Shown in pieces: positions 1 through 64,000 of a DNA stretch of 64,000 nt; the first letter of the stretch is position 1, and each line of letters starts with the position of its first letter. Below the pieces are notes generated by a model. The model saw only the letters and a program-made list of their open reading frames with translations, had not been told where the DNA came from and ran no database searches. The stretch spans positions 9,537-73,536 of the forward strand of contig CADAFC010000001.1 of the NCBI GenBank assembly GCA_902787095.1, given 5' to 3'. A program made the translations under genes and the position numbers. Source of the stretch: an uncultured Bacteroidia bacterium (GTDB lineage Bacteria > Bacteroidota > Bacteroidia > Bacteroidales > F082).

Positions 1-123
1 GAAAAGCGGCATGTGAGTAAGTTTAAACAAAGCTCCGATCATAACGATTGAAGCACCAATACCGTAAAGCTTCGCCATGAAATTCTTATAGCCTCTGCTT
101 TCTGATAACTCTTTGAATGACAT
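1..123 (-). CDS. porL: T9SS/gliding protein PorL/GldL, first 41 codons only (gene continues off the left edge)
   Basis: The reverse complement of 1..123 reads MSFKELSESRGYKNFMAKLYGIGASIVMIGALFKLTHMPLF with no stop. This is a GldL/PorL-type N-terminus (first TM helix). It lies directly downstream of a PorK-like gene in the canonical porP-porK-porL order. It is absent from the ORF track because it is truncated. Confidence 0.7.
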   Translation of the reverse strand, partial: MSFKELSESRGYKNFMAKLYGIGASIVMIGALFKLTHMPLF

Positions 124-160
124 ATTTTTAATTTTTTATTTTTTATTTTCATTTTATTTT

Positions 161-252
161 GTCATTTCGAGATTGTCGGAGATTTATTCGCTTTTAGCGA
201 ATGCTTTCGCTTCGCTCAGGTCTCCATTTCACTTCGTTTCAGTCGAAATGAC
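161..252. repeat. Palindromic intergenic repeat element, copy A (two inverted GTCATTTCGA...units around a central ATTCGC/GCGAAT hairpin)
   Basis: The termini gtcatttcga (161..170) and tcgaaatgac (243..252) are exact reverse complements. There is an internal hairpin attcgc-ttttа-gcgaat at about 186..202. Related units occur at 6181..6216 and 14727..14817. Confidence 0.7.
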
Positions 253-260
253 GGCGTTTA

Positions 261-1637
261 TCAATTGTATACTCTTGATGCCTTGCTTGGGTTGTCGCCT
301 TTGTTTCTGCCGAGGTAAGGCTGGATGCAGCGGAATCCGATGTAGCACTTTGCTGTGTCCTGATATTCGTAGGCGCGTGTTGTCACCTGGAGGTAGTAAG
401 AGATATCTTTCCATGAGCCACCGCGCACCACTTTTCTCTTCATGACCGGGTCGTCGGTCTCCTTGGCGTTGTACTGATAGTCAGGATTCATATCCCATGA
501 GAAGTTGTATGACGACGGGTCGAAAGCGCTTGATGTCCATTCTGCCACGTTGCCTGCCATGTCATATAGGCCCCAGTCGTTTGCCGGGAAGTGTCCGACC
601 ACAAGTGTGGTGAGGCCGCCGTCGGCGATGTAGTTACCGCGCAAAGGTTTGAAGTTGGCGAGCAGACAGCCTTTCTCGTTGCGTGCGTATGGGCCGCCCC
701 ATGGATATGGGTTCAGCTGATGTCCGCCGCGTGCTGCCCATTCCCACTCAGCCTCGGTAGGCAGACGGAACTCTGACAGGTCGGCTTTGCCTTTCTGCTT
801 TGCGATGTAGTTGTTGAGTTTCGCTGTACGCCACACACAGAAAGCACGTGCCTGGTTCCAGTTGACACCAACCACCGGGTAGTTGTCGTAAGCCTGGTGC
901 CAGAAATATCTCTCTGTCAGCGGGTCGTTGAATGAGTATGAGTAGTCATAAATCCATGCCAAGGTGTCAGGATAGACGTTGATTTCCTCGTTATGGACAT
1001 ATACCGAACGGTCGGTCATACCCTGAGGACGGTTGGCGAAAGCTCCGTTGCGCGGGTCGGCACCTTCTCTGAACTCTTTCTTGGCAGCTGCTCTGTAGTC
1101 AATGTAGCTGTAGTGATAGAATAGCTTGCGGGCATCAATCTCTTTCTTTCCCCAGAAGCGCTCGTTCTCTGGGATATAGAGCTGCTCGAGAGCCTCTCTG
1201 TAATCCTGGTTGTCGCTGCGCCATTCTATCTTCTCGTCCCAGTTGAGGATAGGTGTGTCGTACACCTCGCCAGTCTTTCTGTTCTGGGTGATGAGATATT
1301 TGTCAGGGTCAACCTCGCCGAGATAGGTACGGGCCAACGAGTCACGCACGTAGTACACGAACTCACGGTATTCATTGTTGGTGATCTCTGTCTCATCCAT
1401 GAAGAATGACGACACCGAGATGGTCTTACCTTGTGTCAGATAAGTGCCAGCGATGTCCTGACCGCCTACTCCCATGGTATAGCTGCCCATCGGGACAAAC
1501 ACCATTCCGTAAGGATCCGGCTGGTAAAACGGCTTTGATTTCTTTCTAACGCCAGTAAGCTCACCCTGGTCGCTGTTGCTTGTGCTGCAACCCACCAAGA
1601 TGACTGCTATCAAGCTCATTAACAAAAACTTTTTCAT
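261..1637 (-). CDS. porK: T9SS lipoprotein PorK/GldK (FGE-sulfatase/SUMF1-fold)
   Basis: 458 aa with a lipoprotein signal (LIAVILVGCS). The C-terminus has FGE-sulfatase motifs (RGGSW, GFRC). The gene is flanked by PorP/SprF-like and PorL-like genes. Confidence 0.85.
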   Translation of the reverse strand: MKKFLLMSLIAVILVGCSTSNSDQGELTGVRKKSKPFYQPDPYGMVFVPMGSYTMGVGGQDIAGTYLTQGKTISVSSFFMDETEITNNEYREFVYYVRDSLARTYLGEVDPDKYLITQNRKTGEVYDTPILNWDEKIEWRSDNQDYREALEQLYIPENERFWGKKEIDARKLFYHYSYIDYRAAAKKEFREGADPRNGAFANRPQGMTDRSVYVHNEEINVYPDTLAWIYDYSYSFNDPLTERYFWHQAYDNYPVVGVNWNQARAFCVWRTAKLNNYIAKQKGKADLSEFRLPTEAEWEWAARGGHQLNPYPWGGPYARNEKGCLLANFKPLRGNYIADGGLTTLVVGHFPANDWGLYDMAGNVAEWTSSAFDPSSYNFSWDMNPDYQYNAKETDDPVMKRKVVRGGSWKDISYYLQVTTRAYEYQDTAKCYIGFRCIQPYLGRNKGDNPSKASRVYN

Positions 1638-1767
1638 CTTATCGTCGTTATTTATTTAACTATTTTCACTTTATAAAAGACGTCTAAAAAAAGCGTCCAA
1701 AAATATCATATTTTCTTTTATTCCCGACAAAAACCTTTCAACATGCCAAAAATTTTATCAACATCAT

Positions 1768-2730
1768 TTACAAATATCGGATGCTACGGTAGATACGCGG
1801 CGACTTGTCGGTGTCAAGCTTGAAGTTGTACCTCACCGAGACCTCATGCGAGCCTGGGAGCTTCAGCCCTAACGTATTGATATCGTAAGCATAAGATATC
1901 TCAATTCCCTTTATCACGAAGCTGACGAGCAAGTCGACAGACTCCTGATACCTGTAGTTAACGCCAAAACTGAACTTATTATTGTACCACAGTCGGGCAG
2001 TGGCGTTAAATTGTGTCGAGGCAATGTCGCTGAGCATCATCACCGACGGGTTGATCACGAACCTCGGGTCGGAGGCGAACTGGTACTCGTAACCTGCCAT
2101 CACGTAGAACGTGCGGTCGCCAACCATACTTGCGCTTGTCGACGACTTGCCTTCGAGGGCTTTTCCTTTGCGTTCCAGCAAATTGGTGGTCGAAGCGGCT
2201 ATGTAAAACGTCTCCGGCACCTCGTAGAAAAGTCCGAGATTGAAGTCAAAGAGCATGTCGGACTGCTGTCCTGACGGGATTGCGTTATCGTTGTCGTTCA
2301 ACGGATGCGCCTTCGAGAAGTCGATGGAGCGGTTGTTGAAACTCAACGCCAGACCCAGTCCCAAGGTTCCCATACCAAGGTCGAAATGGTACGAATAACC
2401 GAGGTTCACAGCGGTGTTCGACTCAAAACCCAGCTGGTCTTTCATAATCGAGAGACCCACGCCGCCTCCAAGAATCTTGATCGGCATGTCGCCTGTGAGG
2501 AAGAACGTGCGCGGTGACACCACATCACCCGTGTTGTCATCCTTGAAGCCTGTCCACTGGTTACGGTATGTTGCCATGACGTTCACACCCTCGCTCATTC
2601 CGTAGAAGCCTGGGTTTATCAACGCATAAGAGTTGCTATAATTGGTAAACATCGGAGCTTGCTGTGCCTGCAATCCGCTGATTATCAACATACTCAGCAA
2701 TAAAAATAATATTTTTATACTTTTATGCAT
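1768..2730 (-). CDS. porP: PorP/SprF family T9SS outer-membrane beta-barrel protein
   Basis: 320 aa. A signal peptide is followed by AQQAPMFTNYSNSYALINPGFYG, the typical PorP/SprF N-terminus. It sits upstream of porK. Confidence 0.85.
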   Translation of the reverse strand: MHKSIKILFLLLSMLIISGLQAQQAPMFTNYSNSYALINPGFYGMSEGVNVMATYRNQWTGFKDDNTGDVVSPRTFFLTGDMPIKILGGGVGLSIMKDQLGFESNTAVNLGYSYHFDLGMGTLGLGLALSFNNRSIDFSKAHPLNDNDNAIPSGQQSDMLFDFNLGLFYEVPETFYIAASTTNLLERKGKALEGKSSTSASMVGDRTFYVMAGYEYQFASDPRFVINPSVMMLSDIASTQFNATARLWYNNKFSFGVNYRYQESVDLLVSFVIKGIEISYAYDINTLGLKLPGSHEVSVRYNFKLDTDKSPRIYRSIRYL

Positions 2731-2787
2731 TGTGATTTTAACGCTTTGTTTTTTATTTTATTGTGTTTATCAACATTTTTTCAACAA

Positions 2788-4257
2788 TTACCTGAAGAGC
2801 CTGATAATATCGTTACCGTTCGCGTAGATGAGAAGCATAAGCAGGAAGATAAAACCTATCGTGGTTGCTCTTTCGAGGAACTTGTCGCTTGGCTTGCGGC
2901 CTGTTATCACCTCCCAGATGAGGAAGAGCACGTGGCCGCCGTCCAGACCTGGTATCGGCAGTATGTTCATCACTGCGAGGATGATGGAGAGGAACGCCGT
3001 CATCTCCCAGAACTGACGCCAGATGAAGGTGTCGGGGAAGATGCTTCCGATGGCGATGAAGCCGCCGAGGCTCTCGTAAGCTCCGGTCTTCGGGTTGACG
3101 ATGAGTTTCAGCTGTTTCCAGTAGTCGCTGAGCATCTTGCCTGTCATCTTGAAGCCTCTCGGTATCGAGCGCCAGAAGGAGTATTCCTTGGTTGAGACCT
3201 GCAGCATCTGTGCGGCATACACTCCGATGGTGGCGTCACCGCCCACATGTGTCAGATACGTCAGAGTGTCGATGTCACGCACCACCGTGATATTGACGTC
3301 TTCGCTTTTATAATTGACGATTTCTTTCTTAAAGTCTTGGAAATAAGGTATCTCCACCTCGTTGATACCGATAATCCTGTCGTTCACCTGCAGTCCGGCT
3401 TTCTCGGCATACGAGCCATTGGAGAAGCCGCCCACCACGAAAGGCATCCTCGTGCTGATAAAGGCTGAACGTGCCTTAAGTATCTGGTTCACAGCGTCGT
3501 CAGGAAGCTCGACCACCACTTTCTCGCCGTCACGCTCCACCTCTATGTAGTCGGTCTTCTCAAGAATCATCTGCATCGGAATCTGACTGAAGTCTTCGAT
3601 GTATTCTCCGTTGACTGTCAATATCTTGTCGCCGTCACGCAGACCGAGGTTATAGCCCAGGCTGTCGACCGTGATGCCGTATTTGTTGACTTCCTCTGTA
3701 GAGATATACTGCTCACCGTAATGTGCTATGAGTCCGATATATATCAAGATAGCGAGAATCACGTTCATGCACACGCCGCCTATCATGATGATGAGTCGTT
3801 GCCATGCCGGCTTGGTGCGGAACTCCCAAGGCTGTGGCTCTTGTGCCATCTGTGCCTGGTCCATTGACTCGTCAATCATGCCCGCAATCTTGCAGTAACC
3901 GCCGAGCGGCACCCATCCGAGACCGAACTCAGTCGAGTTCTCCGCCCTACGCCAGTCGTCTTCCGGCAAGGTGTTAAGGTCGATTTTCTCGTAAGAATAG
4001 TCTTTTTTCTTCGTCAGAGGGTTGACAGTCTCGTGAGTGATATATTTTTCAGGCTCGTTTTTCTTGAAAAACTTGAATCTCCACTTGCCGTTTACTTTTT
4101 TACACCTGAAAATCGAGAATTTCCAGTCGAAAAACATATAAAACTTCTCGACCCGCACACCGAAGATGCGTGATGCTATGAAATGCCCGAATTCATGGAT
4201 AATCACAAGGATTGAAAGGGCTAAAATAAGCTGAATTATCTTTATTAATACCGCCAT
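2788..4257 (-). CDS. rseP: RIP zinc metalloprotease RseP (site-2 protease)
   Basis: 489 aa with an HEFGH motif in the first TM segment (IIHEFGHFIASR). It has central PDZ-like regions and a C-terminal LDGG motif (PIPGLDGGHV). Confidence 0.9.
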   Translation of the reverse strand: MAVLIKIIQLILALSILVIIHEFGHFIASRIFGVRVEKFYMFFDWKFSIFRCKKVNGKWRFKFFKKNEPEKYITHETVNPLTKKKDYSYEKIDLNTLPEDDWRRAENSTEFGLGWVPLGGYCKIAGMIDESMDQAQMAQEPQPWEFRTKPAWQRLIIMIGGVCMNVILAILIYIGLIAHYGEQYISTEEVNKYGITVDSLGYNLGLRDGDKILTVNGEYIEDFSQIPMQMILEKTDYIEVERDGEKVVVELPDDAVNQILKARSAFISTRMPFVVGGFSNGSYAEKAGLQVNDRIIGINEVEIPYFQDFKKEIVNYKSEDVNITVVRDIDTLTYLTHVGGDATIGVYAAQMLQVSTKEYSFWRSIPRGFKMTGKMLSDYWKQLKLIVNPKTGAYESLGGFIAIGSIFPDTFIWRQFWEMTAFLSIILAVMNILPIPGLDGGHVLFLIWEVITGRKPSDKFLERATTIGFIFLLMLLIYANGNDIIRLFR

Positions 4258-4328
4258 TTTTCTTTACAAAATTATGAAACTGCAAAGATAGGTATTTTTC
4301 TTGAAATCAGGGTGAGAAATTTTTATTT

Positions 4329-5066
4329 TCATTCAAAAGAAATATAATCTTCGGGATTGAGTGGCATCCCTTTAAACCAGAGTTCGAAATGCAGATGCGT
4401 GCCTGTGGAGGTGCTTCCGCCCTTGCCTATGATGGCTATAGGGTCACCCGTATTCACGATGTCGCCCTCTTGATGAAGCAGTGCAGCGTTGTGTTTATAG
4501 ACCGAAATGATATTCTTATCATGTTGAATACCAATGGTATAGCCTCCTTGGGTACTCCAGTCGGCGAACACCACTGTGCCGTTCCACATCGCTTTGATGA
4601 CCTCGTCGGCATCAGCCACTATATCTATGCCATAATGCTTGTCATTGTAGTTAAACCTGCTGGTAATCATACCGTTAAGCGGGGCGACGAACACTGGCAC
4701 CTCGTCCACATATATATTAATAGGTATGTAGCCGTCGTCGATATCCTCGTTGTTGATGATATGTTTGAGGTTGCGCAGGTAGATGTCGTTTTGGTGCAGT
4801 ATACTTTCCAGTGAGTCGGCTTTCTGCTCCATATTAAACACGCGGCGGTTTAGTGTCACGTCGGTGTAGCCCGGGATATACTCGCGGATCGGGGTGAAGA
4901 CGATAAGGCAAGATGTGAGTGTGATTAGCAGTACGGTGTAAAAGAAAACCACCGTCGTCAGTCGTATCTTACTCATGTTAAACCTGCCTCGTTCCTCGAG
5001 GGTCTCGGGATGTATGATGACGATCCTGAACTTTTTACTGAAGTTTTTAAACCAACCTTTTTTCAT
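4329..5066 (-). CDS. M23 family (LytM-like) metallopeptidase, membrane anchored
   Basis: Motifs HYGIDIVA and THLHFELW, plus one N-terminal TM helix. I set the start at the internal ATG (MKKGWF, 5064..5066). The longer ORF to 5192 would overlap the upstream acyltransferase by more than 100 nt. Confidence 0.85.
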   Translation of the reverse strand: MKKGWFKNFSKKFRIVIIHPETLEERGRFNMSKIRLTTVVFFYTVLLITLTSCLIVFTPIREYIPGYTDVTLNRRVFNMEQKADSLESILHQNDIYLRNLKHIINNEDIDDGYIPINIYVDEVPVFVAPLNGMITSRFNYNDKHYGIDIVADADEVIKAMWNGTVVFADWSTQGGYTIGIQHDKNIISVYKHNAALLHQEGDIVNTGDPIAIIGKGGSTSTGTHLHFELWFKGMPLNPEDYISFE

Positions 5067-5074
5067 TTTCGCAA

Positions 5075-5629
5075 TTATTCCAGATTGAAACAACCTTTTT
5101 TCTTGCCTTGCATCCCACGGTAGAACTCCTCGAGCATCGGCCAGTCTTTCTCGAAGTCGCCGCATGGCATGAACGACGGGCCGTAGCCGCACGTCTTAGT
5201 CTTGAAGTCGATAAAACCAAGAACCACAGGCACTTTCGACAGCTCGGCTATGTAATAGAAGCCGCGTTTCCACTTCTCGACGCGTTTGCGTGTGCCTTCA
5301 GGGGTTATGACGATGTTGAGTTCGTCGTACTGGTGGAACACCACAGCGGTCTTTGTCACCATGTTATTGCCTTTGCTGCGGTCGACGGGTATGCCGCCGA
5401 TTTTTCTCAGGAACCAGCCAAGGCCGAATTTAAAGAACTCTTTTTTTATCAGGAACTTCACTTCACGGCCTTCCATCCAGAAGAAGCAACGCCCGATGAC
5501 GAAGTCCTCGATGCTGGTATGCGGAGCGCATATTACGATACTCTTCTTGACACCTTCCGGAAACTGTCCTTTGAAGGTAAAACCTCTCATTTTGAGGTAG
5601 TTACGACCGAACCATTTCTTAAAACTCAT
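5075..5629 (-). CDS. Lysophospholipid (1-acyl-sn-glycerol-3-phosphate type) acyltransferase family protein
   Basis: 184 aa with the HX4D acyltransferase motif (APHTSIEDF) and a later PEGTR motif. Confidence 0.7.
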   Translation of the reverse strand: MSFKKWFGRNYLKMRGFTFKGQFPEGVKKSIVICAPHTSIEDFVIGRCFFWMEGREVKFLIKKEFFKFGLGWFLRKIGGIPVDRSKGNNMVTKTAVVFHQYDELNIVITPEGTRKRVEKWKRGFYYIAELSKVPVVLGFIDFKTKTCGYGPSFMPCGDFEKDWPMLEEFYRGMQGKKKGCFNLE

Positions 5630-7314
5630 ATATCTATGTTGAGGCCGAGGCCTTTTTTAAGGGTTAAAACATTGGGGTTGAGTTCCGCCATCTTCTCGAA
5701 GCGGCTGCGGTCGGTGTATATGACCTCGTCTTTGGGCTTCTCGACGATATGATGTATGAGTTTGAACTGGTTGTTGTCGAGTTCCTTGGCGAGGTGCTCA
5801 CGCAGCTGTCCGATATGTTGCATGTCGTTGACAACCAATATGTTATCAACTTGATAGTTAATCTCGAAATTATCTCCCAGCGTGGGTGTATATTTCCCGA
5901 TGCCGGCCACGAAATTCGGAGCGGTGTTTTTGTTTTCCGTCATGAACTTCGTCCACGCATTAGCCAACATCTCCTGCGTAAAAGGGTTGTTTCTCACCTC
6001 TACTGGTGCATCGGAGGCTTTTTTTTGAGGCTCGGTGTCGTTGATAGATATGGTGCCTGGGCGGCGGACGCGCTGGACGGGGGTCGGGGCAGGCGTTGGG
6101 GCTGGTTGGGTCGGAGCAGGTGCTGGCGCCTTTGGAGCTGGTGCAGGTGCTGTCGGTTTGCTCACGTTTGCATTGTTTGAGATTTCTCGACTACGCTGCG
6201 TTTCGCTCGAAATGACGGCAACATTCGGTGTCCCTACCATCTTCATTAACGCAACCTCCAGATGCAAACGTTTGTTATTGGCGCTGCGGAAATTGATGTC
6301 GCATTCGTTGGCGAGGTCTAACGCCCTGAGGATGAATGCCGTATCACAACGTTCAGCCTGTTTGATGTAACGTTCCTGCAGCTGTTTGCTGACTTCCATC
6401 AGTGCCACCACACGCGGGTCTTTGCCGAGAAGGAGGTTGCGCAGATGGCTCGCCATGCCCTGGATGAAGTTCTGAGGGTCGAAACCTTTGTTTATCACCT
6501 CGTTGAGGAGCAGCAGCATGGAGTTGATGTCGCCTGCGAGGATGTTGTCGACCATCCTGAAATAGTATTCATAATCAAGGACATTGAGGTTGGTGATGAC
6601 ATCCTGATATGTGATGTTGTTGCCCGAGAAGCTCACCATCTGGTCGAAAATCGAGAGGGCGTCACGGAGGGCGCCGTCGGCTTTCTGTGCTATGATGTTG
6701 AGAGCCTCGTCTTCGGCTGTCACGCCTTCTTTAGCAGCGATATTACGCAGATGGTTGGCGATGTCTTCGACCGTTATACGCTTGAAATCAAAGATTTGGC
6801 AGCGCGACAATATCGTGGGCAGAATCTTATGTTTCTCGGTGGTGGCGAGTATGAACTTGGCGTACGCCGGCGGCTCCTCGAGGGTCTTGAGGAAGGCGTT
6901 GAATGCCGCGCCCGACAACATGTGGACCTCGTCGATGATGTACACCTTATATTTCCCGATTTGTGGCGGGATTCTCACCTGGTCGATGAGGGCGCGGATG
7001 TCATCTACACCGCTATTCGACGCCGCATCGAGTTCAAAGATGTTGAATGACGCGTTGTTGTTGAAACTCACACACGACTCGCATTCGTTACACGCCTCCA
7101 TGTCGTCGGTAGGATGCAAGCAGTTGATGGTCTTCGCCATGATACGTGCGCAGGTGGTCTTGCCCACTCCACGCGGACCGCAGAACAGGAACGCCTGTGC
7201 AAGGGTGTTGTTGCGTATCGCATTCTGCAAAGTCGACGTGATGGCATGCTGCCCCACCACGCTGTCGAAGGTCGAAGGCCTGTATTTTCGTGCCGATACA
7301 ATGAAATTTTCCAT
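5626..7314 (-). CDS. dnaX: DNA polymerase III subunit gamma/tau
   Basis: 562 aa with Walker A GPRGVGKTT, Walker B IIDEVHMLS and a Cys-rich zinc module (CNECESC). It has a Pro/Ala-rich linker and a tau-like C-terminal domain. Confidence 0.95.
   Translation of the reverse strand: MENFIVSARKYRPSTFDSVVGQHAITSTLQNAIRNNTLAQAFLFCGPRGVGKTTCARIMAKTINCLHPTDDMEACNECESCVSFNNNASFNIFELDAASNSGVDDIRALIDQVRIPPQIGKYKVYIIDEVHMLSGAAFNAFLKTLEEPPAYAKFILATTEKHKILPTILSRCQIFDFKRITVEDIANHLRNIAAKEGVTAEDEALNIIAQKADGALRDALSIFDQMVSFSGNNITYQDVITNLNVLDYEYYFRMVDNILAGDINSMLLLLNEVINKGFDPQNFIQGMASHLRNLLLGKDPRVVALMEVSKQLQERYIKQAERCDTAFILRALDLANECDINFRSANNKRLHLEVALMKMVGTPNVAVISSETQRSREISNNANVSKPTAPAPAPKAPAPAPTQPAPTPAPTPVQRVRRPGTISINDTEPQKKASDAPVEVRNNPFTQEMLANAWTKFMTENKNTAPNFVAGIGKYTPTLGDNFEINYQVDNILVVNDMQHIGQLREHLAKELDNNQFKLIHHIVEKPKDEVIYTDRSRFEKMAELNPNVLTLKKGLGLNIDI
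6181..6216. repeat. Single unit of the GTCATTTCGA repeat family, copy C, in frame inside dnaX
   Basis: The minus strand reads gtcatttcgagcgaaacgcagcgtagtcgagaaatc, translated in dnaX as VISSETQRSREI. The same head (gtcatttcga) and tail (gagaaatc-like) are found in the intergenic copies. Confidence 0.6.
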
Positions 7315-7421
7315 CTAAAATTAGCCTTTTATTCAGCTTGTAAAATTACAAAAATTTTGTCAAATTATTACTTCTATATATAATTTTTTTAAAATTTCGC
7401 CCGTTATACCAACGAATTTCT

Positions 7422-7429
7422 TATTTTTG
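7422..7429 (+). promoter_or_regulatory. Bacteroidetes-type -7 promoter box (TAnnTTTG) for the PorW/SprE-like gene
   Basis: tatttttg lies 29 nt upstream of the ATG at 7458, in an AT-rich intergenic region. Confidence 0.4.
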
Positions 7430-7457
7430 CAGTTTCGGATATTAGGCAAAAAGGACA

Positions 7458-10127
7458 ATGAGGCGAAAGACATACAATATATTGGGCATATTGACTATCT
7501 TATTGACAGTCATGATGTTAGCATCATGCTCAACAAAGAAAAACAAGTGGAACAGACGTGTTTGGCACAACATGACCGCTCATTACAACGTATGGTGGAA
7601 CGGCAACCAGAGCATGAAAGAGGGCGAAAAAGCGCTTCGTGAGGCGGTCAAAGACGATTACAACCAGACGTTGAGGGTGTATAATTACGGCACCAAAGAG
7701 AACGCCATGGCGCTCAACCAACAGATGGACCGCACCATGGAGAAGGACGCTATCTGCATACAGAAGCACTCGATGCGCTTCAACAACGAGGAACGTGTGC
7801 GCTGGATTGACGACGCCTTCATCGACATGGGAAAAGCGCATTTCTACAAGCAGGACTACGTGCCGGCACGCCGAACATTTGACTTCGTGGTGTCACAGTT
7901 CCGCAACAGCAAGGACAGACACACCGCAATGCTTTGGTTGGCAAAGACTTACATCCAGACAGGACAGTACGAGAAAGCTGAGGCTTGTCTGCAGGCGGTG
8001 CTGGTGGCGATAGACGCTGAAGAGAAAATTCCGAAATATGTATACCGGAACATCGACTTGGTGTATGCCGACTATTGCATAGCGATGGGAAATGAAAACG
8101 ATGCGGTGCGCTACCTGCGCAGTGCGCTGCTCACTTCAAAAGACAAGTACAACAAGACCCGCGCCATGTTCATCCTCGGTCAGATTTACATGCATCAGAA
8201 CGACAAGCCGCGTGCCACCGAGCAGTTTAAGAACGTGATTCGCAAGCACCCGTCGTATGAGATGACTTTCGAGGCGCAGATGAGCCTCGCGAGATGCAAC
8301 GATGCCGACACCACAACCATCATGAAGATGCTCCGCAAGATGCTGAAGGACTCCAAGAACGTGGATTACAAAGACCGCATCTACTATGCCATGGCAGGTG
8401 TGGCACTCGACAGGAATAACGAGGCCGACGCGGTGAAATATCTCAGAAACTCTGTCGCGACAAGCACCACCAACAACTTCCAGAAGATTCGCTCTTCGCT
8501 TGACGCTGCAAACATTTTGTTCGAAAACAGCGATTATGTGCTCAGTCAGGCCTATTTCGACACCGCTGTGATGTCGATGGACCGCACCTATCCTGGTTAT
8601 GACAGCCTGTTGAACATGTCGGTGATGCTCACTGACCTCGTCAGCAACCTCGTGGTTTATGAGACACAGGACAGCCTCCTGCGCCTTGCAGAGATGGACA
8701 GCATACATCTGTTTGCCGTCATTGACAAGGTTATTGAGGACTATCAGGCGGAGCAGCAGCGGCTTGAAGAGCAGCGTGAGATAGAGGAACAGATAGCACT
8801 CAACGGAGGCAACGAGAAGCCTGAGGGAGTGGTGCAGCCTAACGACGGCAACTGGTATTTCTACAACACACAGACCCGTAACCGTGGCATGAACGAGTTC
8901 CAAAAGAAATGGGGCAACCGTCTGCTTGAAGACTATTGGTTTATCTCCAACAAACAGACGATGCTGGTGCAGGAAGAGCTGACGGAGCTCACCGAAGATG
9001 AGCTTGCAGCTTTGAGTGACGAGGAACGCGAGGCATATCTCAAGCAACGTGCGATAGAGAGTGACACCACGCAGTATACTGAGCTCGACAGAGGCTACTA
9101 TCTGAAACAGATACCATTCTCGCCAGAAGCGAAGGCAGAGGCTCATGCGCAGATAGAAGCAGCTTTGAACAACATAGGTTTTATTTATTACAGCGACCTC
9201 CACGACTATCCTCGTTCCATCGACGCCTATACCACGCTCTGCGACAGATATCCAGACAACGACAACGAGGTGGCTGCATGGTACTATCTCTACAAGATGC
9301 ATGCGGCAAACAAAGACCTTGCAAACGCTGAAAAATACAAGAGTCTCATCTTGGCAAAATACCCTGATTCAAATCAAGCCAAGATCATCATCGACCCTGA
9401 TTATTTTGTCAAGGAGAATAACAAAGGCGCCGAGGCCGAGCAGCTCTACACAAAGACTTACGAGGCATATAAAAACGGTCAGTATCAACGTGTCATGATG
9501 AATACAAGGAAGGCACGCGAGCAGTTTGCTGACGACACCCTGTACATGCCGAGGTTTGAGTTCCTCAACGCCGTGTCGTTAGGATACGTGGAAGTCGTCG
9601 ACTCGATGGCATATTCCCTCTTGCGACTCATACAGACATATCCTGAAAGCAGCATAAAGCCTTTCGCTTTGGACGTTCTGCTGGCTGCCAACGACATGTA
9701 CGACCTCGGTTTGAACATCGAGAGTGCCCGTCCGAAGGTGGACACTGTTCAGGAAAAGGAATATCCTTACACCTTCAACCCGAGAGACGAGTATTACGTT
9801 GTGGTGATCTGCAACAATAAGGTGAGAATCAACCCGTTGAAGATTCGTATAGGCGACTTCAACAAAAACAACTTCCGAATCAACCAGCTGACGGTGAAGA
9901 ACCTTATGCTCAACAAGCAAGACGCCTTGATTACCGTTGAGAAATTCGAGAATCTCACCAAAGCCCAAGATTATCATAAGGCCATGTTCCTCAGCGACTA
10001 TATCTTCGGAGGCATCAACAATGAGAATTATCAAGTGATAGAGATTTCGGTGCCCAACTTCCCTATTTTCTATGAACAGAAAAACGTGGAGGAATATCTG
10101 GAGTTTTGGAATCTCAACAACAAATAA
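7458..10127 (+). CDS. Large TPR-repeat lipoprotein, PorW/SprE-like (T9SS-associated)
   Basis: 889 aa with a lipoprotein signal (MMLASCS). The N-terminus (KKNKWNRRVWHNMTAHYNVWWNG) and the TPR-like repeats resemble SprE/PorW. This assignment is from memory of the family only. Confidence 0.55.
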   Translation: MRRKTYNILGILTILLTVMMLASCSTKKNKWNRRVWHNMTAHYNVWWNGNQSMKEGEKALREAVKDDYNQTLRVYNYGTKENAMALNQQMDRTMEKDAICIQKHSMRFNNEERVRWIDDAFIDMGKAHFYKQDYVPARRTFDFVVSQFRNSKDRHTAMLWLAKTYIQTGQYEKAEACLQAVLVAIDAEEKIPKYVYRNIDLVYADYCIAMGNENDAVRYLRSALLTSKDKYNKTRAMFILGQIYMHQNDKPRATEQFKNVIRKHPSYEMTFEAQMSLARCNDADTTTIMKMLRKMLKDSKNVDYKDRIYYAMAGVALDRNNEADAVKYLRNSVATSTTNNFQKIRSSLDAANILFENSDYVLSQAYFDTAVMSMDRTYPGYDSLLNMSVMLTDLVSNLVVYETQDSLLRLAEMDSIHLFAVIDKVIEDYQAEQQRLEEQREIEEQIALNGGNEKPEGVVQPNDGNWYFYNTQTRNRGMNEFQKKWGNRLLEDYWFISNKQTMLVQEELTELTEDELAALSDEEREAYLKQRAIESDTTQYTELDRGYYLKQIPFSPEAKAEAHAQIEAALNNIGFIYYSDLHDYPRSIDAYTTLCDRYPDNDNEVAAWYYLYKMHAANKDLANAEKYKSLILAKYPDSNQAKIIIDPDYFVKENNKGAEAEQLYTKTYEAYKNGQYQRVMMNTRKAREQFADDTLYMPRFEFLNAVSLGYVEVVDSMAYSLLRLIQTYPESSIKPFALDVLLAANDMYDLGLNIESARPKVDTVQEKEYPYTFNPRDEYYVVVICNNKVRINPLKIRIGDFNKNNFRINQLTVKNLMLNKQDALITVEKFENLTKAQDYHKAMFLSDYIFGGINNENYQVIEISVPNFPIFYEQKNVEEYLEFWNLNNK

Positions 10128-10138
10128 ATCATAATAAT

Positions 10139-10507
10139 ATGGGTGCAACAACAAATCAAGAACAACTAGGTAGAAACAACCTCATCGGCAATGGCACTAC
10201 CCTCAAAGGCGAAATCGTTGCCACAGGCGACATCCGTATTGACGGCACTATTATAGGAACGGTGAAATCGACAGGGAAGGTCGTCATAGGACAGCAGGGA
10301 GTTGTTGAAGGTGAGATAATCTGCAACAGCGCCGACATCTCTGGCCACGCAAAAGGCACAATAAGAGTGGAGGAGCTGACATCACTGAAATCGACCTCAC
10401 GCCTTGAAGTGGATCTTTACACCAAGCAGCTGTTCATAGAGATAGGTGCCATCTTCACCGGCAAGTGCGACATGACACAGAAAGTTGCCGAAATGCCAAA
10501 GAAATAA
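10139..10507 (+). CDS. Bactofilin family polymer-forming cytoskeletal protein
   Basis: Repetitive beta-helix pattern (GTTLKGEIVATGDIRIDGTIIGTVKSTGKVVIGQQGVVEGEI...). The start is set at ATG 10139, after the upstream stop at 10127. Confidence 0.8.
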   Translation: MGATTNQEQLGRNNLIGNGTTLKGEIVATGDIRIDGTIIGTVKSTGKVVIGQQGVVEGEIICNSADISGHAKGTIRVEELTSLKSTSRLEVDLYTKQLFIEIGAIFTGKCDMTQKVAEMPKK

Positions 10508-10513
10508 GACGTT

Positions 10514-10882
10514 ATGATGGAAAAGAAAGACTCGAGATTCATAACGCAGCTGGTCATCCTGACAGTTATTGTCATGGTGGCTTGCCTATTTGCGCACAAG
10601 CTGCTGACGGTATGGTGGCCTGCCATAGTGGTGTTTTTCGCCATCGTCAGCGCGGCGATGTATTTCCTCAGCGAGAAAGCCAGGGCAAAAGACATGCGCA
10701 AGTTCGCCAATTTCTACATGGCATCGACGGTGGTGAAAATGGTGTTATACCTTGCAATAATCATCATTTACGTCATGAATTTCAAGGAAGACGGCAAACG
10801 TTTCGCCATCACTTTCCTAATCATATATTTGATTTACAGTATTTTTGAGACAATCAAACTCGCTAAAAAAGAAAAGAAATAA
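10514..10882 (+). CDS. Small integral membrane protein (3-4 TM), function unknown
   Basis: 122 aa with several hydrophobic helices, 6 nt downstream of the bactofilin gene. I recognise no diagnostic motif. Confidence 0.5.
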
Positions 10883-10887
10883 ATATC

Positions 10888-11502
10888 ATGAACAACAACG
10901 AACTTATAGGATACGAAAAGATTGAAAGATACAATCCAGGTCGTACTGAGAAACTTGAACAGCACTACCGTGCTATTTTACAACTTTTAGGTGAAGACCC
11001 GAACCGTGAAGGTCTGCTGAAGACCCCGAAACGCATGGCCAAGTCGATGCAGTTCCTGACACAGGGTTACAACATGGATCCCATGGAGATACTGCTATCG
11101 GCAAGATTCCGTGAAGACTACCGCCAGATGGTGATTGTCAAGGACATAGAGCTGTTTTCGATGTGCGAGCACCACATGATTCCGTTCATCGGGAAGGCGC
11201 ATGTGGCATACATCCCGAACGGATACATCACCGGCTTGAGCAAAATCGCGAGAGTGGTGGAGGTCTACGCACGCCGTCTGCAGGTGCAGGAACGCCTCAC
11301 CACGCAGATTAAGGAAGCCATCAACGAGGCTTTGCATCCGCTGGGAGTCGCCGTCGTCATCGAGGCACGCCACCTCTGCATGTGCATGAGAGGCGTACAG
11401 AAGCTTAATTCCGTGACCACGACATCAGACTTCGTGGGCGCATTTGAACGCGGCGAGACGAGAACGGAATTCTTGAATTTAATTGGAAAAGACTTACATT
11501 AG
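10888..11502 (+). CDS. folE: GTP cyclohydrolase I
   Basis: 204 aa with the conserved [21 protein letters not shown] and QERLT motifs. Confidence 0.93.
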
Positions 11503-11509
11503 TGATAAT

Positions 11510-12229
11510 ATGAACGAAAATTATGAAATGCATAATTCGACAGGAGTCTTGTCGAATACGTTTGTGGCAAACGTCTTCTTATGGATGTTTGCGGCATTGG
11601 GAATCACTGCGCTGACGGCATATCTGTTTGGCACAACACCGGATCTCATGATGTCGATGTTCTCGGTTCGTGCCGACGGCAGCGCATCGTTGAACCTTCT
11701 TGGCTGGATAGTGATGCTCGCACCGCTTATTATAGTGTTCGTCATGTCGTATGGCATGGAGAAGATGAAAGCCTCGACGATGATAATCCTATACATAGTG
11801 TATTCCATCCTGATGGGCATGAGTTTGGGGTTCATTTTCTTGGCTTACACGGGTGCTTCGATAACAAAGACCTTTGTAATCACAGCCGGAATGTTCGGCC
11901 TGATGGCGTTTTTGGGCTATACCACCAAAACCGACCTCACCAAGATGGGCTCTATTTTGCTGATGGGACTGTTTGGCATCATCCTCGCCTCTGTGGTGAA
12001 CATGTTCATGCACAGCGAGAGTCTCGACTACATTGTCAGCATCATCGGAGTTATCATCTTCACAGGATTAACTGCTTATGATGTGCAGAAAATCAAGCAG
12101 ATCGGCATGTTGGGACTGGATAACAACGAGACGATGACCAAGATCTCGATTCAAGCGGCTTTGAGTCTGTATCTTGATTTCATCAATTTATTCCTTTATT
12201 TATTGAGATTTTTTGGAAAAAGAAATTAA
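11510..12229 (+). CDS. Bax inhibitor-1/YccA family membrane protein
   Basis: About 240 aa with 7 predicted TM helices. The C-terminal pattern is typical of BI-1/YccA (AALSLYLDFINLFLYLLRFFG). The start is set at the first ATG after the folE stop. Confidence 0.85.
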   Translation: MNENYEMHNSTGVLSNTFVANVFLWMFAALGITALTAYLFGTTPDLMMSMFSVRADGSASLNLLGWIVMLAPLIIVFVMSYGMEKMKASTMIILYIVYSILMGMSLGFIFLAYTGASITKTFVITAGMFGLMAFLGYTTKTDLTKMGSILLMGLFGIILASVVNMFMHSESLDYIVSIIGVIIFTGLTAYDVQKIKQIGMLGLDNNETMTKISIQAALSLYLDFINLFLYLLRFFGKRN

Positions 12230-12238
12230 AAAATAACT

Positions 12239-13117
12239 ATGAAAGCATACGTTTTTCCCGGACAGGGAGCACAATTTGTGGGAATGGGAAAGGACTTGTA
12301 CGACAAGTTTCCGAAGGCTAAAGACATGTTTAACAAAGCCAATGACATCTTGAAATTCAAGATCACCGACATAATGTTTGAGGGCACCGATGAGGACTTG
12401 CGCCAGACCAAGGTCACGCAGCCTGCCATCTTCCTTCATTCAGTGATTTTGGCTGCAATGCTTGAGGATTTCAAGCCTGACATGGTGGCAGGACACTCTT
12501 TGGGAGAGTTTTCGGCACTCGTCGCCAACAAGACCCTGACATTTGAAGACGGCTTGAAGCTCGTGTCGCAGCGTGCCATGGCCATGCAGAAGGCCTGTGA
12601 TGCCAACCCTGGCACCATGGCGGCTATCATCAACCTCGAGGACGAGGTGATTCGTAAGATCTGCGCCTCAATTGACGAGGTGGTGGTACCTGCCAACTTC
12701 AACAGTCCTGGTCAGGTGGTGATTTCAGGAAGCATGAAAGGCATTGAGATAGCATGTGAGAAGATGAAGGAAGCCGGTGCAAAACGCGCTCTTCCTTTGA
12801 AGGTCGGTGGAGCATTCCACAGCCCGTTGATGGAGCCTGCACGCGAGGAGTTGGCGGAGGCCATACAGAAGACCAAGTTCTCGGCAGGCATCTGCCCTGT
12901 GTATCAGAATGTTACAGGTCAGGCGGTGCAAGACCCGGAGATCATCAAAGTGAACCTCATCAAGCAGCTCACGGCACCTGTGTGCTGGACGCAGACCATG
13001 GAAAACATGATTGCGGCAGGCGTTAACCAGGTGGTTGAAGTGGGTCCTGGCACAGTGCTTCAGGGTTTGTTCAAAAGAATGAACGGCAACATCGAATTGT
13101 CAAGCGCAGCGATATAA
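12239..13117 (+). CDS. fabD: ACP S-malonyltransferase
   Basis: 292 aa starting FPGQGAQFVGMG, with the active-site GHSLGEFSA. Confidence 0.93.
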   Translation: MKAYVFPGQGAQFVGMGKDLYDKFPKAKDMFNKANDILKFKITDIMFEGTDEDLRQTKVTQPAIFLHSVILAAMLEDFKPDMVAGHSLGEFSALVANKTLTFEDGLKLVSQRAMAMQKACDANPGTMAAIINLEDEVIRKICASIDEVVVPANFNSPGQVVISGSMKGIEIACEKMKEAGAKRALPLKVGGAFHSPLMEPAREELAEAIQKTKFSAGICPVYQNVTGQAVQDPEIIKVNLIKQLTAPVCWTQTMENMIAAGVNQVVEVGPGTVLQGLFKRMNGNIELSSAAI

Positions 13118-14715
13118 TGAGACGTAAGCATTTGACACCCATATATTTAAGCCTCGCAGTCGCCTTCGGCGTCCTGCTCGGCATCGTCATATCACGTTCA
13201 AACAACCCCAACGCCTTTGTTAATAATGGCGGTATGAACTTGGTTGACAAGGTGTTTTATCTCATTGAAAATGAATATGTTGACACTGTCAATATAGACA
13301 AATTGCAAGTCGATGCGGTTACCAGCGTCATCGACAAGATGGATCCGCACAGCGAATATTTCGAGCCAGAGGTCTTGGAAGAGGTCAATGAGGACCTGCA
13401 AGGCAGTTTTGAGGGCATAGGCGTGACGTTCAGGATTGAGAAAGACACCGTCACCATCATCAGCACCATCAAGGGCGGGCCTTCGGAGAAGGTCGGAATA
13501 CTGGCTGGCGACAGAATCGTTTATGTGGGCGACAGTCTCATCGCTGGTGTAGGCATCAATAACAACAGGGTGATGAAGCTCTTGAAGGGGCCGCGTGGCA
13601 CCAAGGTTGGCGTCAAGGTATATAGGAGGGATGTCTCTGAATTGATTGATTTTGTGATTGTTAGAGACGTTATTCCTACTTACAGCGTCGACGTGGCGTA
13701 TATGCTTGACGAGACGACAGGTTACATCAAGCTGGAGAAGTTCATTGCCACCACTCACAAAGAGTTTGTCAAGGCCGTGAAGAAGCTGCAGGGACAAGGG
13801 ATGACGAAGCTCATCTTCGACTTGCGCAACAATGGTGGAGGCTACTTGGTGGAGGCTGTTGACATCGCCGACGAGTTCTTGCCGAAGGGCAGTCTCATCG
13901 TCTACACACAGGGCGAGCACCGTGACAGGCAGTACATCTTCGCGCGCCGGCGGGGCATGTTGGAAGACACGCCTGTCATCATACTCATCGACGAGGGGTC
14001 AGCATCGGCATCGGAGATTGTGGCCGGCGCGCTCCAGGACAACGACAGAGGCACCATCATCGGACGCCGTTCGTTCGGCAAGGGCCTGGTGCAGGAGCAG
14101 TTCGACCTGGGCGACGGGGCGGGCTTGAGGCTCACCGTGGCACGTTATTACACCCCGACAGGACGTTGCATACAGAAGCCATACGACGGCGACAGGGAGA
14201 AATACATCTTGGAGGCTTACGACAGATACAACTCAGGCGAGATGTTCAGTGCCGACAGCATACACTTCGCCGACTCGCTGAAGTACATCACGCCAGGCGG
14301 CAAGGTCGTTTACGGTGGCGGTGGCATCATGCCCGACATCTACGTGCCGCTGAAACAGGATTCGACAGAGTATTTCTTCAACAAGATTGTCAACGCCAGC
14401 GTGGTGTTCCAATATGCGTTCGACTATTCTGACGCTCATCGCGACGAGATTTTGAAATACGGTGACGAGAACAACTTTGACAAGAAGTTCAAGTTCACCG
14501 ACAAGATGTGGAACGACATCATGAAAGAGGCTAAAGACAAGAAAATCACAGGCACTGACGAGCAGATTGCGGTGGCAAAGGAAAAGACTCCGCAGCTGTT
14601 TAAAGCATACGTGGCAAGGAATGTGTTTGGGGACGAAGCGTTCTATCCGTTGTATAGGCCAATGGATGAGATACTGCAGGAGACAATGAGATTCATCGCC
14701 AATGGCTCAGAATGA
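13117..14715 (+). CDS. S41 family C-terminal processing peptidase
   Basis: 532 aa with an N-terminal anchor and a PDZ region (GGPSEKVGILAGDRI). It has the catalytic Ser motif (EGSASASEIVAGALQD) and a downstream FGKGLVQ. Confidence 0.9.
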   Translation: MRRKHLTPIYLSLAVAFGVLLGIVISRSNNPNAFVNNGGMNLVDKVFYLIENEYVDTVNIDKLQVDAVTSVIDKMDPHSEYFEPEVLEEVNEDLQGSFEGIGVTFRIEKDTVTIISTIKGGPSEKVGILAGDRIVYVGDSLIAGVGINNNRVMKLLKGPRGTKVGVKVYRRDVSELIDFVIVRDVIPTYSVDVAYMLDETTGYIKLEKFIATTHKEFVKAVKKLQGQGMTKLIFDLRNNGGGYLVEAVDIADEFLPKGSLIVYTQGEHRDRQYIFARRRGMLEDTPVIILIDEGSASASEIVAGALQDNDRGTIIGRRSFGKGLVQEQFDLGDGAGLRLTVARYYTPTGRCIQKPYDGDREKYILEAYDRYNSGEMFSADSIHFADSLKYITPGGKVVYGGGGIMPDIYVPLKQDSTEYFFNKIVNASVVFQYAFDYSDAHRDEILKYGDENNFDKKFKFTDKMWNDIMKEAKDKKITGTDEQIAVAKEKTPQLFKAYVARNVFGDEAFYPLYRPMDEILQETMRFIANGSE

Positions 14716-14726
14716 CAATCACTACT

Positions 14727-14817
14727 GTCATTCCGAACGAAGTGAGGAATTTCAAACAAATTGAATGAGATTTCTCCACTTCATCTCTCCTGTCGTCGAG
14801 ATTTCGGTCGAAATGAC
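14727..14817. repeat. Palindromic intergenic repeat element, copy B (two inverted units of the GTCATTYCGA family)
   Basis: The left unit is gtcattccgaacgaagtgaggaatttc. The right unit, read on the other strand, is gtcatttcgaccgaaatctcgacgacaggagagatgaagtggagaaatctc. The element lies immediately after the S41 peptidase stop. Confidence 0.65.
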
Positions 14818-14859
14818 GTTAAAAAATTAATTTTTTGTAAAACGTAATAAAAAAAATTG

Positions 14860-14867
14860 TATTTTTG
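14860..14867 (+). promoter_or_regulatory. Bacteroidetes-type -7 promoter box (TAnnTTTG) for yceD-rpmF
   Basis: tatttttg lies 19 nt upstream of ATG 14886. The ORF-track start at 14865 is a TTG inside this box, so I rejected it. Confidence 0.4.
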
Positions 14868-14885
14868 CAGCCCGAATTGGATAAA

Positions 14886-15422
14886 ATGAAGAAAGAGGAA
14901 CATAATTTCACGATTCCATTGGCAGGTTTGCCGTTCGGACATACTGATTATCAATATGTTATTGACGACAAGTTCTTTGAGGAGCGAGATTATTCGGAGG
15001 TAAAAAAAGGAGTTGTGAACCTTCATTTAGGCGTCGAAAAGATGGAAACGATGTTCGTTTTGGCGTTGAATTTTGAAGGAAAGGTGGTTCTTCAGTGCGA
15101 CAGATGCGGTGATGACTATGAGCAGAAGGTTGAAGACTCGGCTGAGATTTACCTGAAATATGGTGCCGAGAAAGGCGACGAGAACGAGGATGTCATCATG
15201 ATCACGAAGAATGACAGTGATTTTGATCTGAGTGATTTGATTTATGAATACATCATCTTGTCGCTACCGATTCACAGAACGCACGACGACGAGAGCTTGT
15301 GCAACCAGGAGGTGCTGGAGAGACTGCACAACTTCTCTCAGTCGGAGGCGGAGGAAGAAAAAAACGACAACCCGATGTGGGCTGAGATGATGAAAGAATT
15401 GAAAGACAAATTAGATAAGTAG
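14886..15422 (+). CDS. YceD/DUF177 family protein
   Basis: About 178 aa with an acidic C-terminus and a CDRCGD motif. It occupies the conserved position directly upstream of rpmF. Confidence 0.75.
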   Translation: MKKEEHNFTIPLAGLPFGHTDYQYVIDDKFFEERDYSEVKKGVVNLHLGVEKMETMFVLALNFEGKVVLQCDRCGDDYEQKVEDSAEIYLKYGAEKGDENEDVIMITKNDSDFDLSDLIYEYIILSLPIHRTHDDESLCNQEVLERLHNFSQSEAEEEKNDNPMWAEMMKELKDKLDK

Positions 15423-15442
15423 TAATTAAAAAATAATGTAAA

Positions 15443-15631
15443 ATGGCACATCCTAAACGAAGACAGTCTCATACAAGAGGCGCGAAAAGAAGAACTCACT
15501 ACAAAGCTGAGGTCCCTACATTGGCAACATGCCCGGTAACAGGCACAATCCACGTATATCACAGAGCATACTATGTTGACGGTGACCTTTACTACAAAGG
15601 AAAACTCGTCATGGAGGGTGCTAAGAAATAA
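15443..15631 (+). CDS. rpmF: 50S ribosomal protein L32
   Basis: 62 aa beginning MAHPKRRQSHTRGAKRRTHYK. Confidence 0.95.
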   Translation: MAHPKRRQSHTRGAKRRTHYKAEVPTLATCPVTGTIHVYHRAYYVDGDLYYKGKLVMEGAKK

Positions 15632-15669
15632 ACAAAGGAAATTTTTTTCATAATCTTTATATTGTTTTT

Positions 15670-15700
15670 CCCCGCCTTTCGTGTAAAGGTGGGGTTTTTT
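15670..15700 (+). terminator. Rho-independent terminator after rpmF
   Basis: Stem ccccgccttt / aaaggtgggg (one G-U pair), 5-nt loop, followed by tttttt. Confidence 0.75.
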
Positions 15701-15714
15701 AAAATACGACAGAC

Positions 15715-16422
15715 ATGTGGCTTTTTGAAAAGAAATACTCTATCAGTGGCAGCGGGCTTCTGAAAGGATGGACCGACTGGCACAGTCATATACTCCCTGG
15801 CGTTGACGATGGCATCAAGACGATGGAGGATTCGTTGAAGGTGCTTGAGTATTATGAAAAAGCCGGAGTGGAAGATGTGTGGTGTACTCCGCATGTCATG
15901 GCTGACACGCCAAACGAGCCGAAGAATCTCCGCATACAGTTCGAGAAGCTTCAGGCGGCATACAGCGGACCATTGCGACTCCATCTGGGTGCGGAGAACA
16001 TGATTGACAAGCTGTTTGAGCAGCGTTTGGCCGACAACGACTTGTTGTCACTTCCCAACAACTGTCTGTTGGTGGAGACTTCTTATTTATATCCCCCGTT
16101 GAATTTATGGGAGATGCTTGATGAGATACGTTCGAAGGGATATTGGCCTGTGTTGGCGCATCCGGAGCGTTATGTATACATGGGACCGGATGACTACCAG
16201 CGACTGATGAGGAGAGATGTGCAGCTTCAGCTTAACCTGCCGTCGCTCAGCGGCTTATATGGTCGCGAAGCACGCAACAAAGCGTTCTGGCTGCTGAAGA
16301 AGGGCTATTACCAGCGTTCAGGTTCGGATCTTCACCGTTTACAGCCCATTATTGACGCTTTTGACAAGAAGAGTGTCAACTCCGAGATAGTGAAAGCACT
16401 TGAGGAGGTTGTTTGGAGGTAA
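15715..16422 (+). CDS. PHP-family (CpsB/YwqE type) manganese-dependent protein-tyrosine phosphatase
   Basis: 235 aa with an N-terminal DWHSHILPGVDDG motif and later LAHPERY. This is the CpsB/Cap8C-type signature. Confidence 0.85.
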   Translation: MWLFEKKYSISGSGLLKGWTDWHSHILPGVDDGIKTMEDSLKVLEYYEKAGVEDVWCTPHVMADTPNEPKNLRIQFEKLQAAYSGPLRLHLGAENMIDKLFEQRLADNDLLSLPNNCLLVETSYLYPPLNLWEMLDEIRSKGYWPVLAHPERYVYMGPDDYQRLMRRDVQLQLNLPSLSGLYGREARNKAFWLLKKGYYQRSGSDLHRLQPIIDAFDKKSVNSEIVKALEEVVWR

Positions 16423-16424
16423 GG

Positions 16425-17195
16425 CTATCTTACCAAAAGCTTTTTCACAACATTTTTGGTTTTTTGCATTAACAATTCCTTGGTCCATGGGACGATGTTG
16501 TCGTTCCAGCGCTGAGGATGTGTCGTCATCATAATCTGATGCGGCATACGTTCTTTGTTGACGGCTTGAATTATGTCGTCGGTGGAATGAAACACCAGTC
16601 CTTCTGAGCACCAGCGGTCCTGATGCATTGGAATTTTGTCGCGCACGCTCACTTTGAATCCGTCCCAGCGGCGGCCAGTGTCGGTGAGATAAAACATCTG
16701 GGAGAAGTCGATGTCGAAATACGGCTCACCGAGGATGCTGAAGTCGCGGTAGGACTTGGCTTTCCACAGTTCTCTGTTATCGTATTTAGAGCGCGGGCTT
16801 CCGTGCATACATATAGTGGTGACGGGAGCCAGCACTCGTAATTTGTTGAGGTTTGTCTCAAAATCAAGGAGAGCCGCTGTTGTGTCGCCATTACAGGTGG
16901 CAAGCGACTCGTAATGATAGCCTATTTCGTGCCCCAGTGACGCAATTTCTTTGATAATCACTTCGTCCCAGCTTTCTGGGACGGCTCGGAAATAATATGA
17001 TGCCTTCATCCCGAGCGAGGCCTCGATGCGAGCTGTAGCCAGAGAGTTTTTCGGTTTCTTATCCACGTCGTGGCGAAGTATCACGAGACGTGCCGGACGT
17101 GTTATCTTCATATATTCGGCAAAGGTTATTGTGACATAACCTTTACTTTGCAATGCTGTGAGCAGTTCCCGATATTTCTTCCTTGTGAAATCCAT
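16425..17195 (-). CDS. Polysaccharide deacetylase-like (CE4-like) protein; last gene of the glycan locus
   Basis: 256 aa with RHDVD and HEIGYH motifs resembling CE4 metal and catalytic motifs. It starts 10 nt downstream of the wzc-like gene. The family call is from memory and is moderate. Confidence 0.55.
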   Translation of the reverse strand: MDFTRKKYRELLTALQSKGYVTITFAEYMKITRPARLVILRHDVDKKPKNSLATARIEASLGMKASYYFRAVPESWDEVIIKEIASLGHEIGYHYESLATCNGDTTAALLDFETNLNKLRVLAPVTTICMHGSPRSKYDNRELWKAKSYRDFSILGEPYFDIDFSQMFYLTDTGRRWDGFKVSVRDKIPMHQDRWCSEGLVFHSTDDIIQAVNKERMPHQIMMTTHPQRWNDNIVPWTKELLMQKTKNVVKKLLVR

Positions 17196-17205
17196 AATTC
17201 CGATG

Positions 17206-19683
17206 CTATTTTCTCTTCAGGCTCCAGAGATGACGTCTATGGCTGTGTTTTTTCTTGTCTTTGTCTTCATCGTTGCCATAGCCGTAGCCATATCCGTAAC
17301 CATAGCCATAACCGTAGCCGTAGCCGTAACCATAGCCATAGCCGTAGCCATAGCCATAACCATAGCCATAATGTCCGTAATGGTTGTATTTCTCATAGTC
17401 GACGTCGTTAAGGAGAACCATCATGTTAGGGAACTCGTTATTGTCTTTGAGGTGTTGGATATCAGGAAGCATACGTTTGTCGACCAGACCAGAGCGTAGC
17501 ACGAACACAGACACGTCGGCCAGACGTTTGATGATAGTGGCATCTGCCAAGATTCCTGCCGGCACAGCGTCGATGATGATATAGTCGTAATTATCACGCA
17601 GCCAGGCCACCAGTGTGTCGAGACGGTCGCTTGAGAGAAGCTCTGACGGGTTTGGCGGCAATGAGCCCGATGGGATGCAGTCGACGCCGGCAGCCACCAT
17701 GTTTGGCACAATAATACTCTGGAAATCGTCGATTCTTCCCGACAGATAGTCGGAGGAGCCTTCACGATGACGCATACCGAATTTACGTGTCAGTGTACCC
17801 TTACGCAAGTCGAGGTCGAGCAGCACGACGCGTTTGTCGACCATTGCGAGGCTGGCCGACAGGTTGGAAGTGAGGAATGTCTTACCGGAGCTTTCCATCA
17901 GTGACAAGAACAGATAAGAAGTTGCTTTGTCCTTGCTTTTGCGAGTATATTCCATATTGCTTCGCAATATTCGGAACGCCTCGGAGATGGCATTTCTCTT
18001 CTTGCTGTCGACCACGATGAGACGGTCGTCTTTCTTGGAGTTGGTCGGAATTTCTCCCAAGAACGGTATGTCAAGATAATTCTCAACATCTTTGCGGAAG
18101 CGTATCTTTGTGTCGAGCATTTGTCTTAAGAAGAATATCACCATTGGGAACAATAATCCGAGGATGATGCCAGTCAATGTCATTTTTTTGACCTTAGGGG
18201 ATACCGGTTCCGGGTTTACTCGGGCTCTATCTATTATTCCTGCCTTGCCCTCGATGGATGGAGTGCTCATGAGCAATTCCTCTCTTCTTGTAAGAAGTGC
18301 AAGATAAAGACCTTCCTTAATACTTTGGACACGTGTTATATTATCGAGATATTGTTGACCGCTTGGGATGATGCTGATTTTTTCTCTGGCTTGTTTTTCC
18401 GCATTTTTCACAAGTTGGATTTTCTGCTGCATTGACACTATATATGAATCCAGAAGTTGGTTCAGATTGCTTTTCAGCGCAGCCAGTTCAAGTTGCATAG
18501 AGTGTACAACAGGATTGTTGGTGGTACCAGATTTATTATATTTATCAAGTTGAAGGACAAGCTGGTTAAAATCAGATATAGTTTGAATGATATTGTCATC
18601 ATTAACATCTATTGTCAGTGGGAATAGCCTGTTTTCCTCATTATCAGCTGTAAACTGTTTCAGATATGTTGCATGAGAGATCTGTGCCTTTAATCGTTCT
18701 TGTTCGTCGGCGGCATCTTTAATGGTAGCCATATATGCCTGTCCATAATCATCTATGTTAATAAGGAGGTTATCGCTTTTGAACGATGCTATTTCGTTTT
18801 CCTTGACACCCATTTCCTTGTCAAGTTGCACAATACGGTCGTTGATAAACTTGGATGTTTCAAGAATAACCCTTTGTTGTTCCTTTACTGAGTTCTGATT
18901 ATACACAGCCACCATAGTATTAAGGATGTCGGCAGCTCTTTCGGCGGATTTATCCCTAATTGAAAACTCAAGAATTCCTGCCGCATCTCTGCCGGTGTTA
19001 ATAGTTATAGCGTCTCTGTAATATGCGACCACGTCATAAATATTACGTCTTACCACATCAATTGTCGCTCCGATATAGCTTTCACGATACGCCCAAGTCG
19101 GCAAGACACAGATACGACCTATATTAGTGGTCGAAAGTGTGTCGCCAAGATGTCCCTCAACAACTGTCTCATCAGGAAACATCAGTGAGACGAGCGAGTC
19201 ATTTCCCAATACAACTGACAACCCGACATTATCACGCTCATTGATATCCAGGAACTGGACCTCGATTGGAGTATCTTGATATAAATCCTTTTTTCGTTTG
19301 ACGATCTTGGTTTCATACAGATATGTTGTATTAAGATTCAGCAGTTGCACGACCTCCAACATTGATGTTTCAGACTTCAAGATAATGATTTCGTCGTTCA
19401 GTGCTTTTGTCATGGCCCTGTCTCTGAGGCTCATTATCTGTTCCAGTTGCGACACCATTGTGTTTTGTGGAGTTTCGTAAATCTTAATTTTACCATGGCT
19501 TTCATAAACCCGGTCTGTTCTGTCACCGATATACCATGCGATGACACCGCCTATTGCCGCGCAAATAATCAGCCAGTGCAGATTATGGAGAATGGTGTAC
19601 ACGACATCCTTGAAAGACAATGCATTGGCATCTTTTTTATCAAGGAAGGAAAGGTCGTTGTTCTGATTGTTGTCTTGTGTCAT
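17206..19683 (-). CDS. wzc: Polysaccharide co-polymerase/tyrosine autokinase (Wzc/PCP-2a-like) with a (YG)16 C-terminal tail
   Basis: 825 aa with an N-terminal Wzz-like domain carrying two TM helices and a long coiled-coil periplasmic region. The C-terminal BY-kinase has Walker A (MESSGKTF), A' (VVLLDLDLRKG) and B (DYIIIDAVP) motifs and a Tyr-rich tail. Confidence 0.9.
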   Translation of the reverse strand: MTQDNNQNNDLSFLDKKDANALSFKDVVYTILHNLHWLIICAAIGGVIAWYIGDRTDRVYESHGKIKIYETPQNTMVSQLEQIMSLRDRAMTKALNDEIIILKSETSMLEVVQLLNLNTTYLYETKIVKRKKDLYQDTPIEVQFLDINERDNVGLSVVLGNDSLVSLMFPDETVVEGHLGDTLSTTNIGRICVLPTWAYRESYIGATIDVVRRNIYDVVAYYRDAITINTGRDAAGILEFSIRDKSAERAADILNTMVAVYNQNSVKEQQRVILETSKFINDRIVQLDKEMGVKENEIASFKSDNLLINIDDYGQAYMATIKDAADEQERLKAQISHATYLKQFTADNEENRLFPLTIDVNDDNIIQTISDFNQLVLQLDKYNKSGTTNNPVVHSMQLELAALKSNLNQLLDSYIVSMQQKIQLVKNAEKQAREKISIIPSGQQYLDNITRVQSIKEGLYLALLTRREELLMSTPSIEGKAGIIDRARVNPEPVSPKVKKMTLTGIILGLLFPMVIFFLRQMLDTKIRFRKDVENYLDIPFLGEIPTNSKKDDRLIVVDSKKRNAISEAFRILRSNMEYTRKSKDKATSYLFLSLMESSGKTFLTSNLSASLAMVDKRVVLLDLDLRKGTLTRKFGMRHREGSSDYLSGRIDDFQSIIVPNMVAAGVDCIPSGSLPPNPSELLSSDRLDTLVAWLRDNYDYIIIDAVPAGILADATIIKRLADVSVFVLRSGLVDKRMLPDIQHLKDNNEFPNMMVLLNDVDYEKYNHYGHYGYGYGYGYGYGYGYGYGYGYGYGYGYGYGYGNDEDKDKKKHSHRRHLWSLKRK
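17275..17370. repeat. Hexanucleotide microsatellite (RCC-RTA)x16 encoding (Tyr-Gly)16 of the Wzc tail
   Basis: I counted 16 consecutive 6-nt units (gccata/gccgta/accata/accgta/tccgta) directly in the sequence. On the minus strand they read TAY-GGN x16. Confidence 0.95.
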
Positions 19684-19697
19684 ATTTTATTGTTTTT

Positions 19698-20477
19698 TTA
19701 TTTGGCAAGGAGAATTAATGCTGTTAATAATGAGGCTATGGATGATACATAACCGATTACTGTCAGGAGCTGGCTTGTTGATTCCATAAAGTTCTTATAT
19801 GCACGGTCGCGAGTAATAATGAAGTCGTTTTGTTGGAGCATATAGAACGGGTCTTCAAACACTTTTGAGTCGCGCGGGTCGAGATAACGCATCACCATTT
19901 TGCCGTCGACCTCGCGCAGAACCGCGATTTTGTTACGGTTGGTGAATACGTTGAGGTCGCCCGACATGGCCAAGGCCTCCAAGAAAGTACAACGCTCATT
20001 GTCTATGGTTATTGCCCTGCCTCCGTTAGAACCCAGGAAAAATATCTTGAAGTTTTGGAAGCGCACCATGACGAATGGATCGCTAAGATATCCGCCATCT
20101 ACAAGCAGGTTGGTAATATGTTCCTGTAATTTAAGTCGAGTCAAGCCGCCAACATGAATAGTGCCCAACACTGGAAATTCTATATTACCAGATTGATCCA
20201 CCAGGTAGCCAATACGGCGGTTGTTGCCATAAACATTAGAATACTGGCCTACATCAAGATTAAAAGGTTTAGCCAGCAACTCGTCGGAGCACGACACTAT
20301 GATAGTCAATTCGTCATAAGGACTTATCACTGCTTCAAACTTGTTTTCCAGTTCAATTTGTGTACCATTTTCCATATCCTGCAAGTATGCCACCTGTTTG
20401 GTGGTGACGCAGGAATTCAGCATAAGTGTTATTGCTGTAATGACAAAACAAATGTAAAGTAATCTTTTTGTACGCAT
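19698..20477 (-). CDS. wza: Polysaccharide export outer-membrane protein (Wza/OPX family)
   Basis: 259 aa with a lipoprotein-type signal (LMLNSCV). It has a Poly_export-like N-domain and an SLBB-like domain (FFLGSNGGRAITIDNERCTFLEALAMSGDL). It is adjacent to wzc. Confidence 0.85.
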   Translation of the reverse strand: MRTKRLLYICFVITAITLMLNSCVTTKQVAYLQDMENGTQIELENKFEAVISPYDELTIIVSCSDELLAKPFNLDVGQYSNVYGNNRRIGYLVDQSGNIEFPVLGTIHVGGLTRLKLQEHITNLLVDGGYLSDPFVMVRFQNFKIFFLGSNGGRAITIDNERCTFLEALAMSGDLNVFTNRNKIAVLREVDGKMVMRYLDPRDSKVFEDPFYMLQQNDFIITRDRAYKNFMESTSQLLTVIGYVSSIASLLTALILLAK

Positions 20478-20484
20478 ATAGATT

Positions 20485-21582
20485 TTATTTAAAATTCAAT
20501 TGATAATCAGGGTTTTGTTTCATAATATCTCGGCTTTCGGGATAGTTTTCGATGAACCATGTCAGGAATTTGGCATAATCAATCTTCTCGGAGAGCATTT
20601 TTTGGCGACGTTGGGCGCAAACTTCCTTGCGGTCAGGTGTATCGAGCCAACGCTGGATAGATGCTATGAAGCCTTCGGCGTCATTTGTTTTGTGTCCGAA
20701 TCCGAGCTGATATATGTTTTCAAGCTCGTTCAGGTATGAAAGGCGTCCCACGAAGTCGTTGAAACGCACGAATGGCACGCCCAGCACTCCGGCCTCAGCC
20801 GCCATTGTCTGGCTATCGCCTATGTATAATGAGGCGAACGCCATAACATGATGCATATCCAGTGGATTAATTTTGATTCGATATTGCTCAAACTGAGGCT
20901 CCAAAGGACGTTCCGAGGTGATATATACGGGGCCTTCTTTGCTTACCATATCAAGGATGCGCTGTGCTATTTCGGTGTTGATACCGTGTATTCCCACATC
21001 GTGATGTGCGGTCAATTGGGCAAAACGGATCAGAGTGTATGGTTTAGTTGTATCGATGCCATATTGTTCCACTTTTGCTTTATCAGGCTCAAACTGGTTA
21101 GGATGCAGGTAGCCAAGCTCATGATATGACTTATATCCAATCTTTTTCTTATCCCATTTCCATGCGCTACAGCAGTCGGGACAGATGACGCCTGTGTAGA
21201 AAGGGAAGAACATCTTCGCATAGAGAGAAATTGCCTCTGCGTCATCTTCCGAGCACTCGAAAGCCGGTTTTCGCATCAGTTTTCCGACATAGGCTAAGAC
21301 GCCGTCAGAGCCTACAAGGATATCGGGATGCTCACGGCGAGCGATTTTCCATGTCTCCAAAGTCTTTCCCATCAGCGAGAAACCCAGCCCAAGCAGGCCA
21401 AAGCGTTTAGGTCGGTCTTTCACCTTGTAAAATGTCATTCCGGCGTTCTGGCAAAGGCTTTCCAGCACGTCTTTAGGACGAATCACGACAACCACCTCAT
21501 GACCGTCGCGACGCAAATTGTCAATCGTATACCGGAACATATGGAAATGTGCCGGATGCGATATCATAAAAAGAATCTTCAT
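20485..21582 (-). CDS. DUF354 family protein (GT-B/epimerase-like fold)
   Basis: 365 aa. The N-terminus MKILFMISHPAHFHMFRYTIDNLRRDGHEV is typical of DUF354. Confidence 0.65.
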   Translation of the reverse strand: MKILFMISHPAHFHMFRYTIDNLRRDGHEVVVVIRPKDVLESLCQNAGMTFYKVKDRPKRFGLLGLGFSLMGKTLETWKIARREHPDILVGSDGVLAYVGKLMRKPAFECSEDDAEAISLYAKMFFPFYTGVICPDCCSAWKWDKKKIGYKSYHELGYLHPNQFEPDKAKVEQYGIDTTKPYTLIRFAQLTAHHDVGIHGINTEIAQRILDMVSKEGPVYITSERPLEPQFEQYRIKINPLDMHHVMAFASLYIGDSQTMAAEAGVLGVPFVRFNDFVGRLSYLNELENIYQLGFGHKTNDAEGFIASIQRWLDTPDRKEVCAQRRQKMLSEKIDYAKFLTWFIENYPESRDIMKQNPDYQLNFK

Positions 21583-22529
21583 TGTTTGTTAAAATATGTA
21601 GGCACCATCAAAAGATGGTTGACAAGTTTTTCGGCATTAGGGCATTGGCCTTGGATATAACCAAATTCCTTCGCCCAATTAATTGAATTGGCGAAGTGTG
21701 TGTCGGTGTCAATGCCTTTTTTCCCATATAACTCCTGTTCTTCTTTAGGATTTTCACAATAAATAACCTGCATAAAGGCAGCACGGGGCACCACTTTGTC
21801 TTTCTCAGCTGAATATATGTTACTTATTCCGCGGCACATTTTCATCGGGTTGATGGGGCTCCTCCCCGACTTGACGGGGCGTTTGCGTTTCATCGGCAAA
21901 GTCAGCCAGCCATAAACCATACGTTTATTCAAAACCGCCATTCCAAGAAGCTTTATAAAGAGCTTTGTCTTTTGGCAACAAGAATAATCCGGTAATTTTT
22001 CATAATCTGTTTTTATTTTTTGTAAATATTTGTCATTAAGAACTTTAAGTATTCCGCCGTCACCTATTGAAGGATGTTTGCCTTGTCCGATGCTGAACAC
22101 TGCGAAATCGCCGTAAATATTGTCCAAACCATAAGCATGGGCGCAGTCCTCGATGACAAGCATATCGGGACACGTCTTTTTGATAGCCTCCACGTCGTTA
22201 ACCATTCCGAAGAGGTGTGTCACCACGATGGCTGACATGTCATTGGCTTTACGTTTAAAATCCTCTAAGTCGAGCTTCAAGTCGTCGTTCACATCAATGA
22301 AAACCATTCTTAGTCCAGCCTGTTCCACTGCATTGGCGACGGTATGGCAGTTGTAAACCATCACTCCGACGCCGCAGTTTTCGGGCAGTCCTGCGGCTTT
22401 CAGCGCGAGCAGGATACCACATCGGGCATGATTCAGCAGAAACTCGTTTTCGGCTGGTGAATAAGGCTTTCCGAACCAGAATTCTTTTTGGTAACGCAGC
22501 GGAAACTCTATTTGAAGACGCGGGATCAT
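21579..22529 (-). CDS. Short DegT/DnrJ/EryC1/StrS-like PLP enzyme (aminotransferase-like)
   Basis: 316 aa. It matches the DegT core pattern (CHTVANAVEQAGLRMVFIDVNDD..., VTHLFGMV, VIEDCAHAYG, FSIGQGKHPSIGDGG with a candidate PLP lysine). It is shorter than canonical members. Confidence 0.65.
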   Translation of the reverse strand: MIPRLQIEFPLRYQKEFWFGKPYSPAENEFLLNHARCGILLALKAAGLPENCGVGVMVYNCHTVANAVEQAGLRMVFIDVNDDLKLDLEDFKRKANDMSAIVVTHLFGMVNDVEAIKKTCPDMLVIEDCAHAYGLDNIYGDFAVFSIGQGKHPSIGDGGILKVLNDKYLQKIKTDYEKLPDYSCCQKTKLFIKLLGMAVLNKRMVYGWLTLPMKRKRPVKSGRSPINPMKMCRGISNIYSAEKDKVVPRAAFMQVIYCENPKEEQELYGKKGIDTDTHFANSINWAKEFGYIQGQCPNAEKLVNHLLMVPTYFNKQ

Positions 22530-23455
22530 TACTTTTTCAGGATTTTCACGGCCATTTCCCCGAGTTTATACAAAGGTTTGTTGCAGATATATTTAAATCT
22601 GCCGTATTCCACCAGATTGCCGCCGAATTTGGCTTTGAACTCGCGCACTCCATAGCCGCCGTCGCCGGGGGCGCCGGCGCCCATCATGTCGAATGTTTTT
22701 AATCCGTTGTCAACAGCGAACTGAATGCCGTAGTATGTGGCTACAGTGGAAGGAAAGATATTGTTATAGACGCCGTCTTTACCGCAGGCGAACCACTCGT
22801 AAAGCGTTTCATCGTCATGGATGCACAAGGTGCCGCCTATTATTTCGTCGTTGTATTTTACCAAAATGAACTTTGAGAAATCGGATTCCCATAATTTTAT
22901 GAAGAACTCTTTCGGGAAGAGTGGCGTTTTCACTTTATTCTTATAAAGATTCTTCAAAATATGATAAAATTCCGTCACTTCAGCCTCGGTCGGGTCGCAT
23001 GTTATTGTCACGCCATGTTTGATGGAGGTGTTGACATCCCTTTTACGGCTCTTGCCCATGTGTGAATCCACGATTTCTTTATTGCTTGTATCCACCAGGA
23101 AATCGTAATGAGGCTCATAAGCGAAACCCATTTTCTCGAATATCGGACGGACGTGTGAATAATCCGCGAAATTGCGTGTTTCGATATATATCGCTTTATG
23201 TTTAAGGCCGTCGGCACATTGTTTCAGAAGAGTTTCAAGTTCTGTGCCGCTGATATCGTCTGCCAGCCACGGGCCTCCGTTGATTATTGCCCGACGTGAG
23301 AAGAATCTCTTCAGCAAGCCGCCTTCTTTTTGGACAAACCCTTGAATCACACCGACTTCCTTACCAGAACGCTCCACTGAGAAACGGAAAGGCTCCAAGA
23401 ATCCTGTAGACTCCAGGAAACTATAAAACTCTTGTTTTTGGAAAACAGACTTCAT
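22529..23455 (-). CDS. FemAB-like / GNAT-fold acyl(aminoacyl)transferase
   Basis: 308 aa. The overall pattern resembles FemAB-family proteins found in EPS loci (two GNAT-like halves, C-terminal FDMMGAGAPGDGGYGVREFKAKFGG). No search was run. Confidence 0.55.
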   Translation of the reverse strand: MKSVFQKQEFYSFLESTGFLEPFRFSVERSGKEVGVIQGFVQKEGGLLKRFFSRRAIINGGPWLADDISGTELETLLKQCADGLKHKAIYIETRNFADYSHVRPIFEKMGFAYEPHYDFLVDTSNKEIVDSHMGKSRKRDVNTSIKHGVTITCDPTEAEVTEFYHILKNLYKNKVKTPLFPKEFFIKLWESDFSKFILVKYNDEIIGGTLCIHDDETLYEWFACGKDGVYNNIFPSTVATYYGIQFAVDNGLKTFDMMGAGAPGDGGYGVREFKAKFGGNLVEYGRFKYICNKPLYKLGEMAVKILKK

Positions 23456-24378
23456 CGGTTTGCAGTTACTACGCTATAAATATTTTTCAATTTCAAGGCT
23501 ATCGCGTCATTTGTAAGGCCATCATGCGTGATAGCGTCTCTCCCGTTTGTTCTCCTGCCGTATGACAGGGCATTTTTGAGTGCAAGTGCCAGTTTGTCGG
23601 CGTCTCTTTCAGTCACGAGACAGCCTTCAACGTCTTTGACACGTTCTTTCACGTCGCCCACGTCGACACTCACTATCGGGCAGCCGCATGCGAGCGCTTC
23701 TTTGATGACTTGTGGCGATCCTTCGGTGACAGATGTCATCAATAAGGCATCGGCAGCCTGCATCAGCAAGGCGACTTGTTGTCGGGTATAGCCTTTCAAT
23801 TCAAGCAGCTGCACGTTTTCATCGTTCAACAAGGCGACTGTTGCTTTTGCCAGAGGCGCATTTTTCACTGTGTTATCGTAAGCGCCTGCGAAAAGAACGT
23901 ATTTTTTATCTGGTTGTAATCCCATTTGCACGCGAGCCTCGGCTTTTTCGACTATTGGATAATCATCCAAATTTATTCCGCAAGGAATGAGGGCGTAATT
24001 GTTCTTAGGCTTGGCTATATCGATGATTTTCTGTGACACGAAGACATTATAAGCCGATAACCGGATAGCTATTTTCGACAATCTCAAAACAGGTTTCTCG
24101 TTGATGTCGCTCCCGTGGTATGTTGTCACCACAGGCTTGCGACGTTGCAGATTGGCAAGCAGACCGCAGAGACCATAGTGGGCGTGCACTACATCAGGTT
24201 TGAACTCTTTGATTACCCGTCTCAGTTCGGGCAGTTGCTTCAGATAACCTGTTATTCCTTTGCTACGCACCGGGAAGCAGCGGCATTCCACTCCTGTTTT
24301 TTCCAGCGCTGCGACCTGCTCTGTCACAAAGGGGGCGAAGCCGCGCTCTTTATATCGTGCTATAATTAAAACTCTCAT
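23452..24378 (-). CDS. GT-B glycosyltransferase (GT4-like)
   Basis: 308 aa with an N-terminal RVLIIARY..., HAHYGL, and a C-terminal E-x7-E-like region (SVTEGSPQVIKEALACGCPIVSVDVG). Confidence 0.8.
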   Translation of the reverse strand: MRVLIIARYKERGFAPFVTEQVAALEKTGVECRCFPVRSKGITGYLKQLPELRRVIKEFKPDVVHAHYGLCGLLANLQRRKPVVTTYHGSDINEKPVLRLSKIAIRLSAYNVFVSQKIIDIAKPKNNYALIPCGINLDDYPIVEKAEARVQMGLQPDKKYVLFAGAYDNTVKNAPLAKATVALLNDENVQLLELKGYTRQQVALLMQAADALLMTSVTEGSPQVIKEALACGCPIVSVDVGDVKERVKDVEGCLVTERDADKLALALKNALSYGRRTNGRDAITHDGLTNDAIALKLKNIYSVVTANR

Positions 24379-25784
24379 TAGAACAATCCGCGGCTGCCGA
24401 GTTTGAAATATGCCCAGCCGACCTCCATAACCACCACCACATAAAACCAGTAGTGCATCATGCGGTAGTTTTTAGCGTTAAGTTGAGAAATGCCGTAAGC
24501 CCACATTGGGATAAGGCCAGCCAATCCAGGAAGCAGAAAACGTTCAGAATTACTGAATCCACTAATGGAGATGACGCCCAGATATGCGATAGTAAACGAT
24601 CCTATCAACGCAAAATCCCTCCATTTTTTCTGTCTGATGGCCTCATAAATTGCCAATATAGCGAAGAAAGCCATAAAATTACGCACGAAGTTGCCTCCAT
24701 GCTTGGTCATCTGGTTTTCCTGGCCTTCAACCTCAATCATTGTGGAGAACGGCAGAGCCACAATCATTGGTGCCATCACGGTACCTGTGGCATAATGTGC
24801 CCATTGGTTGCCCAGACCGGTTTGTTCCATCCTCTTTCTTTCAACATTTGAAGATTTATTCTCCCAAAGTTCCTCAACCTCGGTGACAGCTGTACCACCG
24901 GTAGCCAAAACCAATGCAAATACGCTCCATCCTATAATAGCCGTTCGTTTCCATCCACGTCTCATGGTTGGAGAAACCGAAAACAACGTACTTGTCGCAA
25001 ATGCGAACACTGCCGCAAGTCCCAACACGGTTCGGAAAAAGAACAAGATTCCGGCCAGTAGTATTGGAACCATGATATTCAAAAAATTATATTTTCTGAT
25101 ACGTAACAGATAATCCATACGTTCAAGGAATGCCACCTCAAGGAATATCATTTCGATTTCTTTAAGATGATAGCCACAATAAATTATCATATTTGGCATA
25201 AGGGCGCACATCAAACCTGCCATACGGCCAGTACTCTCCTCAAATGTTCTGGCGGATAACTTGTATATCAGGACTGCTGTCCATGCACCGATAAAAGCTT
25301 TTATTATACGCGGAACCATTACATGTACGCCAAACATTTTGTAAATCATCGTTAAATACAAAGGATAGCCCGCATCTGAGATTCCAACAGCTTTTGCCCC
25401 GAAGCAGCGGTCAAATATTTCTCCCCATGGCAAGTAATAGAACCATGATGCCTGATAATGATAACCTGTTGCATCTCTCGCGTCTTTATCAAATTCTGTA
25501 CCTGTCGTTTCGATATAATAGTAATATGATGCTACGACCCAGATCAATCTCAAACCCAAGGCTACTCCAAAAAGCATTTTTACAAATTGATCCTCATTCA
25601 TGCGTTTCCATCTGACACTCCAAACCGAGGTAAGATTGAAAAAGCCCGCTACAAACACGAAACCGAGTGCGATATACATCAACGACATGGAGTGGCTAAA
25701 GAACACCATCGACACAAGCGCGACTGACACACCATACGTCAGAAGAGCACGATTAGCTATTTGTTGTGGAAAAAAAGGAACCAT
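24378..25784 (-). CDS. Polytopic membrane protein, GT-C-like (ArnT/PMT-like) or polymerase-like
   Basis: About 468 aa with at least 10 hydrophobic helices and an acidic/aromatic first loop (FDKDARDATGYHYQASW). The start is set at ATG 25784 (MVPFFPQQ), just after the upstream stop at 25790. Function is uncertain. Confidence 0.5.
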   Translation of the reverse strand: MVPFFPQQIANRALLTYGVSVALVSMVFFSHSMSLMYIALGFVFVAGFFNLTSVWSVRWKRMNEDQFVKMLFGVALGLRLIWVVASYYYYIETTGTEFDKDARDATGYHYQASWFYYLPWGEIFDRCFGAKAVGISDAGYPLYLTMIYKMFGVHVMVPRIIKAFIGAWTAVLIYKLSARTFEESTGRMAGLMCALMPNMIIYCGYHLKEIEMIFLEVAFLERMDYLLRIRKYNFLNIMVPILLAGILFFFRTVLGLAAVFAFATSTLFSVSPTMRRGWKRTAIIGWSVFALVLATGGTAVTEVEELWENKSSNVERKRMEQTGLGNQWAHYATGTVMAPMIVALPFSTMIEVEGQENQMTKHGGNFVRNFMAFFAILAIYEAIRQKKWRDFALIGSFTIAYLGVISISGFSNSERFLLPGLAGLIPMWAYGISQLNAKNYRMMHYWFYVVVVMEVGWAYFKLGSRGLF

Positions 25785-25789
25785 TGAGT

Positions 25790-26509
25790 TTATCCAAAAA
25801 GTTTTCGTTTTATTTTTATAAGCCTTGGCAACATCTTTGGTCCGACTACTTTGGCTATTATATTTTTCCAGCTTCGGGAGGAGTCGTCCCATGAACTCAT
25901 TCCCAGATGGTCGCAATAGGTGTTGTCGGTGCGAATATACTCACCGGTGGTTTGTCGAGGGCTGAACCACTCCACCGGTAAGATGTGAAGGTCTTCATAA
26001 TCCTGTTCCTTGCCGTCTTGGACGAAGCCGTTCTCACACATTTTTGCGGAGATGAATTGGACATTTGTAGACATGTCAAATGAGCCATCAGGCTTTATAA
26101 AATGCCTATCACAATAATTTTCAAGTTGTTCACTCACCCACAAGCCATGCGCCTCGCTTGCCATCACACATGTGCCAAGGGGCGTATATTTGCTGCCTTC
26201 AAAGCCGGCGAAAGCTGAAAAATGCAGCAAATCATCAAATGATTTGAACACTTCCACGTCGGTGTCAAGATAAACACCACCCTCATTACACAAGGCCCAT
26301 AATCTGACATAGTCGCTCACAAAGGCAAACTTACCGGCTTCATAGGCTTCTTTGGCATATTCGTTTGTGTTTACATCGAAGTTGTCCTCATTCCAAAGCT
26401 TATACTCCCAATCAGGCATATATTTATGCCATGACGCGACACATTTTTGAGCTAATTCAGGCATTTCACCGCGACCAAACCAGCAATAATGGATAATTCT
26501 TGGAATCAT
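25790..26509 (-). CDS. GT32 family glycosyltransferase (DXD sugar-binding region)
   Basis: 239 aa with an N-terminal IPRIIHYCWFG and VSDYVRLWALCNEGGVYLDTDVEV. Confidence 0.8.
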   Translation of the reverse strand: MIPRIIHYCWFGRGEMPELAQKCVASWHKYMPDWEYKLWNEDNFDVNTNEYAKEAYEAGKFAFVSDYVRLWALCNEGGVYLDTDVEVFKSFDDLLHFSAFAGFEGSKYTPLGTCVMASEAHGLWVSEQLENYCDRHFIKPDGSFDMSTNVQFISAKMCENGFVQDGKEQDYEDLHILPVEWFSPRQTTGEYIRTDNTYCDHLGMSSWDDSSRSWKNIIAKVVGPKMLPRLIKIKRKLFG

Positions 26510-26521
26510 GTTTAAACAAAA

Positions 26522-27544
26522 TCAGTGTTTTAATCCGTTTTTCAACCTCATCACTCTCATCATCAGAACAGGAAAATGGTTGAACATCCAGATTTTTCGT
26601 TTGTTTTTTGCCGATGTTTTATATTGCGATAGCGGAAACACATTCAATTTGCGTAATTCATTAAAACTACATCTTATTGGCTGTGTGCCCAACACAGCAG
26701 CATTTGTCAAATACGACAGCGAAGCATGTGAAATCATCATATTGTACCACATAACTATCTTATCACGCAAGACGCTGTCAATGTTTGTGTCGGAATGTAT
26801 ATTGTGTTTTTCTTCCTGTAGAAGCCTCATCAACAAGAGATATCCGTCGTTTTTTCTTTTGACGGCATTGGGATTTGTGGCTTTCACCAACGAGTCGCTG
26901 CGTTCCTGATAGTTATAAACCACGGTGTCGCATATCCCGATACGTTCGGCTTTCATCAGCACCAACGGCAGCCATGGCGTGTCGTCGAAATAATCGCCGG
27001 TAAAACACCAAATTTGATTTTTGACGATGATATCGGTACGGTAAAAATATCTCCAGATGTTGCAGGCGATGTCCAGACGGTCTGCGAGAAACTCCGCGCC
27101 GGACATCACACAAGGCGAGTAGTCGAACTGCAATTCGAAATCGCGTTTTTTAACCGGATGGTAATTCTCATCTACAATATTATAGTTGAACCGCAGCATG
27201 TCAAGCTGCTGCCCTTCCATTTTCTGCAAGAGTCCGCCGAAAACATTCGGTTCGACATAGTCGTCGGGGTCAACGAAGTAGAGATATTTGCCAGTAGCAT
27301 GTCGCATGCCATTATTACGCGCCCCGGAAGGCCCTTGGTTCTCCTGTGTCAACACCACTATTGAGTCAGGATGCCCGGCTTGGTAGCGTTTTGCCACCTG
27401 TTCTGAGTCATCAGGACTGCCGTCGTTGATGCATATTATCTCCAAGTCGGACTCGGCGATATCCTGATTCAGAATGCTGTCGAGACATTTGGGCAGCCAT
27501 TCCGCCGAGTTGTACATGGGGACTATGACGCTAAGGCGTTTCAT
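26522..27544 (-). CDS. GT2 family glycosyltransferase
   Basis: 340 aa with LSVIVPMYNSAEWLPKCLDSILNQ and INDGSPDDS, plus a DPDD motif. Confidence 0.85.
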   Translation of the reverse strand: MKRLSVIVPMYNSAEWLPKCLDSILNQDIAESDLEIICINDGSPDDSEQVAKRYQAGHPDSIVVLTQENQGPSGARNNGMRHATGKYLYFVDPDDYVEPNVFGGLLQKMEGQQLDMLRFNYNIVDENYHPVKKRDFELQFDYSPCVMSGAEFLADRLDIACNIWRYFYRTDIIVKNQIWCFTGDYFDDTPWLPLVLMKAERIGICDTVVYNYQERSDSLVKATNPNAVKRKNDGYLLLMRLLQEEKHNIHSDTNIDSVLRDKIVMWYNMMISHASLSYLTNAAVLGTQPIRCSFNELRKLNVFPLSQYKTSAKNKRKIWMFNHFPVLMMRVMRLKNGLKH

Positions 27545-28359
27545 TTTTTGAGTTTTTCCAACTTAAACAAGCATCTCTCGAGGAACCAGACTGATTTATA
27601 AGCCCATTTGTGGCGTTTCAAACGTTTCATCTGGTCGATTGACTCTGACCATGCATCGTAGTCAGCCAAAATGGTGGGATTGACCATTTCTTCGAGGGCT
27701 TTTCGTTTCTCATTGTCTCTCAACGACATATTGGTCTCGCTGATGCCTGTCATGTCGAACAAGGTGACGTTCAAATCGACATATTTCGGTTTTTCGCCAC
27801 CGAAAATTATTGTCTGAAGATACCATTTCCAGTCGGAGACGATTTTCAGGTTCTCGTCGTAATAGCCGTATTTTTCAAACAAATCGCGGCGGATATAAGC
27901 CGGGTCGTGATTCAGTGTGCCCGTATACATACCAAGCATGGTGATTTCCTCTCCAGCGAAGCCTTTGTCAACCTTCTGACGTCCATTGGGAAAGCATTTC
28001 ACCATGTTCCCGTAGAAGATGGGAGGGTTTTCTTCTTTTTCAAGGGCCGAAAGCATCTTTTCCGTCACATCATCAGCTGCGAGACAGTCGGCCGAGTTCA
28101 AGATTTGTATATACTCGCCCGAAGCCATGTGTATGCCTTTGTTCATGGCGTTGTAGATGCCGCTGTCGGGCTCCGAGAGCCATTTGAGATGTTTGAACTC
28201 CGGCTCCAGGTTTTTAATCACCTCAACGCTGCCGTCGGTGGAAGCACCGTCAACGACGATGTACTCAAACTCTTTGAATGTCTGAACTGCCACGCTTTGC
28301 ATGGTCTTTTCGAGGCCTGCAGCGTTGTTGCGATTGATAGTGATTATTGAGAGTTTCAT
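27541..28359 (-). CDS. GT2 family glycosyltransferase
   Basis: 272 aa with [21 protein letters not shown] and [10 protein letters not shown]. Confidence 0.85.
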
Positions 28360-29012
28360 TTTGTATCTTTCAAAAACGCATCAACATTCCAAAAATGGCG
28401 TTCAACTTTTTTCAGGTCTTCATCCGGGCCGTTCCACCATTGTTTCTCAAGCAAAGCTTTTCTTGTGTCCTCATCGAAGCGGTATTTCACCACTCTGGCC
28501 GGTACGCCGACCGCGACGGCGTATGGCGGGACATCTTCAACCACCACGGCTCCGGCACCGACGACGGCGCCGTCGCCGATTTTCACACCGCTGAGCACAA
28601 AGACGTTGGCTCCTATAAAGACATCGTTACCAATCAACGTCTGCTTGTGTTCTTCAACTTTATCCTCCTTGCACAATGTCATTCCATTCTGCCCGGCTGT
28701 TGAATAAAACATCGGGGCTGTAGATATCCCATTGGTGGGATGGATTCCCGCGCCACAACAGAAATTGGGGCCGATAGAGCAGAATTTTCCAATAATGCAA
28801 TGATTGACATAGCTGTTTCTTGCAATATACGAATAGTCGCCAAGCTGCACGTCGTGTAGAAACCATGGGGCTCTCACCTTGGTAAACCTGCCCAAACCGA
28901 CATTTGAGCTTTCTGATTTTACCAACGAATAGCCAATGGTCTTGCCTTGGGGTATTATTGGACTGTCAAGCCAGCGGCCAAACAGTTTCTGTATGTAATA
29001 TATCAGCTTCAT
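28356..29012 (-). CDS. Left-handed beta-helix (hexapeptide repeat) O-/N-acetyltransferase
   Basis: Hexapeptide repeats ([49 protein letters not shown]). The start is set at the ATG that forms an ATGA overlap with the upstream stop. The ORF could extend to 29030. Confidence 0.85.
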
Positions 29013-29980
29013 GATTGTTTTTTTCGCCATGGGCCTTCGTGACCCAGAAGATGCTTGATTCTTTTATTCCATCGATATTGCCAACGTTTTATTCCCGACA
29101 TTCCGTATTCGTAAGGAATAATGAAACGTTTCATCATATAATTGTCGATTTTTTTGTCTTTTTTAACGTTTTTAGGATGCTTCAACGGCATAATGTTGCC
29201 TGTAGTCTGATATAGCAGGCCTCTTGAATCATTGTTTGTATGGGTTGCATCAACGCCGCTGCCTATGTTCTCCACCAGATTCACCATCGGGCAAACAGCC
29301 AGCATGCCTTCCTTCCAAACTGAAAAATAAAACTGATAGTCCCAGCATGAGTCGTCAAAGCGGTTTGTCTTGACAGCACCAAATATCTCCATCCAATATT
29401 CACGCTGACGTATTGATTTATAGTAGTTTTTGATTATATGTCTGAAACTATCGGAATCTAAATCTTTCAAATAATAATCAAACAACTTCCAGGTGCGTCG
29501 CCATGTCGCCCAGCCCCATGTCTGGTGATGGCCGGAGCCAAAAACGTACGATTCATTAGTGCCGGTTTTATAGCCATAGTTGCAACCGCCGATAAAACCT
29601 ACTCGTTCATCGTCTTTATACTTGTCCAACAGCTCTTCGCAATAAGGGAAGAAGCTTGGATTCGGGAGGCAGTCGTCTTCAAAGATAACCCCTTGCTCCA
29701 CATTGTCGAAAAACCAAGAGATGGCAGTCATAGGTCCGTGTCCGCAACCCATGTTTTTGTCGGAATAAAAAGTGTGCAGCCTCACTTCTGAGCCTGATGT
29801 CGTTTCCTCCACCACATTTTTAACCTCGGCACATTTACGTTTGTCGTCTTCATTGCCTTCTCTTGCACCATCTTGAAACACGTACAAATCCTCAGGCTTT
29901 GCTGCCAATATGGATTTCAGCACTTTGCGAGTGTATTCAGGACGGTTAAAAGTTATTAAAAGAACAGGAACTGATGTCAT
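29009..29980 (-). CDS. GT-A glycosyltransferase (GT2/GT13-like)
   Basis: 323 aa with [21 protein letters not shown] and an EDD motif (VIFEDDCLP). Confidence 0.65.
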
Positions 29981-29992
29981 AGGACAACATAT

Positions 29993-31240
29993 TTAAAAAA
30001 AATGACGGACAATATATTTGGATATTTTTCTAACGGTTTTTTCCTTGAGGCTTTGCGGTAACGGGATATACCTGAAAACTTTGCTGATGCGTTTGGTCTG
30101 CTGATCCCTGTATTTTGTGATTTCACGAGCGAGAATCCCGGCATCGTGTTCCGAGAAAGAAAGCCTGTGGGCCAATGAACGCTCGTCATCCCACAATATC
30201 CATCTTAAATACTTCCCAAACATCTTTCTCGGGAAACGGCAAGCTTCCTGCTGTTTTGGTGAAAGGCCTATTGCCCGGCACATCTCTTCACTGGGGTACA
30301 CGAAAAATGGGCCCGCATAGGGGAACCTGTCGTCATTCATTATACTCAGGTCCGTATCCACTGTGGTAACATCAAAAGCTCCCAGTTTGTTGATAATGGT
30401 CTGATACTTATTTTCATAATTGGCCTTTCGTAGCATTATCAAACGGATTCCGGGACGGCAGAAAACGCTATTGTGTCCAATGCTGCTTTCGAATGACATG
30501 ACCGTCGAGGCCGAACGGAGAACCGATATCTGCTCCTGTAAGGTATGCTCGCCTGGGTAGTATATCATGAAACCTGCGCGGCGCGCCTCTTTTTCAATGC
30601 TTTTCACGCCCCAAGTCCTAAGTCCCGGCCTTTCTGAAAGGAACACTTTCTGCCACTTTTTATCGTCTAAACGTAAAGTGGGCTTGGCATTTGAGATAAT
30701 CAACTGTATGGTCTCCATATACTCTTCGCTGACCAAGCCTTTCGTGTAATTGAAACTTATATCGGGGACAATTACCGACCTGAATAGCACCGGATGGTCA
30801 ATAAAACGTAATTTGCTTATATCGACTCCAGCCAACCTGACCAATTCCAGAAAATTTCCTGACAGCGGCTGTAGCCCCCAATAATACAAACGTTTATCGG
30901 CATGATTCTTCAGGTAGTCCTCCGTGCGAAGCCACCACAATTGCTTCAGACAGTCTGTAATGGCATGTCCCCAGACGGGAGACATACACCCGATAAACAC
31001 GACATCGTCATCAACATAATCAGCCTCACCTGGGTCAAAATCATAAGATGCCAGTGAACTGGGAAAGAGTGCCGACTCTGTTATCCAGACACCGTCGCAG
31101 CACAACCCACCGCCGATTTCACGAGTGTCGTCCTCCGCCGTGAAGGGCAGCGCCGGCAATGCATAACAATTTTTGTATGTACTATATGACAGCATATTTT
31201 CCGTAATTAAAGGAACAATAGTATCATTTATGGCAAACAT
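29993..31240 (-). CDS. GT61/DUF563 family glycosyltransferase
   Basis: 415 aa. The C-terminal pattern is typical of DUF563 (VFLSERPGLRTWG..., EQISVLRSASTVMSFESSIGHNSVF). Confidence 0.65.
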   Translation of the reverse strand: MFAINDTIVPLITENMLSYSTYKNCYALPALPFTAEDDTREIGGGLCCDGVWITESALFPSSLASYDFDPGEADYVDDDVVFIGCMSPVWGHAITDCLKQLWWLRTEDYLKNHADKRLYYWGLQPLSGNFLELVRLAGVDISKLRFIDHPVLFRSVIVPDISFNYTKGLVSEEYMETIQLIISNAKPTLRLDDKKWQKVFLSERPGLRTWGVKSIEKEARRAGFMIYYPGEHTLQEQISVLRSASTVMSFESSIGHNSVFCRPGIRLIMLRKANYENKYQTIINKLGAFDVTTVDTDLSIMNDDRFPYAGPFFVYPSEEMCRAIGLSPKQQEACRFPRKMFGKYLRWILWDDERSLAHRLSFSEHDAGILAREITKYRDQQTKRISKVFRYIPLPQSLKEKTVRKISKYIVRHFF

Positions 31241-33239
31241 TGGCTTTCAGGCCATGTTTTCTTAAAACATTTATTCGTTTCCAACTCATCCAAACGACGG
31301 CACCGGTTATATACAATCGGTGTTTAAACAGCCATATCACCTTGTTTTTTAATGACGACTGCATTGGAAAACCATCAAGCAGCTCAGGAAAATTCTTCTT
31401 CATTGTTTTGGCGTCCCGAGCCACCTTCTTTATCCAGTATAATCTTTTCCAAAACGAGGAATGTCTGACCACATAATCAAAAGGCAACATGCTGTCGCAA
31501 GGACGCAGAACGCTATCTTTGATCCAATCAGTCAGGCCTTCTGTTTTGATGTAGCCGAGAGCTATGTCGGTAAACAGGAAACTCGGGTTTTGATACGATG
31601 CGATATGCAGTATCAGTGCTTGAGCGGTAAAAGTGTTCTGTGTGAAGACGATACAATTGTAAATATCCGGGATCCGTTTAATGACATACCCCAGGTCTCT
31701 GTTTGCCTTGGCAAGTGCTGGCTGGTCGATTGACAAACCGTTCTGGAAGCCTTCTTCCCAGTTTTTATGCCACTGTTCATATATCTGATGTGTTGTGGGG
31801 CTGTCTTTCACGTAAATCACGCCGCTTGAGAAATACTCTTTTTCATGGTTAAGGTCGACACCGACCTGTATGGTGGCTTCCGATGCCGACTTCATCAGGT
31901 CATCACAGAAGTCTTCCACAAGAAGATGCGACTCCCAGGTGGCGCCGATTTCACAATCGAAGTCATCGATGGCATTCAGGCTGCCGCAAATAAGAGTGTC
32001 GCTGTCGATGTATAGGAAGTCACCGTCTATCAGCTGTCTGACTGATGTCTTTATCCAGCGCGAGCGATATTTCATTGAGGCGTTTTCGTCATCAAACGGC
32101 ACCACTATTTTTTCTGTGATGTAGTTAAGCAGTTCCGCGCGTTTGCCTGTCAATAGCTTGTCGGTCTTGTCGTCGACAAGCAGCACTATATGTGCATTCG
32201 GATTATGGTATCGTGCCGACCAAACCGACATCAGAGCCTGTTCGATGTAGGTGCCATTAGGAGAGCATGTCAAGACATACACCAGCTTGGTTCTTGGTGC
32301 GGGAATCCTTTCATCGGTTACCGTACCGAGATGGTAGTAGTCGATTAATCTCTTGAACTGCGCATTATTGTTGCCCAGTACCTCGTTGATATAGAACAGG
32401 CTACCCTCTTTGAATGGGTCATAGCTATCCACTTTGTTTATCGGGGTGTTTAATCCGTATCTGGCGTTTGGCACCAGCCTCACCGGAATGCCTAGTCTTT
32501 TTTCCATTGCCCAGAACCACAGGTCGTCGGCATAAGGAGCCAGCTTCATAAACACATCCTCATTAAAAATCTCTTCGTCGAAAATATGTGGAGGATAAAG
32601 CACGCCGCCGCAGCCTATCAGCGAATACTTCTGGCCGTTTTCTGCAATCACTTTGTCTTTCCACAGCGAATAAGGCAGATATCCGCCGTTTATCTTTTCT
32701 TCGACAAAAGCCCATGTTCCGACGACACACTTCTCATTTGATGCGTTGTACACATCCAGCAGCCATTCCACCAAACGAGTGTTGCAGTACATATCGTCAT
32801 CAACGGTGATTATAATATTGTCGGGGAACATCTTCAACGCCGGAATAAGCTTTTTGTATGAGCGCAAATCGTCGACATAATAAAACTCCACGCCCAGTGA
32901 TTGCAGGTGTTTCAGTATCTCAGGCAGTTTATCCCCGTTCCAGTTGACATTGTCAAGCCAAACGACTATGCGGTTAGGTATTCGTGACTGTTGGAGCAGG
33001 GAATACAGCGCATACGGCAATGTGTCGGTTACTCTGACGCCATAGCTTGTAAGTGACACTATAATATCGCCCGCATCGTCCTGTCGCTTCAGTTGGTTGC
33101 CCTCCAAGGCAAAGATTTGTTTTTCAATCTGAGCCTTGCGCTTAGCATCCTCCTTTCTCAAATGCCTGCAGTACAATTTGTGTTTGATGGCTTTTTTGGC
33201 ACTGTAATATCCGACAATATCTAAGATTTTATAAGTCAT
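31224..33239 (-). CDS. Two-domain glycosyltransferase (two GT-A-like modules, second GT8-like)
   Basis: 671 aa. Module 1 has IIVSLTSYGVRV... and ITVDDDMY. Module 2 has LVYVLTCSPNGTYIEQALMSVWSARYHNP... and LYIDSDTLI (DXD). Confidence 0.65.
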   Translation of the reverse strand: MTYKILDIVGYYSAKKAIKHKLYCRHLRKEDAKRKAQIEKQIFALEGNQLKRQDDAGDIIVSLTSYGVRVTDTLPYALYSLLQQSRIPNRIVVWLDNVNWNGDKLPEILKHLQSLGVEFYYVDDLRSYKKLIPALKMFPDNIIITVDDDMYCNTRLVEWLLDVYNASNEKCVVGTWAFVEEKINGGYLPYSLWKDKVIAENGQKYSLIGCGGVLYPPHIFDEEIFNEDVFMKLAPYADDLWFWAMEKRLGIPVRLVPNARYGLNTPINKVDSYDPFKEGSLFYINEVLGNNNAQFKRLIDYYHLGTVTDERIPAPRTKLVYVLTCSPNGTYIEQALMSVWSARYHNPNAHIVLLVDDKTDKLLTGKRAELLNYITEKIVVPFDDENASMKYRSRWIKTSVRQLIDGDFLYIDSDTLICGSLNAIDDFDCEIGATWESHLLVEDFCDDLMKSASEATIQVGVDLNHEKEYFSSGVIYVKDSPTTHQIYEQWHKNWEEGFQNGLSIDQPALAKANRDLGYVIKRIPDIYNCIVFTQNTFTAQALILHIASYQNPSFLFTDIALGYIKTEGLTDWIKDSVLRPCDSMLPFDYVVRHSSFWKRLYWIKKVARDAKTMKKNFPELLDGFPMQSSLKNKVIWLFKHRLYITGAVVWMSWKRINVLRKHGLKANVCHK

Positions 33240-33241
33240 AG

Positions 33242-34102
33242 CTATTTGCGTTTGAAGATAGAGAACGGTTTCAGGATGAGTTTTCCCAATTTATATGCCT
33301 TTGACGACAGAGCCTGTTCGTTTTGGGATTTCTGAATATTCAATTTCAGCTGGATATAGTCCTTAAAGTCCTTGAACGCGAACTTTTCCACTGGCAGACC
33401 TCTCCTCAGACAGGTGTTGTGGCGGACTATTAAATTGTAATAAAAATTTTTATCCGAGTCGGCTGTCATGGATCCCTTATGTATTCGGTATTTATAGGTA
33501 AAATCATCAAGAATGGCAATACCGCCCTGTTCTTCCAATTTGAAAAACAGATCCGCGTCATCCCCGCCGGTTTTTGCATTGATGTCGATACCTTCAGTTC
33601 TCAGATATGCTTCTTTTTTAAAACCTGCAAAGACCTCCGCCCTATAGTCACGATGCTCGAAATAAGACTCCCCTTCGTTCAAAACCAACTTCCTGCTCTC
33701 CTGCATTACGTTCATGTGTTCATCGCATATATAGTGACGCGAGAAAGTCAGGACAGTGTCTTGTGATTTCATCAGAGCGTCCATTGTCACTTTGATGGCA
33801 TCGGGGAGAATCACATCATCAGGATCAAGGAAACCGCAATAATCGCCATTGGCATGCAACACCAACTGGTGTTTGGTATAACCGCATCCCATGTTTTTGT
33901 CGTTATAATGGACATGAATCCTTCTGTCGTCATCGAGTTTTTTGTATAATTCCTTTGAATTGTCAGTTGAGCCGTCGTCAACAATGACAATCTCCCAATT
34001 CGAATATGACTGTGCATATACGCTCTCAACAGCCTCCATCAAATAACGGCCGTTATTGTAATTGGCAATCAGGACTGAGAAAAGAGGGGCTGTATCCATC
34101 AT
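33242..34102 (-). CDS. GT2 family glycosyltransferase
   Basis: 286 aa with LFSVLIANYNNGRYLMEAVESV, IVDDGSTDNS and a DPDD motif. Confidence 0.85.
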   Translation of the reverse strand: MMDTAPLFSVLIANYNNGRYLMEAVESVYAQSYSNWEIVIVDDGSTDNSKELYKKLDDDRRIHVHYNDKNMGCGYTKHQLVLHANGDYCGFLDPDDVILPDAIKVTMDALMKSQDTVLTFSRHYICDEHMNVMQESRKLVLNEGESYFEHRDYRAEVFAGFKKEAYLRTEGIDINAKTGGDDADLFFKLEEQGGIAILDDFTYKYRIHKGSMTADSDKNFYYNLIVRHNTCLRRGLPVEKFAFKDFKDYIQLKLNIQKSQNEQALSSKAYKLGKLILKPFSIFKRK

Positions 34103-34980
34103 TTTCCAAACAATTTCTTTATTGATCTAAACGGTTTCAGCAACATATTTCCAAGACGGTATGATGCCGTATTCCGTATTCTGACTTCTGTTTGATAGCC
34201 ATATTCATCCAATACAGCTTTCAGATGATTATAAAGAGGCTCTTCCATGGTATCTTCGAGGCCTCTTCGTCTGAAAGCATCGGCCTCTCCGATGAAATTC
34301 CACACAAAAGCTCTCAAAGAATTATCCCCGGTAGAGATGTTTTTACCTGTATTGTTTCTGTAATAATACAAAACCTCAGGCACAAACAGCACCTCACCCA
34401 CTTCTTCAAGTCTGAAATAAAGGTCATGATCGACGGCTCTTTTATAATGGTGATCTATGCCGCCAGTCTTATCGTAAAACACCTTTTTGAAAGTGGCGAA
34501 ATGACTTATCGCAGCGCTTCTCCCGCCCAACTGCAGAAAAGAGCTGTCGGAAGGTATCGCCCGCTGATGTGTCGAAACGGAGTCTGTCTTCACATCGTAA
34601 TACAAAGAATACACCAATGATGCCGACGGGGTGTTCAGATGCGCTTTTACCATAACATCCAAGGCATTCGGGGCCAGATAATCATCCGGGTCGAGAAAAC
34701 CCAATATCTCACCATGGCTTAATTCCGCACATCTTCTCTTAGTGTATCCGCATCCTCTGTTTTCCTCATTGAAATAACAATGGATTCTGCTATCTTCAGC
34801 AAACTTTGAATAAAACTCTTTCGAGTTGTCGGTAGAAGCATCGTCAACGATAATGATTTCCCAATGAGGGTAAGTCTGTTTCAAAACACTATCAACAGCC
34901 TCATGAAGGAACTCCCCGTTATTATAGTTCGCAATCAATACTGAAAACAGCGGTAAAGATGGCTTTAAGCTTTCTTCCAT
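34099..34980 (-). CDS. GT2 family glycosyltransferase (tandem paralog of 33242..34102)
   Basis: LFSVLIANYNNGEFLHEAVDSV, IVDDASTDNS and DPDD. The start is set at ATG 34980 (MEESLKPS). Confidence 0.85.
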   Translation of the reverse strand: MEESLKPSLPLFSVLIANYNNGEFLHEAVDSVLKQTYPHWEIIIVDDASTDNSKEFYSKFAEDSRIHCYFNEENRGCGYTKRRCAELSHGEILGFLDPDDYLAPNALDVMVKAHLNTPSASLVYSLYYDVKTDSVSTHQRAIPSDSSFLQLGGRSAAISHFATFKKVFYDKTGGIDHHYKRAVDHDLYFRLEEVGEVLFVPEVLYYYRNNTGKNISTGDNSLRAFVWNFIGEADAFRRRGLEDTMEEPLYNHLKAVLDEYGYQTEVRIRNTASYRLGNMLLKPFRSIKKLFGK

Positions 34981-36455
34981 ATTCGGTTTACACGAATTTT
35001 TATATACAATCCCGGGGCATATCTCAGGCAATTTGTTTTGCCAAGTGTTGAATAAAGATATTGTTTGACTTGCGTTAACCCGACTTTCTCCAACACAAGC
35101 CAGCGTTTTTCCAAAATCTTGTTATCGATTGGTTTTGCATCCAATGGAAACTGGCTCTCATTGGCGGACAGCGTTTTCCGCACCAATTCATCAAACTGGT
35201 CAGGCTGAATCATGGCGTTTTTCAAACGCTGGCCCTGTTTCTTTCTGTATTCCGCATCATTTATCAGCTTGTCGGCCTCATCAAGGAACTCTTTTTCCGA
35301 ATGATATGAGATTTGAAACTTGTCGTTGACGCACAATGCCTGTTCGGTCTCGTCATCAGGTGTTCCGGGAGCGTAATATTGAAGTATCGGCTTCCCGTTA
35401 ATTGCTGCGAGCTGCGACATCAGCGAGCCGCTGACTGGCGTTGTCCCCATATAGATGTCGCAATGCGCAAAAACCTGATAGATATCTTTACGGAACTCGC
35501 TGTGAATGAAACGTCCTTCAAAATGGTTGTCGGCGACAAACTTCGCCATATCGCTATAGTCTTTATTATCTCTCTTTGTCGCAAATAGGAAAACCACATC
35601 AGGGTGTTTGTCGAGAACACTTTTCACCAAACGCCAGTAGGTTCCTTTTTCGTCAAAGGTCTTGTAATAATCACCTCCGGAAAAAATAACTGTTTTGCCC
35701 TGGCATCCTTCCGGAAAACCTTCAAAAGGATTACCGTCATCAATCGGATAAAACGGCACCATCAGCAGCTGTTCTTTGCGGAATCCTCGTTTTTGCAACG
35801 ATACTGATGCGCCAAAAGGACGAAACTCAATATTGTAATCAATATTGTTTCGGCCAAGCCAAAAGAACTGGTCTCCGAGATTGATGTTATAAACCTTTAT
35901 TTTTTCAGGCAACACGCACAACGGCAATTGTATGATCGAGTACATCGCCTTATGCAGAAACAGCTTTGATGCGTTGAATCCTGTAATTAAACGAAACAGA
36001 TGGTTTGCCCTTTCAAAAGTTGAGACCGAAGGGACAACTTCCACTGCAACGTTGGGTATTTTTTTAATGACATCCAGAACATTGCTGAATTGGGGGTTGT
36101 TCAGTGTGGTTCGCGCTGTGATGTACAATATTTTCTTTCCAAATTTCGACAGAGCCCTCATCCATTGCAGCGCCAACACGTATGATGTGCAGTAGTCGTC
36201 GAAGAACACCCAATGGTTCTCATCAGGTTCATAGTTGCTGGCAAAACTCAAGTCAATCTTTGACTTCGCTATTGTATCCAGCAACTCCTCCAGTTCGTCG
36301 TCGGCATAAATCCAATTGAACTGTGAAGCCACTGTGGTGCAACGGGCAATGAATACCAGGGCGTTGTAAAAGTCACCTTCCTTGACGCTTTTCTGTGCTA
36401 TCTTTTTCAGTCCGCGATAGCCTTGCTTAATATCCCTCAAGCTAACTGGTATCAT
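34965..36455 (-). CDS. Orphan protein, possibly a GT-B (GT41-like C-terminal half)
   Basis: About 496 aa with no TM helix. The C-terminal DIYMGTTPVSGSLMSQLAAINGKPIL resembles the donor-binding half of GT41/SPINDLY-like enzymes, which is weak evidence. The start is set at ATG 36455, next to the upstream stop. Confidence 0.4.
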   Translation of the reverse strand: MIPVSLRDIKQGYRGLKKIAQKSVKEGDFYNALVFIARCTTVASQFNWIYADDELEELLDTIAKSKIDLSFASNYEPDENHWVFFDDYCTSYVLALQWMRALSKFGKKILYITARTTLNNPQFSNVLDVIKKIPNVAVEVVPSVSTFERANHLFRLITGFNASKLFLHKAMYSIIQLPLCVLPEKIKVYNINLGDQFFWLGRNNIDYNIEFRPFGASVSLQKRGFRKEQLLMVPFYPIDDGNPFEGFPEGCQGKTVIFSGGDYYKTFDEKGTYWRLVKSVLDKHPDVVFLFATKRDNKDYSDMAKFVADNHFEGRFIHSEFRKDIYQVFAHCDIYMGTTPVSGSLMSQLAAINGKPILQYYAPGTPDDETEQALCVNDKFQISYHSEKEFLDEADKLINDAEYRKKQGQRLKNAMIQPDQFDELVRKTLSANESQFPLDAKPIDNKILEKRWLVLEKVGLTQVKQYLYSTLGKTNCLRYAPGLYIKIRVNRIWKKA

Positions 36456-36456
36456 A

Positions 36457-37563
36457 TCATGCACCAAATTCATTGACAGCCGAGACGACCTTTTCCATTT
36501 CTTCATTTTTCAGACACGATCCTATCGGCAGACTCAGCTCTTGCTTTGCCAGTCGTTCTGTTATTGGCAACGACAGACCCTCCCATTCGCCGGCATAACA
36601 CTCCTGCAAATGTGGAGGTATCGGATAGTGTATCAATGTCTGGATGTCATGTTGTGCCAAATACCGCTGTAATTCTTCACGACGCTCACACAGAACAGGG
36701 AAAAGATGGTACACGTTGTTCTCATCAGGTAACTGTGTCGGCAATTGTATCATGGGATTTTTTATACCCTCATAGTAACACTTTGCCACTTTCTGCCTTA
36801 AACTATTATCCTCGTCCAGATGGCGCAGCTTCACATCCAACACTGCAGCCTGTATCTCATCCAAGCGGCTGTTGCGTCCGCGGTATTGGTTTACATATTT
36901 CTTTTGACTGCCATAGTTTGCCAAAGCGCGGATGCAGTCTGCAAGCTCCTTGTTGTCGGTGGTCACTGCACCGCCATCACCCAAAGCGCCAAGGTTCTTG
37001 CCGGGATAGAAGCTATGTCCGGCAGCTTCACCCAATGAGCCTGTTCTCTTTCCGTTATACCTGCATCCGTGTGCTTGGGCGTTGTCTTCAACAAGATGCA
37101 AATGGTATTTCGCGCACAACTCACCTATCTTCTCAGTATAAGCGCAACGACCATAGAGATGGACCAGCAAGATTGACTTGGTTTGCGCTGTTATGGCCTC
37201 TTCTATCCTATTCTCATCCAATTCCAGGGTCTCTGGATCGGGTTCCACAAGAACCGCTTTCAATCCATTTTCAGTAATGGCCAAAACGGAAGCGATATAT
37301 GTATTGGCAGGCACTATGACTTCGTCTCCCTTCTGCATGATGCCTGATTCGATATAGGCACGATAAATCCAGATCAGGGCGTCGAGACCGTTTCCGCAAC
37401 CGATGCAATACTCAGTTCCGACATACTCTGCATAATGAGCTTCAAACCGCTCATTCTCAGCACCTTGCAGATACCATCCGCTGTCGACGACACGGTTCAC
37501 TGCCTCATGAATCTCATCGGCATACCTGGCTGTGACATCTTTAAGCGACAAAAACGGTATCAT
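36457..37563 (-). CDS. DegT-family NDP-4-keto/3-keto-6-deoxyhexose aminotransferase (FdtB/QdtB/WecE-like)
   Basis: 368 aa with the full-length DegT pattern (MIPFLSLKD..., [26 protein letters not shown]). It sits immediately downstream of FdtA-like isomerase genes. Confidence 0.85.
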
Positions 37564-37982
37564 AGTGCATTGTTTTTATACAACAAAAACTCGTTGTAAT
37601 CACGGATATAGTCATCCGAATCATATTTATCGGAGGCTAGCACCATACACACCGAGCCTGATGAAAAATCCCCGATGACTCGCCAGTTGCCTTCAGCGAC
37701 GTAAAGCACCTTGTCGGGACGGTTCAAGAAGAACGAGCGTTTCTCCGTGCCGTCGTCGATGACAACAGTGAAACTACCGCTCAGCGCGACTATCAGCTGT
37801 TTCAGGGCTTTGTGGGCATGACCGCCACGCTCGGCGCCGCTCGGCACATCGTAGATGTAATACACCCGTTTGATGTCAAAAGGCACCGTCGTGCCATTCT
37901 CCACCACACAGATGTCGCCTTTGCGGACGCTGTGATGCTTGTCCAGTGTAATTATATGACAATCTTTTACAGAAGATTTCAC
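37560..37982 (-). CDS. dTDP-4-keto-6-deoxyhexose 3,4-ketoisomerase (FdtA/QdtA/WxcM-like cupin)
   Basis: 140 aa with [26 protein letters not shown]...DDG...[17 protein letters not shown]. This matches the FdtA pattern, including the H-A-H dyad. Confidence 0.85.
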
Positions 37983-38383
37983 TGCTTTCTTAGTTTTAAA
38001 AACTCCTTGTAATCGCGAATGGCGTCATCCTCATCGTAAAGCGTCGATGCGGCTATTATTGCCACAGCGTTTGTTGAGAAATTCTCGACTGCGCGCCACA
38101 GTCCTTTGGGGATATACACGCCATTATACGACCTGTTGAGCTGTATGGTCCGGCGGCTGGTGCCATCGTCGATTATCACGTCGAAGCTACCCGATGCCGC
38201 CACTATAAACTCTTCCGTTTCCTTATAAGCCAAGCCGCCGCGCTCCTCGCCTCCCGGCACATCAAAAATCCAATGCACACGTTTTATCTCAAAGGGTATC
38301 TGGTTGCCGTTTTCGAAATACGAGAGATTCCCCCTGTCATCGAGATAGCGTGGAAGTGAACACAAGAGCGACTGCATAACCAT
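37979..38383 (-). CDS. FdtA/WxcM-like cupin paralog lacking the His-x-His dyad
   Basis: 134 aa with IKRVHWIFDVPGGEERGGLAYKE...DDG...AASTLYDEDDAIRDY. It is clearly homologous to its neighbour, but HAH is replaced by LAY (codons at 38225..38233). Confidence 0.75.
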   Translation of the reverse strand: MVMQSLLCSLPRYLDDRGNLSYFENGNQIPFEIKRVHWIFDVPGGEERGGLAYKETEEFIVAASGSFDVIIDDGTSRRTIQLNRSYNGVYIPKGLWRAVENFSTNAVAIIAASTLYDEDDAIRDYKEFLKLRKQ

Positions 38384-39262
38384 TTATTTGCGTTTGATTA
38401 TCCTAACCATATCTTTGATACGCTTGCCAGCCTTAAATGTCTTGGTGGCACGCACCTTTTTTTCACCTGCATAATAAGCATTCTTAATGATATAGTCATA
38501 CTCATCCGAGATGATGTCCATTTTTTCATCCAACGGATAGTCATGTGTTAGCAGAAAACAGATTTTCTCTTTGAAATACCGCTTCGCCAGCCAGTCTTTT
38601 TTCTTCTTGTCAGTCGAATGACAGGCTGAATTGTCAAGTACCCTATATGCGGAAAAGGCATCTTCCATCCGATACAACATGTTGTTGTATGAAAGCCACA
38701 AAGCCCAAAGCGTATCATTGAAACAGTTGTTGTCAATATACCACTTGCTGTCTTCAGCCATACGTTTGTAAATATCGTTGCGGCACATCAAAGAACTGCA
38801 GAAAATATCAGTATGTCCGGCAATCATCTCATTAAATGGGACTAATCCCCCTTTTTCTTTTGACTTGTTTTTATAATCCAGATTATAAATATAACAAGCA
38901 TTCGAGCACACTGCACCCACATCATTATGGCTTTCCAAAAAGTCAAATTGACGTTGAAGCTTGTCTTCCGTCAGCCACATATCGTCGGCATCGATAAATG
39001 CCAGATACTTTCCTTGGGCTTTAATGGAAAAATCATATCTATTGGCATTTGCTCCTTTGTTGGTCAAATTTTTTGAAAACCTAATGATATTTGGATAACG
39101 CGATTGGTATGAAGCTATGATGTCCGCAGTGGAATCAGTTGAAGCGTCATCCACAATTATCAACTCATATTGCCCTGCAAAACGTTGACACAAGACTGAC
39201 TCAATCGCCTTCCCAATATATTTCTCGGCGTTATATGCAGGCATTATGACTGAGACATCCAT
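38384..39262 (-). CDS. GT2 family glycosyltransferase
   Basis: VSVIMPAYNAEKYIGKAIESV, IVDDASTDST and IDADD. The start is set at ATG 39262 (MDVSVIM). Confidence 0.85.
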   Translation of the reverse strand: MDVSVIMPAYNAEKYIGKAIESVLCQRFAGQYELIIVDDASTDSTADIIASYQSRYPNIIRFSKNLTNKGANANRYDFSIKAQGKYLAFIDADDMWLTEDKLQRQFDFLESHNDVGAVCSNACYIYNLDYKNKSKEKGGLVPFNEMIAGHTDIFCSSLMCRNDIYKRMAEDSKWYIDNNCFNDTLWALWLSYNNMLYRMEDAFSAYRVLDNSACHSTDKKKKDWLAKRYFKEKICFLLTHDYPLDEKMDIISDEYDYIIKNAYYAGEKKVRATKTFKAGKRIKDMVRIIKRK

Positions 39263-39275
39263 ATTATTGAAGGTT

Positions 39276-40112
39276 TTATCGTTCGATTCTTTGCCAATTT
39301 GAAGGCGCAATGTCATAGTCGGAAGAGTAATCAAACCACGGTTTGGGTGCCACGACTGTTTTCTCCTGATTAGGATTCAGCCACGCCCCCCACCAGCTGA
39401 ATGAAGAGTTGGCGACGATATTGTGTTTGCAGCAACTCATCAGATACATGTCCTGCCAGCTGTCTTTGCCATTGTTCCAATCCACATACAATGCATTTTC
39501 ACATTTGATGCTTTGTCTTGCCCAATCCACATCATCCGAAAAAAAGGTGAACAATGCGTTTGGGATGCGTTCTTTCAGCAAAGAAATCGACTTATTGTAA
39601 TAATCTGTCGTGCACAAGCCGTAATAATCACGATTACGCAAGTAATCACCGCGACGGATATGCACGGATACACTGTTTATGCTTTTTAAATAAGCGCCTG
39701 TCTCTTTTGTTTTTTCGTTAAGCAGTTCCTCTCTGAACGTAAAAGCCTTTCTGACAGATTTCTCCACTGGCTTGAAATACTTTTCACTCTGCCAAAAACC
39801 CGTGTAACTTGACAAGACATGATGCTCTCTCATCAGACTCGGGTCATATTCCAAACTGTTTTTCTGCACAATTTCATAAAAAGGGCCGAGCATTCTCTGG
39901 CTGTGCTTAATCACCTTGCGATAATACTTTGTTTTCCATCCGCAATCGATGTGAAAAACCTTGTCCAGTTCAAAGCCATTATGGCATCCTCGCGATTGTT
40001 CTGTGTCAAATATGAAAAATGACAGTGGTGACTCGTGTCTCATCCTCAGATAAAACGCATACTGGAACATCTGGTTACCGAGACCGCCGTTGAAAACAAT
40101 CGTTTTTATCAT
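39276..40112 (-). CDS. GT11 alpha-1,2-fucosyltransferase family protein
   Basis: 278 aa with GGLGNQMFQYAF at the N-terminus and HIRRGDY. Confidence 0.85.
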   Translation of the reverse strand: MIKTIVFNGGLGNQMFQYAFYLRMRHESPLSFFIFDTEQSRGCHNGFELDKVFHIDCGWKTKYYRKVIKHSQRMLGPFYEIVQKNSLEYDPSLMREHHVLSSYTGFWQSEKYFKPVEKSVRKAFTFREELLNEKTKETGAYLKSINSVSVHIRRGDYLRNRDYYGLCTTDYYNKSISLLKERIPNALFTFFSDDVDWARQSIKCENALYVDWNNGKDSWQDMYLMSCCKHNIVANSSFSWWGAWLNPNQEKTVVAPKPWFDYSSDYDIAPSNWQRIER

Positions 40113-41164
40113 CTTTTTTTGCGTTTGAGCTTGGACTTAACCAGCGAAACAGGTCTTAAAAGGAATCTTCCCAAACGATACTCTTTTGAATTTGAAATAT
40201 CAATGTACCTCTGCCAGATAGCGTCATTCTGCTTGTTTATACTGTCCCATCTCTCGCTAAAACTTTTCATGAAGGCGAGGTTGTTGCTTTCTGAAGTTGA
40301 CAGCATCTCGCTGAAAATCTCGAAGCATCTGATAATTCTTTCTTTTTCTTCCGTTCTGGCATTCACATCAAAAAAAGTGTCAAATGAATATTTTTCAGCC
40401 CATTGTGTCGGGTTGCCATTGACGCGACCGCGTGATTTCTTAATAATCCATTCAACTATGGTTTTGGTGAAATAATGTCTGACATAAGCTACCGAAAAAT
40501 CGTATGGCTTGTGCCAGCTTCCTTCACATCTCTCTCCCTTGTCGTCAACATAAGACAAGCCTCTCAGTCCGTTTATCCCGTGAGGGTCAACACTCCAATC
40601 GGATGCCGGGGTGTTCATCTGATTTTCCTTCAGCAGCCCTCCTCTATAGATATTTTTAACCATATCATTTTGGGGGTAATCACCGCCAAAAAGCTTTATA
40701 TCGTAAGGAAGAGGATTCACAAATCTGTCCAAAACGCTGAAGCTGTCGCAGCAAACAATGTCGTTGTCGCCATACAGCATCCAATTAAGTTGTATGACAT
40801 CAACTTCTTTTTTATCAAAAGTGTGCAGGAACTCATCAATTGTATGAATACCTGAGCTTTCGCTAAAAGTGATGAATTCATCGACATCAATATAGGCTAT
40901 CCAATCATAAACGGCGCCATATCTGTGATAGAAATCCGTATATGCAGGTCTCTGATACATTATCTTTCCCCTGCAATCCAATATGGTCACATGTTCATAG
41001 CCTTCGAACAACGGTTCAATCCTTTCCCCGTCTATGGCATTATTGTCATAGATAAAAATATCCTTAAAGCCAATGCCCAAATGGTAATCGACCCATTCTT
41101 TCAGATAATGGTTTTCACACTTGGCAATACAGCAAATCGCCGTATTAAAGGCTTGGTCACTCAT
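40109..41164 (-). CDS. GT92/DUF23-like glycosyltransferase
   Basis: 351 aa with CCIAKCENHYLKEWVDYHLGIGFKDIFIYDNN and YIDVDEF. The family call is from memory. Confidence 0.55.
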   Translation of the reverse strand: MSDQAFNTAICCIAKCENHYLKEWVDYHLGIGFKDIFIYDNNAIDGERIEPLFEGYEHVTILDCRGKIMYQRPAYTDFYHRYGAVYDWIAYIDVDEFITFSESSGIHTIDEFLHTFDKKEVDVIQLNWMLYGDNDIVCCDSFSVLDRFVNPLPYDIKLFGGDYPQNDMVKNIYRGGLLKENQMNTPASDWSVDPHGINGLRGLSYVDDKGERCEGSWHKPYDFSVAYVRHYFTKTIVEWIIKKSRGRVNGNPTQWAEKYSFDTFFDVNARTEEKERIIRCFEIFSEMLSTSESNNLAFMKSFSERWDSINKQNDAIWQRYIDISNSKEYRLGRFLLRPVSLVKSKLKRKKR

Positions 41165-41165
41165 A

Positions 41166-42473
41166 TTAGTTTGTCGGGTTTGATATCGGAGCTATCACAG
41201 GTGTAGACGTCACAAAAGCTATTCTGCCATGTTTCCAGCTCGTGAACGGCTGATTGTGCGCTATATCCTTATAATTCACTTCAAATCGTATGACATCGCT
41301 GACAATGTCAAAATCATAGATTGGATTGTTGAAGTCACAATTACCTATGCTGAAATTGACTTTGTACCTGCCTTTTGCCAGCTGATGGTTGGGCAGGCTC
41401 ATTTCAACCCTCATCAGGTCGGCATTTTCTGGCAGTTCAACCTTTTCCGACCATGCGGCACCTACAATATTCTCGCCGCTGTCGCGGATGCTGAGTCCGA
41501 ATTGGCAATTATGTATCATTGATACATTACGTTTCACTTCCATCACAAATGACAGCGGTTCCTCGTTAGCCACGCTGTTACAATCGTTAAGCATTCGTAT
41601 GCTCACATACTCCACTTCACGAATAACATTGTCCCAGTGATGATGATTTTCAATCTTGGTATAGTTATACAATTCGGCGAGGTTGGCTCCGTTGTAATAA
41701 TCCACACAGTCAGCGGCGGTGCCGGTAAATGCGATGCTGCCATTGTGCAACACCATGCCGTTTTTGCACAGTTGCCTGACACTTCCCATGTTATGACTCA
41801 CAAACAGCACTGTCCTCCCCTCGCCTTTTGAGATATCATGCATCTTACCGATGGCTTTTTTCTGAAATTCGGCGTCGCCAACAGCAAGCACCTCATCAAC
41901 GACGAGTATCTCGGGTTCAAGAAATGCTGCCACGGCGAAACCGAGACGCACTGTCATACCGCTGGAATAACGTTTCACCGGCGTGTCGATATAGCGCTCG
42001 CAACCGGAAAAATCAATAATTTCATCAAGTTTGCGGTCAATTTCATTTTTTGTCATGCCCAAGATGGCGCCGTTCATGTAAATATTCTCGCGTCCTGTCA
42101 GCTCCCTGTGAAAACCTGTGCCGACCTCAAGCAGGCTGGCGATACGGCCTCTCGCTTTTATGGTGCCTGTAGTCGGTGACGTCACACGTGACAGCAGCTT
42201 CAACAACGTGCTTTTGCCTGCACCGTTTTTCCCGATGATGCCTACCACATCACCCTGCTCCACCTTGAAATCAATGTCTTTCAACGCCCATACAAAATCG
42301 CTGTCGGCGGCTTTGGAGCGGTCGTTAACCGAGCCGATCTGCAAATACGGGTCTTCCTTGCCCAAGACATGCATTTTCCACCATCTGTCAAGGTCGTAGC
42401 TTAGCGTTTTTGTTGAGACAAGCCCCAAACGGTATTCTTTGCTTACGTGATTGAATTCTATTGCTGTCGGCAT
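41166..42473 (-). CDS. wzt: Polysaccharide/teichoic-acid ABC exporter ATP-binding protein (Wzt/TagH-like) with C-terminal glycan-binding-type domain, copy 1
   Basis: 435 aa with Walker A GKNGAGKST, signature YSSGM and Walker B ILVVDE. A C-terminal extension of about 180 aa follows the NBD. Confidence 0.9.
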   Translation of the reverse strand: MPTAIEFNHVSKEYRLGLVSTKTLSYDLDRWWKMHVLGKEDPYLQIGSVNDRSKAADSDFVWALKDIDFKVEQGDVVGIIGKNGAGKSTLLKLLSRVTSPTTGTIKARGRIASLLEVGTGFHRELTGRENIYMNGAILGMTKNEIDRKLDEIIDFSGCERYIDTPVKRYSSGMTVRLGFAVAAFLEPEILVVDEVLAVGDAEFQKKAIGKMHDISKGEGRTVLFVSHNMGSVRQLCKNGMVLHNGSIAFTGTAADCVDYYNGANLAELYNYTKIENHHHWDNVIREVEYVSIRMLNDCNSVANEEPLSFVMEVKRNVSMIHNCQFGLSIRDSGENIVGAAWSEKVELPENADLMRVEMSLPNHQLAKGRYKVNFSIGNCDFNNPIYDFDIVSDVIRFEVNYKDIAHNQPFTSWKHGRIAFVTSTPVIAPISNPTN

Positions 42474-42479
42474 AAAAAA

Positions 42480-43511
42480 CTAATTTTTAAATAATTCTTC
42501 GACACCTATTGTACTCAAAAACAATTTGTTTTTATATGGCCACCCATCAGTGTAAGTATACCACAAATACAACTGGTTATCAACAACTTGCGCTGTAGGC
42601 TTATAAAATCTCTGCCGATGACCGACAATTTTATCAGAATAATTATTATTCAACAAAGGTGTTTTGACTGTCGTGAAATGCCTCCAATCGCGACTTTCCG
42701 ACAACATTACAAAGTCATCCATCTCATCGCTTGAAACCATATACAAACGGCCGTCATGCTCAAACAAATCGAAATGCCACAAGTCATATCTTTTTATAAC
42801 GGGTATGAAAAACAAACGACCGAAGAACTTGTTCTCAAAAAACCTGTCCCAGACAAGAGGATTATTCACTTTGACTTTGTCAATCAGCTTGAAATCAGGA
42901 TTCTCCAATGATGTTCCTTCCCAAATCGTTATTCCCAGATTCCTTAGGAACGACTTACGCCGACGCCAAAGGGTGTAGAAATAGTATTTCCCATTGTGTT
43001 TTATCAGTGTCGGGCATATTGTATGGTCTTTCGCGCCTTCATCTGCCGTGATATATACCTTCTCTTCTGTCATCTTGCCGTCATCGCCTACAATTCCGCC
43101 CATCACCATGCGTGATTTGCCATATTTTTGGCATCGTGGAGTGTCCACTTCGCGCCAAAACACATAAATCCTGCCATTTTCTTCAAAAACATTGGGATCG
43201 GAGTTGTATCCTGTTGCCGGAGTGTCTTTTAGGACAACGCCGTCATGCCAACTAGCAGGATCTTCAGAGAAATACAATATCGGGTTCTCCACACCATCCT
43301 GCGCAGCTGGCCATGGCGACTGCACCATCACATATCTGCCATCCTCAAGTCGTCGTATGCACGGATGCACACAGTCATTTTGATATTTTTCAGGATCTGG
43401 TGTGGTGACCTCACACTGTCTCCCTGGAGCCAGACGCTGCTTCGGATCATATAGCAAGCATAACATGACTCCCAAAACAGCTAATACAACAAAAACCGAC
43501 AATACAATCAC
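42480..43511 (-). CDS. Orphan membrane-anchored protein (one N-terminal TM helix; aromatic-rich, possibly beta-propeller glycosidase/phosphorylase-like ectodomain)
   Basis: 343 aa with an N-terminal hydrophobic helix (MIVLSVFVVLAVLGVMLCLL). Repeated W/Y/F-rich beta-strand-like segments (GRIYVFW, GKYYFYTLW, GRLYMVSS, NQLYLWYTY) follow. It is translationally coupled on both sides. The fold assignment is a guess. Confidence 0.45.
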   Translation of the reverse strand: MIVLSVFVVLAVLGVMLCLLYDPKQRLAPGRQCEVTTPDPEKYQNDCVHPCIRRLEDGRYVMVQSPWPAAQDGVENPILYFSEDPASWHDGVVLKDTPATGYNSDPNVFEENGRIYVFWREVDTPRCQKYGKSRMVMGGIVGDDGKMTEEKVYITADEGAKDHTICPTLIKHNGKYYFYTLWRRRKSFLRNLGITIWEGTSLENPDFKLIDKVKVNNPLVWDRFFENKFFGRLFFIPVIKRYDLWHFDLFEHDGRLYMVSSDEMDDFVMLSESRDWRHFTTVKTPLLNNNYSDKIVGHRQRFYKPTAQVVDNQLYLWYTYTDGWPYKNKLFLSTIGVEELFKN

Positions 43512-44797
43512 TTTACGCTAACTTTAATGTCCTGGTAAGCGGTTTTCCCACTAACCGCCCAATTCAAGAAAGGCTTGGTATGACCCGCATCGACGTATGT
43601 GACCTGAAAACTTATCACATCACGGACTATGTCATAGTCTATATCATTGGAGTCATAGCCAAACTGGCAAATATTAAAATTCACACTATATTTCCCTTTT
43701 GCAAGTTGGTGGTTTTTAATCTCTATATTGACTTCGCCGACTTCATCGTTAAGGTTCAATTCAACAGCCTCGGAGTACGCTGCGCCGACACCGCGTCCCA
43801 TATCATCTTTTATGACAACGCCGAAATTGCATTTTGTGACACGCGAGTCGTTTCTTTTGAATCGTGCCGTGAAACGCAGAGGCTCTTCTGTTGACACGTT
43901 TTTCACGTCATTATCCATCTTCACGCTGAGATACTCAAGCTTCCTTGTCAGGTATGGTAGCTGATGACTCTTGGTTATCTCGGTATAATCGGTCAGGTCG
44001 GCAATGGCTGACGCCAGATATTTTTCGACCACACTTTCAATATCGCCGGTGTATGCTATGCTGCCTTTGTCGAGCAGTATGCCATGATGGCACAATGTCC
44101 TGATGCTTTCCATGTTATGACTCACAAACAGCACCGTTCTGCCCTCGCCGCTGCTCACGTCCTGCATCTTGCCTATCGCTTTCTGCTGGAACTCTGCGTC
44201 ACCAACGGCAAGCACCTCGTCGACGACGAGTATTTCAGGCTCCAAAAACGCCGCCACCGCAAAGCCGAGGCGGACAATCATACCGCTCGAATAACGTTTC
44301 ACAGGAGTGTCGATGTAACGTTCACATCCGCTGAAATCGACAATCTCATCGAGTTTGTGGGATATCTCCTTTTTGGTCATTCCCAAGATGGCGCCGTTCA
44401 TATATATGTTTTCACGTCCCGTCATCTCCGAATGGAAACCGGTGCCCACTTCCAACAGCGCTCCGATGCGGCCTTTGGTGCGGATGGTGCCCGTAGTCGG
44501 ACCTGTCACCCTGGAAAGGAGCTTCAGCATGGTGCTTTTGCCTGCGCCGTTTTTACCGATGATACCGACAACATCACCCTGCTCGATTTTGAAGTTTATG
44601 TCCTTCAAAGCCCACACGAAATCGCTGTCGGCGGCTTTTGAGCGGTCGTTCACCGAACCGACTTTCAGATACGGGTCTTCCTTGCCAAGGATATGCATCT
44701 TCCACCAACGGTTCAGGTCATGACTGAGCGTTTGGGTGGAAACCAACCCCAAACGGTATTCCTTACTTACATTATTGAATTCTATTGCTGTACTCAT
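43508..44797 (-). CDS. wzt: Polysaccharide/teichoic-acid ABC exporter ATP-binding protein (Wzt/TagH-like), copy 2
   Basis: 429 aa. The NBD is nearly identical to copy 1 (same Walker A, signature and Walker B context). The C-terminal domain is homologous but much more diverged. Confidence 0.9.
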   Translation of the reverse strand: MSTAIEFNNVSKEYRLGLVSTQTLSHDLNRWWKMHILGKEDPYLKVGSVNDRSKAADSDFVWALKDINFKIEQGDVVGIIGKNGAGKSTMLKLLSRVTGPTTGTIRTKGRIGALLEVGTGFHSEMTGRENIYMNGAILGMTKKEISHKLDEIVDFSGCERYIDTPVKRYSSGMIVRLGFAVAAFLEPEILVVDEVLAVGDAEFQQKAIGKMQDVSSGEGRTVLFVSHNMESIRTLCHHGILLDKGSIAYTGDIESVVEKYLASAIADLTDYTEITKSHQLPYLTRKLEYLSVKMDNDVKNVSTEEPLRFTARFKRNDSRVTKCNFGVVIKDDMGRGVGAAYSEAVELNLNDEVGEVNIEIKNHQLAKGKYSVNFNICQFGYDSNDIDYDIVRDVISFQVTYVDAGHTKPFLNWAVSGKTAYQDIKVSVK

Positions 44798-44863
44798 TTC
44801 GTAATCAATGTATTAACAATCCTCTCCGCCTATGTGCATGCGCCAGCTATAATTGTTATTTTT

Positions 44864-46504
44864 TCATTTTTTTCTACAATATACTGTCCTTTTTTCAGCA
44901 TTGGAAAAGTTTTGAACCCTTGACTCCGGAGTCCCCATACCGTAGGCATCAAATTCTTCAGGCCACCCCCATCCCATCGTCCTCAGCCTTTCACCCATCA
45001 CTTTTTCATCCCATCCGCTAAGGATTATAAAATCAGGACGTAACATGTCTTTGGTATCCCAATACAGGAAATTGTTGGTTTGATGAAAATTAGACGACAA
45101 AACAGCATCAAAAGCATACACGGTAGCATAGTCAAACAATGCCGTGAATACCACCGAGCTGTTTGATTTAAAACCATAATCTGACATCAAATCATACATG
45201 TTGTCATAATACTCTTTCTGCTTTTCGGTAAGTGATATCTCCGCAAAATACTTGTTGCCTCTGGTAAAATGGAATCTGTCATCCCTGTTGTTCAAAGTAT
45301 TAACGGTTTTTAACGTATAAGGTACCAGGATGGCAAGAATTGCAGCTAATGCTACATACCATTTTGTTTCTTCCTTCTGCTCAAACCACAAAAACGCCCA
45401 TGCGACAATGAAACATGCCACTCTGAAACTAAAAGTGTTACTCCCTACAGATGCAATAACAGGGAAACAGAATAAGAAGAGCCTCATTATCGTATCTTTG
45501 GACAACATCGCTTTAAAACCCCCATTTTCGCATTCAAAAGCCAATGGTATAAGCACCACACTTGAGAAAAACACGTAAGGGGATATTGCTGGTTTTTTCT
45601 GGTAATTAAAACAAATGAAAACCAGTACCAAATAAACAAGTCCCCCTATCCAAGCAAACTTCCCGCAAACAATTTTTTTCGAAAGAAAATAAGCCCCTAT
45701 ATAAAACACGATGACGAATATGCTGTCTCTGACGAATAAGCCTATATAAGAACACATGCTCAAAAAATCGTAACCATATCCGGTCTTGGTGAAATACGAA
45801 GCTGTGAAACGCATGGCATCAACGATCTTGTCAACGGGACAAATGCACAAATGCATATACGCCACACAAAGCACAACGCCTACGATACCAACGCCAATTT
45901 CCTTTATACTTTGAATATAGCGCCGTCCATTCATTATCAACAGGATGATTACATAAAATGCCATTGTCAATAACCCGGCTGGCATAATCACAAACAGAGA
46001 AAGACCCGCCATAAACCCAGCCACGAGCAACATGCCATATTTTAACCAGATGTTCTCTTTTTTCCAATAAATGATAAATGCTGAAACCGATGTGCAAAGA
46101 AGAAACGTCTGTAAGGCGACATAACTCATCTGTCCCGCTTTAGGCAATAATAACAACAAACATACAGCCAAATACTTCAGACAATTTTTATTTCCAAATG
46201 CAACAATGCTTGCTATCGTCGCATTCAAAACCGTCGCCAACATTAATATGTAACCTGACATGCGAGACTGTATCATACTTGACAAATCCATATATGGAAA
46301 CCAATTCACGGCAATGAAATTCCATTGTGACTTGCCTGTTATAACACCTTCTTTTACTTCTTTAGCTTTCAAAAGGAAATATGCATCGTCATAAAATGTT
46401 TGGAAGCCATAATCGAACAACGTGAACCTCGCCACGCATAACAACGATAGGATAACCAACAACAACAAGTATGGCAAGGAGTTCTTATTGATATATTTTG
46501 TCAT
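44864..46504 (-). CDS. Polytopic membrane protein, GT-C-like (candidate Gtr-type periplasmic glycosyltransferase)
   Basis: 546 aa with at least 11 hydrophobic helices and a soluble C-terminal domain of about 150 aa. It lies directly downstream of GtrA- and GtrB-like genes, matching the classic gtrA-gtrB-gtr(type) order. Confidence 0.55.
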   Translation of the reverse strand: MTKYINKNSLPYLLLLVILSLLCVARFTLFDYGFQTFYDDAYFLLKAKEVKEGVITGKSQWNFIAVNWFPYMDLSSMIQSRMSGYILMLATVLNATIASIVAFGNKNCLKYLAVCLLLLLPKAGQMSYVALQTFLLCTSVSAFIIYWKKENIWLKYGMLLVAGFMAGLSLFVIMPAGLLTMAFYVIILLIMNGRRYIQSIKEIGVGIVGVVLCVAYMHLCICPVDKIVDAMRFTASYFTKTGYGYDFLSMCSYIGLFVRDSIFVIVFYIGAYFLSKKIVCGKFAWIGGLVYLVLVFICFNYQKKPAISPYVFFSSVVLIPLAFECENGGFKAMLSKDTIMRLFLFCFPVIASVGSNTFSFRVACFIVAWAFLWFEQKEETKWYVALAAILAILVPYTLKTVNTLNNRDDRFHFTRGNKYFAEISLTEKQKEYYDNMYDLMSDYGFKSNSSVVFTALFDYATVYAFDAVLSSNFHQTNNFLYWDTKDMLRPDFIILSGWDEKVMGERLRTMGWGWPEEFDAYGMGTPESRVQNFSNAEKRTVYCRKK

Positions 46505-47213
46505 GCTTCAAATTCCTGTTAATCATTCTGAAATCTCCCAACGCCTTCCAACCTATCTTGAAAATCCTCTTCATGTTGATGGAGTTCACACCGCCCTGGC
46601 GTGGACGGAAAGTTATAGGATACCAGGCGACAGACTCTTTTTTCTTGACAGCGATAGCTGAAACTGCCACATTTGCCAGGAAAAAGTCCTCTGGTATGTA
46701 TTTCATAACAGCAGCGAGACGTTCGGCATTCATCAAACGGAAAGGAGTATTTGCATCCTTGACCCATACGCCAAACATCAGCCACACCACCAATCTTAGA
46801 GTCTTGGTTACAAACACGCGACTCGCACCATCCTGTCTTCCACAACGGGTGCCGATAACGAAGGAAGCCTCTGTGCGATGCTCCCAGAATTGCCAGAATT
46901 CATCTGGAAGAGTTTGCCCATCACTGTCAGTTTGAAACACATAATCAGCACCTTTCCCTATGGCATAACGATAAGCATAAAGCACTGTCGCGCCGTGACC
47001 TGAATTCGGTTTGTTGACGACCTCAAGTAATGGATACTCCCCCTTCAACGAGCAAAGCATCTCCCATGTGTTATCCTTGCTTCCATCATTCACTATCAAC
47101 AGCTTAGCTTCCGCATCGGATAATTTTTCAGCTATAGGATGCCATTGTTTCACCACTTCCTCGATATTTTCAGCCTCGTTATATGCTGGCATCACCAAAT
47201 ATAATCTATCCAT
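46485..47213 (-). CDS. Polyprenyl-phosphate glycosyltransferase (GtrB/DPM1-like GT2)
   Basis: 242 aa with LVMPAYNEAENIEEVV, VNDGSKDNT and QTDSDGQ. Confidence 0.8.
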   Translation of the reverse strand: MDRLYLVMPAYNEAENIEEVVKQWHPIAEKLSDAEAKLLIVNDGSKDNTWEMLCSLKGEYPLLEVVNKPNSGHGATVLYAYRYAIGKGADYVFQTDSDGQTLPDEFWQFWEHRTEASFVIGTRCGRQDGASRVFVTKTLRLVVWLMFGVWVKDANTPFRLMNAERLAAVMKYIPEDFFLANVAVSAIAVKKKESVAWYPITFRPRQGGVNSINMKRIFKIGWKALGDFRMINRNLKHDKIYQ

Positions 47214-47611
47214 CAGGCAAATTTTTTGAAAGTGATGAACTTATTCAGTAAAAACTGGCATAAAGCCACTATCACGACTGTAATCAGTTTGGCAATAATA
47301 TAATTCATACCATAACCTGTCGCCATTAAGTAAATTAGCAGCTCGCTCAGCGCCAGACCCATCAGACCAACCAGGTAAAAGACGGTTAAACGATGGGCTA
47401 TGTGGTCCTTGACTTTGAAATTATAATGCCTGTTAAGCAAAAAACTGCATAAAATACCGGTGTGAACACTGATTACATTAGCCCAAAGATATGGCATCCA
47501 CAATCCGAGCAATGTATATAATCCGAAATCCAATGCCGCACAGAATCCGCCGATGATTCCGTATAGTATCAAATCCCTGTAACGACTATATAATTGTTTT
47601 ACTTTGCTCAT
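47213..47611 (-). CDS. GtrA family membrane protein
   Basis: 132 aa with 4 TM helices. It has a GtrA-like pattern (YGIIGGFCAALDFGLY..., LNRHYNFK). Confidence 0.8.
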   Translation of the reverse strand: MSKVKQLYSRYRDLILYGIIGGFCAALDFGLYTLLGLWMPYLWANVISVHTGILCSFLLNRHYNFKVKDHIAHRLTVFYLVGLMGLALSELLIYLMATGYGMNYIIAKLITVVIVALCQFLLNKFITFKKFA

Positions 47612-48732
47612 CAGTTATCAAAACACCTCATCACTTTTTCAATCACCGGTGCCATGTCGTAATACTTATACTCAGCCAACCTCCCTCCAAATATCACGTT
47701 TTCCTCTTGGTCAGCCAAGGCTTTATATTGTTTGTAGCGAGCCTCGTTTTCGTCATCGTTCACCGGATAATACGGCTCCATTCCTGGTTTCCACTCGGTG
47801 CTGTATTCCCTGGTGATGACTGTCTTCGCATTGTCATAAACAGCATCGCCGAACATCTCGAAATGCTTGTGTTCGATAATCCTTGTGTAAGGGACCTCAC
47901 GTTCGGTGTGATTCACCACGGCATTGCCCTGATAATTGGGTTTTTCAATCACTTCTTGCTCAAACGACAAAGACCGCCATGCAAGATGACCGAAACGGTA
48001 TCCGTAATATGCGTCAATCGGACCAGTGTAAACAATCTTCTCGGCCATGTCAGTCAGTTCGGCACCATGCTCAAAGAAATCGCAGTTTACACGGGTCTCT
48101 ACACCTTCGAGCAAGCCTTTAATCAGTTTGTTGTATCCGCCAACGGGAATGCCCTGATAGCTGTCATTGAAATAGTTGTTGTCAAACACAAACCTCAAAG
48201 GCAGCCTCCTGATAATAAATGCCGGCAACTTGGTGCAACTTCTGCCCCATTGTTTCTCTGTATAGCCTTTTATAAGAGTTTCGTAGATGTCACGCCCCAC
48301 CATGCTCAACGCCTGCTCCTCCAGATTGGCAGGCTCACGCCCGTTCAATGCCTCAAGAGCCTCCTTGCGCTGCTCCTCAATCTTAGCCTTTGCCTCATCT
48401 GGAGTTGTCACGCCCCACATCTGATAAAAGGTGTTCATATTAAACGGCAGGTTGTAAAGCTTCCCTTTGTAATTCGCCACCGGACAGTTGGTGTAACGGT
48501 TAAACGGGACTATGCCGTTCACAAAATCCCAAACTTCTTTGTTTGATGTATGGAATATGTGCGCCCCATACTTGTGTACGTTGATTCCTTCAACATTATC
48601 GCAATACACATTACCTCCAAGACACGGCCGCTTGTCGATGACAAGGCATTTCTTGCCCGCTTTTTTTGCAAAATGCGCAAAAGTGGAACCGAAGAGGCCA
48701 GAACCCACTATGACGTAATGGTATCGCTTCAT
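47611..48732 (-). CDS. glf: UDP-galactopyranose mutase
   Basis: 373 aa with an N-terminal FAD motif (YVIVGSGLFGSTFA...LVIDKRPCLGGNVY). Conserved HIFHT and YPVND motifs are present. Confidence 0.93.
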   Translation of the reverse strand: MKRYHYVIVGSGLFGSTFAHFAKKAGKKCLVIDKRPCLGGNVYCDNVEGINVHKYGAHIFHTSNKEVWDFVNGIVPFNRYTNCPVANYKGKLYNLPFNMNTFYQMWGVTTPDEAKAKIEEQRKEALEALNGREPANLEEQALSMVGRDIYETLIKGYTEKQWGRSCTKLPAFIIRRLPLRFVFDNNYFNDSYQGIPVGGYNKLIKGLLEGVETRVNCDFFEHGAELTDMAEKIVYTGPIDAYYGYRFGHLAWRSLSFEQEVIEKPNYQGNAVVNHTEREVPYTRIIEHKHFEMFGDAVYDNAKTVITREYSTEWKPGMEPYYPVNDDENEARYKQYKALADQEENVIFGGRLAEYKYYDMAPVIEKVMRCFDN

Positions 48733-49718
48733 TATGATTTAATCTTAACCAATATTCTATACATCCAAAACGGAAGCAGATGATACAGCCTCGTCCATTC
48801 GGTTTTGATTGAAGGGTTATGGCTCCTCACCCATTTGTCCCAGTTTACGGTATAAGCCTTTGCTTCTTTGTACGGAAACCCGACAAACGACTTATAACCA
48901 TAGTTGTACAGATTTGGCAGTCTGTGTCTAAAATACAAATATTTCGACGAATCTTCCGGTAGCTGATGCCGTTCGACAAACTCTATAAGATATTTCTGTG
49001 ATTTTATTTTTGCCTCGATGTTCTTATTTTGAACATTTGCAGATATGCTCTGCCCTTCTCTGTACATCAGATAATGATACAACGCAAAATCATAAGCCAC
49101 CAATGATCCGGATCCAATTATAGCCGCCGGCTTGAGAATATTGTCATCGTACGGTTGTTTTTCCAAGAAGAGTGGCAGATACTGTCGGAGAACCTCCGTT
49201 TTATACGTGCAGCAATGATGCAACAAGACACCGCTATGGTCGAGGTTGTTCAACCAATCAAAAGCATTGGCATCATACATACGTCCGAAATCCATGTCTT
49301 TGATTTCCAGTCTCCAATCCAAATGCTCATCTTGTTTTACTTTGTAAACATGACATATTGTATGTGTCAATACCAGATCGGCATCACATGTCTCCAACTT
49401 CTCAAGCAGCATATCGAGATTCTCCAGCCAGTCGTCAGAATCCAGAAAACGGGTATATTTGCCTTCAGCTTCTTTCAATCCAAGATTCCACACTGAGCCA
49501 TGACCTCCGTTTTCCTTGTCAATCTGACGAAAAACACCAGGGAAACGCTTCACATACTCACGTGAAATCTCCGCCGAGCGGTCAGGGGTGCCGTCATTGA
49601 CTATCAGCACGTCCATCTTATCCATCAGCTCTGGCGCAATGATGAGCGAGTCAAGGCATTTTTTGATGTATGCTTCAACGTTATAGACCGGGATAACTAT
49701 TGAAAGAAGCTTCTTCAT
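48732..49718 (-). CDS. GT2 family glycosyltransferase
   Basis: 328 aa with LSIVIPVYNVEAYIKKCLDSL, VNDGTPDRS and LDSDD. Confidence 0.85.
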   Translation of the reverse strand: MKKLLSIVIPVYNVEAYIKKCLDSLIIAPELMDKMDVLIVNDGTPDRSAEISREYVKRFPGVFRQIDKENGGHGSVWNLGLKEAEGKYTRFLDSDDWLENLDMLLEKLETCDADLVLTHTICHVYKVKQDEHLDWRLEIKDMDFGRMYDANAFDWLNNLDHSGVLLHHCCTYKTEVLRQYLPLFLEKQPYDDNILKPAAIIGSGSLVAYDFALYHYLMYREGQSISANVQNKNIEAKIKSQKYLIEFVERHQLPEDSSKYLYFRHRLPNLYNYGYKSFVGFPYKEAKAYTVNWDKWVRSHNPSIKTEWTRLYHLLPFWMYRILVKIKS

Positions 49719-50644
49719 AAGCTTAACACTTTTGACCCTTGACCATGATTAATAGCACTATCTTTCCCGTAAGACTCAAAAAACTGTTTGTATGGTACAT
49801 CAGGTTCAAATTCATAATAATCATGAGTGGATTTATCATCCGGAATACGCATATAGTCTCCATACTGTTTTCTCAGCACGGCGTCATAACACTTTGGCGC
49901 GCACAGGCTGAGGTCTTCGAAGGCAAGCTGCACCGAATCATCCCACCAGCTTTTGTCCCAGACAATCTTCTCAATATACCCGTGTTCAAGTGTGCCCACT
50001 TCTTTACATCCTTTTCCGGCAAATTTACCAGCATTCTTGTTAAACAACACGAGCAATTCTGCCGCATTCGGACTATGATACACAAAACGATATACAAAGT
50101 GCTGCAAGCTGTGCTTTATCTTAGCCGTCACACCACCCTTCAACTTCTTGCCAAAACAAAAACGCTGCATTTTTAATATCTCAGTCAACTTAAAGACAAA
50201 CAACCTCCTGAGCAATCTGTTGTCGGGCAATTCATCAAGACAAAATATATCTATAAAAACACCGCAATTTATACCTTCTTCGTATTCATATTTGGATGCG
50301 GCTGTCGACAGATTGTGACGTATTTTCGTATAGGCGGAAAAATACCGGCCGTTTTCCGTAATTGGTGTCTGAAAGAAATATGGCGCCCTAAATGCATCTT
50401 TTCCAATCTCCTGTAATTTGTTGTAATCCTTCCTTGGCATCAGTATATCGATGTCATTATCCCATGGAATATATCCTTTATGGCGCACCGCACCCAATAG
50501 CGTACCTCCTGTGATGCGATATTCCAACCCATATTTGGCACACACTTCAACAAACTTCTTAACTAAATCCAGTTCTATCGCCCAGATTTTTTTCATCTTG
50601 GCTGAAACAAGATATCCGTCTCTTATTTCTTCCTGAATGTTCAT
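49715..50644 (-). CDS. LicD family phosphotransferase (phosphocholine/ribitol-phosphate transferase family)
   Basis: 309 aa with GTLLGAVRHKGYIPWDNDIDILMPRKDY, the LicD signature. Confidence 0.85.
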   Translation of the reverse strand: MNIQEEIRDGYLVSAKMKKIWAIELDLVKKFVEVCAKYGLEYRITGGTLLGAVRHKGYIPWDNDIDILMPRKDYNKLQEIGKDAFRAPYFFQTPITENGRYFSAYTKIRHNLSTAASKYEYEEGINCGVFIDIFCLDELPDNRLLRRLFVFKLTEILKMQRFCFGKKLKGGVTAKIKHSLQHFVYRFVYHSPNAAELLVLFNKNAGKFAGKGCKEVGTLEHGYIEKIVWDKSWWDDSVQLAFEDLSLCAPKCYDAVLRKQYGDYMRIPDDKSTHDYYEFEPDVPYKQFFESYGKDSAINHGQGSKVLSL

Positions 50645-51666
50645 CTCAATATTTCTATTGTCCTTTCAATGGCATCCTTAATGCCATATTTTGGAACAAA
50701 TCCAAGAGATTTCAAAAAACCATTGTCCAATACCGCATTCTTTGCAATACTATAACCTCTCGATTCATCTTCAACCGGCAACTCAAAAACCACTTTTTTG
50801 TTAACGCATGTGGCGCATATTTCCGCAAAATCTTTTAACTGGACATCACACAATTCATTGGAAATGTTATATATACCCCCAATCTTGCCATGAAGCATGA
50901 CATTCAACAACATGGCAACCGCATCAGAGACATAAATATATGAAAACAGCTGATCGCCTTTACTCTTGAGCACGATGTCTTCACCAGCAACCGCTTTCCT
51001 GACAAACTGTGATGAAGCTTTTGTATCGGACTCCAGCATCGTAGGACCGAACACACGCGAAAGACGTGCTATCTTCACCTGCACGCCATACTCTGAAAAA
51101 TATGACTGGCATAAAGCCTCTCCGACGCGTTTTGACTCCGTATAACATGATCGTGCTGTCGACAAATCCAACTCTCCAGTGTCATTTTCCCTAAAAGGTT
51201 TATTATCCCTTGAATTGCCATATATCTCCACCGTTGAAGGGAATAGGACCATACCCCCATTATTCTTCGCCAAATTCAAGGCGTTTGTCAGTCCCATGAC
51301 ATTGATTTGAACTGTCTCAACAGGAAAACGGGAATATGCCAAAGGATGGGTGTTGCTCGCAAGAGGAATGATATAATCTGCCTCTATATCATCAGGAAAC
51401 TGCTGGCAGACATCCTGTTCGATAAAAACAAATTCTGAGCGGCCAAAATACTCTCCCAGTCTTGTCGAAGCTTTTTCTTTATTTCTGCCTACAGCATAAA
51501 CTTTAACCCCTCCCAAAAGCATCAACGCATCAATAAGATGAACTCCTATCAACCCTGTGGCTCCTGTAACAAGAACGATTTTACCCTTTAAAAAGTCTAT
51601 TCCCGGTACAGAGAGTACATTTTGGATATCCTCCTGATATAGAGGATGTCGTTTGTTTAGCCTCAT
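50641..51666 (-). CDS. NAD(P)-dependent SDR (epimerase/dehydratase/reductase family); candidate ribulose-5-P reductase partner of the cytidylyltransferase
   Basis: 341 aa with the Rossmann motif VTGATGLIG and a Y-x3-K motif (YTESK). It is adjacent to an IspD/TarI-like gene. Confidence 0.75.
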   Translation of the reverse strand: MRLNKRHPLYQEDIQNVLSVPGIDFLKGKIVLVTGATGLIGVHLIDALMLLGGVKVYAVGRNKEKASTRLGEYFGRSEFVFIEQDVCQQFPDDIEADYIIPLASNTHPLAYSRFPVETVQINVMGLTNALNLAKNNGGMVLFPSTVEIYGNSRDNKPFRENDTGELDLSTARSCYTESKRVGEALCQSYFSEYGVQVKIARLSRVFGPTMLESDTKASSQFVRKAVAGEDIVLKSKGDQLFSYIYVSDAVAMLLNVMLHGKIGGIYNISNELCDVQLKDFAEICATCVNKKVVFELPVEDESRGYSIAKNAVLDNGFLKSLGFVPKYGIKDAIERTIEILR

Positions 51667-51679
51667 AATTGATACTTCA

Positions 51680-52402
51680 TTACTTTAGCCAAGTATCGTT
51701 TCTCTTCTGCAAATACCCTTTAAACAATTCAAGATCGTCTTTGGTGGTAAGTTTGATATTCTTATCGGAGCCTGCTGCAAAATGCAACCTGACACCGAGC
51801 TCCACCATCATCGTATTTGTATAGGAAGATTTATAAATCCCTATTTTTCTTTCAAATGCCTCATGATACTTTTCATCCAACAAATCGAATCTATAAGCTT
51901 GAGGTGTAGACACCCTTCTCAAAGTCTCTCGAGGGATGTATTGCGTGGTTGTGTTCTCGTCATCCTTACTCACAACAAATATCTGCTCATTATAAGGCAT
52001 GGATGTGATGGCATTCCCATATTCTTGCGCTTTCTCTATCACGTCTGTCAACACATAAGAATCTATCAGCGGACGAATTCCATCATGAATGATGACAACA
52101 TCCTCTTTCCCCACTTTCCCTTCCAGATTATAGACACCGTTTCTTATGGATTCCTGTCCGGTATTGCCACCTGTGACAATCCATCTCAACTTGTCAATAT
52201 TGTATTGTTTTGCGTATGCCCATACCATGGATTTCCAGCCCTCAAGGCAAACGACTTCTATTGCATCAACCATAGAATGGTGTTGGAAGCCCTCTAAAGT
52301 GTAAATCAAAATGGGCTTGTCCATAACACTGATAAACTGTTTGGGGATATCTTGTCCCATCCTCTGCCCCGAACCGGCGGCTATAATGATTGCCACATTC
52401 AT
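51680..52402 (-). CDS. IspD/TarI family cytidylyltransferase (candidate D-ribitol-5-phosphate cytidylyltransferase)
   Basis: 240 aa beginning VAIIIAAGSGQRMG, with IHDGIRP. Confidence 0.85.
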   Translation of the reverse strand: MNVAIIIAAGSGQRMGQDIPKQFISVMDKPILIYTLEGFQHHSMVDAIEVVCLEGWKSMVWAYAKQYNIDKLRWIVTGGNTGQESIRNGVYNLEGKVGKEDVVIIHDGIRPLIDSYVLTDVIEKAQEYGNAITSMPYNEQIFVVSKDDENTTTQYIPRETLRRVSTPQAYRFDLLDEKYHEAFERKIGIYKSSYTNTMMVELGVRLHFAAGSDKNIKLTTKDDLELFKGYLQKRNDTWLK

Positions 52403-52406
52403 ATTT

Positions 52407-53447
52407 TTATAGTTTTATAACACTTACCCTTTTGAATTCTTCAACCAAAACAGCCTGTTGTTCGATCAACTTATAGTTTTCACGTCGGGCATTATCATCT
52501 TTCACACTCTTCTCAAAACATAAAATGGATTTCAAGAACGCATCGTCCTCAGGGAGTTCCCGTGTCTCAAATTCCTGATTCTTTTTCATAATACAAGACG
52601 GCACGAAACCTGCCGGTGCTGTCATGACACGAGTGGCTGTCAATGTACCTTTACTGCCCCATATCTCCAATTCGCATTTATAGTCATTGTCCATGCCAAA
52701 AGCCAACTGTGCGACAACTCCGGTTTCATTTGCCATTGTTGCGGAGCCATATATATCAACTTCAAAACCCGGTATATAATTAGTTGTTGCCGCCACCATT
52801 TTACAATTTGGGCCAAGCAGTGTTGACGCCATTTTTATTGTGTATCCGCCCGCATCAAGCAATGCACCGCCACCCATGTTTTTTTTATAACGGAAATCAT
52901 CCTTATCACGCCTTGGAAAGCCAAATGAAATTCGATACAACCGCACATCTCCTATCTCTCCGCTACGTAAGATTTCATTTATGGTCTCCATTTGGTTATG
53001 ATATACAAACATATAGTCCTCATGGAGTGCAAGATTATTTTTTTCAGCTATATCCAATAATAGTTTCGTCTCTCTTAAGTCGGTGGCAAAAGGCTTCTCC
53101 AGCAAAACATGTTTCCCGTTCAACAAAGCCTTTTCAGCCCATTTGAAGTGCATTGCAGGCGGCAGCGGAATGTATATGGCATCGACTTCGGCTGAACGAA
53201 TCATGGTCTCATAACCATAAAATATCTTGCCCGAATAAGTGTTCACGAACCTTTCTGCCTTCTCTTTTTCATGATTTTGGATATTATCAATGGTTTTTTT
53301 ATCAATATTACCCAATTCATCACAGAACCATTCTTCAGGTGATGCCACAGCTATACCGACATATTGAAAGCCCGTCGCCTTTTTTAGAGATGGAAGGAAT
53401 CGGCGAAACGCTATATCAGAAGGACATAAAACACCTATTCTTATCAT
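52407..53447 (-). CDS. Gfo/Idh/MocA family oxidoreductase (candidate NDP-3-keto-sugar reductase, KijD10-like)
   Basis: 346 aa with an N-terminal Rossmann fold (IRIGVLCPSDIAFRRF) and an EKP motif (LLEKPFA). It is translationally coupled to the 2,3-dehydratase gene. Confidence 0.8.
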   Translation of the reverse strand: MIRIGVLCPSDIAFRRFLPSLKKATGFQYVGIAVASPEEWFCDELGNIDKKTIDNIQNHEKEKAERFVNTYSGKIFYGYETMIRSAEVDAIYIPLPPAMHFKWAEKALLNGKHVLLEKPFATDLRETKLLLDIAEKNNLALHEDYMFVYHNQMETINEILRSGEIGDVRLYRISFGFPRRDKDDFRYKKNMGGGALLDAGGYTIKMASTLLGPNCKMVAATTNYIPGFEVDIYGSATMANETGVVAQLAFGMDNDYKCELEIWGSKGTLTATRVMTAPAGFVPSCIMKKNQEFETRELPEDDAFLKSILCFEKSVKDDNARRENYKLIEQQAVLVEEFKRVSVIKL

Positions 53448-54838
53448 AATCGTGCTTCCCTGAAGGTGATGGCAGAAATCAGACTGCGCGCCGCACTGTT
53501 CAGATAATTGTTATACGTAGCAAACAAAAGTATCTGACTGAGAGTCATCCAACAGTAGTTTTCTTCCACTTCAATGGAGAAATCTTCTTTCACTTCAACA
53601 ATGACATTAAGATTCTGTTCTTGGAAAAAACGACCGCCTTCTTCACTTTGATAACAGCTATACCAGATATTTTCTTTCGGTGCGTTTAATATAGTATCCA
53701 AATACGGGACCACATATTCATTTTTCCCGACACGATAATTTCCGGTAAGACATTGAACCGTCGGTGCCATTTCAATAATGTCGAAATTACCAGCCTCAAG
53801 CTTCGCTTGAACAAGAAAGTGATAAACGCCATTTATTTTTTTCACCAGAAATCCCATTATACCTTCCTGTAAAGAGTGAATCATCGGCTGATCCCAACAC
53901 GGCACCTCCCGATTACTTATCTCAGACCTAACGCCAATCACTTCAAAAAACTTGTTATCTTCATGGTGGAGAGTATCGCCATCGAAAACCCAATGGTTCA
54001 TATTTGATATCCCAATGGAAGTAACAAGCAGTTCATATCTGCACTTAAGTGAAGACATCCAATGAATTATATCATCAAGTGTGTGCAGATTGTTCTGTGT
54101 GCTCAGTAAAGATTGAAACTCTTTTTGGGGATAATCGCCATACTTTATACAAGATATAACAGATCGGCTGTCCATATTTATCACATTAGGGTATCGTAGC
54201 AGTTCCTTAATCTGGCCAAGCGATAACCATATATAATTGTCCTGTATCTCTATCTGCTCATTCTCGCCTATTTCCACTATGACATTCCGATTGCGTTTCC
54301 TGAGAAAACGCGCTCCCTGCTCCGACTGCAGTTGATCCAAAAGAACCGTCACGTTCTTTTCCCCGGTAAAATACTCCAAATAAGACGGCTTTTTACCACC
54401 ATGAATCCGCAAATAATTGCTGCGGGTTGCTTGTATTGTGGGTGACAGCTGGACAACATTTATATTGCCTGGTTCAATTTTGGCTTGTACCAGGAAATGC
54501 AGCACACCGTCGATTTTCTTAGTTAAAAAGCCCAGCAAACCTATTTCCGGCTGGTTTATAATCGGCTGATCCCATTCCGGTTTTAGTCCGTAGTTCGTTG
54601 CGACACGAATGCCATCGATGCTGAAGAACTTCCCGGAATCATGTCTGATTCGGTCATCGCCAAACTTCCAACCATTCAGCTCACTAATAGGGATTCTGTA
54701 TGATTTCGAATATACTTCTTTTCGCTGTTTTTCAATCCACTTCAGTGTGTCTGCTGTACTGATAAAAGCTCCCTGACTCATCGCTGAGATCAGAAAATCA
54801 AGCTGCTTATTATCAGTATTTCCAATATTCATAACCAT
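53444..54838 (-). CDS. NDP-hexose 2,3-dehydratase (EvaA family, duplicated Nudix-like domains)
   Basis: 464 aa built from two internal homologous halves. Each carries the family pattern (WDQPIINQPEIGLLGFLTKKIDGVLHFLVQAKIEPGN...LSPTIQATRSNY and CWDQPMIHSLQEGIMGFLVKKINGVYHFLVQAKLEAGN...MAPTVQCLTGNY). Confidence 0.88.
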   Translation of the reverse strand: MVMNIGNTDNKQLDFLISAMSQGAFISTADTLKWIEKQRKEVYSKSYRIPISELNGWKFGDDRIRHDSGKFFSIDGIRVATNYGLKPEWDQPIINQPEIGLLGFLTKKIDGVLHFLVQAKIEPGNINVVQLSPTIQATRSNYLRIHGGKKPSYLEYFTGEKNVTVLLDQLQSEQGARFLRKRNRNVIVEIGENEQIEIQDNYIWLSLGQIKELLRYPNVINMDSRSVISCIKYGDYPQKEFQSLLSTQNNLHTLDDIIHWMSSLKCRYELLVTSIGISNMNHWVFDGDTLHHEDNKFFEVIGVRSEISNREVPCWDQPMIHSLQEGIMGFLVKKINGVYHFLVQAKLEAGNFDIIEMAPTVQCLTGNYRVGKNEYVVPYLDTILNAPKENIWYSCYQSEEGGRFFQEQNLNVIVEVKEDFSIEVEENYCWMTLSQILLFATYNNYLNSAARSLISAITFREARL

Positions 54839-54844
54839 TGGGAT

Positions 54845-55732
54845 TCAAATATTTTCAGCAAAAGCATCAAAGTGCTTATATGTAATATCTCCAAGCAACT
54901 GCTTTATTTTTGTGTCATCAAAATAAGTATGACCACTCTCTATACATAAATCACGTTCAGGCCATGGCACATTAGTCACTTTCACTCCGAACCTGTCAAC
55001 AATTTTTTGAGCGGCCTCACGTATGGTCAGCACTTCTCCCCCGATGTTATATATACCACCAACACTTTCCGATTTCATCGACCCTTCCACCATCTGATAG
55101 CATAAATCATCAATATGTGTAAACGTTCGCTTTTGTGAGCCATCGCCATATAATGTGATATCACTGCCAGATGACGCCTTCTTCAAAAAAGCGCCGACTG
55201 TTCCGTATGAATACTTTGTGGAAATGTTATTACCATAAGGAACACATATCCTAAAGATTGTAAAAGGGATGTTAAAACTATTGTAATATGCTTTCAGATA
55301 TCCTTCGCAAGCCAGTTTGTTAACGGCATAAATGGTTTTTGTCTCTTTTTCATCGTCTTCAGTCAAAGCTTTGTCAACACCTTTATAAACCAACCGTGTT
55401 GATGGGAACACAACCCTCGGACGATATGGGGATTCTTTGATGGCATCAAGAAGATTGAGCAAACCGGTTTCATTTACGGCGACATATTTCTCATACGCAT
55501 CAAATCCGGCAAGTGTCCCCGATAATCCGGCAAGCATAAAAACCATGTCAACATCCAAATCAATAACACCAACCGTTTCCTTCTTCGTAACATCAACATA
55601 ATGGGACATGTCGTGCGATAAACCATAGCAGTCTGCCTGTATTGAATAATGGTCTTGCAGGTATTTCACCAGATTCTGTCCGATATACCCGTCAGCACCC
55701 AAAACCGCTATGCGTTTACCTGAATCCATCAT
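54845..55732 (-). CDS. NAD(P)-dependent SDR (candidate NDP-4-keto-sugar reductase)
   Basis: 295 aa with the Rossmann motif VLGADGYIG and a Y-x3-K motif (YAVNK). Confidence 0.75.
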   Translation of the reverse strand: MMDSGKRIAVLGADGYIGQNLVKYLQDHYSIQADCYGLSHDMSHYVDVTKKETVGVIDLDVDMVFMLAGLSGTLAGFDAYEKYVAVNETGLLNLLDAIKESPYRPRVVFPSTRLVYKGVDKALTEDDEKETKTIYAVNKLACEGYLKAYYNSFNIPFTIFRICVPYGNNISTKYSYGTVGAFLKKASSGSDITLYGDGSQKRTFTHIDDLCYQMVEGSMKSESVGGIYNIGGEVLTIREAAQKIVDRFGVKVTNVPWPERDLCIESGHTYFDDTKIKQLLGDITYKHFDAFAENI

Positions 55733-56676
55733 GCTTTATTGATAGTGTTGAATTCCAAATCAGGTTTCATTATTCCCAAAGGCCATAAAACATACCGTTT
55801 TATTATCCAATTAATGGATTTGTTTTTGGGAGCGGAAGGCAATTTATGTGACCAAGGGGATATTCTCTTGTATGATTTCCATTCTTCAGAGAAAGGCAAA
55901 TGATAATACACTACAGACCACGGTTTTATCATAAACCCATAATGTATTATTAGTGGAGAGTTGGAAAGCTTTATTATTTCTTTTTGTACATCAGGAGACT
56001 GGCAATTATAAACTATATCCCTCAAATATGTTATCAGATAATTGTACTTTATGGAAACGAACCTTTTCTCATCCCATAGTACGGCATTTAACACATCCTG
56101 ATCACAAATTATCAGCTTGTCATAATTGTTCTTAATATATGTCAGGCAACGTTGTCCCACATTGTTTAGCCGCCAATAGTCAAGGTTTATTAGCAACATT
56201 CCCCCGTTAAAATAGCCCGCTTTTTCCGGATACTCCAATCTATACTGCCCTCTCTCGCGACTGATGCAGTAATCCTGCACCACCGCCAGAGCTTGCCCTG
56301 TGATATCGATATTCCATAATTCAGCCAAATCTCCAGTAACAATCATATCCCCATCCAAATACAAAACCTTATCAATCGATTCAGGCAATAAATCACCGGC
56401 AAAGACTTTGTAAAAAGTAGCGACAGACCATCTGTTCGGTAATAACAGTTCCTTAATGTCATTAATATCAACATTGACAAACTCTATACTGTTGCCATAT
56501 TTGGTTTCTAATTTGTGAAACTTTCTCTGATTACGTTTACTTAGCGGCTTCCCGATTAAAATGTATACATTAAATGAATGACTTTTGTTATTTTCAAAAA
56601 CAGACGTCAGCATGACTCCGCAATATGGAGCATAATTGTCATCAGTAACACTGAAAATATTTATTGTATCACTCAT
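55729..56676 (-). CDS. GT8 family glycosyltransferase
   Basis: 315 aa with INIFSVTDDNYAPYCGVMLTSV, YLDGDMIV (DXD) and GYFNGGMLLINL. Confidence 0.85.
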   Translation of the reverse strand: MSDTINIFSVTDDNYAPYCGVMLTSVFENNKSHSFNVYILIGKPLSKRNQRKFHKLETKYGNSIEFVNVDINDIKELLLPNRWSVATFYKVFAGDLLPESIDKVLYLDGDMIVTGDLAELWNIDITGQALAVVQDYCISRERGQYRLEYPEKAGYFNGGMLLINLDYWRLNNVGQRCLTYIKNNYDKLIICDQDVLNAVLWDEKRFVSIKYNYLITYLRDIVYNCQSPDVQKEIIKLSNSPLIIHYGFMIKPWSVVYYHLPFSEEWKSYKRISPWSHKLPSAPKNKSINWIIKRYVLWPLGIMKPDLEFNTINKA

Positions 56677-57656
56677 ATTAAGGCTCTATATATTCTGTCA
56701 AACCTTATTTTCAACACTCTGGATAGCCTTTTCTTGAAAGATTGTATCGTTTTGCAATTCAGATAGGTTATTGATGTATGCCTTACTATCTTTTTGCATT
56801 CACATCTCACATTCTGCAAAACGTTGGTCCCTTGAACCAAATCAAGTAATGTGGCCATGTAAATATAAAGAAACTCCAGTGTATATCTGCGACAACAAGC
56901 GGGTTTTATATTCATAGTGCGAAAATTATCATATAAAATCCGAATGACACACAATTTGCTGTTGATATTATAATTCGCCGAAGAAATGGCAGATGACTGG
57001 CGGTACACCCAAAAATACAGCGCTTCATCAACATAGATGATTCGTGGGGCTTTTTGATAAACCTTCAAACTGAAATCACAATCTTGGGCATACCTGTAAT
57101 TGCCAGTGCGAATATCGTTTATCAGATCCCTCCTGTATAATTTATTCCATATATTCCTTCCTGTGAAATGTTCCGTGGGACGCACAAACACTTCAAGCAC
57201 ATCTTCCAAAGTTTTCTCGACAAAATCCGGCTTTATCTCCGACGATGTATCCTTATCAAAATGACTGGTATGCTCATATCCGACAAATGCCACATCATAT
57301 TTGTCTCCTGAAGCATTTGTCCGATTAATCGCCTCATACATTATCTTGATGATGTCCTTATGGAAATAATCATCTCCGTCGGGAAACCACAAGTATTCCC
57401 CATGTGCCACATCCTGTCCGGTGTTTCTGGCTGCCCATAAACCCCTGTTCTCAGGATGATGGATTACTCGGGCACGGGGGTCTTTGGCCGCAAACTCATC
57501 ACAAAGCTGCCCAGAGCCATCGGAAGACCCGTCATCAACAAGAATTATCTCCAGATTCTTATATGTCTGCCTTTCTATGCAGTCCAAACATCGTGGGAGA
57601 TAATTCCCGATGTTATATACGGGAACGATGACACTGACCAGAGGTTCCATTTTCAC
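56673..57656 (-). CDS. GT2 family glycosyltransferase
   Basis: 327 aa with VSVIVPVYNIGNYLPRCLDCI, VDDGSSDGS and FPDGDD. Confidence 0.85.
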   Translation of the reverse strand: MKMEPLVSVIVPVYNIGNYLPRCLDCIERQTYKNLEIILVDDGSSDGSGQLCDEFAAKDPRARVIHHPENRGLWAARNTGQDVAHGEYLWFPDGDDYFHKDIIKIMYEAINRTNASGDKYDVAFVGYEHTSHFDKDTSSEIKPDFVEKTLEDVLEVFVRPTEHFTGRNIWNKLYRRDLINDIRTGNYRYAQDCDFSLKVYQKAPRIIYVDEALYFWVYRQSSAISSANYNINSKLCVIRILYDNFRTMNIKPACCRRYTLEFLYIYMATLLDLVQGTNVLQNVRCECKKIVRHTSITYLNCKTIQSFKKRLSRVLKIRFDRIYRALI

Positions 57657-58528
57657 ACCGTATCCATGAAGCTCTTCTGCACCTTATTAAATATTAATAT
57701 GCCGAGAGCCAGCACCACTATCATAAATCCGAAGCTGTAGGCGAGCCAGCCCCAGCCGATAAAATGGCTCGCGCCGAGAAATCCGTGTTTGAACGTCTCG
57801 ATAATCGGCGTCACCGGGTTGAGGCACATCAGCGTGGTGAGGTCGAAACCTGCCACCTTCTTGCCTGCCACCTGACTCAAAGGATAGACAATAGGTGTGG
57901 CATACATCCACAACTGCACCAAAAACGAGAACAGCACCTGCAAATCGCGGTACTTGGTGGTCAATGATGAGATTATGGTGCCGAAACCAAGTGCCAGTCC
58001 TGCCATCATTATCACCAAGATAGGAAACAGCAGAGCGTATAGGGTCAGATGGGCGTTACATGTTGGGTTGAACAGCCAATAGCCTATATATATCACCACA
58101 AACAGTCCGAACTGTATGCTGAATCTCAGCAGGTTACTGGTGACATCGGCCAGCGGCATCACAAGACGGGGAAAATATACTTTTCCGAATATGCCGGAGT
58201 TGTTGACAAAAGTATTCGATGTCTTTGTCAGACAGTCGGAAAAATACTGCCACATGCAGATTCCGCAGAGGTAAAACAGCGGTTGTGGCACTCCGTCGGT
58301 AGGGATGCCGGCGATGCCGCCGAACACCACCATATACATGATTACCGTCAGGGCTGGCTGTATGAGCCACCACAACGGTCCGAGCACAGTCTGTTTGTAT
58401 TGTGTTATGATGTTTCTTTTAACGAAAAGGGCGCATAAATCACGATAGCGCCACAATTCTTTAAAATCAACTGAAAAAATGCTTTCCTTTGGCTTTATGA
58501 CCAAATCCCAGTCTTTAGTTTCTGCCAT
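57653..58528 (-). CDS. wzm: ABC-2 type polysaccharide exporter permease (Wzm/TagG-like)
   Basis: 291 aa with 6 TM helices. The N-terminal pattern is typical of Wzm/TagG (ELWRYRDLCALFVKRNIITQYKQTVLGPLWWLIQP). Confidence 0.88.
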   Translation of the reverse strand: MAETKDWDLVIKPKESIFSVDFKELWRYRDLCALFVKRNIITQYKQTVLGPLWWLIQPALTVIMYMVVFGGIAGIPTDGVPQPLFYLCGICMWQYFSDCLTKTSNTFVNNSGIFGKVYFPRLVMPLADVTSNLLRFSIQFGLFVVIYIGYWLFNPTCNAHLTLYALLFPILVIMMAGLALGFGTIISSLTTKYRDLQVLFSFLVQLWMYATPIVYPLSQVAGKKVAGFDLTTLMCLNPVTPIIETFKHGFLGASHFIGWGWLAYSFGFMIVVLALGILIFNKVQKSFMDTV

Positions 58529-58530
58529 AT

Positions 58531-59667
58531 TTAGTTAGATCGTTTTCTTTTGAACAAAATATTGCCGATTATGTGCCAGAAATAGCGCCAATCGGTACGG
58601 AACGGATGTTTCCTGTAGGCTTCAATGTACTTTTTCTCTGATTCCTGAATCTCTTCGAGTGTCTCAGGTGTCTTGTCTTCGTAATAGAACGGAGGCATCA
58701 GTCCTGGCTTCACGCTGATGTGCATCTGCTGCATCTCAGGGGTGTACATATTGAAGTATGCCGAACTCAAAGGACGCACGCCCACCAGCTTCATCTCACC
58801 TCTCAGCACATTGATTATCATTGGCAATTCATCATAAAGATTGCTCCGGAACAGGCGGCCCCACATGTTGATGCGATAGTCGTCTTTGTATTTGCCGCCT
58901 CGTTGCAGGCCCTCGCGCTCCATCATGTAAGGCTGCAGATACTCCGAGTAGGCATACATCGTCCTGAATTTATAGACTTTTATCTGTTTCCCATGGTATC
59001 CGACGCGGCCGAGTTTGATCATTAATCCATAGTTACGGGCTTTGGTGCGACGAGGTTCTTTTGCCTTTTGTCCCAGCACGTAAAACTCACCCATGCTGAA
59101 GCGTTCGTCGACGATGTCGAAACCTGCACGGCATATCCTGCCCAGAATCTCCACCCTCGGGTAAGAGCGGTTCTTGCCTTTTGTAACCCAAAAATAGAAC
59201 CAGCGGGTAAGATACAGCTTGGAAAAGACCCTGTGCCAGACGTAGTAGTTAACGCTCCACAGCTTGCCTCTTATGCCAGGGCAGGCGTTCAGCAAAGACT
59301 CACGTTTCAGTGCCGCGGTACGCGAGTGGCACCACAGATAGCCGCCGTCGGCAAGAGCATCGTTAGCTGTGCTTAGAAAGGTATCAAGGTCAGGAATATA
59401 TGACAGACCTTTTTTGTTGAGGATAAGCTCAGGTTTCGACTCCTCCAGTTTCTTGATATCCTCTATCTTGTCGGTGTCGATGATAGCCGTGGTATCCTGA
59501 AGCTCATCGGCATGTTTGTCCAACCATTCAGCTATAGCATCCGACTTACGGCCATTTATTGCTTTAAGAATGACTGCCAGATCAGGGTATGTAACGTTGT
59601 CCACATCCAGCTTCGCGCCTTCCCTTACCCCTCTTTCAGTGTAGTCCCTAAGATCTTTGTTTTTCAT
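58531..59667 (-). CDS. Phosphoglycosyl transferase (bacterial sugar transferase family) with an atypical N-terminal domain of about 190 aa
   Basis: 378 aa. The C-terminal catalytic core is present (KVYKFRTM, DELPMIINVLRGEMKLVGVRPL). The N-terminal half is not hydrophobic and looks like a degenerate methyltransferase fold (ALADGGYLWC..., GFDIVDE). Confidence 0.8.
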   Translation of the reverse strand: MKNKDLRDYTERGVREGAKLDVDNVTYPDLAVILKAINGRKSDAIAEWLDKHADELQDTTAIIDTDKIEDIKKLEESKPELILNKKGLSYIPDLDTFLSTANDALADGGYLWCHSRTAALKRESLLNACPGIRGKLWSVNYYVWHRVFSKLYLTRWFYFWVTKGKNRSYPRVEILGRICRAGFDIVDERFSMGEFYVLGQKAKEPRRTKARNYGLMIKLGRVGYHGKQIKVYKFRTMYAYSEYLQPYMMEREGLQRGGKYKDDYRINMWGRLFRSNLYDELPMIINVLRGEMKLVGVRPLSSAYFNMYTPEMQQMHISVKPGLMPPFYYEDKTPETLEEIQESEKKYIEAYRKHPFRTDWRYFWHIIGNILFKRKRSN

Positions 59668-59676
59668 TACTTAAAA

Positions 59677-60864
59677 TCATTCTTTGATAGTCGTAATCAA
59701 CACGCAACGGCTGAGTTCTTTTTCGTCGTAGAACATATAGTCGACACCGCCCTTGTAGTCGATAACCAATGTCGCCGGATCCACGCCGCATTCATTAACG
59801 AGGAAGTTAAACACCGCATGTGCACGGTTTTCCGAAAGCATGAGGTTGTGTGCCGGAGTAGCCGTCTGCTTGTCGGCGTAGCCGCAGATGAGATAACGTT
59901 GTCCCGGGAGGCCCTTCATGGCGTCGGCATAAGCATGCAGGTTAACCTTCTCCTTGTTCGAGATGTCCCAACGGTCTATCTGGAAGATTATATGGAACCA
60001 GAATTCAGGAACCTGTTTCTCTTTTATCACGACAGTGTCGGTAAGCATGACTGTGTCGGGACGCACCGCTTCGCCAAGATGCAGGATTTCGGTTGTACGG
60101 CGGGCAGGATTCCATTTGCTCATCTTCTTGCCGAGCAATATTGACAAACCTGCAGTCACTCCGAAGTTGCCGTCCATCTTGACATTTGCCTTGCGGTGAC
60201 TCATACTTGGCTCCACCACATATATCTCACCGTCGAAATCGTCGGAGAGGAGAGCGCCTCTTACGGCAATCATAAACCTCACATAATCGGTGATTTTGAA
60301 TTTGTTGATAACGCCAATATTGAACATGCCGCTTCGCACGCCTATGACGTTACGGAGGTCAAGATGTGCGAGGGCATAGTACTGAGTGAACCAGCCTCTC
60401 TGTTTTTTGAGTTCCATATAGTCATACTTGGGGTCGGCGCGTGTGTAGAAATCGTCGGTCTTGAAGTTGGCGACATACCACGTCCCCGCGTCTCTCGACT
60501 GATACAGTCCCTTGAAACGGGCAGTGGTGATGCCTAAACTGATACCTATTGAAGGTGACGCCCATTTGGTAATCTGAAAATCAATTGCGGGGAAGGCTAT
60601 CATCTCTGTGAAATCCTTCACCTTGTCGTCGTTTTCTCCATAATAAAGATGCGGACCTATACCGGCGACAAACTCCCAGTTATGCCAGAATCCGTTTGTG
60701 AAAAAGACCTCTTTCTCCACCACTGTGGTGGTGATAATCTTAACCGAATCCGTTACTGTTTCCTCAACAATGGTATAAGACTTGCCTTTTTTGTTTTCCT
60801 GTGCGAATAGCATGCACGGAATCAGCGTCAAAATCATAACCAATACTGTTATCCGTTTTCTCAT
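59677..60864 (-). CDS. OmpA-family outer-membrane protein
   Basis: It has a signal peptide (MRKRITVLVMILTLIPCMLFAQ). The C-terminal OmpA domain is present (ICGYADKQTATPAHNLMLSENRAHAV). The start is set at ATG 60864. Confidence 0.8.
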   Translation of the reverse strand: MRKRITVLVMILTLIPCMLFAQENKKGKSYTIVEETVTDSVKIITTTVVEKEVFFTNGFWHNWEFVAGIGPHLYYGENDDKVKDFTEMIAFPAIDFQITKWASPSIGISLGITTARFKGLYQSRDAGTWYVANFKTDDFYTRADPKYDYMELKKQRGWFTQYYALAHLDLRNVIGVRSGMFNIGVINKFKITDYVRFMIAVRGALLSDDFDGEIYVVEPSMSHRKANVKMDGNFGVTAGLSILLGKKMSKWNPARRTTEILHLGEAVRPDTVMLTDTVVIKEKQVPEFWFHIIFQIDRWDISNKEKVNLHAYADAMKGLPGQRYLICGYADKQTATPAHNLMLSENRAHAVFNFLVNECGVDPATLVIDYKGGVDYMFYDEKELSRCVLITTIKE

Positions 60865-60886
60865 AATTACGTTTTTATATAAGTTG

Positions 60887-61513
60887 TTATACATTAAGTT
60901 CCAACCAAGAGCTCTCAACCTCCACTGAGGCTGAGCCCAATATATCGAGCGACACGTAAAGACGCCGTCTGTTGTCTTCAGTACGCGTCACCGTGCCCTC
61001 CAATCCTGCAAGTTTGCCAACCACAACACGCACTTTGTCGCCGGCAGAATATGACATTCCCGTCTCCTCAAAGGTGACGGGCAGCTCATCTTGTTCGAGC
61101 ATACGGCGGAATATCGCCATCTCTTTGTCGGGGATGACAGCCGCAGAGGCTCTTCCATCTATATTATCGCGACGCGACGGGTCTACCATAAAACGATAGA
61201 TATAAGGCAACGTCACAACGTTCTTCAATCTTTCGTTTTCTGTCGTGCGCACAAAGACCTTTGACGTAAGCACCAATTTGTCAACCCATTTTTTACGACC
61301 GCTGGCGTACTGCTTAAACACGCGTTGAACCGGAATATAGTTTTCATATCCGAGCTCCGTGAGCCTCTTCCCACAAATCTTTTCGCTTCCATGTTTCACG
61401 ATGGCGACAAACCAACGTTTTTCTTCTGAAAACGCTATGCCTACGGCGTCGGCTGCGACATTTGCAGTCGTATTTGTAGGATAAACAACTATTCGTGTTG
61501 TACGAGCAACCAT
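60887..61513 (-). CDS. UpxY-family (NusG-like) transcription antiterminator, first gene of the locus
   Basis: It has a NusG-like NGN region (KRWFVAIVKHGSEKICGKRLTELGYENYIPVQ) and a KOW motif (GDKVRVVVGKLAGLEGTV). The ORF-track start (61576) is a TTG inside the -7 box, so the first ATG (61513) is used. The true start may be further in. Confidence 0.8.
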   Translation of the reverse strand: MVARTTRIVVYPTNTTANVAADAVGIAFSEEKRWFVAIVKHGSEKICGKRLTELGYENYIPVQRVFKQYASGRKKWVDKLVLTSKVFVRTTENERLKNVVTLPYIYRFMVDPSRRDNIDGRASAAVIPDKEMAIFRRMLEQDELPVTFEETGMSYSAGDKVRVVVGKLAGLEGTVTRTEDNRRRLYVSLDILGSASVEVESSWLELNV

Positions 61514-61573
61514 ACAAACGATTGAAAACGAGACACTTACGAAAAATCGTTTCGCTATCTCTAAAAACAACTG

Positions 61574-61581
61574 CAAAAATA
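61574..61581 (-). promoter_or_regulatory. Bacteroidetes-type -7 promoter box (TAnnTTTG) for the upxY-led locus
   Basis: The minus strand reads tatttttg, about 60 nt upstream of ATG 61513. Confidence 0.4.
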
Positions 61582-61639
61582 CATAATTTATTTATATATA
61601 ATAAATAAAAAATGCAAAAAGTTATCAACAAAATTCAAC

Positions 61640-61647
61640 GGGGGGGG
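61640..61647. repeat. G8 homopolymer tract in the divergent upxY/blaI intergenic region
   Basis: I counted 8 consecutive G directly in the sequence (caacggggggggtatt). Confidence 0.9.
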
Positions 61648-61721
61648 TATTGATAATCAACGACTTACAATTTTTTCAAAATAAAACTAAATTTTTAGTT
61701 ACATCGTATTAAAATAAGTTG

Positions 61722-61729
61722 TATATTTG
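61722..61729 (+). promoter_or_regulatory. Bacteroidetes-type -7 promoter box (TAnnTTTG) for blaI-like gene
   Basis: tatatttg lies 31 nt upstream of ATG 61760. Confidence 0.4.
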
Positions 61730-61759
61730 CAGCGTTAATTAGACATAAAAAATACAGTT

Positions 61760-62122
61760 ATGAAAGAGTTGACTAAAGCTGAAGAACAGGTAATGCAAGT
61801 GATTTGGAAGATCGGACAGGGTTTTGCCAACGAGATAATGGCGGCGTATCCCGAGCCGAAACCTGCGTATAACACAGTGCTGACAATGGTCAGGATTCTG
61901 GAAAAGAAAGGTTTCGTGGCGCACGAGACGTTCTGCAAGGCGAACCGCTACTACCCTCTTATCAATAAAGAGGAGTATTCCGCCAATTCGCTGAAAGGCC
62001 TGGTGCAGAATTACTTTAACAATTCGTACATGGACCTTGTTTCGGCATTTGCGAAAAAGGAAAACTTCACTATTGAAGAAATTGAGGAACTGAAAAAAAT
62101 GATTGAAAACATTAATGAATAA
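61760..62122 (+). CDS. BlaI/MecI/CopY family transcriptional repressor
   Basis: 120 aa with the winged-helix pattern LTKAEEQVMQVIWKIGQGFANEIMAAYPEPKPAYNTVLTMVRILEKKGFVAHE. Confidence 0.88.
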   Translation: MKELTKAEEQVMQVIWKIGQGFANEIMAAYPEPKPAYNTVLTMVRILEKKGFVAHETFCKANRYYPLINKEEYSANSLKGLVQNYFNNSYMDLVSAFAKKENFTIEEIEELKKMIENINE

Positions 62123-62123
62123 T

Positions 62124-62141
62124 GTCAAGGCATGCCTTGAC
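62124..62141. promoter_or_regulatory. Perfect 18-bp palindrome directly after the blaI-like stop codon
   Basis: gtcaaggcatgccttgac is its own reverse complement. There is no T-tract after it. Confidence 0.6.
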
Positions 62142-62169
62142 CCAACGGGATAAAACAAACATCCAGTAA

Positions 62170-62188
62170 GGATAACACAGTGTTATCC
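62170..62188. promoter_or_regulatory. Perfect 19-nt palindrome (9-bp arms) 17 nt upstream of the M56 gene start
   Basis: ggataacac-a-gtgttatcc. Its ACAnnnTGT-type core is reminiscent of BlaI/CopY-family operator dyads. Confidence 0.5.
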
Positions 62189-62204
62189 AATAAAAACAAA
62201 CATT

Positions 62205-64000
62205 ATGATAACAAGTATTATTTCAATAGCGATAGCGACAGCGGTGCTCTGGATAGCGTACAGAGTGCTGTTTATCAACAGCAACCGGCTGACTTTCAAC
62301 CGTGCCTTTCTCATCGTCGCACTCGGCTTTTCGCTGATATTGCCGGCAGTCGGCATGTATATCGGCAGAAGCACCCCGCAAATTGTGAGCTACCGTGAGA
62401 GTCTGTTTCAGGGCATCATGCTTGATGAGGTCGTTATCACCGCTGAAGGCGTGACAATAAGCAAACCGATGGAAAACACAGCTGACAATGAAGGCGCCGC
62501 GCCGGCAGTGGCAGGCAATAAAATAAGCTTTGACATTAGAGGAATCATGCGTCTTATATGGCTTATAGGTGCTATCGGCGCGACGCTGGTGTTCCTTTTC
62601 AAATTAGGGAGAATCGTTAATATAATTATCCGCTCGCCAAAGAAGAAAATGCAAGGTTTTACGGCGGTTTTCACCGGAAAGGAGCACGGACCGTACTCGT
62701 TTTTCAACTATGCGTTTTTCACCGATGAGGACGTGAGCCCGGAAATTGTGCGGCATGAGAAGAGCCATATCGAGCATCATCATTCGGCAGATATCATCTT
62801 TGTGGAGCTGATGATGATTCTGCAATGGTTCAACCCGTTTATCTACTTGTATAAGAGGGAGTTACAGAGCCTCCACGAGTATATGGCCGACCACGACGTT
62901 GTGGCCACCGGCGTTGACAAGAAAAACTACATGATGCTGATTTTGCAGCAGTGCACGGCTGTCGATTTCAGCGGAATGAGTAATAATTTCAGCTTAATCC
63001 TAACAAAAAAACGAATCAAAATGATTACACAAAACAAAAAAGCTAAGGGCGTGGTAATCAAGGCATTACTCACCCTCCCAGTGTTCGCGCTGCTTTTGTT
63101 CGCGAACTGCAAATCGAATGGTCAAAACAACGTGGCAAACGAAAGCAGGACCACAATAAAAATAGGCGAAGAGTCCTACGTCACGTTTGCCGACCCTATG
63201 GAAATAAACCTTGACGGGGAAAACTACACTCTCGACATCAACAGTGTCAAGAAAGAAAAGACCTTCAAGCTTGGCGACCACAAACTTTTTGCCAAAAACA
63301 ACCATGACGAGCGCAACAGCTACACTGTCACTGTCGACGGCAAGCCGTTTGACCTCAAATACCTTGTCAGTATGATATTCGATGAGGCCGCTGCAGAAGC
63401 AGATGGTGACGAAGTTTGCATGAGCGCTGAAAAATACCCTGAATTTCCTGGCGGAACAACAGCCCTGTTTGACTTCATCAACAAAAACGTAAAGTATCCA
63501 AGATCAGCAAGGGACAAAGGCATCGAAGGCAGGGTTTTTGTTCAGTTTGTGGTTGAAAAAGACGGCAGTCTGTCATCATTCACAGTGTTGCGTGGCGTTA
63601 GCGATGAGCTTGACGCTGAAGCAATCAGAGTGTTGAAGGCGATGCCGAAGTGGAAGCCCGGAATGAATGACGGCAAGCCTGTCAGAGTACAGTTCACAAT
63701 ACCTTTCAATTTCAAGTTATCAGACGATGGAAACACCATGACTGCCCTTTCGGGAACAAACTGGGAAGGCAGAGGCATAGGTGTCATGGACGGAGTGACA
63801 TACGACATGTTCATGACAATGAGTTTCTACCAAGACAACGACGGTTTGTTTGTGATGAAACTCGTAGCCGAGCAAAATGGCGAAAAGGCTGTTGTCTTCA
63901 AAGATGTGGCTCTCGACTTCAAGTACACCTTCGACGGCAAGTCGACAGGCTCTATCCAGCCGAAGAATCCTGACGGCAGCGACCTCGGAGAGGCCCAGCC
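62205..64000 (+). CDS. M56 (BlaR1-like) membrane metallopeptidase fused to a TonB C-terminal domain; continues past the right edge
   Basis: I translated this by hand from ATG 62205; it is open to the window end and so is not in the ORF track. The sequence runs MITSIISIAIATAVLWIAYRVLF...HEKSHIEHHH (HExxH)...then PEFPGGTTALFDFINKNVKYPRSARDKGIEGRVFVQFVVEKDGSLSSFTVLRGV...MPKWKPGMNDGKPVRVQFTIPFNF (TonB_C), followed by further sequence. Confidence 0.85.
   Translation, partial: MITSIISIAIATAVLWIAYRVLFINSNRLTFNRAFLIVALGFSLILPAVGMYIGRSTPQIVSYRESLFQGIMLDEVVITAEGVTISKPMENTADNEGAAPAVAGNKISFDIRGIMRLIWLIGAIGATLVFLFKLGRIVNIIIRSPKKKMQGFTAVFTGKEHGPYSFFNYAFFTDEDVSPEIVRHEKSHIEHHHSADIIFVELMMILQWFNPFIYLYKRELQSLHEYMADHDVVATGVDKKNYMMLILQQCTAVDFSGMSNNFSLILTKKRIKMITQNKKAKGVVIKALLTLPVFALLLFANCKSNGQNNVANESRTTIKIGEESYVTFADPMEINLDGENYTLDINSVKKEKTFKLGDHKLFAKNNHDERNSYTVTVDGKPFDLKYLVSMIFDEAAAEADGDEVCMSAEKYPEFPGGTTALFDFINKNVKYPRSARDKGIEGRVFVQFVVEKDGSLSSFTVLRGVSDELDAEAIRVLKAMPKWKPGMNDGKPVRVQFTIPFNFKLSDDGNTMTALSGTNWEGRGIGVMDGVTYDMFMTMSFYQDNDGLFVMKLVAEQNGEKAVVFKDVALDFKYTFDGKSTGSIQPKNPDGSDLGEAQ

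Follow-up and report, generated by a model that had tools for sequence, protein, structure and literature searches.

The window, a 64,000-nt stretch of DNA from an uncultured rumen Bacteroidales, carries 44 consecutive co-oriented open reading frames (ORFs) on its minus strand, extending for ~45 kb from 61513 down to 16425 (the ORF listing gives 61576/61513 as the most 5' start). With longest-ORF starts, 20 of the 43 junctions overlap by 4 or 1 nt and the widest positive intergenic gap is 66 bp (44798-44863), in agreement with the single-strand, 44-gene locus of a preliminary description of this DNA. Larger apparent overlaps (-17 to -127) appear because the longest ORF was taken; homologues of g37 start at M45, giving 468 aa. 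The locus is headed, as previously proposed, by a UpxY-family NusG-like antiterminator (g01; 60887..61513, minus strand, as are all features below unless stated otherwise), which contains NusG and KOW domains and scores 115 bits against NF033644 (cut-off 100). Upstream of upxY, a Bacteroidetes-type -7 promoter box, TATTTTTG (61574..61581), is read directly from the sequence. A canonical -33 TTTG is absent at 17-23 nt from this box, and the coding strand contains no full -33/-7 promoter match anywhere inside the locus. This layout suggests one 45-kb antitermination-dependent transcript, with UpxY possibly providing RNA polymerase processivity over the very long operon.

The second gene, g02 (59677..60918), encodes a member of the OmpA family, in which a signal peptide and an N-terminal domain of ~290 aa precede the OmpA domain at the C-terminus. 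The gene is conserved at the 5' end of loci of this type and lies directly upstream of the next two genes, PGT* and Wzm, in four related loci (L041, L045, L046 and L047). PGT* (g03; 58531..59667) fuses a conserved soluble N-terminal domain to a Bac_transf catalytic core at residues 218-369, and its Pfam match covers only profile positions 38-176. Aligned with residues 317-427 of WbaP and 50-141 of PglC, it keeps the DE(LP) motif with the catalytic Asp-Glu pair. Neither a hydrophobicity scan nor the WbaP/PglC alignment reveals a peak corresponding to a hydrophobic segment, and the earlier assignment of g03 as the PGT initiator is therefore not secure, even though its catalytic pair stands. The PGT* family is conserved over its full length, is followed directly by Wzm in 8/8 related contexts examined, and is adjoined in relatives by PglD/PglE-like genes.

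Wzm (g04; 57653..58528) is an ABC-2 permease (ABC2_membrane) whose best NCBIfam match is the galactan-export Wzm/RfbD model, and it is present in a single copy. Two ABC ATPases, Wzt1 (g18; 43508..44797; 429 aa) and Wzt2 (g20; 41166..42473; 435 aa), each match ABC_tran and, in precomputed matches, the carbohydrate-binding C-terminal domain Wzt_C, which is divergent in Wzt2. The two proteins align at 67% identity overall; by eye, the nucleotide-binding domains are ~88% identical and the C-terminal domains ~40%, such that divergence is mainly C-terminal. Between them lies g19 (42480..43511), a membrane-anchored GH43-like beta-propeller protein with an N-terminal hydrophobic helix, a weak Glyco_hydro_43 match (34.5 bits; cut-off 32.2) and no sequence match in the PDB. 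No chain terminator was identified among the locus genes.

About 16-19 cytoplasmic Leloir glycosyltransferases are recognised in the locus by Pfam and NCBIfam models, a range that accommodates the ~17 counted previously, and they belong to the GT2, GT4, GT8, GT11, GT32, GT61 and GT92-like families. A GT2 and a GT8 enzyme (g05 and g06; 55729..57656) precede a 2,6-dideoxyhexose cassette (52407..55732) consisting of a 4-ketoreductase-like SDR (g07), an NDP-hexose 2,3-dehydratase (g08; Hexose_dehydrat E=1e-151) and a GFO-type 3-ketoreductase (g09); the locus has no gene for RmlA or RmlB. A putative CDP-ribitol/ribitol-phosphate cassette (49715..52402) follows, with an IspD/TarI-like cytidylyltransferase (g10), an SDR (g11) and a LicD phosphotransferase (g12); against the ribitol-5-P cytidylyltransferase model the locus protein scores 131 bits, under the cut-off of 166. 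Galactofuranose (Galf) supply is represented by a UDP-galactopyranose mutase (g14; GLF E=7e-79) next to a GT2 enzyme (g13; 47611..49718 for the pair). Further on lie a GT92/GT2_4-like protein, a GT11 protein of the fucosyltransferase family and a GT2 enzyme (g21, g22 and g23; 38384..41164), and then a 3-amino-3,6-dideoxyhexose cassette of two FdtA-type 3,4-ketoisomerases (g24 and g25) and a DegT aminotransferase (g26; 36457..38383). By gene content, the locus is predicted to supply 2,6-dideoxyhexose, 3-amino-3,6-dideoxyhexose, Galf and a CDP-alditol/LicD phosphodiester substituent. Four of the five unusual constituents proposed earlier thus have cassettes, while the fifth, fucose, reduces to the lone GT11 transferase, the locus having no genes for GDP-fucose synthesis. 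A variable glycosyltransferase block (g27-g35; 26522..36506), in which some profile matches are weak, comprises a soluble 513-aa protein (g27), two GT2 enzymes (g28 and g29), a 671-aa weak GT2 match (g30), a GT61 enzyme (g31), a further weak GT2 match (g32), a hexapeptide acetyltransferase (g33) and two more GT2 enzymes (g34 and g35).

This organisation recurs among relatives, all of them MAGs or metagenome contigs. Dozens of MAGs from uncultured Bacteroidales of the rumen and hindgut share the single-strand order PGT-Wzm-Wzt ... GT-C-GT4-DUF354-like-u256-Wza-Wzc. In 34 genome loci, and in additional metagenome contigs, the segment GT32-GTC468-GT4-DUF354-like-u256-Wza-Wzc is co-oriented and has Wzt or Wzm on its upstream side; of the 26 loci whose 10-kb flank is complete, 17 have Wza downstream. 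Because the co-oriented architecture recurs, the locus is not a chance fusion of operons. In one compact relative (L037), PGT*-Wzm-Wzt ... GTC468 ... Wza-Wzc fit within ~22 kb; the one 470-aa candidate flippase in this locus was rejected as AMP-binding-like. In a close relative (L048) whose GTC468 is 88% identical, the central genes differ, including the g27-g35 block. This variable centre, together with the lower GC of the locus centre, is a pattern typical of O-antigen and capsule loci, and the locus type is probably lineage-typical and serotype-variable.

Such an inventory could also reflect two or more glycans encoded in one head-to-tail co-oriented array, for example with g03-g35 specifying a variable polymer exported by the ABC route and g36-g41, including GTC468, a separate conserved glycoconjugate, each from its own internal promoter; the two Wzt proteins would then serve different products. 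One repeat unit would not need as many as 16-19 glycosyltransferases and four sugar cassettes, the C-terminal domains of the two Wzt proteins are unlike, and a conserved 3' module contrasts with the variable centre. We nevertheless regard this arrangement as quite unlikely, since there is one Wzm and, besides GtrA (below), no further flippase that could carry another lipid-linked product, gaps are all <=66 bp with no internal promoter match on the coding strand, and compact loci retain both modules.

Besides Wzm and GtrA, only two polytopic proteins are encoded, g17 and g37, and none is left unassigned. The first belongs to a three-component periplasmic glycosylation module (44864..47611) formed by a GtrA-like small flippase (g15; GtrA_DPMS_TM match), a 242-aa GT2 enzyme of the polyprenyl-phosphate glycosyltransferase type (g16; best NCBIfam matches PgfS, ArnC and PpgS, all under cut-off) and the 546-aa GT-C protein itself (g17), for whose predicted model (pLDDT 87) the best 21 Foldseek matches are all GT-C enzymes (21/21). 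The second, GTC468 (g37; 24378..25784), is a 468-aa GT-C-fold membrane protein that marks the locus type; its conserved neighbour, the GT32 enzyme g36 (Gly_transf_sug; 25790..26509), shows 53-87% identity wherever related loci carry it, as most do. GTC468 has >2200 homologues and is conserved far above the surrounding glycosyltransferases. Its model (pTM 0.82) has membrane helices throughout and no large periplasmic domain, with OST/AglB/PglB, DPY19 and ArnT as its best 17 Foldseek matches. These GT-C matches are of moderate strength (TM 0.39-0.47, E about 1e-3), and by fold MurJ, WzxE and WaaL reach a Foldseek probability of <=0.2 (WaaL 0.20). PMT_2 is matched by 21 of 40 family members tested and Wzy_C or Polysacc_synt by none (0/40); members also match Alg9-like models. 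The predicted structures therefore support GT-C-like assignments for both g17 and g37, the high-probability fold matches being to GT-C enzymes alone, and they bear out the earlier count of two such proteins, with the correction that g27 is soluble. Wzy proteins are notoriously divergent in sequence. Within the locus, no protein matches Polysacc_synt/MOP or Wzy_C even at E<=10 in Pfam and NCBIfam, none resembles a MOP flippase by fold, and no Wzx/Wzy pair emerges; the window also has no WaaL-like protein. The absence of a MOP/PST-type flippase, as originally stated, holds, and needs correction only in that a small GtrA-type flippase is present.

The resemblance of g37 to STT3, AglB and PglB, which head its Foldseek matches, raises the very unlikely prospect of protein or cell-envelope glycosylation, in which an Und-PP-linked chain, once exported by the ABC transporter, would be handed over en bloc by GTC468 to a protein or other envelope acceptor, with no free capsule. 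Its stronger conservation than neighbouring glycosyltransferases, as for an enzyme reading only a conserved reducing end and an acceptor, and the PglD/PglE-like genes beside PGT* in relatives would fit this role. However, g37 has no OST-like large periplasmic domain, ArnT and DPY19 match it about equally well, its family matches PMT_2 and Alg9-like models, which denote polyprenyl-monophosphate sugar donors, and conserved Wza/Wzc would not be needed.

The 3' module begins with a GT4 enzyme (g38), a FemAB-family transferase (g39), a short DegT-like protein (g40) and a 365-aa DUF354-like protein (g41; 20485..24378 for the four), whose order is kept in related loci, with ATP-grasp enzymes replacing FemAB in some. 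A 259-aa Wza-like OPX lipoprotein (g42; 19698..20477) matches Poly_export and has a C-terminal hydrophobic helix. Wzc (g43; 17206..19683), with GNVR and tyrosine-kinase domains, Walker A/A'/B motifs and, at its C-terminus, a tyrosine-rich (GY)n tail whose coding sequence is a 6-nt repeat (17275-17370), is supported as a genuine PCP-2a tyrosine autokinase by these sequence features. The Pfam/NCBIfam matches thus account for the full set of Wzm, two Wzt and Wzc/Wza reported before. The last gene, u256 (g44; 16425..17195), encodes a conserved 256-aa companion of Wza/Wzc (43-73% identity in related loci) with no family match in profile searches. Convergent with the locus on the plus strand is a CpsB/CapC-type PHP tyrosine phosphatase (15715..16422; PF19567 E=2.6e-30), which adjoins Wzc also in three related loci (L008, L019 and L039) and is likely its partner.

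Because PCP-2a proteins usually accompany Wzy, Wzc/Wza could serve a different, Wzx/Wzy-made glycan encoded elsewhere in the genome. The locus would then direct O-antigen or LOS extension: the ABC-exported polymer would be ligated to lipid A-core by WaaL from elsewhere or by GTC468 and reach the surface via Lpt, with Wza/Wzc/CpsB forming a neighbouring general capsule-export module that acts in trans. We consider this unlikely. In its favour, Wzm/Wzt with Wzt_C domains is the hallmark of O-antigen export (PMC11127046), Wzy systems are the usual PCP-2a partner (PMC12220298), and Wza/Wzc lie at the extreme end of the cluster, adjoining housekeeping genes. Yet Wza/Wzc share the orientation of the other genes at a tight spacing of 7-14 bp, and in other species, compact loci included, their synteny with the GT-C module is retained; neither the window nor the fold of GTC468 offers a WaaL counterpart.

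The explanation we favour, and think reasonably probable, is a capsule/EPS-like surface-polysaccharide locus in which the ABC-dependent route is joined to a Wzc/Wza trans-envelope exporter. The entire polymer, or perhaps two polymers or two terminal caps, would be assembled on undecaprenyl phosphate on the cytoplasmic side, with priming either by the PGT-like enzyme next to Wzm or by WecA encoded outside the locus. Wzt C-terminal domains would recognise capped chains, which Wzm/Wzt would flip. In the periplasm, GtrA, the GT2 enzyme g16 and g17 may use a polyprenyl-phosphate donor to attach a side-chain sugar, while GTC468 may perform a structure-independent step at a conserved reducing-end region, either adding a conserved residue or transferring the chain en bloc to its final acceptor. 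The product would cross the outer membrane via Wzc/Wza, cycled by the CpsB-type phosphatase.

No characterised system of the same composition was found in the literature, as the preliminary description had supposed. Its view that textbook-separate routes are mixed here applies in part. Modifying an ABC-exported glycan in the periplasm with GT-C enzymes is a strategy already on record (PMC11127046, PMC9574508), and Klebsiella O2, Citrobacter youngae and Rha-CWPS combine the two steps. In reviews, PCP-2a proteins are the partners of Wzy-dependent polymerisation, and PCP-3 proteins those of ABC-dependent capsules (PMC12220298). PCP and OPX proteins are also present in ABC-dependent capsule export, and only the PCP-2a (kinase) class departs from the textbook here (PMC12220298). 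The unusual feature of this locus is thus that an O-antigen-type ABC exporter is linked to both a PCP-2a kinase and an OPX protein.

All 44 proteins of the locus were searched with Pfam and NCBIfam profiles. In the ORF list of the window, the locus consists of 44 minus-strand ORFs in an unbroken series from 61576 down to 16425, with 61513 as the probable position of the true upxY ATG. When the longest ORFs are used, overlaps of 4 or 1 nt occur at 20 of the 43 junctions, and the widest positive intergenic gap is 66 bp (44798–44863). Larger apparent overlaps arise because the longest ORF was taken; homologues of g37, for example, start at its Met45, giving a protein of 468 aa. The ORF list and junction measurements thus confirm the preliminary description of 44 co-oriented genes with short overlaps and no gap above 66 bp.

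The first gene, g01 (minus strand), encodes a UpxY antiterminator (NF033644, 115.4 bits against a cut-off of 100), and is followed by genes for an OmpA-family protein (g02), a Bac_transf protein (g03), the ABC-transporter permease Wzm (g04), and GT2 and GT8 glycosyltransferases. Next come an SDR, an NDP-hexose 2,3-dehydratase (E=1e-151) and a GFO-type reductase; an IspD/TarI-like cytidylyltransferase with a further SDR and LicD; a GT2 with UDP-galactopyranose mutase; and GtrA with a 242-aa GT2 and the 546-aa polytopic protein g17. Wzt1, a membrane-anchored GH43-like protein and Wzt2 are encoded at 41166–44797 (minus strand), followed by GT92-like, GT11 and GT2 transferases, two FdtA proteins with a DegT aminotransferase, and a block of GT2, GT61 and unassigned proteins with a hexapeptide acetyltransferase. 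The 3′ module comprises GT32, polytopic g37, GT4, FemAB, a short DegT-like protein and a DUF354-like protein, and the locus ends with a 259-aa Wza lipoprotein, an 825-aa Wzc and a conserved 256-aa protein (g44). Four of the proteins (g27, g30, g41 and g44) are soluble, and phmmer searches of the PDB with these and the GH43-like protein g19 returned nothing useful.

Most of the sugar cassettes originally proposed are upheld by the Pfam and NCBIfam assignments, with the exception of fucose, for which one GT11 transferase was the basis. RmlA, RmlB and GDP-fucose genes are not among the 44 locus genes. The ribitol cassette is putative, drawn from sub-threshold matches together with gene context. 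Within the conserved 3′ module, the FemAB-family (aminoacyl-tRNA-dependent) transferase (22529–23455, minus strand) is replaced in three related loci (L004, L037 and L041) by ATP-grasp or AMP-binding enzymes, sometimes accompanied by an alanine-dehydrogenase-like gene. Such an exchange points to a sugar carrying an amino-acid substituent within the conserved portion of the glycan.

A Bacteroidetes −7 box, TATTTTTG (61581–61574, minus strand), lies about 60 nt 5′ of the upxY ATG. The Bacteroidetes −33/−7 pattern has zero coding-strand matches within the locus, including the 66-bp gap at 44798–44863, and its total across the whole window is not above chance. A sigma-70 promoter and terminator scan was also run, with a consensus that is uninformative for Bacteroidetes, and an Rfam search of the window gave no matches. 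Around the upxY promoter, a search for invertible-promoter repeats found weak inverted pairs only, none of them convincing. One 15-nt inverted repeat (61461–61475 and 61563–61577; 87% complementary, arms 87 nt apart) has the upxY start codon between its arms and runs into the end of the −7 box, and may be either a leader hairpin or a chance match.

Divergent from this promoter region, on the plus strand, are genes for a BlaI/MecI-type repressor (61760–62122) and a BlaR1 (M56)–TonB_C fusion (62205–63998+). The same repressor type is also found upstream of a related locus, L047. The remaining genes of the window are housekeeping genes (DnaX, RseP, FabD, FolE, PorP/SprF and an S41 peptidase). GC content is 0.40–0.41 across the dideoxyhexose and ribitol genes of the variable region (50000–58000) and 0.46–0.49 in the conserved end modules (16000–18000 and 58000–60000), and the low-GC centre is consistent with horizontally exchanged cassettes.

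A hydropathy scan leaves g17 and g37 as the only unassigned polytopic proteins, and neither matches Polysacc_synt/MOP or Wzy_C in Pfam at E<=10 or in NCBIfam at 0.1. Homologue alignments were built for both and structures were then predicted (g37, pLDDT 77 and pTM 0.82; g17, pLDDT 87 and pTM 0.90). In Foldseek searches of the PDB, the top 17 matches of g37 are all GT-C enzymes (STT3, AglB, PglB, DPY19 and ArnT; probability 0.99–1.0), as are the top 21 of g17 (Pmt4, STT3, ArnT, PglB, AftA and ALG3/9/12), with modest TM-scores to GT-C enzymes of 0.39–0.47. Flippase and ligase folds score far lower in the same searches, with probabilities of at most 0.16 for MurJ and WzxE and 0.20 for WaaL (TM 0.22). 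Among 40 g37 homologues, 21 match PMT_2, seven match an Alg9-like family and none matches a flippase or polymerase family. No sequence-family match, and no sequence match to any solved GT-C enzyme, was found for g17, and profile searches from alignments A1 and A2 against PDB sequences returned nothing. Taken together, the profile nulls, Foldseek results and PMT_2 matches sustain the initial view that the locus encodes two GT-C proteins and no Wzx. A Wzx/Wzy pair hidden among unannotated proteins is ruled out, since every polytopic protein is either assigned or, in the case of g17 and g37, has a GT-C fold.

The two GT-C proteins are not paralogues; they are unrelated in sequence, with an hhalign probability of 0.2. 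Next to g17 are g15, a GtrA-type small flippase for polyprenyl-phosphate sugar (GtrA_DPMS_TM, 82 bits), and the 242-aa g16, whose best NCBIfam matches are PgfS, ArnC and PpgS, all under cut-off. By gene order and predicted fold, g15, g16 and g17 constitute a putative three-component periplasmic glycosylation module. The second GT-C protein, g37 (hereafter GTC468), has no neighbouring flippase or synthase gene. In the proposed pathway it would carry out a conserved step that is independent of glycan structure; a less likely rival explanation is that it acts as an en-bloc transferase to protein or another acceptor. PglB, AglB and STT3 among its fold matches speak for that activity, the PMT_2 matches of its homologues against it.

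Export is best explained by an ABC transporter. Wzm matches ABC2_membrane at 55 bits and the two Wzt proteins match ABC_tran at 74 and 80 bits; the best NCBIfam matches are TagH and galactan-Wzt models for the ATPases and the mycobacterial galactan exporter for Wzm. PF14524 (Wzt_C) is recorded on both Wzt1 and Wzt2, and each has a C-terminal region of ~170 aa, divergent between the two. Overall identity is 67%; read by eye from the printed alignment, the ATPase domains are ~88% and the C-terminal domains ~40% identical. On this comparison, the pair looks recently duplicated, its C-terminal domains having diverged afterwards. The membrane-anchored GH43-like beta-propeller g19 sits between the two Wzt genes (41166–44797, minus strand). 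A second Wzt was not seen in any related locus examined, and no locus protein matches a WbdD-like chain terminator; candidates for that role are LicD with a CDP-alditol, g27, g30 and g03. The differing Wzt C-terminal domains would recognise chain termini, possibly of two caps or two polymers, and the latter touches on a rival explanation in which two glycans are encoded in tandem, set against a single co-oriented array with one Wzm.

The Bac_transf protein g03 (58531–59667, minus strand) matches profile positions 38–176 only. It aligns to WbaP 317–427 and PglC 50–141 and keeps the catalytic Asp-Glu (YDELP), with D279 and E280 invariant across 23 homologues. No hydrophobic segment is present (no 19-residue Kyte-Doolittle window above 1.0), and the same holds across the family alignment. 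With Asp-Glu retained and no hydrophobic segment, g03 keeps the catalytic core of the monotopic PGTs and lacks their re-entrant helix. The N-terminal part (residues 1–217) is a conserved, soluble domain that faintly resembles the methyltransferase fold, and conservation in this large family extends along the entire protein. In all eight contexts examined, wzm lies directly 3′ of the g03-type gene; the genes 5′ of it in relatives are often PglD-like and PglE-like, after OmpA-family and NusG/UpxY genes. Its role may be to prime undecaprenyl phosphate, in which case Wzm perhaps keeps it at the membrane, or else to add a sugar-phosphate cap.

Wzc (g43) contains GNVR and kinase domains (TIGR01007, 125 bits against a cut-off of 108), and Walker A, A′ and B motifs; at its C-terminus, GY dipeptides follow one another in an unusually long and regular cluster of more than 20 tyrosines. 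An imperfect 6-nt tandem repeat (17275–17370, minus strand; 16 copies, 81% matches) encodes this cluster, whose length might therefore vary by slippage. The 259-aa Wza (g42) matches Poly_export at 57 bits. A CpsB/CapC-type PHP tyrosine phosphatase gene (15715–16422, plus strand) converges on the locus; 2 bp separate its stop codon from the g44 stop (16425–17195, minus strand), leaving no space for an intergenic terminator. A phosphatase of this type also adjoins Wzc in three relatives (L008, L019 and L039). At the other end, g02 (59677–60918, minus strand) is an OmpA-family protein of 413 aa (413–437 aa in the set) with a signal peptide and an N-terminal domain of ~290 aa. It is the conserved second gene after NusG/UpxY in four relatives (L041, L045, L046 and L047), the position of UpxZ in Bacteroides loci, and might pair with the short Wza in the outer membrane.

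Genes identical to those of the locus are found on rumen metagenome scaffolds. The annotation of NCBI copies goes no further than 'sugar transferase' or 'hypothetical protein [Bacteroidales bacterium]'. GTC468 has more than 2200 homologues, the best 120 of which share 59–97% identity. A synteny search across genomes established that the co-oriented architecture first described in this window recurs: the window proteins were mapped onto 34 loci in species-representative genomes, nearly all of which lie in MAGs of uncultured Bacteroidales recovered from rumen and from guts such as those of deer and horse, with the conserved order GT2–GT32–GTC468–GT4–(FemAB or ATP-grasp)–DUF354-like–g44 homologue–Wza–Wzc. 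Wza is downstream in 17 of the 26 loci possessing a full 10-kb flank, and Wzt or Wzm is upstream in every locus whose variable region is short enough to view. In the compact L037 locus (~22 kb), the whole series runs from g03 homologue–Wzm–Wzt through GTC468 to Wza–Wzc. The 470-aa ORF of compact relatives, the sole flippase-sized unassigned protein in L037, was considered as a flippase and is AMP-binding-like. This co-orientation of exporter and Wza/Wzc genes speaks against a rival explanation, in which the product is an O-antigen and Wza/Wzc serve other loci in trans.

In a close relative, L048, GTC468 is 88% identical and the central gene set is partly different, and some relatives have a tyrosine recombinase upstream. 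Cross-species synteny rules out a chance fusion of operons, and conserved ends around a changing, lower-GC centre are the pattern of a serotype-variable locus rather than of an accidental fusion. Judged by gene order across these genomes, the locus appears as a variable centre framed by conserved initiation/export and processing/export modules. Three GTC468 loci (L014, L018 and L033) occur in MAGs labelled Erysipelotrichaceae, Clostridiales and Fibrobacter, labels for which binning contamination is a more likely source than transfer.

An ABC-transporter-dependent pathway is the best-supported reading of the locus. Genes for Leloir glycosyltransferases are present for cytoplasmic assembly, and their products would build the glycan in the cytoplasm. 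After recognition of chain termini by the Wzt C-terminal domains, Wzm/Wzt would export the chains, the GtrA/GT2/g17 module would add a periplasmic side chain, and GTC468 would act next. Passage through Wzc/Wza would follow, controlled by the neighbouring PHP phosphatase, and UpxY would keep transcription processive. The product is likely a major, antigenically variable surface glycan of an abundant uncultured rumen Bacteroidales, with relevance to phage and host interactions.

A more far-reaching possibility, which we regard as rather improbable, is that this uncultured gut Bacteroidales lineage uses a fourth export wiring. Here, a helix-less PGT-like enzyme would work at or dock on Wzm/Wzt, an O-antigen-type ABC transporter would flip complete Und-PP-linked chains, a minimal, conserved GTC468 would process or transfer the chain regardless of its variable structure, and the Wzc autokinase with Wza would gate secretion without Wzy. 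If so, the BY-kinase cycle would control export itself rather than polymerisation. Present models couple PCP-2a tyrosine kinases to Wzy-dependent polymerisation. A conserved PCP-2a/OPX pair genetically coupled to an ABC exporter without Wzx/Wzy would separate export gating from polymerisation control, and would make testable why phosphorylation cycling is needed. Two conserved families also stand out from the analysis: the helix-less PGT-like protein, which adjoins Wzm in all contexts seen, and the minimal GT-C.

Several known systems share parts of this architecture. ABC-dependent O-antigens use CBM-bearing Wzt proteins and chain terminators, and three-component GT-C side-chain addition is described for both Klebsiella and Citrobacter youngae, likewise in ABC-type loci (PMC11127046). 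A Gram-positive ABC-exported rhamnan is likewise decorated by GT-C enzymes (PMC9574508), so the combination of ABC export with GT-C enzymes is not new. In reviews, PCP-2a kinases are placed with Wzy-dependent systems and PCP-3 proteins with ABC capsules (PMC12220298), and OPX surveys treat OPX/PCP as common to both export routes.

The locus resembles ABC-dependent O-antigen loci (E. coli O9a, K. pneumoniae O12/O2a and Citrobacter youngae O1/O2) in its Wzm and Wzt_C-bearing Wzt, predicted all-cytoplasmic Leloir assembly without Wzx/Wzy, and variable glycosyltransferase and sugar genes (PMC11127046). Unlike them, it has two Wzt with differing C-terminal domains, a PGT-like protein within the locus where those systems rely on a distant WecA, and a UpxY leader and PCP-2a kinase/OPX in the same co-oriented array, and it has neither a recognisable WbdD-type terminator nor, in the window, WaaL. 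The side-by-side g15–g16–g17 genes recall Shigella/Salmonella GtrABC, Klebsiella gmlABC and C. youngae GT136, and they lie inside an ABC-type locus, as has been reported for Klebsiella and C. youngae (PMC11127046). In contrast to GtrABC-type systems, the locus has a short g16 (242 aa), a GtrA encoded separately as g15, and a second, unrelated GT-C (g37).

Group 2/3 capsule systems (KpsMT–KpsE–KpsD) also combine an ABC transporter, PCP and OPX for a cytoplasmically made polymer, whereas the PCP of this locus belongs to the PCP-2a autokinases and bears a (GY)n tail rather than being a PCP-3, the OPX is a short Wza-like lipoprotein (259 aa) rather than KpsD, and the transporter is Wzm/Wzt-like with a CBM. 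The KpsC/KpsS family of Kdo-linker enzymes (Capsule_synth) has no Pfam match among the 44 proteins. As in Bacteroides UpxY capsular polysaccharide loci, a UpxY-family antiterminator heads a long, one-strand, putative polysaccharide operon in a Bacteroidales genome; unlike those loci, this one has ABC export, no Wzx/Wzy and no convincing invertible-promoter repeats. A UpxZ-like second gene is absent by gene size and position alone, the profile libraries containing no UpxZ, and the 413-aa OmpA-family protein occupies its place. With 44 genes, the locus exceeds the usual size of a Bacteroides UpxY locus.

In lactococcal/streptococcal Rha-CWPS and mycobacterial arabinogalactan pathways, as proposed here, a cytoplasmically made backbone undergoes Wzm/Wzt-type export followed by GT-C elaboration outside the cell with lipid-linked donors (PMC9574508). 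Galf is a further point in common, and among NCBIfam models the locus Wzm matches the mycobacterial galactan exporter best. Those products belong to monoderm or mycolate envelopes and are attached to peptidoglycan by LCP ligases, whereas the present locus lies in a diderm, has an OPX/PCP-2a exporter and encodes no LCP protein. Searches of the open-access literature yielded no characterised Bacteroidales/Prevotella Wzm/Wzt system, no ABC plus PCP-2a system and no characterised counterpart in Bacteroidota. Atypical here are the O-antigen-type Wzm/Wzt with PCP-2a/OPX and without Wzx/Wzy, the conserved minimal GT-C, the helix-less PGT-like protein, the duplicated Wzt and UpxY without UpxZ. In sum, the locus recombines known modules and adds no new kind of machinery.

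What the first reader, a model, noticed from the sequence alone, without database searches (positions are those of the whole stretch)
41166..44797. Two Wzt/TagH ATPases with near-identical NBDs but diverged C-terminal domains, and only one Wzm permease
The first 240 or so residues of the two proteins are almost superimposable (for example AIEFN.VSKEYRLGLVST.TLS.DL.RWWKMH.LGKEDPYL..GSVNDRSKAADSDFVWALKDI.FK.EQGDVVGIIGKNGAGKST). The C-terminal 180 or so residues are only loosely similar. In characterised Wzt proteins such as E. coli O9a, this is the domain that recognises the chain-terminating cap of the glycan.

This pattern suggests either a heterodimeric NBD pair or one exporter serving two differently capped polymers. 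At the DNA level the 5' halves are direct repeats of roughly 700 nt about 2.3 kb apart. Recombination between them could delete the intervening gene and create a chimeric wzt.
Basis: partly seen in the sequence, partly recalled or inferred. Interest (0 to 1): 0.65.

Follow-up and report, generated by a model that had tools for sequence, protein, structure and literature searches.

The report
Two Wzt ATPases sharing one permease
A rumen Bacteroidales bacterium carries, inside one large surface-sugar gene cluster, two intact versions of the ATPase that selects finished sugar chains for export but only one membrane channel for them; the two are old relatives of separate origin, so one exporter probably accepts two differently ended chains.

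Summary
Two intact wzt genes lie at 43508-44797 (WztU) and 41166-42473 (WztD). A GH43-like gene separates them. The only wzm in the 64-kb window lies 13 kb upstream.

The ATPase domains are 85% identical in protein and 77% in DNA. The C-terminal domains are 41% identical. Both C-terminal domains pass the Pfam Wzt_C threshold, and their models best match solved Wzt carbohydrate-binding domains.

The contrast between domains is not special to this pair. All 113 family members compared show 77-89% ATPase identity and 35-70% C-terminal identity to either copy. The in-genome paralog ranks only 19th-22nd in ATPase similarity, and dS between the copies is saturated. So this is not a recent duplication or gene conversion. 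It looks like a mosaic of two locus types, and each wzt sits next to a characteristic downstream gene.

The two-wzt state is rare: none of 80 other species-representative loci has two intact copies. It is stable in this lineage across at least five locus variants. Both genes, including their C-terminal domains, are under purifying selection (omega 0.05-0.16). Both appear in metatranscriptome assemblies.

The best reading is two cap-reading ATPases sharing one Wzm. Whether they pair as homodimers or heterodimers is unresolved. I rate it a new variant of a known kind, of moderate interest.

The parts
43508..44797 (-). wztU: upstream Wzt, 429 aa. ABC ATPase domain at aa 1-245 (44063-44797). Hinge helix plus Wzt_C carbohydrate-binding module at aa 253-429 (43511-44041).
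   Evidence: PF00005 80/74 bits. The isolated CTD scores 43.0 bits on Wzt_C against a gathering score of 30.4. It aligns over residues 59-399 with full-length A. aeolicus Wzt 8dku, E 1e-62. The AF2 model of the CTD has pLDDT 89.3, and its top PDB hits are 2r5o, 8dky, 6o14 and 5hno. Omega is 0.049 against L097.
42480..43511 (-). Intervening gene: a 343-aa protein with an N-terminal hydrophobic anchor and weak GH43 (five-bladed propeller) similarity, from an uncharacterised family. Its GTG start overlaps the wztU stop (GTGA).
   Evidence: PF04616 34.5 bits. It has 257 homologues, all unnamed. No PDB relative is found by sequence or by profile. The junction was read. Omega is 0.15 against L097.
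41166..42473 (-). wztD: downstream Wzt, 435 aa. ABC ATPase domain at aa 1-245 (41739-42473). Hinge helix plus Wzt_C module at aa 253-435 (41169-41717). It starts 6 nt after the stop of the GH43-like gene.
   Evidence: PF00005. The isolated CTD scores 37.8 bits on Wzt_C. The AF2 model has pLDDT 91.0, and its top PDB hits are 2r5o, 8dky, 6o14 and 5hno. Omega is 0.067 against L097. The junction was read.
57653..58528 (-). wzm: the only ABC-2 permease gene in the window, 291 aa.
   Evidence: PF01061 55.1 bits. It matches the NCBIfam galactan Wzm/RfbD model below its cut-off. tblastn finds no second copy at E<=10.
40109..41164 (-). GT92/GT2_4-like glycosyltransferase (351 aa) immediately downstream of wztD. 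It travels with D-type CTDs in other genomes and is a candidate chain terminator (inference).
   Evidence: PF13704 and PF01697. A 65-76% identical homologue directly follows every D-type Wzt found (L091, L007, L008).
44864..47611 (-). Strain-variable cassette upstream of wztU. It holds a GtrA-like protein (47213-47611), a GT2 (46485-47213) and a 546-aa protein with about 10 predicted TM helices (44864-46504). Together they resemble a three-component periplasmic glycosylation system.
   Evidence: Pfam and TM count. The cassette is replaced by Epimerase_2 or by only 18-21 nt in other strains.
47611..48732 (-). glf (UDP-galactopyranose mutase), the conserved left flank of the wzt region.
   Evidence: PF03275 264.7 bits. 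It is conserved in L007, L009 and L094.
58531..61576 (-). Head of the locus: UpxY-like NusG (60887-61576), OmpA-family protein (59677-60918) and WbaP-like initiating phosphoglycosyltransferase (58531-59667).
   Evidence: Pfam and NCBIfam. L009 has the same head.
17206..20477 (-). Tail of the locus: Wza-like Poly_export protein (19698-20477) and Wzc-like GNVR/AAA_31 protein (17206-19683).
   Evidence: Pfam.

Best explanation
The window holds one long minus-strand surface-glycan locus, from about 61.6 to 17.2 kb, of a rumen Bacteroidales bacterium of the same species as GCA_017541845.1. It belongs to the ABC-transporter-dependent kind.

Relatives normally have one wzm, then glycosyltransferase and sugar-nucleotide genes, then one wzt, then a serotype-variable region. 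Here two wzt genes of separate ancestry stand in tandem, each followed by its own companion gene: wztU with the GH43-like gene, and wztD with the GT92-like gene. The locus looks like the head of a 'U-type' variable region joined in front of a complete 'D-type' wzt and variable region.

Both proteins are complete, catalytically canonical ATPases with a Wzt_C carbohydrate-binding module. Both are maintained by selection and both appear to be transcribed.

The most likely mechanism is inferred, not shown. Both dock on the single Wzm channel. Each uses its own hinge helix and binding module to capture a different non-reducing terminus, so one channel exports two differently terminated glycans or glycoforms made by the locus. 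Whether the working complexes are Wzm2-U2 plus Wzm2-D2, or mixed Wzm2-U-D, is open.
For: Locus type:
- The conserved architecture is seen in L007 and L009, in the Pfam scans of the window and in the positions of wzm and wzt in the 80 loci.

Separate ancestry:
- The paralog ranks 19th/22nd of 113 for the NBD and 76th/73rd for the CTD. The bootstrap probability of being the nearest neighbour is <=0.006.
- dN is 0.11 and dS about 1.5 in the NBD.
- Each CTD has closer relatives elsewhere: U to P0014 at 62% and P0008 at 57%; D to P0060 at 70% and P0029 at 66%.

Modules:
- D-type Wzt proteins in single-wzt loci are always followed by the GT92-like gene.
- L091 shares the order GtrA-GT2-membrane protein-Wzt-GT92-GT11-GT2-FdtA-FdtA with the window.
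- U-type relatives have a TupA-like ATP-grasp gene within about 4 kb downstream of wzt. Variant L094 of the same species still has that gene between the two wzt.

Functionality:
- All ABC motifs are invariant in both copies.
- The Wzt_C fold is confirmed for both.
- Against L097 (dS about 0.4), WztU has omega 0.049 (CTD 0.073) and WztD has omega 0.067 (CTD 0.159).
- Both genes are intact in five locus variants.
- Both are present at similar depth in RNA-run contigs. One contig spans wztD and most of the GH43-like gene.

Different specificity:
- The segment aligned to the A. aeolicus trap loop is 0/7 identical (FGYDSND versus CDFNNPI).
- The positions aligned to Leu300, Ala348, His350, Met353, Asp354 and His355 differ between U and D.

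Rarity:
- Of 80 loci from other species, none has two intact wzt. One (L085) has a truncated remnant.
Against: - No glycan structure, cap chemistry or binding data exist for this organism.
- No terminator of the WbdD or WbbB kind was identified.
- The alignment to the A. aeolicus pocket lies in a region of 14-19% identity.
- The GH43-like allele differs by 37% between strains while the U CTD stays 97% identical. This weakens a strict pairing of cap enzyme and binding module.
- Nine CTD residues are invariant across the family, including in both copies, so part of the ligand could be shared.
- A second wzm elsewhere in the genome was not excluded.
- The RNA evidence is from assembled contigs and may include DNA carry-over.
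Confidence: 0.5

Rival explanations
1. Regular heterodimer. WztU and WztD assemble together on Wzm2 and their binding modules form a heterodimer. This gives a single bispecific, or cooperatively specific, transporter.
For: - In A. aeolicus WzmWzt the module dimer docks on only one NBD at a time. Only one module, together with the hinge helix of its own chain, holds the O antigen (PMC9445017, read). A mixed dimer could therefore present either pocket.
- The two genes are co-transcribed neighbours at similar RNA contig depth.
- They are always inherited together in this lineage.
- The hinge-helix Tyr (A. aeolicus Y233, here Y260) is invariant.
Against: - Both NBDs have full consensus Walker A/B, signature, D-loop and H-loop motifs. 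The asymmetry typical of many obligate heterodimers is absent.
- The C-terminal strand, which is exchanged between protomers in solved module dimers, is 0/7 identical between U and D and is the most variable segment in the family.
- NBD similarity gives no sign of co-adaptation.
- No multimer prediction could be run.
Confidence: 0.2
2. Redundant passenger. One copy is a leftover of the recombination that built the mosaic locus and adds no new specificity. The two are functionally redundant, or one is idle.
For: - Loci of this family carry recombination scars. L085 has a truncated NBD and duplicated wzm. The cassette upstream of wztU is swapped between strains. dS within wztD jumps from 0.61 to 0.11.
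- The U-type companion gene TupA has been lost in the window.
- Against the closest strain, the GH43-like gene shows 0 synonymous and 10 non-synonymous changes.
Against: - Both genes, including both CTDs, show omega 0.05-0.16 over dS of about 0.4.
- Both are intact in every one of five locus variants and in two lineages about 10% apart in DNA.
- Both are represented in RNA assemblies.
- An idle gene would be expected to decay, as in L085.
Confidence: 0.2
3. Recent in-situ duplication followed by accelerated divergence of the C-terminal domain or homogenisation of the NBD. This is the evolutionary picture implied by the first reader.
For: The genes are in tandem with the same orientation, and NBD identity is higher than CTD identity.
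Against: - dS in the NBD is 1.3-1.9.
- The longest exact match is 25 nt.
- About 20 NBDs from other organisms are closer than the paralog, and each CTD has closer relatives elsewhere.
- The same contrast between NBD and CTD holds for every pair in the family.
Confidence: 0.03

Closest known systems
Cap-dependent WzmWzt O-antigen ABC transporters (E. coli O9a, Raoultella terrigena/K. pneumoniae O12, Aquifex aeolicus; PDB 2r5o, 5hno, 8dky, 7k2t, 8dku)
   Same: - An ABC-2 permease and an ATPase with a C-terminal jelly-roll carbohydrate-binding module are present.
- WztU aligns end to end with A. aeolicus Wzt.
- Both CTD models hit these structures first.
- The hinge-helix Tyr is conserved.
- A candidate glycan-modifying gene lies directly downstream of each wzt. 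P. syringae has wzm-wzt-wbdD in that order (PMC7820976). The same order in E. coli O9a is from my own knowledge.
   Different: - There are two module-bearing Wzt per locus and one Wzm.
- wzm and wzt are 13 kb apart.
- No WbdD- or WbbB-type terminator was recognised.
- The locus also has UpxY, Wza-like and Wzc-like genes.
- The glycan and its cap are unknown.
Serotype switching at wzt in the Pseudomonas syringae CPA locus (PMC7820976)
   Same: The locus is conserved up to wzm or the wzt NBD and becomes variable from wzt onward. The variable block (wzt, terminator, glycosyltransferase) moves by recombination. Here the variable region likewise begins at the hinge helix and CTD of wzt.
   Different: In P. 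syringae the alleles replace each other, giving one wzt per strain. Here two allelic types are kept side by side.
Heterodimeric ABC ATPase pairs with one degenerate site
   Same: Two different NBD proteins are encoded next to each other for one transporter.
   Different: Both NBDs here have all consensus catalytic residues. Nothing marks one site as degenerate.
Single-wzt loci of the same Bacteroidales/Fibrobacter family (L007, L009, L091, L092 and 79 species representatives)
   Same: They share the same head (UpxY-OmpA-PGT-Wzm) and the same glf/Epimerase_2 left flank. NBD identity is 77-89%, and the same downstream companion genes appear.
   Different: They carry one intact wzt. The window's lineage carries two.

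Membership tests
Wzt (CBM-bearing ATPase of glycan ABC exporters) | ABC ATPase domain with Walker A, signature, Walker B, D-loop and H-loop | tested here: met
   PF00005 scores 80.0 and 74.2 bits. GKNGAGKST, YSSGM, ILVVDE, AVGD and SHN lie on invariant columns in both copies. The closest PDB sequences are A. aeolicus Wzt, TarH, TagH and mycobacterial Wzt.
Wzt (CBM-bearing ATPase of glycan ABC exporters) | C-terminal Wzt_C jelly-roll carbohydrate-binding module | tested here: met
   The isolated CTDs score 43.0 bits (U) and 37.8 bits (D) against a gathering score of 30.4. The AF2 models have pLDDT 89 and 91. The best PDB matches for both are 2r5o, 8dky, 6o14 and 5hno, with E 2e-5 to 3.5e-6 for the top hit and TM-scores of 0.5-0.69.
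Wzt (CBM-bearing ATPase of glycan ABC exporters) | Partner ABC-2 permease (Wzm) in the same locus | tested here: met
   PF01061 at 57653-58528. There is exactly one in the window.
Wzt (CBM-bearing ATPase of glycan ABC exporters) | The module binds the non-reducing terminal cap of the cognate glycan | not testable with these tools
   This needs purified domains and glycans. The only available evidence is sequence divergence at positions aligned to the A. aeolicus pocket.
Capped-glycan ABC pathway (O9a/O12 prototype) | Dedicated chain-terminating enzyme, often with a coiled-coil ruler | tested here: inconclusive
   No kinase/methyltransferase (WbdD-like) or GT99 Kdo-transferase hit appears in the Pfam scans of the ORFs scanned across the locus. 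The genes directly downstream of each wzt (GH43-like, GT92-like) are candidates by position and co-inheritance only.
Module dimer formed by C-terminal strand exchange | Dimerisation of two Wzt_C domains | not testable with these tools
   Only monomer models could be made. A terminal strand is predicted in both (E172-176 and E174-177).
Obligate heterodimeric ABC NBD pair | One degenerate and one consensus ATP site | tested here: not met
   All catalytic motifs are consensus in both proteins.
Recent tandem duplicate or gene-converted pair | Paralogs are each other's closest relatives, with low dS | tested here: not met
   dS is 1.3-1.9. The paralog ranks 19th-22nd for the NBD and 73rd-76th for the CTD among 113 family members.

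The most novel reading that the evidence does not exclude
WztU and WztD form a mixed dimer on one Wzm channel. The two different carbohydrate-binding modules pair with each other, and the module dimer docks alternately on either ATPase domain. This would be a natural bispecific glycan exporter that accepts two cap chemistries through a single complex. It would be a mode of substrate selection not described for polysaccharide ABC transporters.
Probability: 0.2. Interest if true: 0.7.

Novelty: new variant of a known kind. Interest (0 to 1): 0.4.

Why it matters
In cap-dependent glycan ABC exporters the binding module of Wzt decides which finished chains leave the cytoplasm. In the characterised systems I know of there is one Wzt per Wzm. 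Here two selected-for Wzt proteins with different modules are set beside a single Wzm.

This is a natural test of three questions:
- Can the channel and ATPase core be shared between specificities?
- Can different modules heterodimerise?
- How do new serotype specificities get added rather than swapped?

It also shows how serotype loci of abundant but uncultured rumen Bacteroidales are built. Exchangeable units of wzt plus a companion gene are joined near the start of the wzt C-terminal region, just past the ATPase domain. The practical consequence is modest until the glycans are known.

Tried and rejected
- Recent duplication or gene conversion was rejected on saturated dS and on the rank of the paralog among family members.
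- A deletion chimera from recombination between the repeats has no support. No protein with a U NBD and a D CTD is among the 120 nearest hits. No 2.3-kb joint appears in contigs of four RNA and four DNA runs. Contigs do hide rare variants.
- A second or divergent Wzm in the window was sought with tblastn using three Wzm proteins at E<=10, plus a scan for multi-TM ORFs. Only the GT-C-like 546-aa and 504-aa (512 aa from its TTG start) membrane proteins turned up.
- L085 was the only other locus with two NBD hits. Its extra copy is a truncated 232-aa remnant lacking the H-loop, beside two wzm genes.
- Literature searches for two wzt genes, wzt paralogs, or wzt1/wzt2 in one locus found nothing relevant. 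Burkholderia wzt2 belongs to a separate cluster. The Mann et al. 2019 census of Wzt-linked modules is not in the searchable library.
- The GH43-like protein has no PDB relative by sequence or by profile and no NCBIfam family.
- A bootstrapped NJ tree timed out. It was replaced by bootstrapped nearest-neighbour ranks.
- The full-length Pfam scan did not list Wzt_C, while the domain-only scan did. I treated this as a filter effect.
Full report
**What is there.**

On the minus strand, ORF 43508-44797 (429 aa, here WztU) and ORF 41166-42473 (435 aa, here WztD) are both complete. A 343-aa ORF (42480-43511) lies between them. The genes are tightly packed:
- The WztU stop and the GTG start of the middle gene overlap as GTGA.
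- The middle gene ends 6 nt before the WztD start.
- WztD is followed after 1 nt by a 351-aa glycosyltransferase gene.

Both Wzt proteins have an ABC_tran domain. The two are 67% identical overall.

By domain:
- Residues 1-250 are 84.8% identical in protein and 77.5% in DNA.
- The remainder is 40% identical in protein and 48% in DNA.
- The break comes at about residue 241.

The DNA repeat has a start-to-start spacing of 2324 nt, and its longest exact match is 25 nt. 'Near-identical' overstates an 85% protein match and a 77% DNA match.

**The locus.**

Pfam scans of the neighbours show one continuous minus-strand glycan locus from about 61.6 kb to 17.2 kb. In order it contains:
- a UpxY-like NusG, an OmpA-family protein and a WbaP-like initiating transferase;
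- Wzm (57653-58528);
- glycosyltransferases and genes for a 2,3-dehydratase pathway;
- CDP-ribitol-type genes (IspD, an SDR) and LicD;
- glf;
- a GtrA/GT2/10-TM membrane-protein cassette;
- WztU, the GH43-like gene, WztD, and GT92-like and GT11 genes;
- two FdtA genes, DegT and many more glycosyltransferases;
- finally Wza-like and Wzc-like genes.

Only one Wzm is present. tblastn with three Wzm proteins finds no other copy even at E<=10.

The organism is an uncultured rumen Bacteroidales bacterium. The window is 97-98.5% identical in DNA to contigs of MAG GCA_017541845.1. The region occurs in cattle, sheep and goat gut metagenomes.

**Are the C-terminal domains Wzt_C modules?**

Yes. Several results agree:
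- Scanned alone, the CTDs score 43.0 bits (U) and 37.8 bits (D) against Pfam Wzt_C, whose gathering score is 30.4.
- WztU aligns from residue 59 to 399 with full-length Aquifex aeolicus Wzt (8dku, 7k2t).
- AlphaFold2 models of both CTDs, built on a 101-sequence alignment, are confident (pLDDT 89.3 and 91.0). They have the same strand layout.
- For both models the best PDB matches are the solved Wzt binding modules: E. coli O9a 2r5o, A. aeolicus 8dky/6o14 and R. terrigena O12 5hno.

**Is the domain-specific divergence special?**

No. The family is large, with 8000 candidates at E<=1e-20 from Bacteroidales and Fibrobacter gut MAGs.

For 120 homologues, NBD identity to either copy is 77-89% and CTD identity is 35-70%. 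Any two members show the same contrast. Among 113 full-length members:
- The in-genome paralog is only the 19th (for U) or 22nd (for D) closest NBD.
- It is the 76th or 73rd closest CTD.
- In 500 bootstraps it was the nearest NBD neighbour in at most 0.6%.

In the NBD, dN is 0.11 and dS is 1.3-1.9, which is saturated.

The pair is therefore old. Purifying selection on the ATPase explains the high protein identity. There is no sign of recent duplication, gene conversion or special NBD co-adaptation. The differences between U and D fall on the columns that vary across the family, with mean entropy 2.28 versus 1.10 bits.

**Where the two copies come from.**

Relatives with one wzt show the usual plan: head genes, Wzm, variable genes, glf, Epimerase_2, Wzt, then a variable region (L007, L009).

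The closest relatives of the D-type CTD are P0060 at 70% and P0029 at 66%. They sit in single-wzt loci and are directly followed by a homologue of the window's GT92-like gene (65-76% identity). L091 even shares the order GtrA-GT2-membrane protein-Wzt-GT92-GT11-GT2-FdtA-FdtA with the window.

The closest relatives of the U-type CTD are P0014, P0008 and P0007. They also sit in single-wzt loci, with a TupA-like ATP-grasp gene within about 4 kb downstream of wzt. A variant of the window's own species (L094) still carries such a gene between the two wzt genes: WztU, a GH43-like allele at 63% identity, TupA, then WztD.

The simplest reading is a mosaic. The beginning of a U-type variable region has been placed in front of a D-type wzt and its variable region.

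Other observations point to frequent recombination at this spot:
- The cassette just upstream of wztU (44831-47628) varies between strains. It is the Gtr-like cassette here, Epimerase_2 in others, or only 18-21 nt.
- dS within wztD jumps from 0.61 in the NBD to 0.11 in the CTD against L097.

This resembles the P. syringae CPA locus, where the variable block starts at wzt (PMC7820976).

**How rare and how stable.**

Among 80 loci from other species, each with 10 kb on either side, none has two intact wzt genes. The single case with a second hit (L085) is a truncated 232-aa NBD remnant next to two wzm genes.

Within the window's lineage the tandem is constant. It is present in all five locus variants seen:
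- the window;
- L001-5;
- L094;
- the form with no cassette;
- L097, a relative about 10% divergent in DNA with a quite different upstream region.

**Are both functional?**

- All catalytic motifs are consensus in both.
- Against the closest strain, WztU has 16 synonymous and 3 non-synonymous changed codons, and WztD has 6 and 1.
- Against L097 (dS about 0.4), omega is 0.049 for WztU (NBD 0.021, CTD 0.073), 0.067 for WztD (NBD 0.049, CTD 0.159) and 0.148 for the GH43-like gene.
- In a sheep-gut metatranscriptome, assembled contigs cover wztD plus most of the GH43-like gene in one piece, and cover wztU at similar depth. DNA carry-over cannot be excluded.

A decaying passenger is thus unlikely.

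**How it most likely works.**

The following points are from PMC9445017. In A. aeolicus WzmWzt:
- the module binds the methylated terminal sugar;
- the two modules form a strand-swapped dimer that docks on one NBD at a time;
- the binding site is completed by the hinge helix (Tyr233) of the same chain.

In the window's proteins that Tyr (Y260) is invariant.

The hinge helix and the segment aligned with the cap-trapping loop differ almost completely between U and D. CTD residues 127-133 read FGYDSND in U and CDFNNPI in D, with 0 of 7 identical. Positions aligned with Leu300, Ala348, His350, Met353, Asp354 and His355 also differ. This alignment lies in a low-identity region, so it is an inference.

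I therefore propose that both ATPases use the one Wzm channel and that each recognises a different chain terminus. By position and co-inheritance, the genes directly downstream of each wzt (GH43-like and GT92-like) are the best candidates for the enzymes that make those termini. The terminator gene follows wzt directly in P. syringae; that it also does so in E. coli O9a is from my own knowledge.

- **Shown:** gene content, folds, ancestry, selection, and presence in RNA assemblies.
- **Inferred:** shared use of Wzm, different ligand specificity, and the role of the companion genes.

**Homodimers or heterodimer.**

The data do not decide. The asymmetric use of the module dimer in A. aeolicus makes a mixed, bispecific complex conceivable. 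Against it, there is no degenerate ATP site, and the terminal strand that is exchanged in known dimers is completely different between the two copies. No multimer model could be run.

**The recombination idea.**

The repeats are 77% identical with at most 25 nt of exact match. No chimeric protein or deletion joint was seen. The tandem has persisted across lineages. Deletion by homologous recombination is possible in principle but is not supported by any observation here.

**Verdict.**

This is a real, rare and stable arrangement, and I rate it a new variant of the known cap-dependent WzmWzt export system. I found no description of two module-bearing wzt genes with one wzm in the searchable literature. 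That is a negative result from a limited library. Interest is moderate. It offers a natural system for asking whether one channel can serve two binding modules, but the glycans, the caps and the organism itself are uncharacterised.

Noticed in passing
window 44831-47628: This is a strain-variable cassette site between glf and wztU. The window has a GtrA-like gene, a GT2 and a 546-aa 10-TM membrane protein, which resemble a three-component periplasmic glycosylation system. Other strains have a 1.07-kb Epimerase_2 gene or only 18-21 nt at the same junctions (44830/44864 and 47629).
   Followed up: partly
window 42480-43511: The GH43-like protein belongs to an uncharacterised family of about 345 aa. 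It has 257 homologues and an N-terminal hydrophobic anchor. The family occurs in glycan clusters with or without a nearby wzt. It has no PDB relative, even by profile. Against the closest strain it shows 0 synonymous and 10 non-synonymous codon changes, including a patch EGAK to ADST at aa 158-161. Against L097 omega is 0.15.
   Followed up: partly
window 41166-42473 versus L097 8297-9604: dS is 0.61 in the NBD half of wztD but 0.11 in the CTD half. This suggests a recombination breakpoint inside the gene, near the domain boundary.
   Followed up: no
L085 7213-11275: A Paludibacteraceae locus carries a truncated 232-aa Wzt NBD with no H-loop, two tandem wzm genes and then an intact wzt. It looks like a recombination scar in the same locus family.
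   Followed up: partly
window 41166-44797 (tool behaviour): The full-length Pfam scan at E<=0.01 did not list Wzt_C for either protein. The isolated C-terminal domains score above the gathering threshold, and the precomputed annotations list PF14524.
   Followed up: yes
L014-L017, L020, L031, L039, L043, L049, L067: Wzt proteins of this family, 55-62% identical overall, occur in Fibrobacter MAGs as well as in Bacteroidales. This suggests exchange of the locus type between phyla in the gut.
   Followed up: no
window 37560-38383: Two tandem FdtA-like (WxcM C-terminal, cupin) genes of 140 and 134 aa lie upstream of a DegT aminotransferase gene. The pair is conserved in L001-4, L091 and L094.
   Followed up: no
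window 17206-20477 and 60887-61576: The ABC-transporter locus also carries Wza-like and Wzc-like genes and a UpxY-type NusG antiterminator. This mixes features of Bacteroidales capsule loci with a Wzm/Wzt exporter.
   Followed up: no
window 40109-41164: The GT92-like protein after wztD has a roughly 100-aa C-terminal extension that ends in a basic tail (…LLRPVSLVKSKLKRKKR). It could be a helical or membrane-associating region like those of known chain terminators. This was not tested.
   Followed up: no
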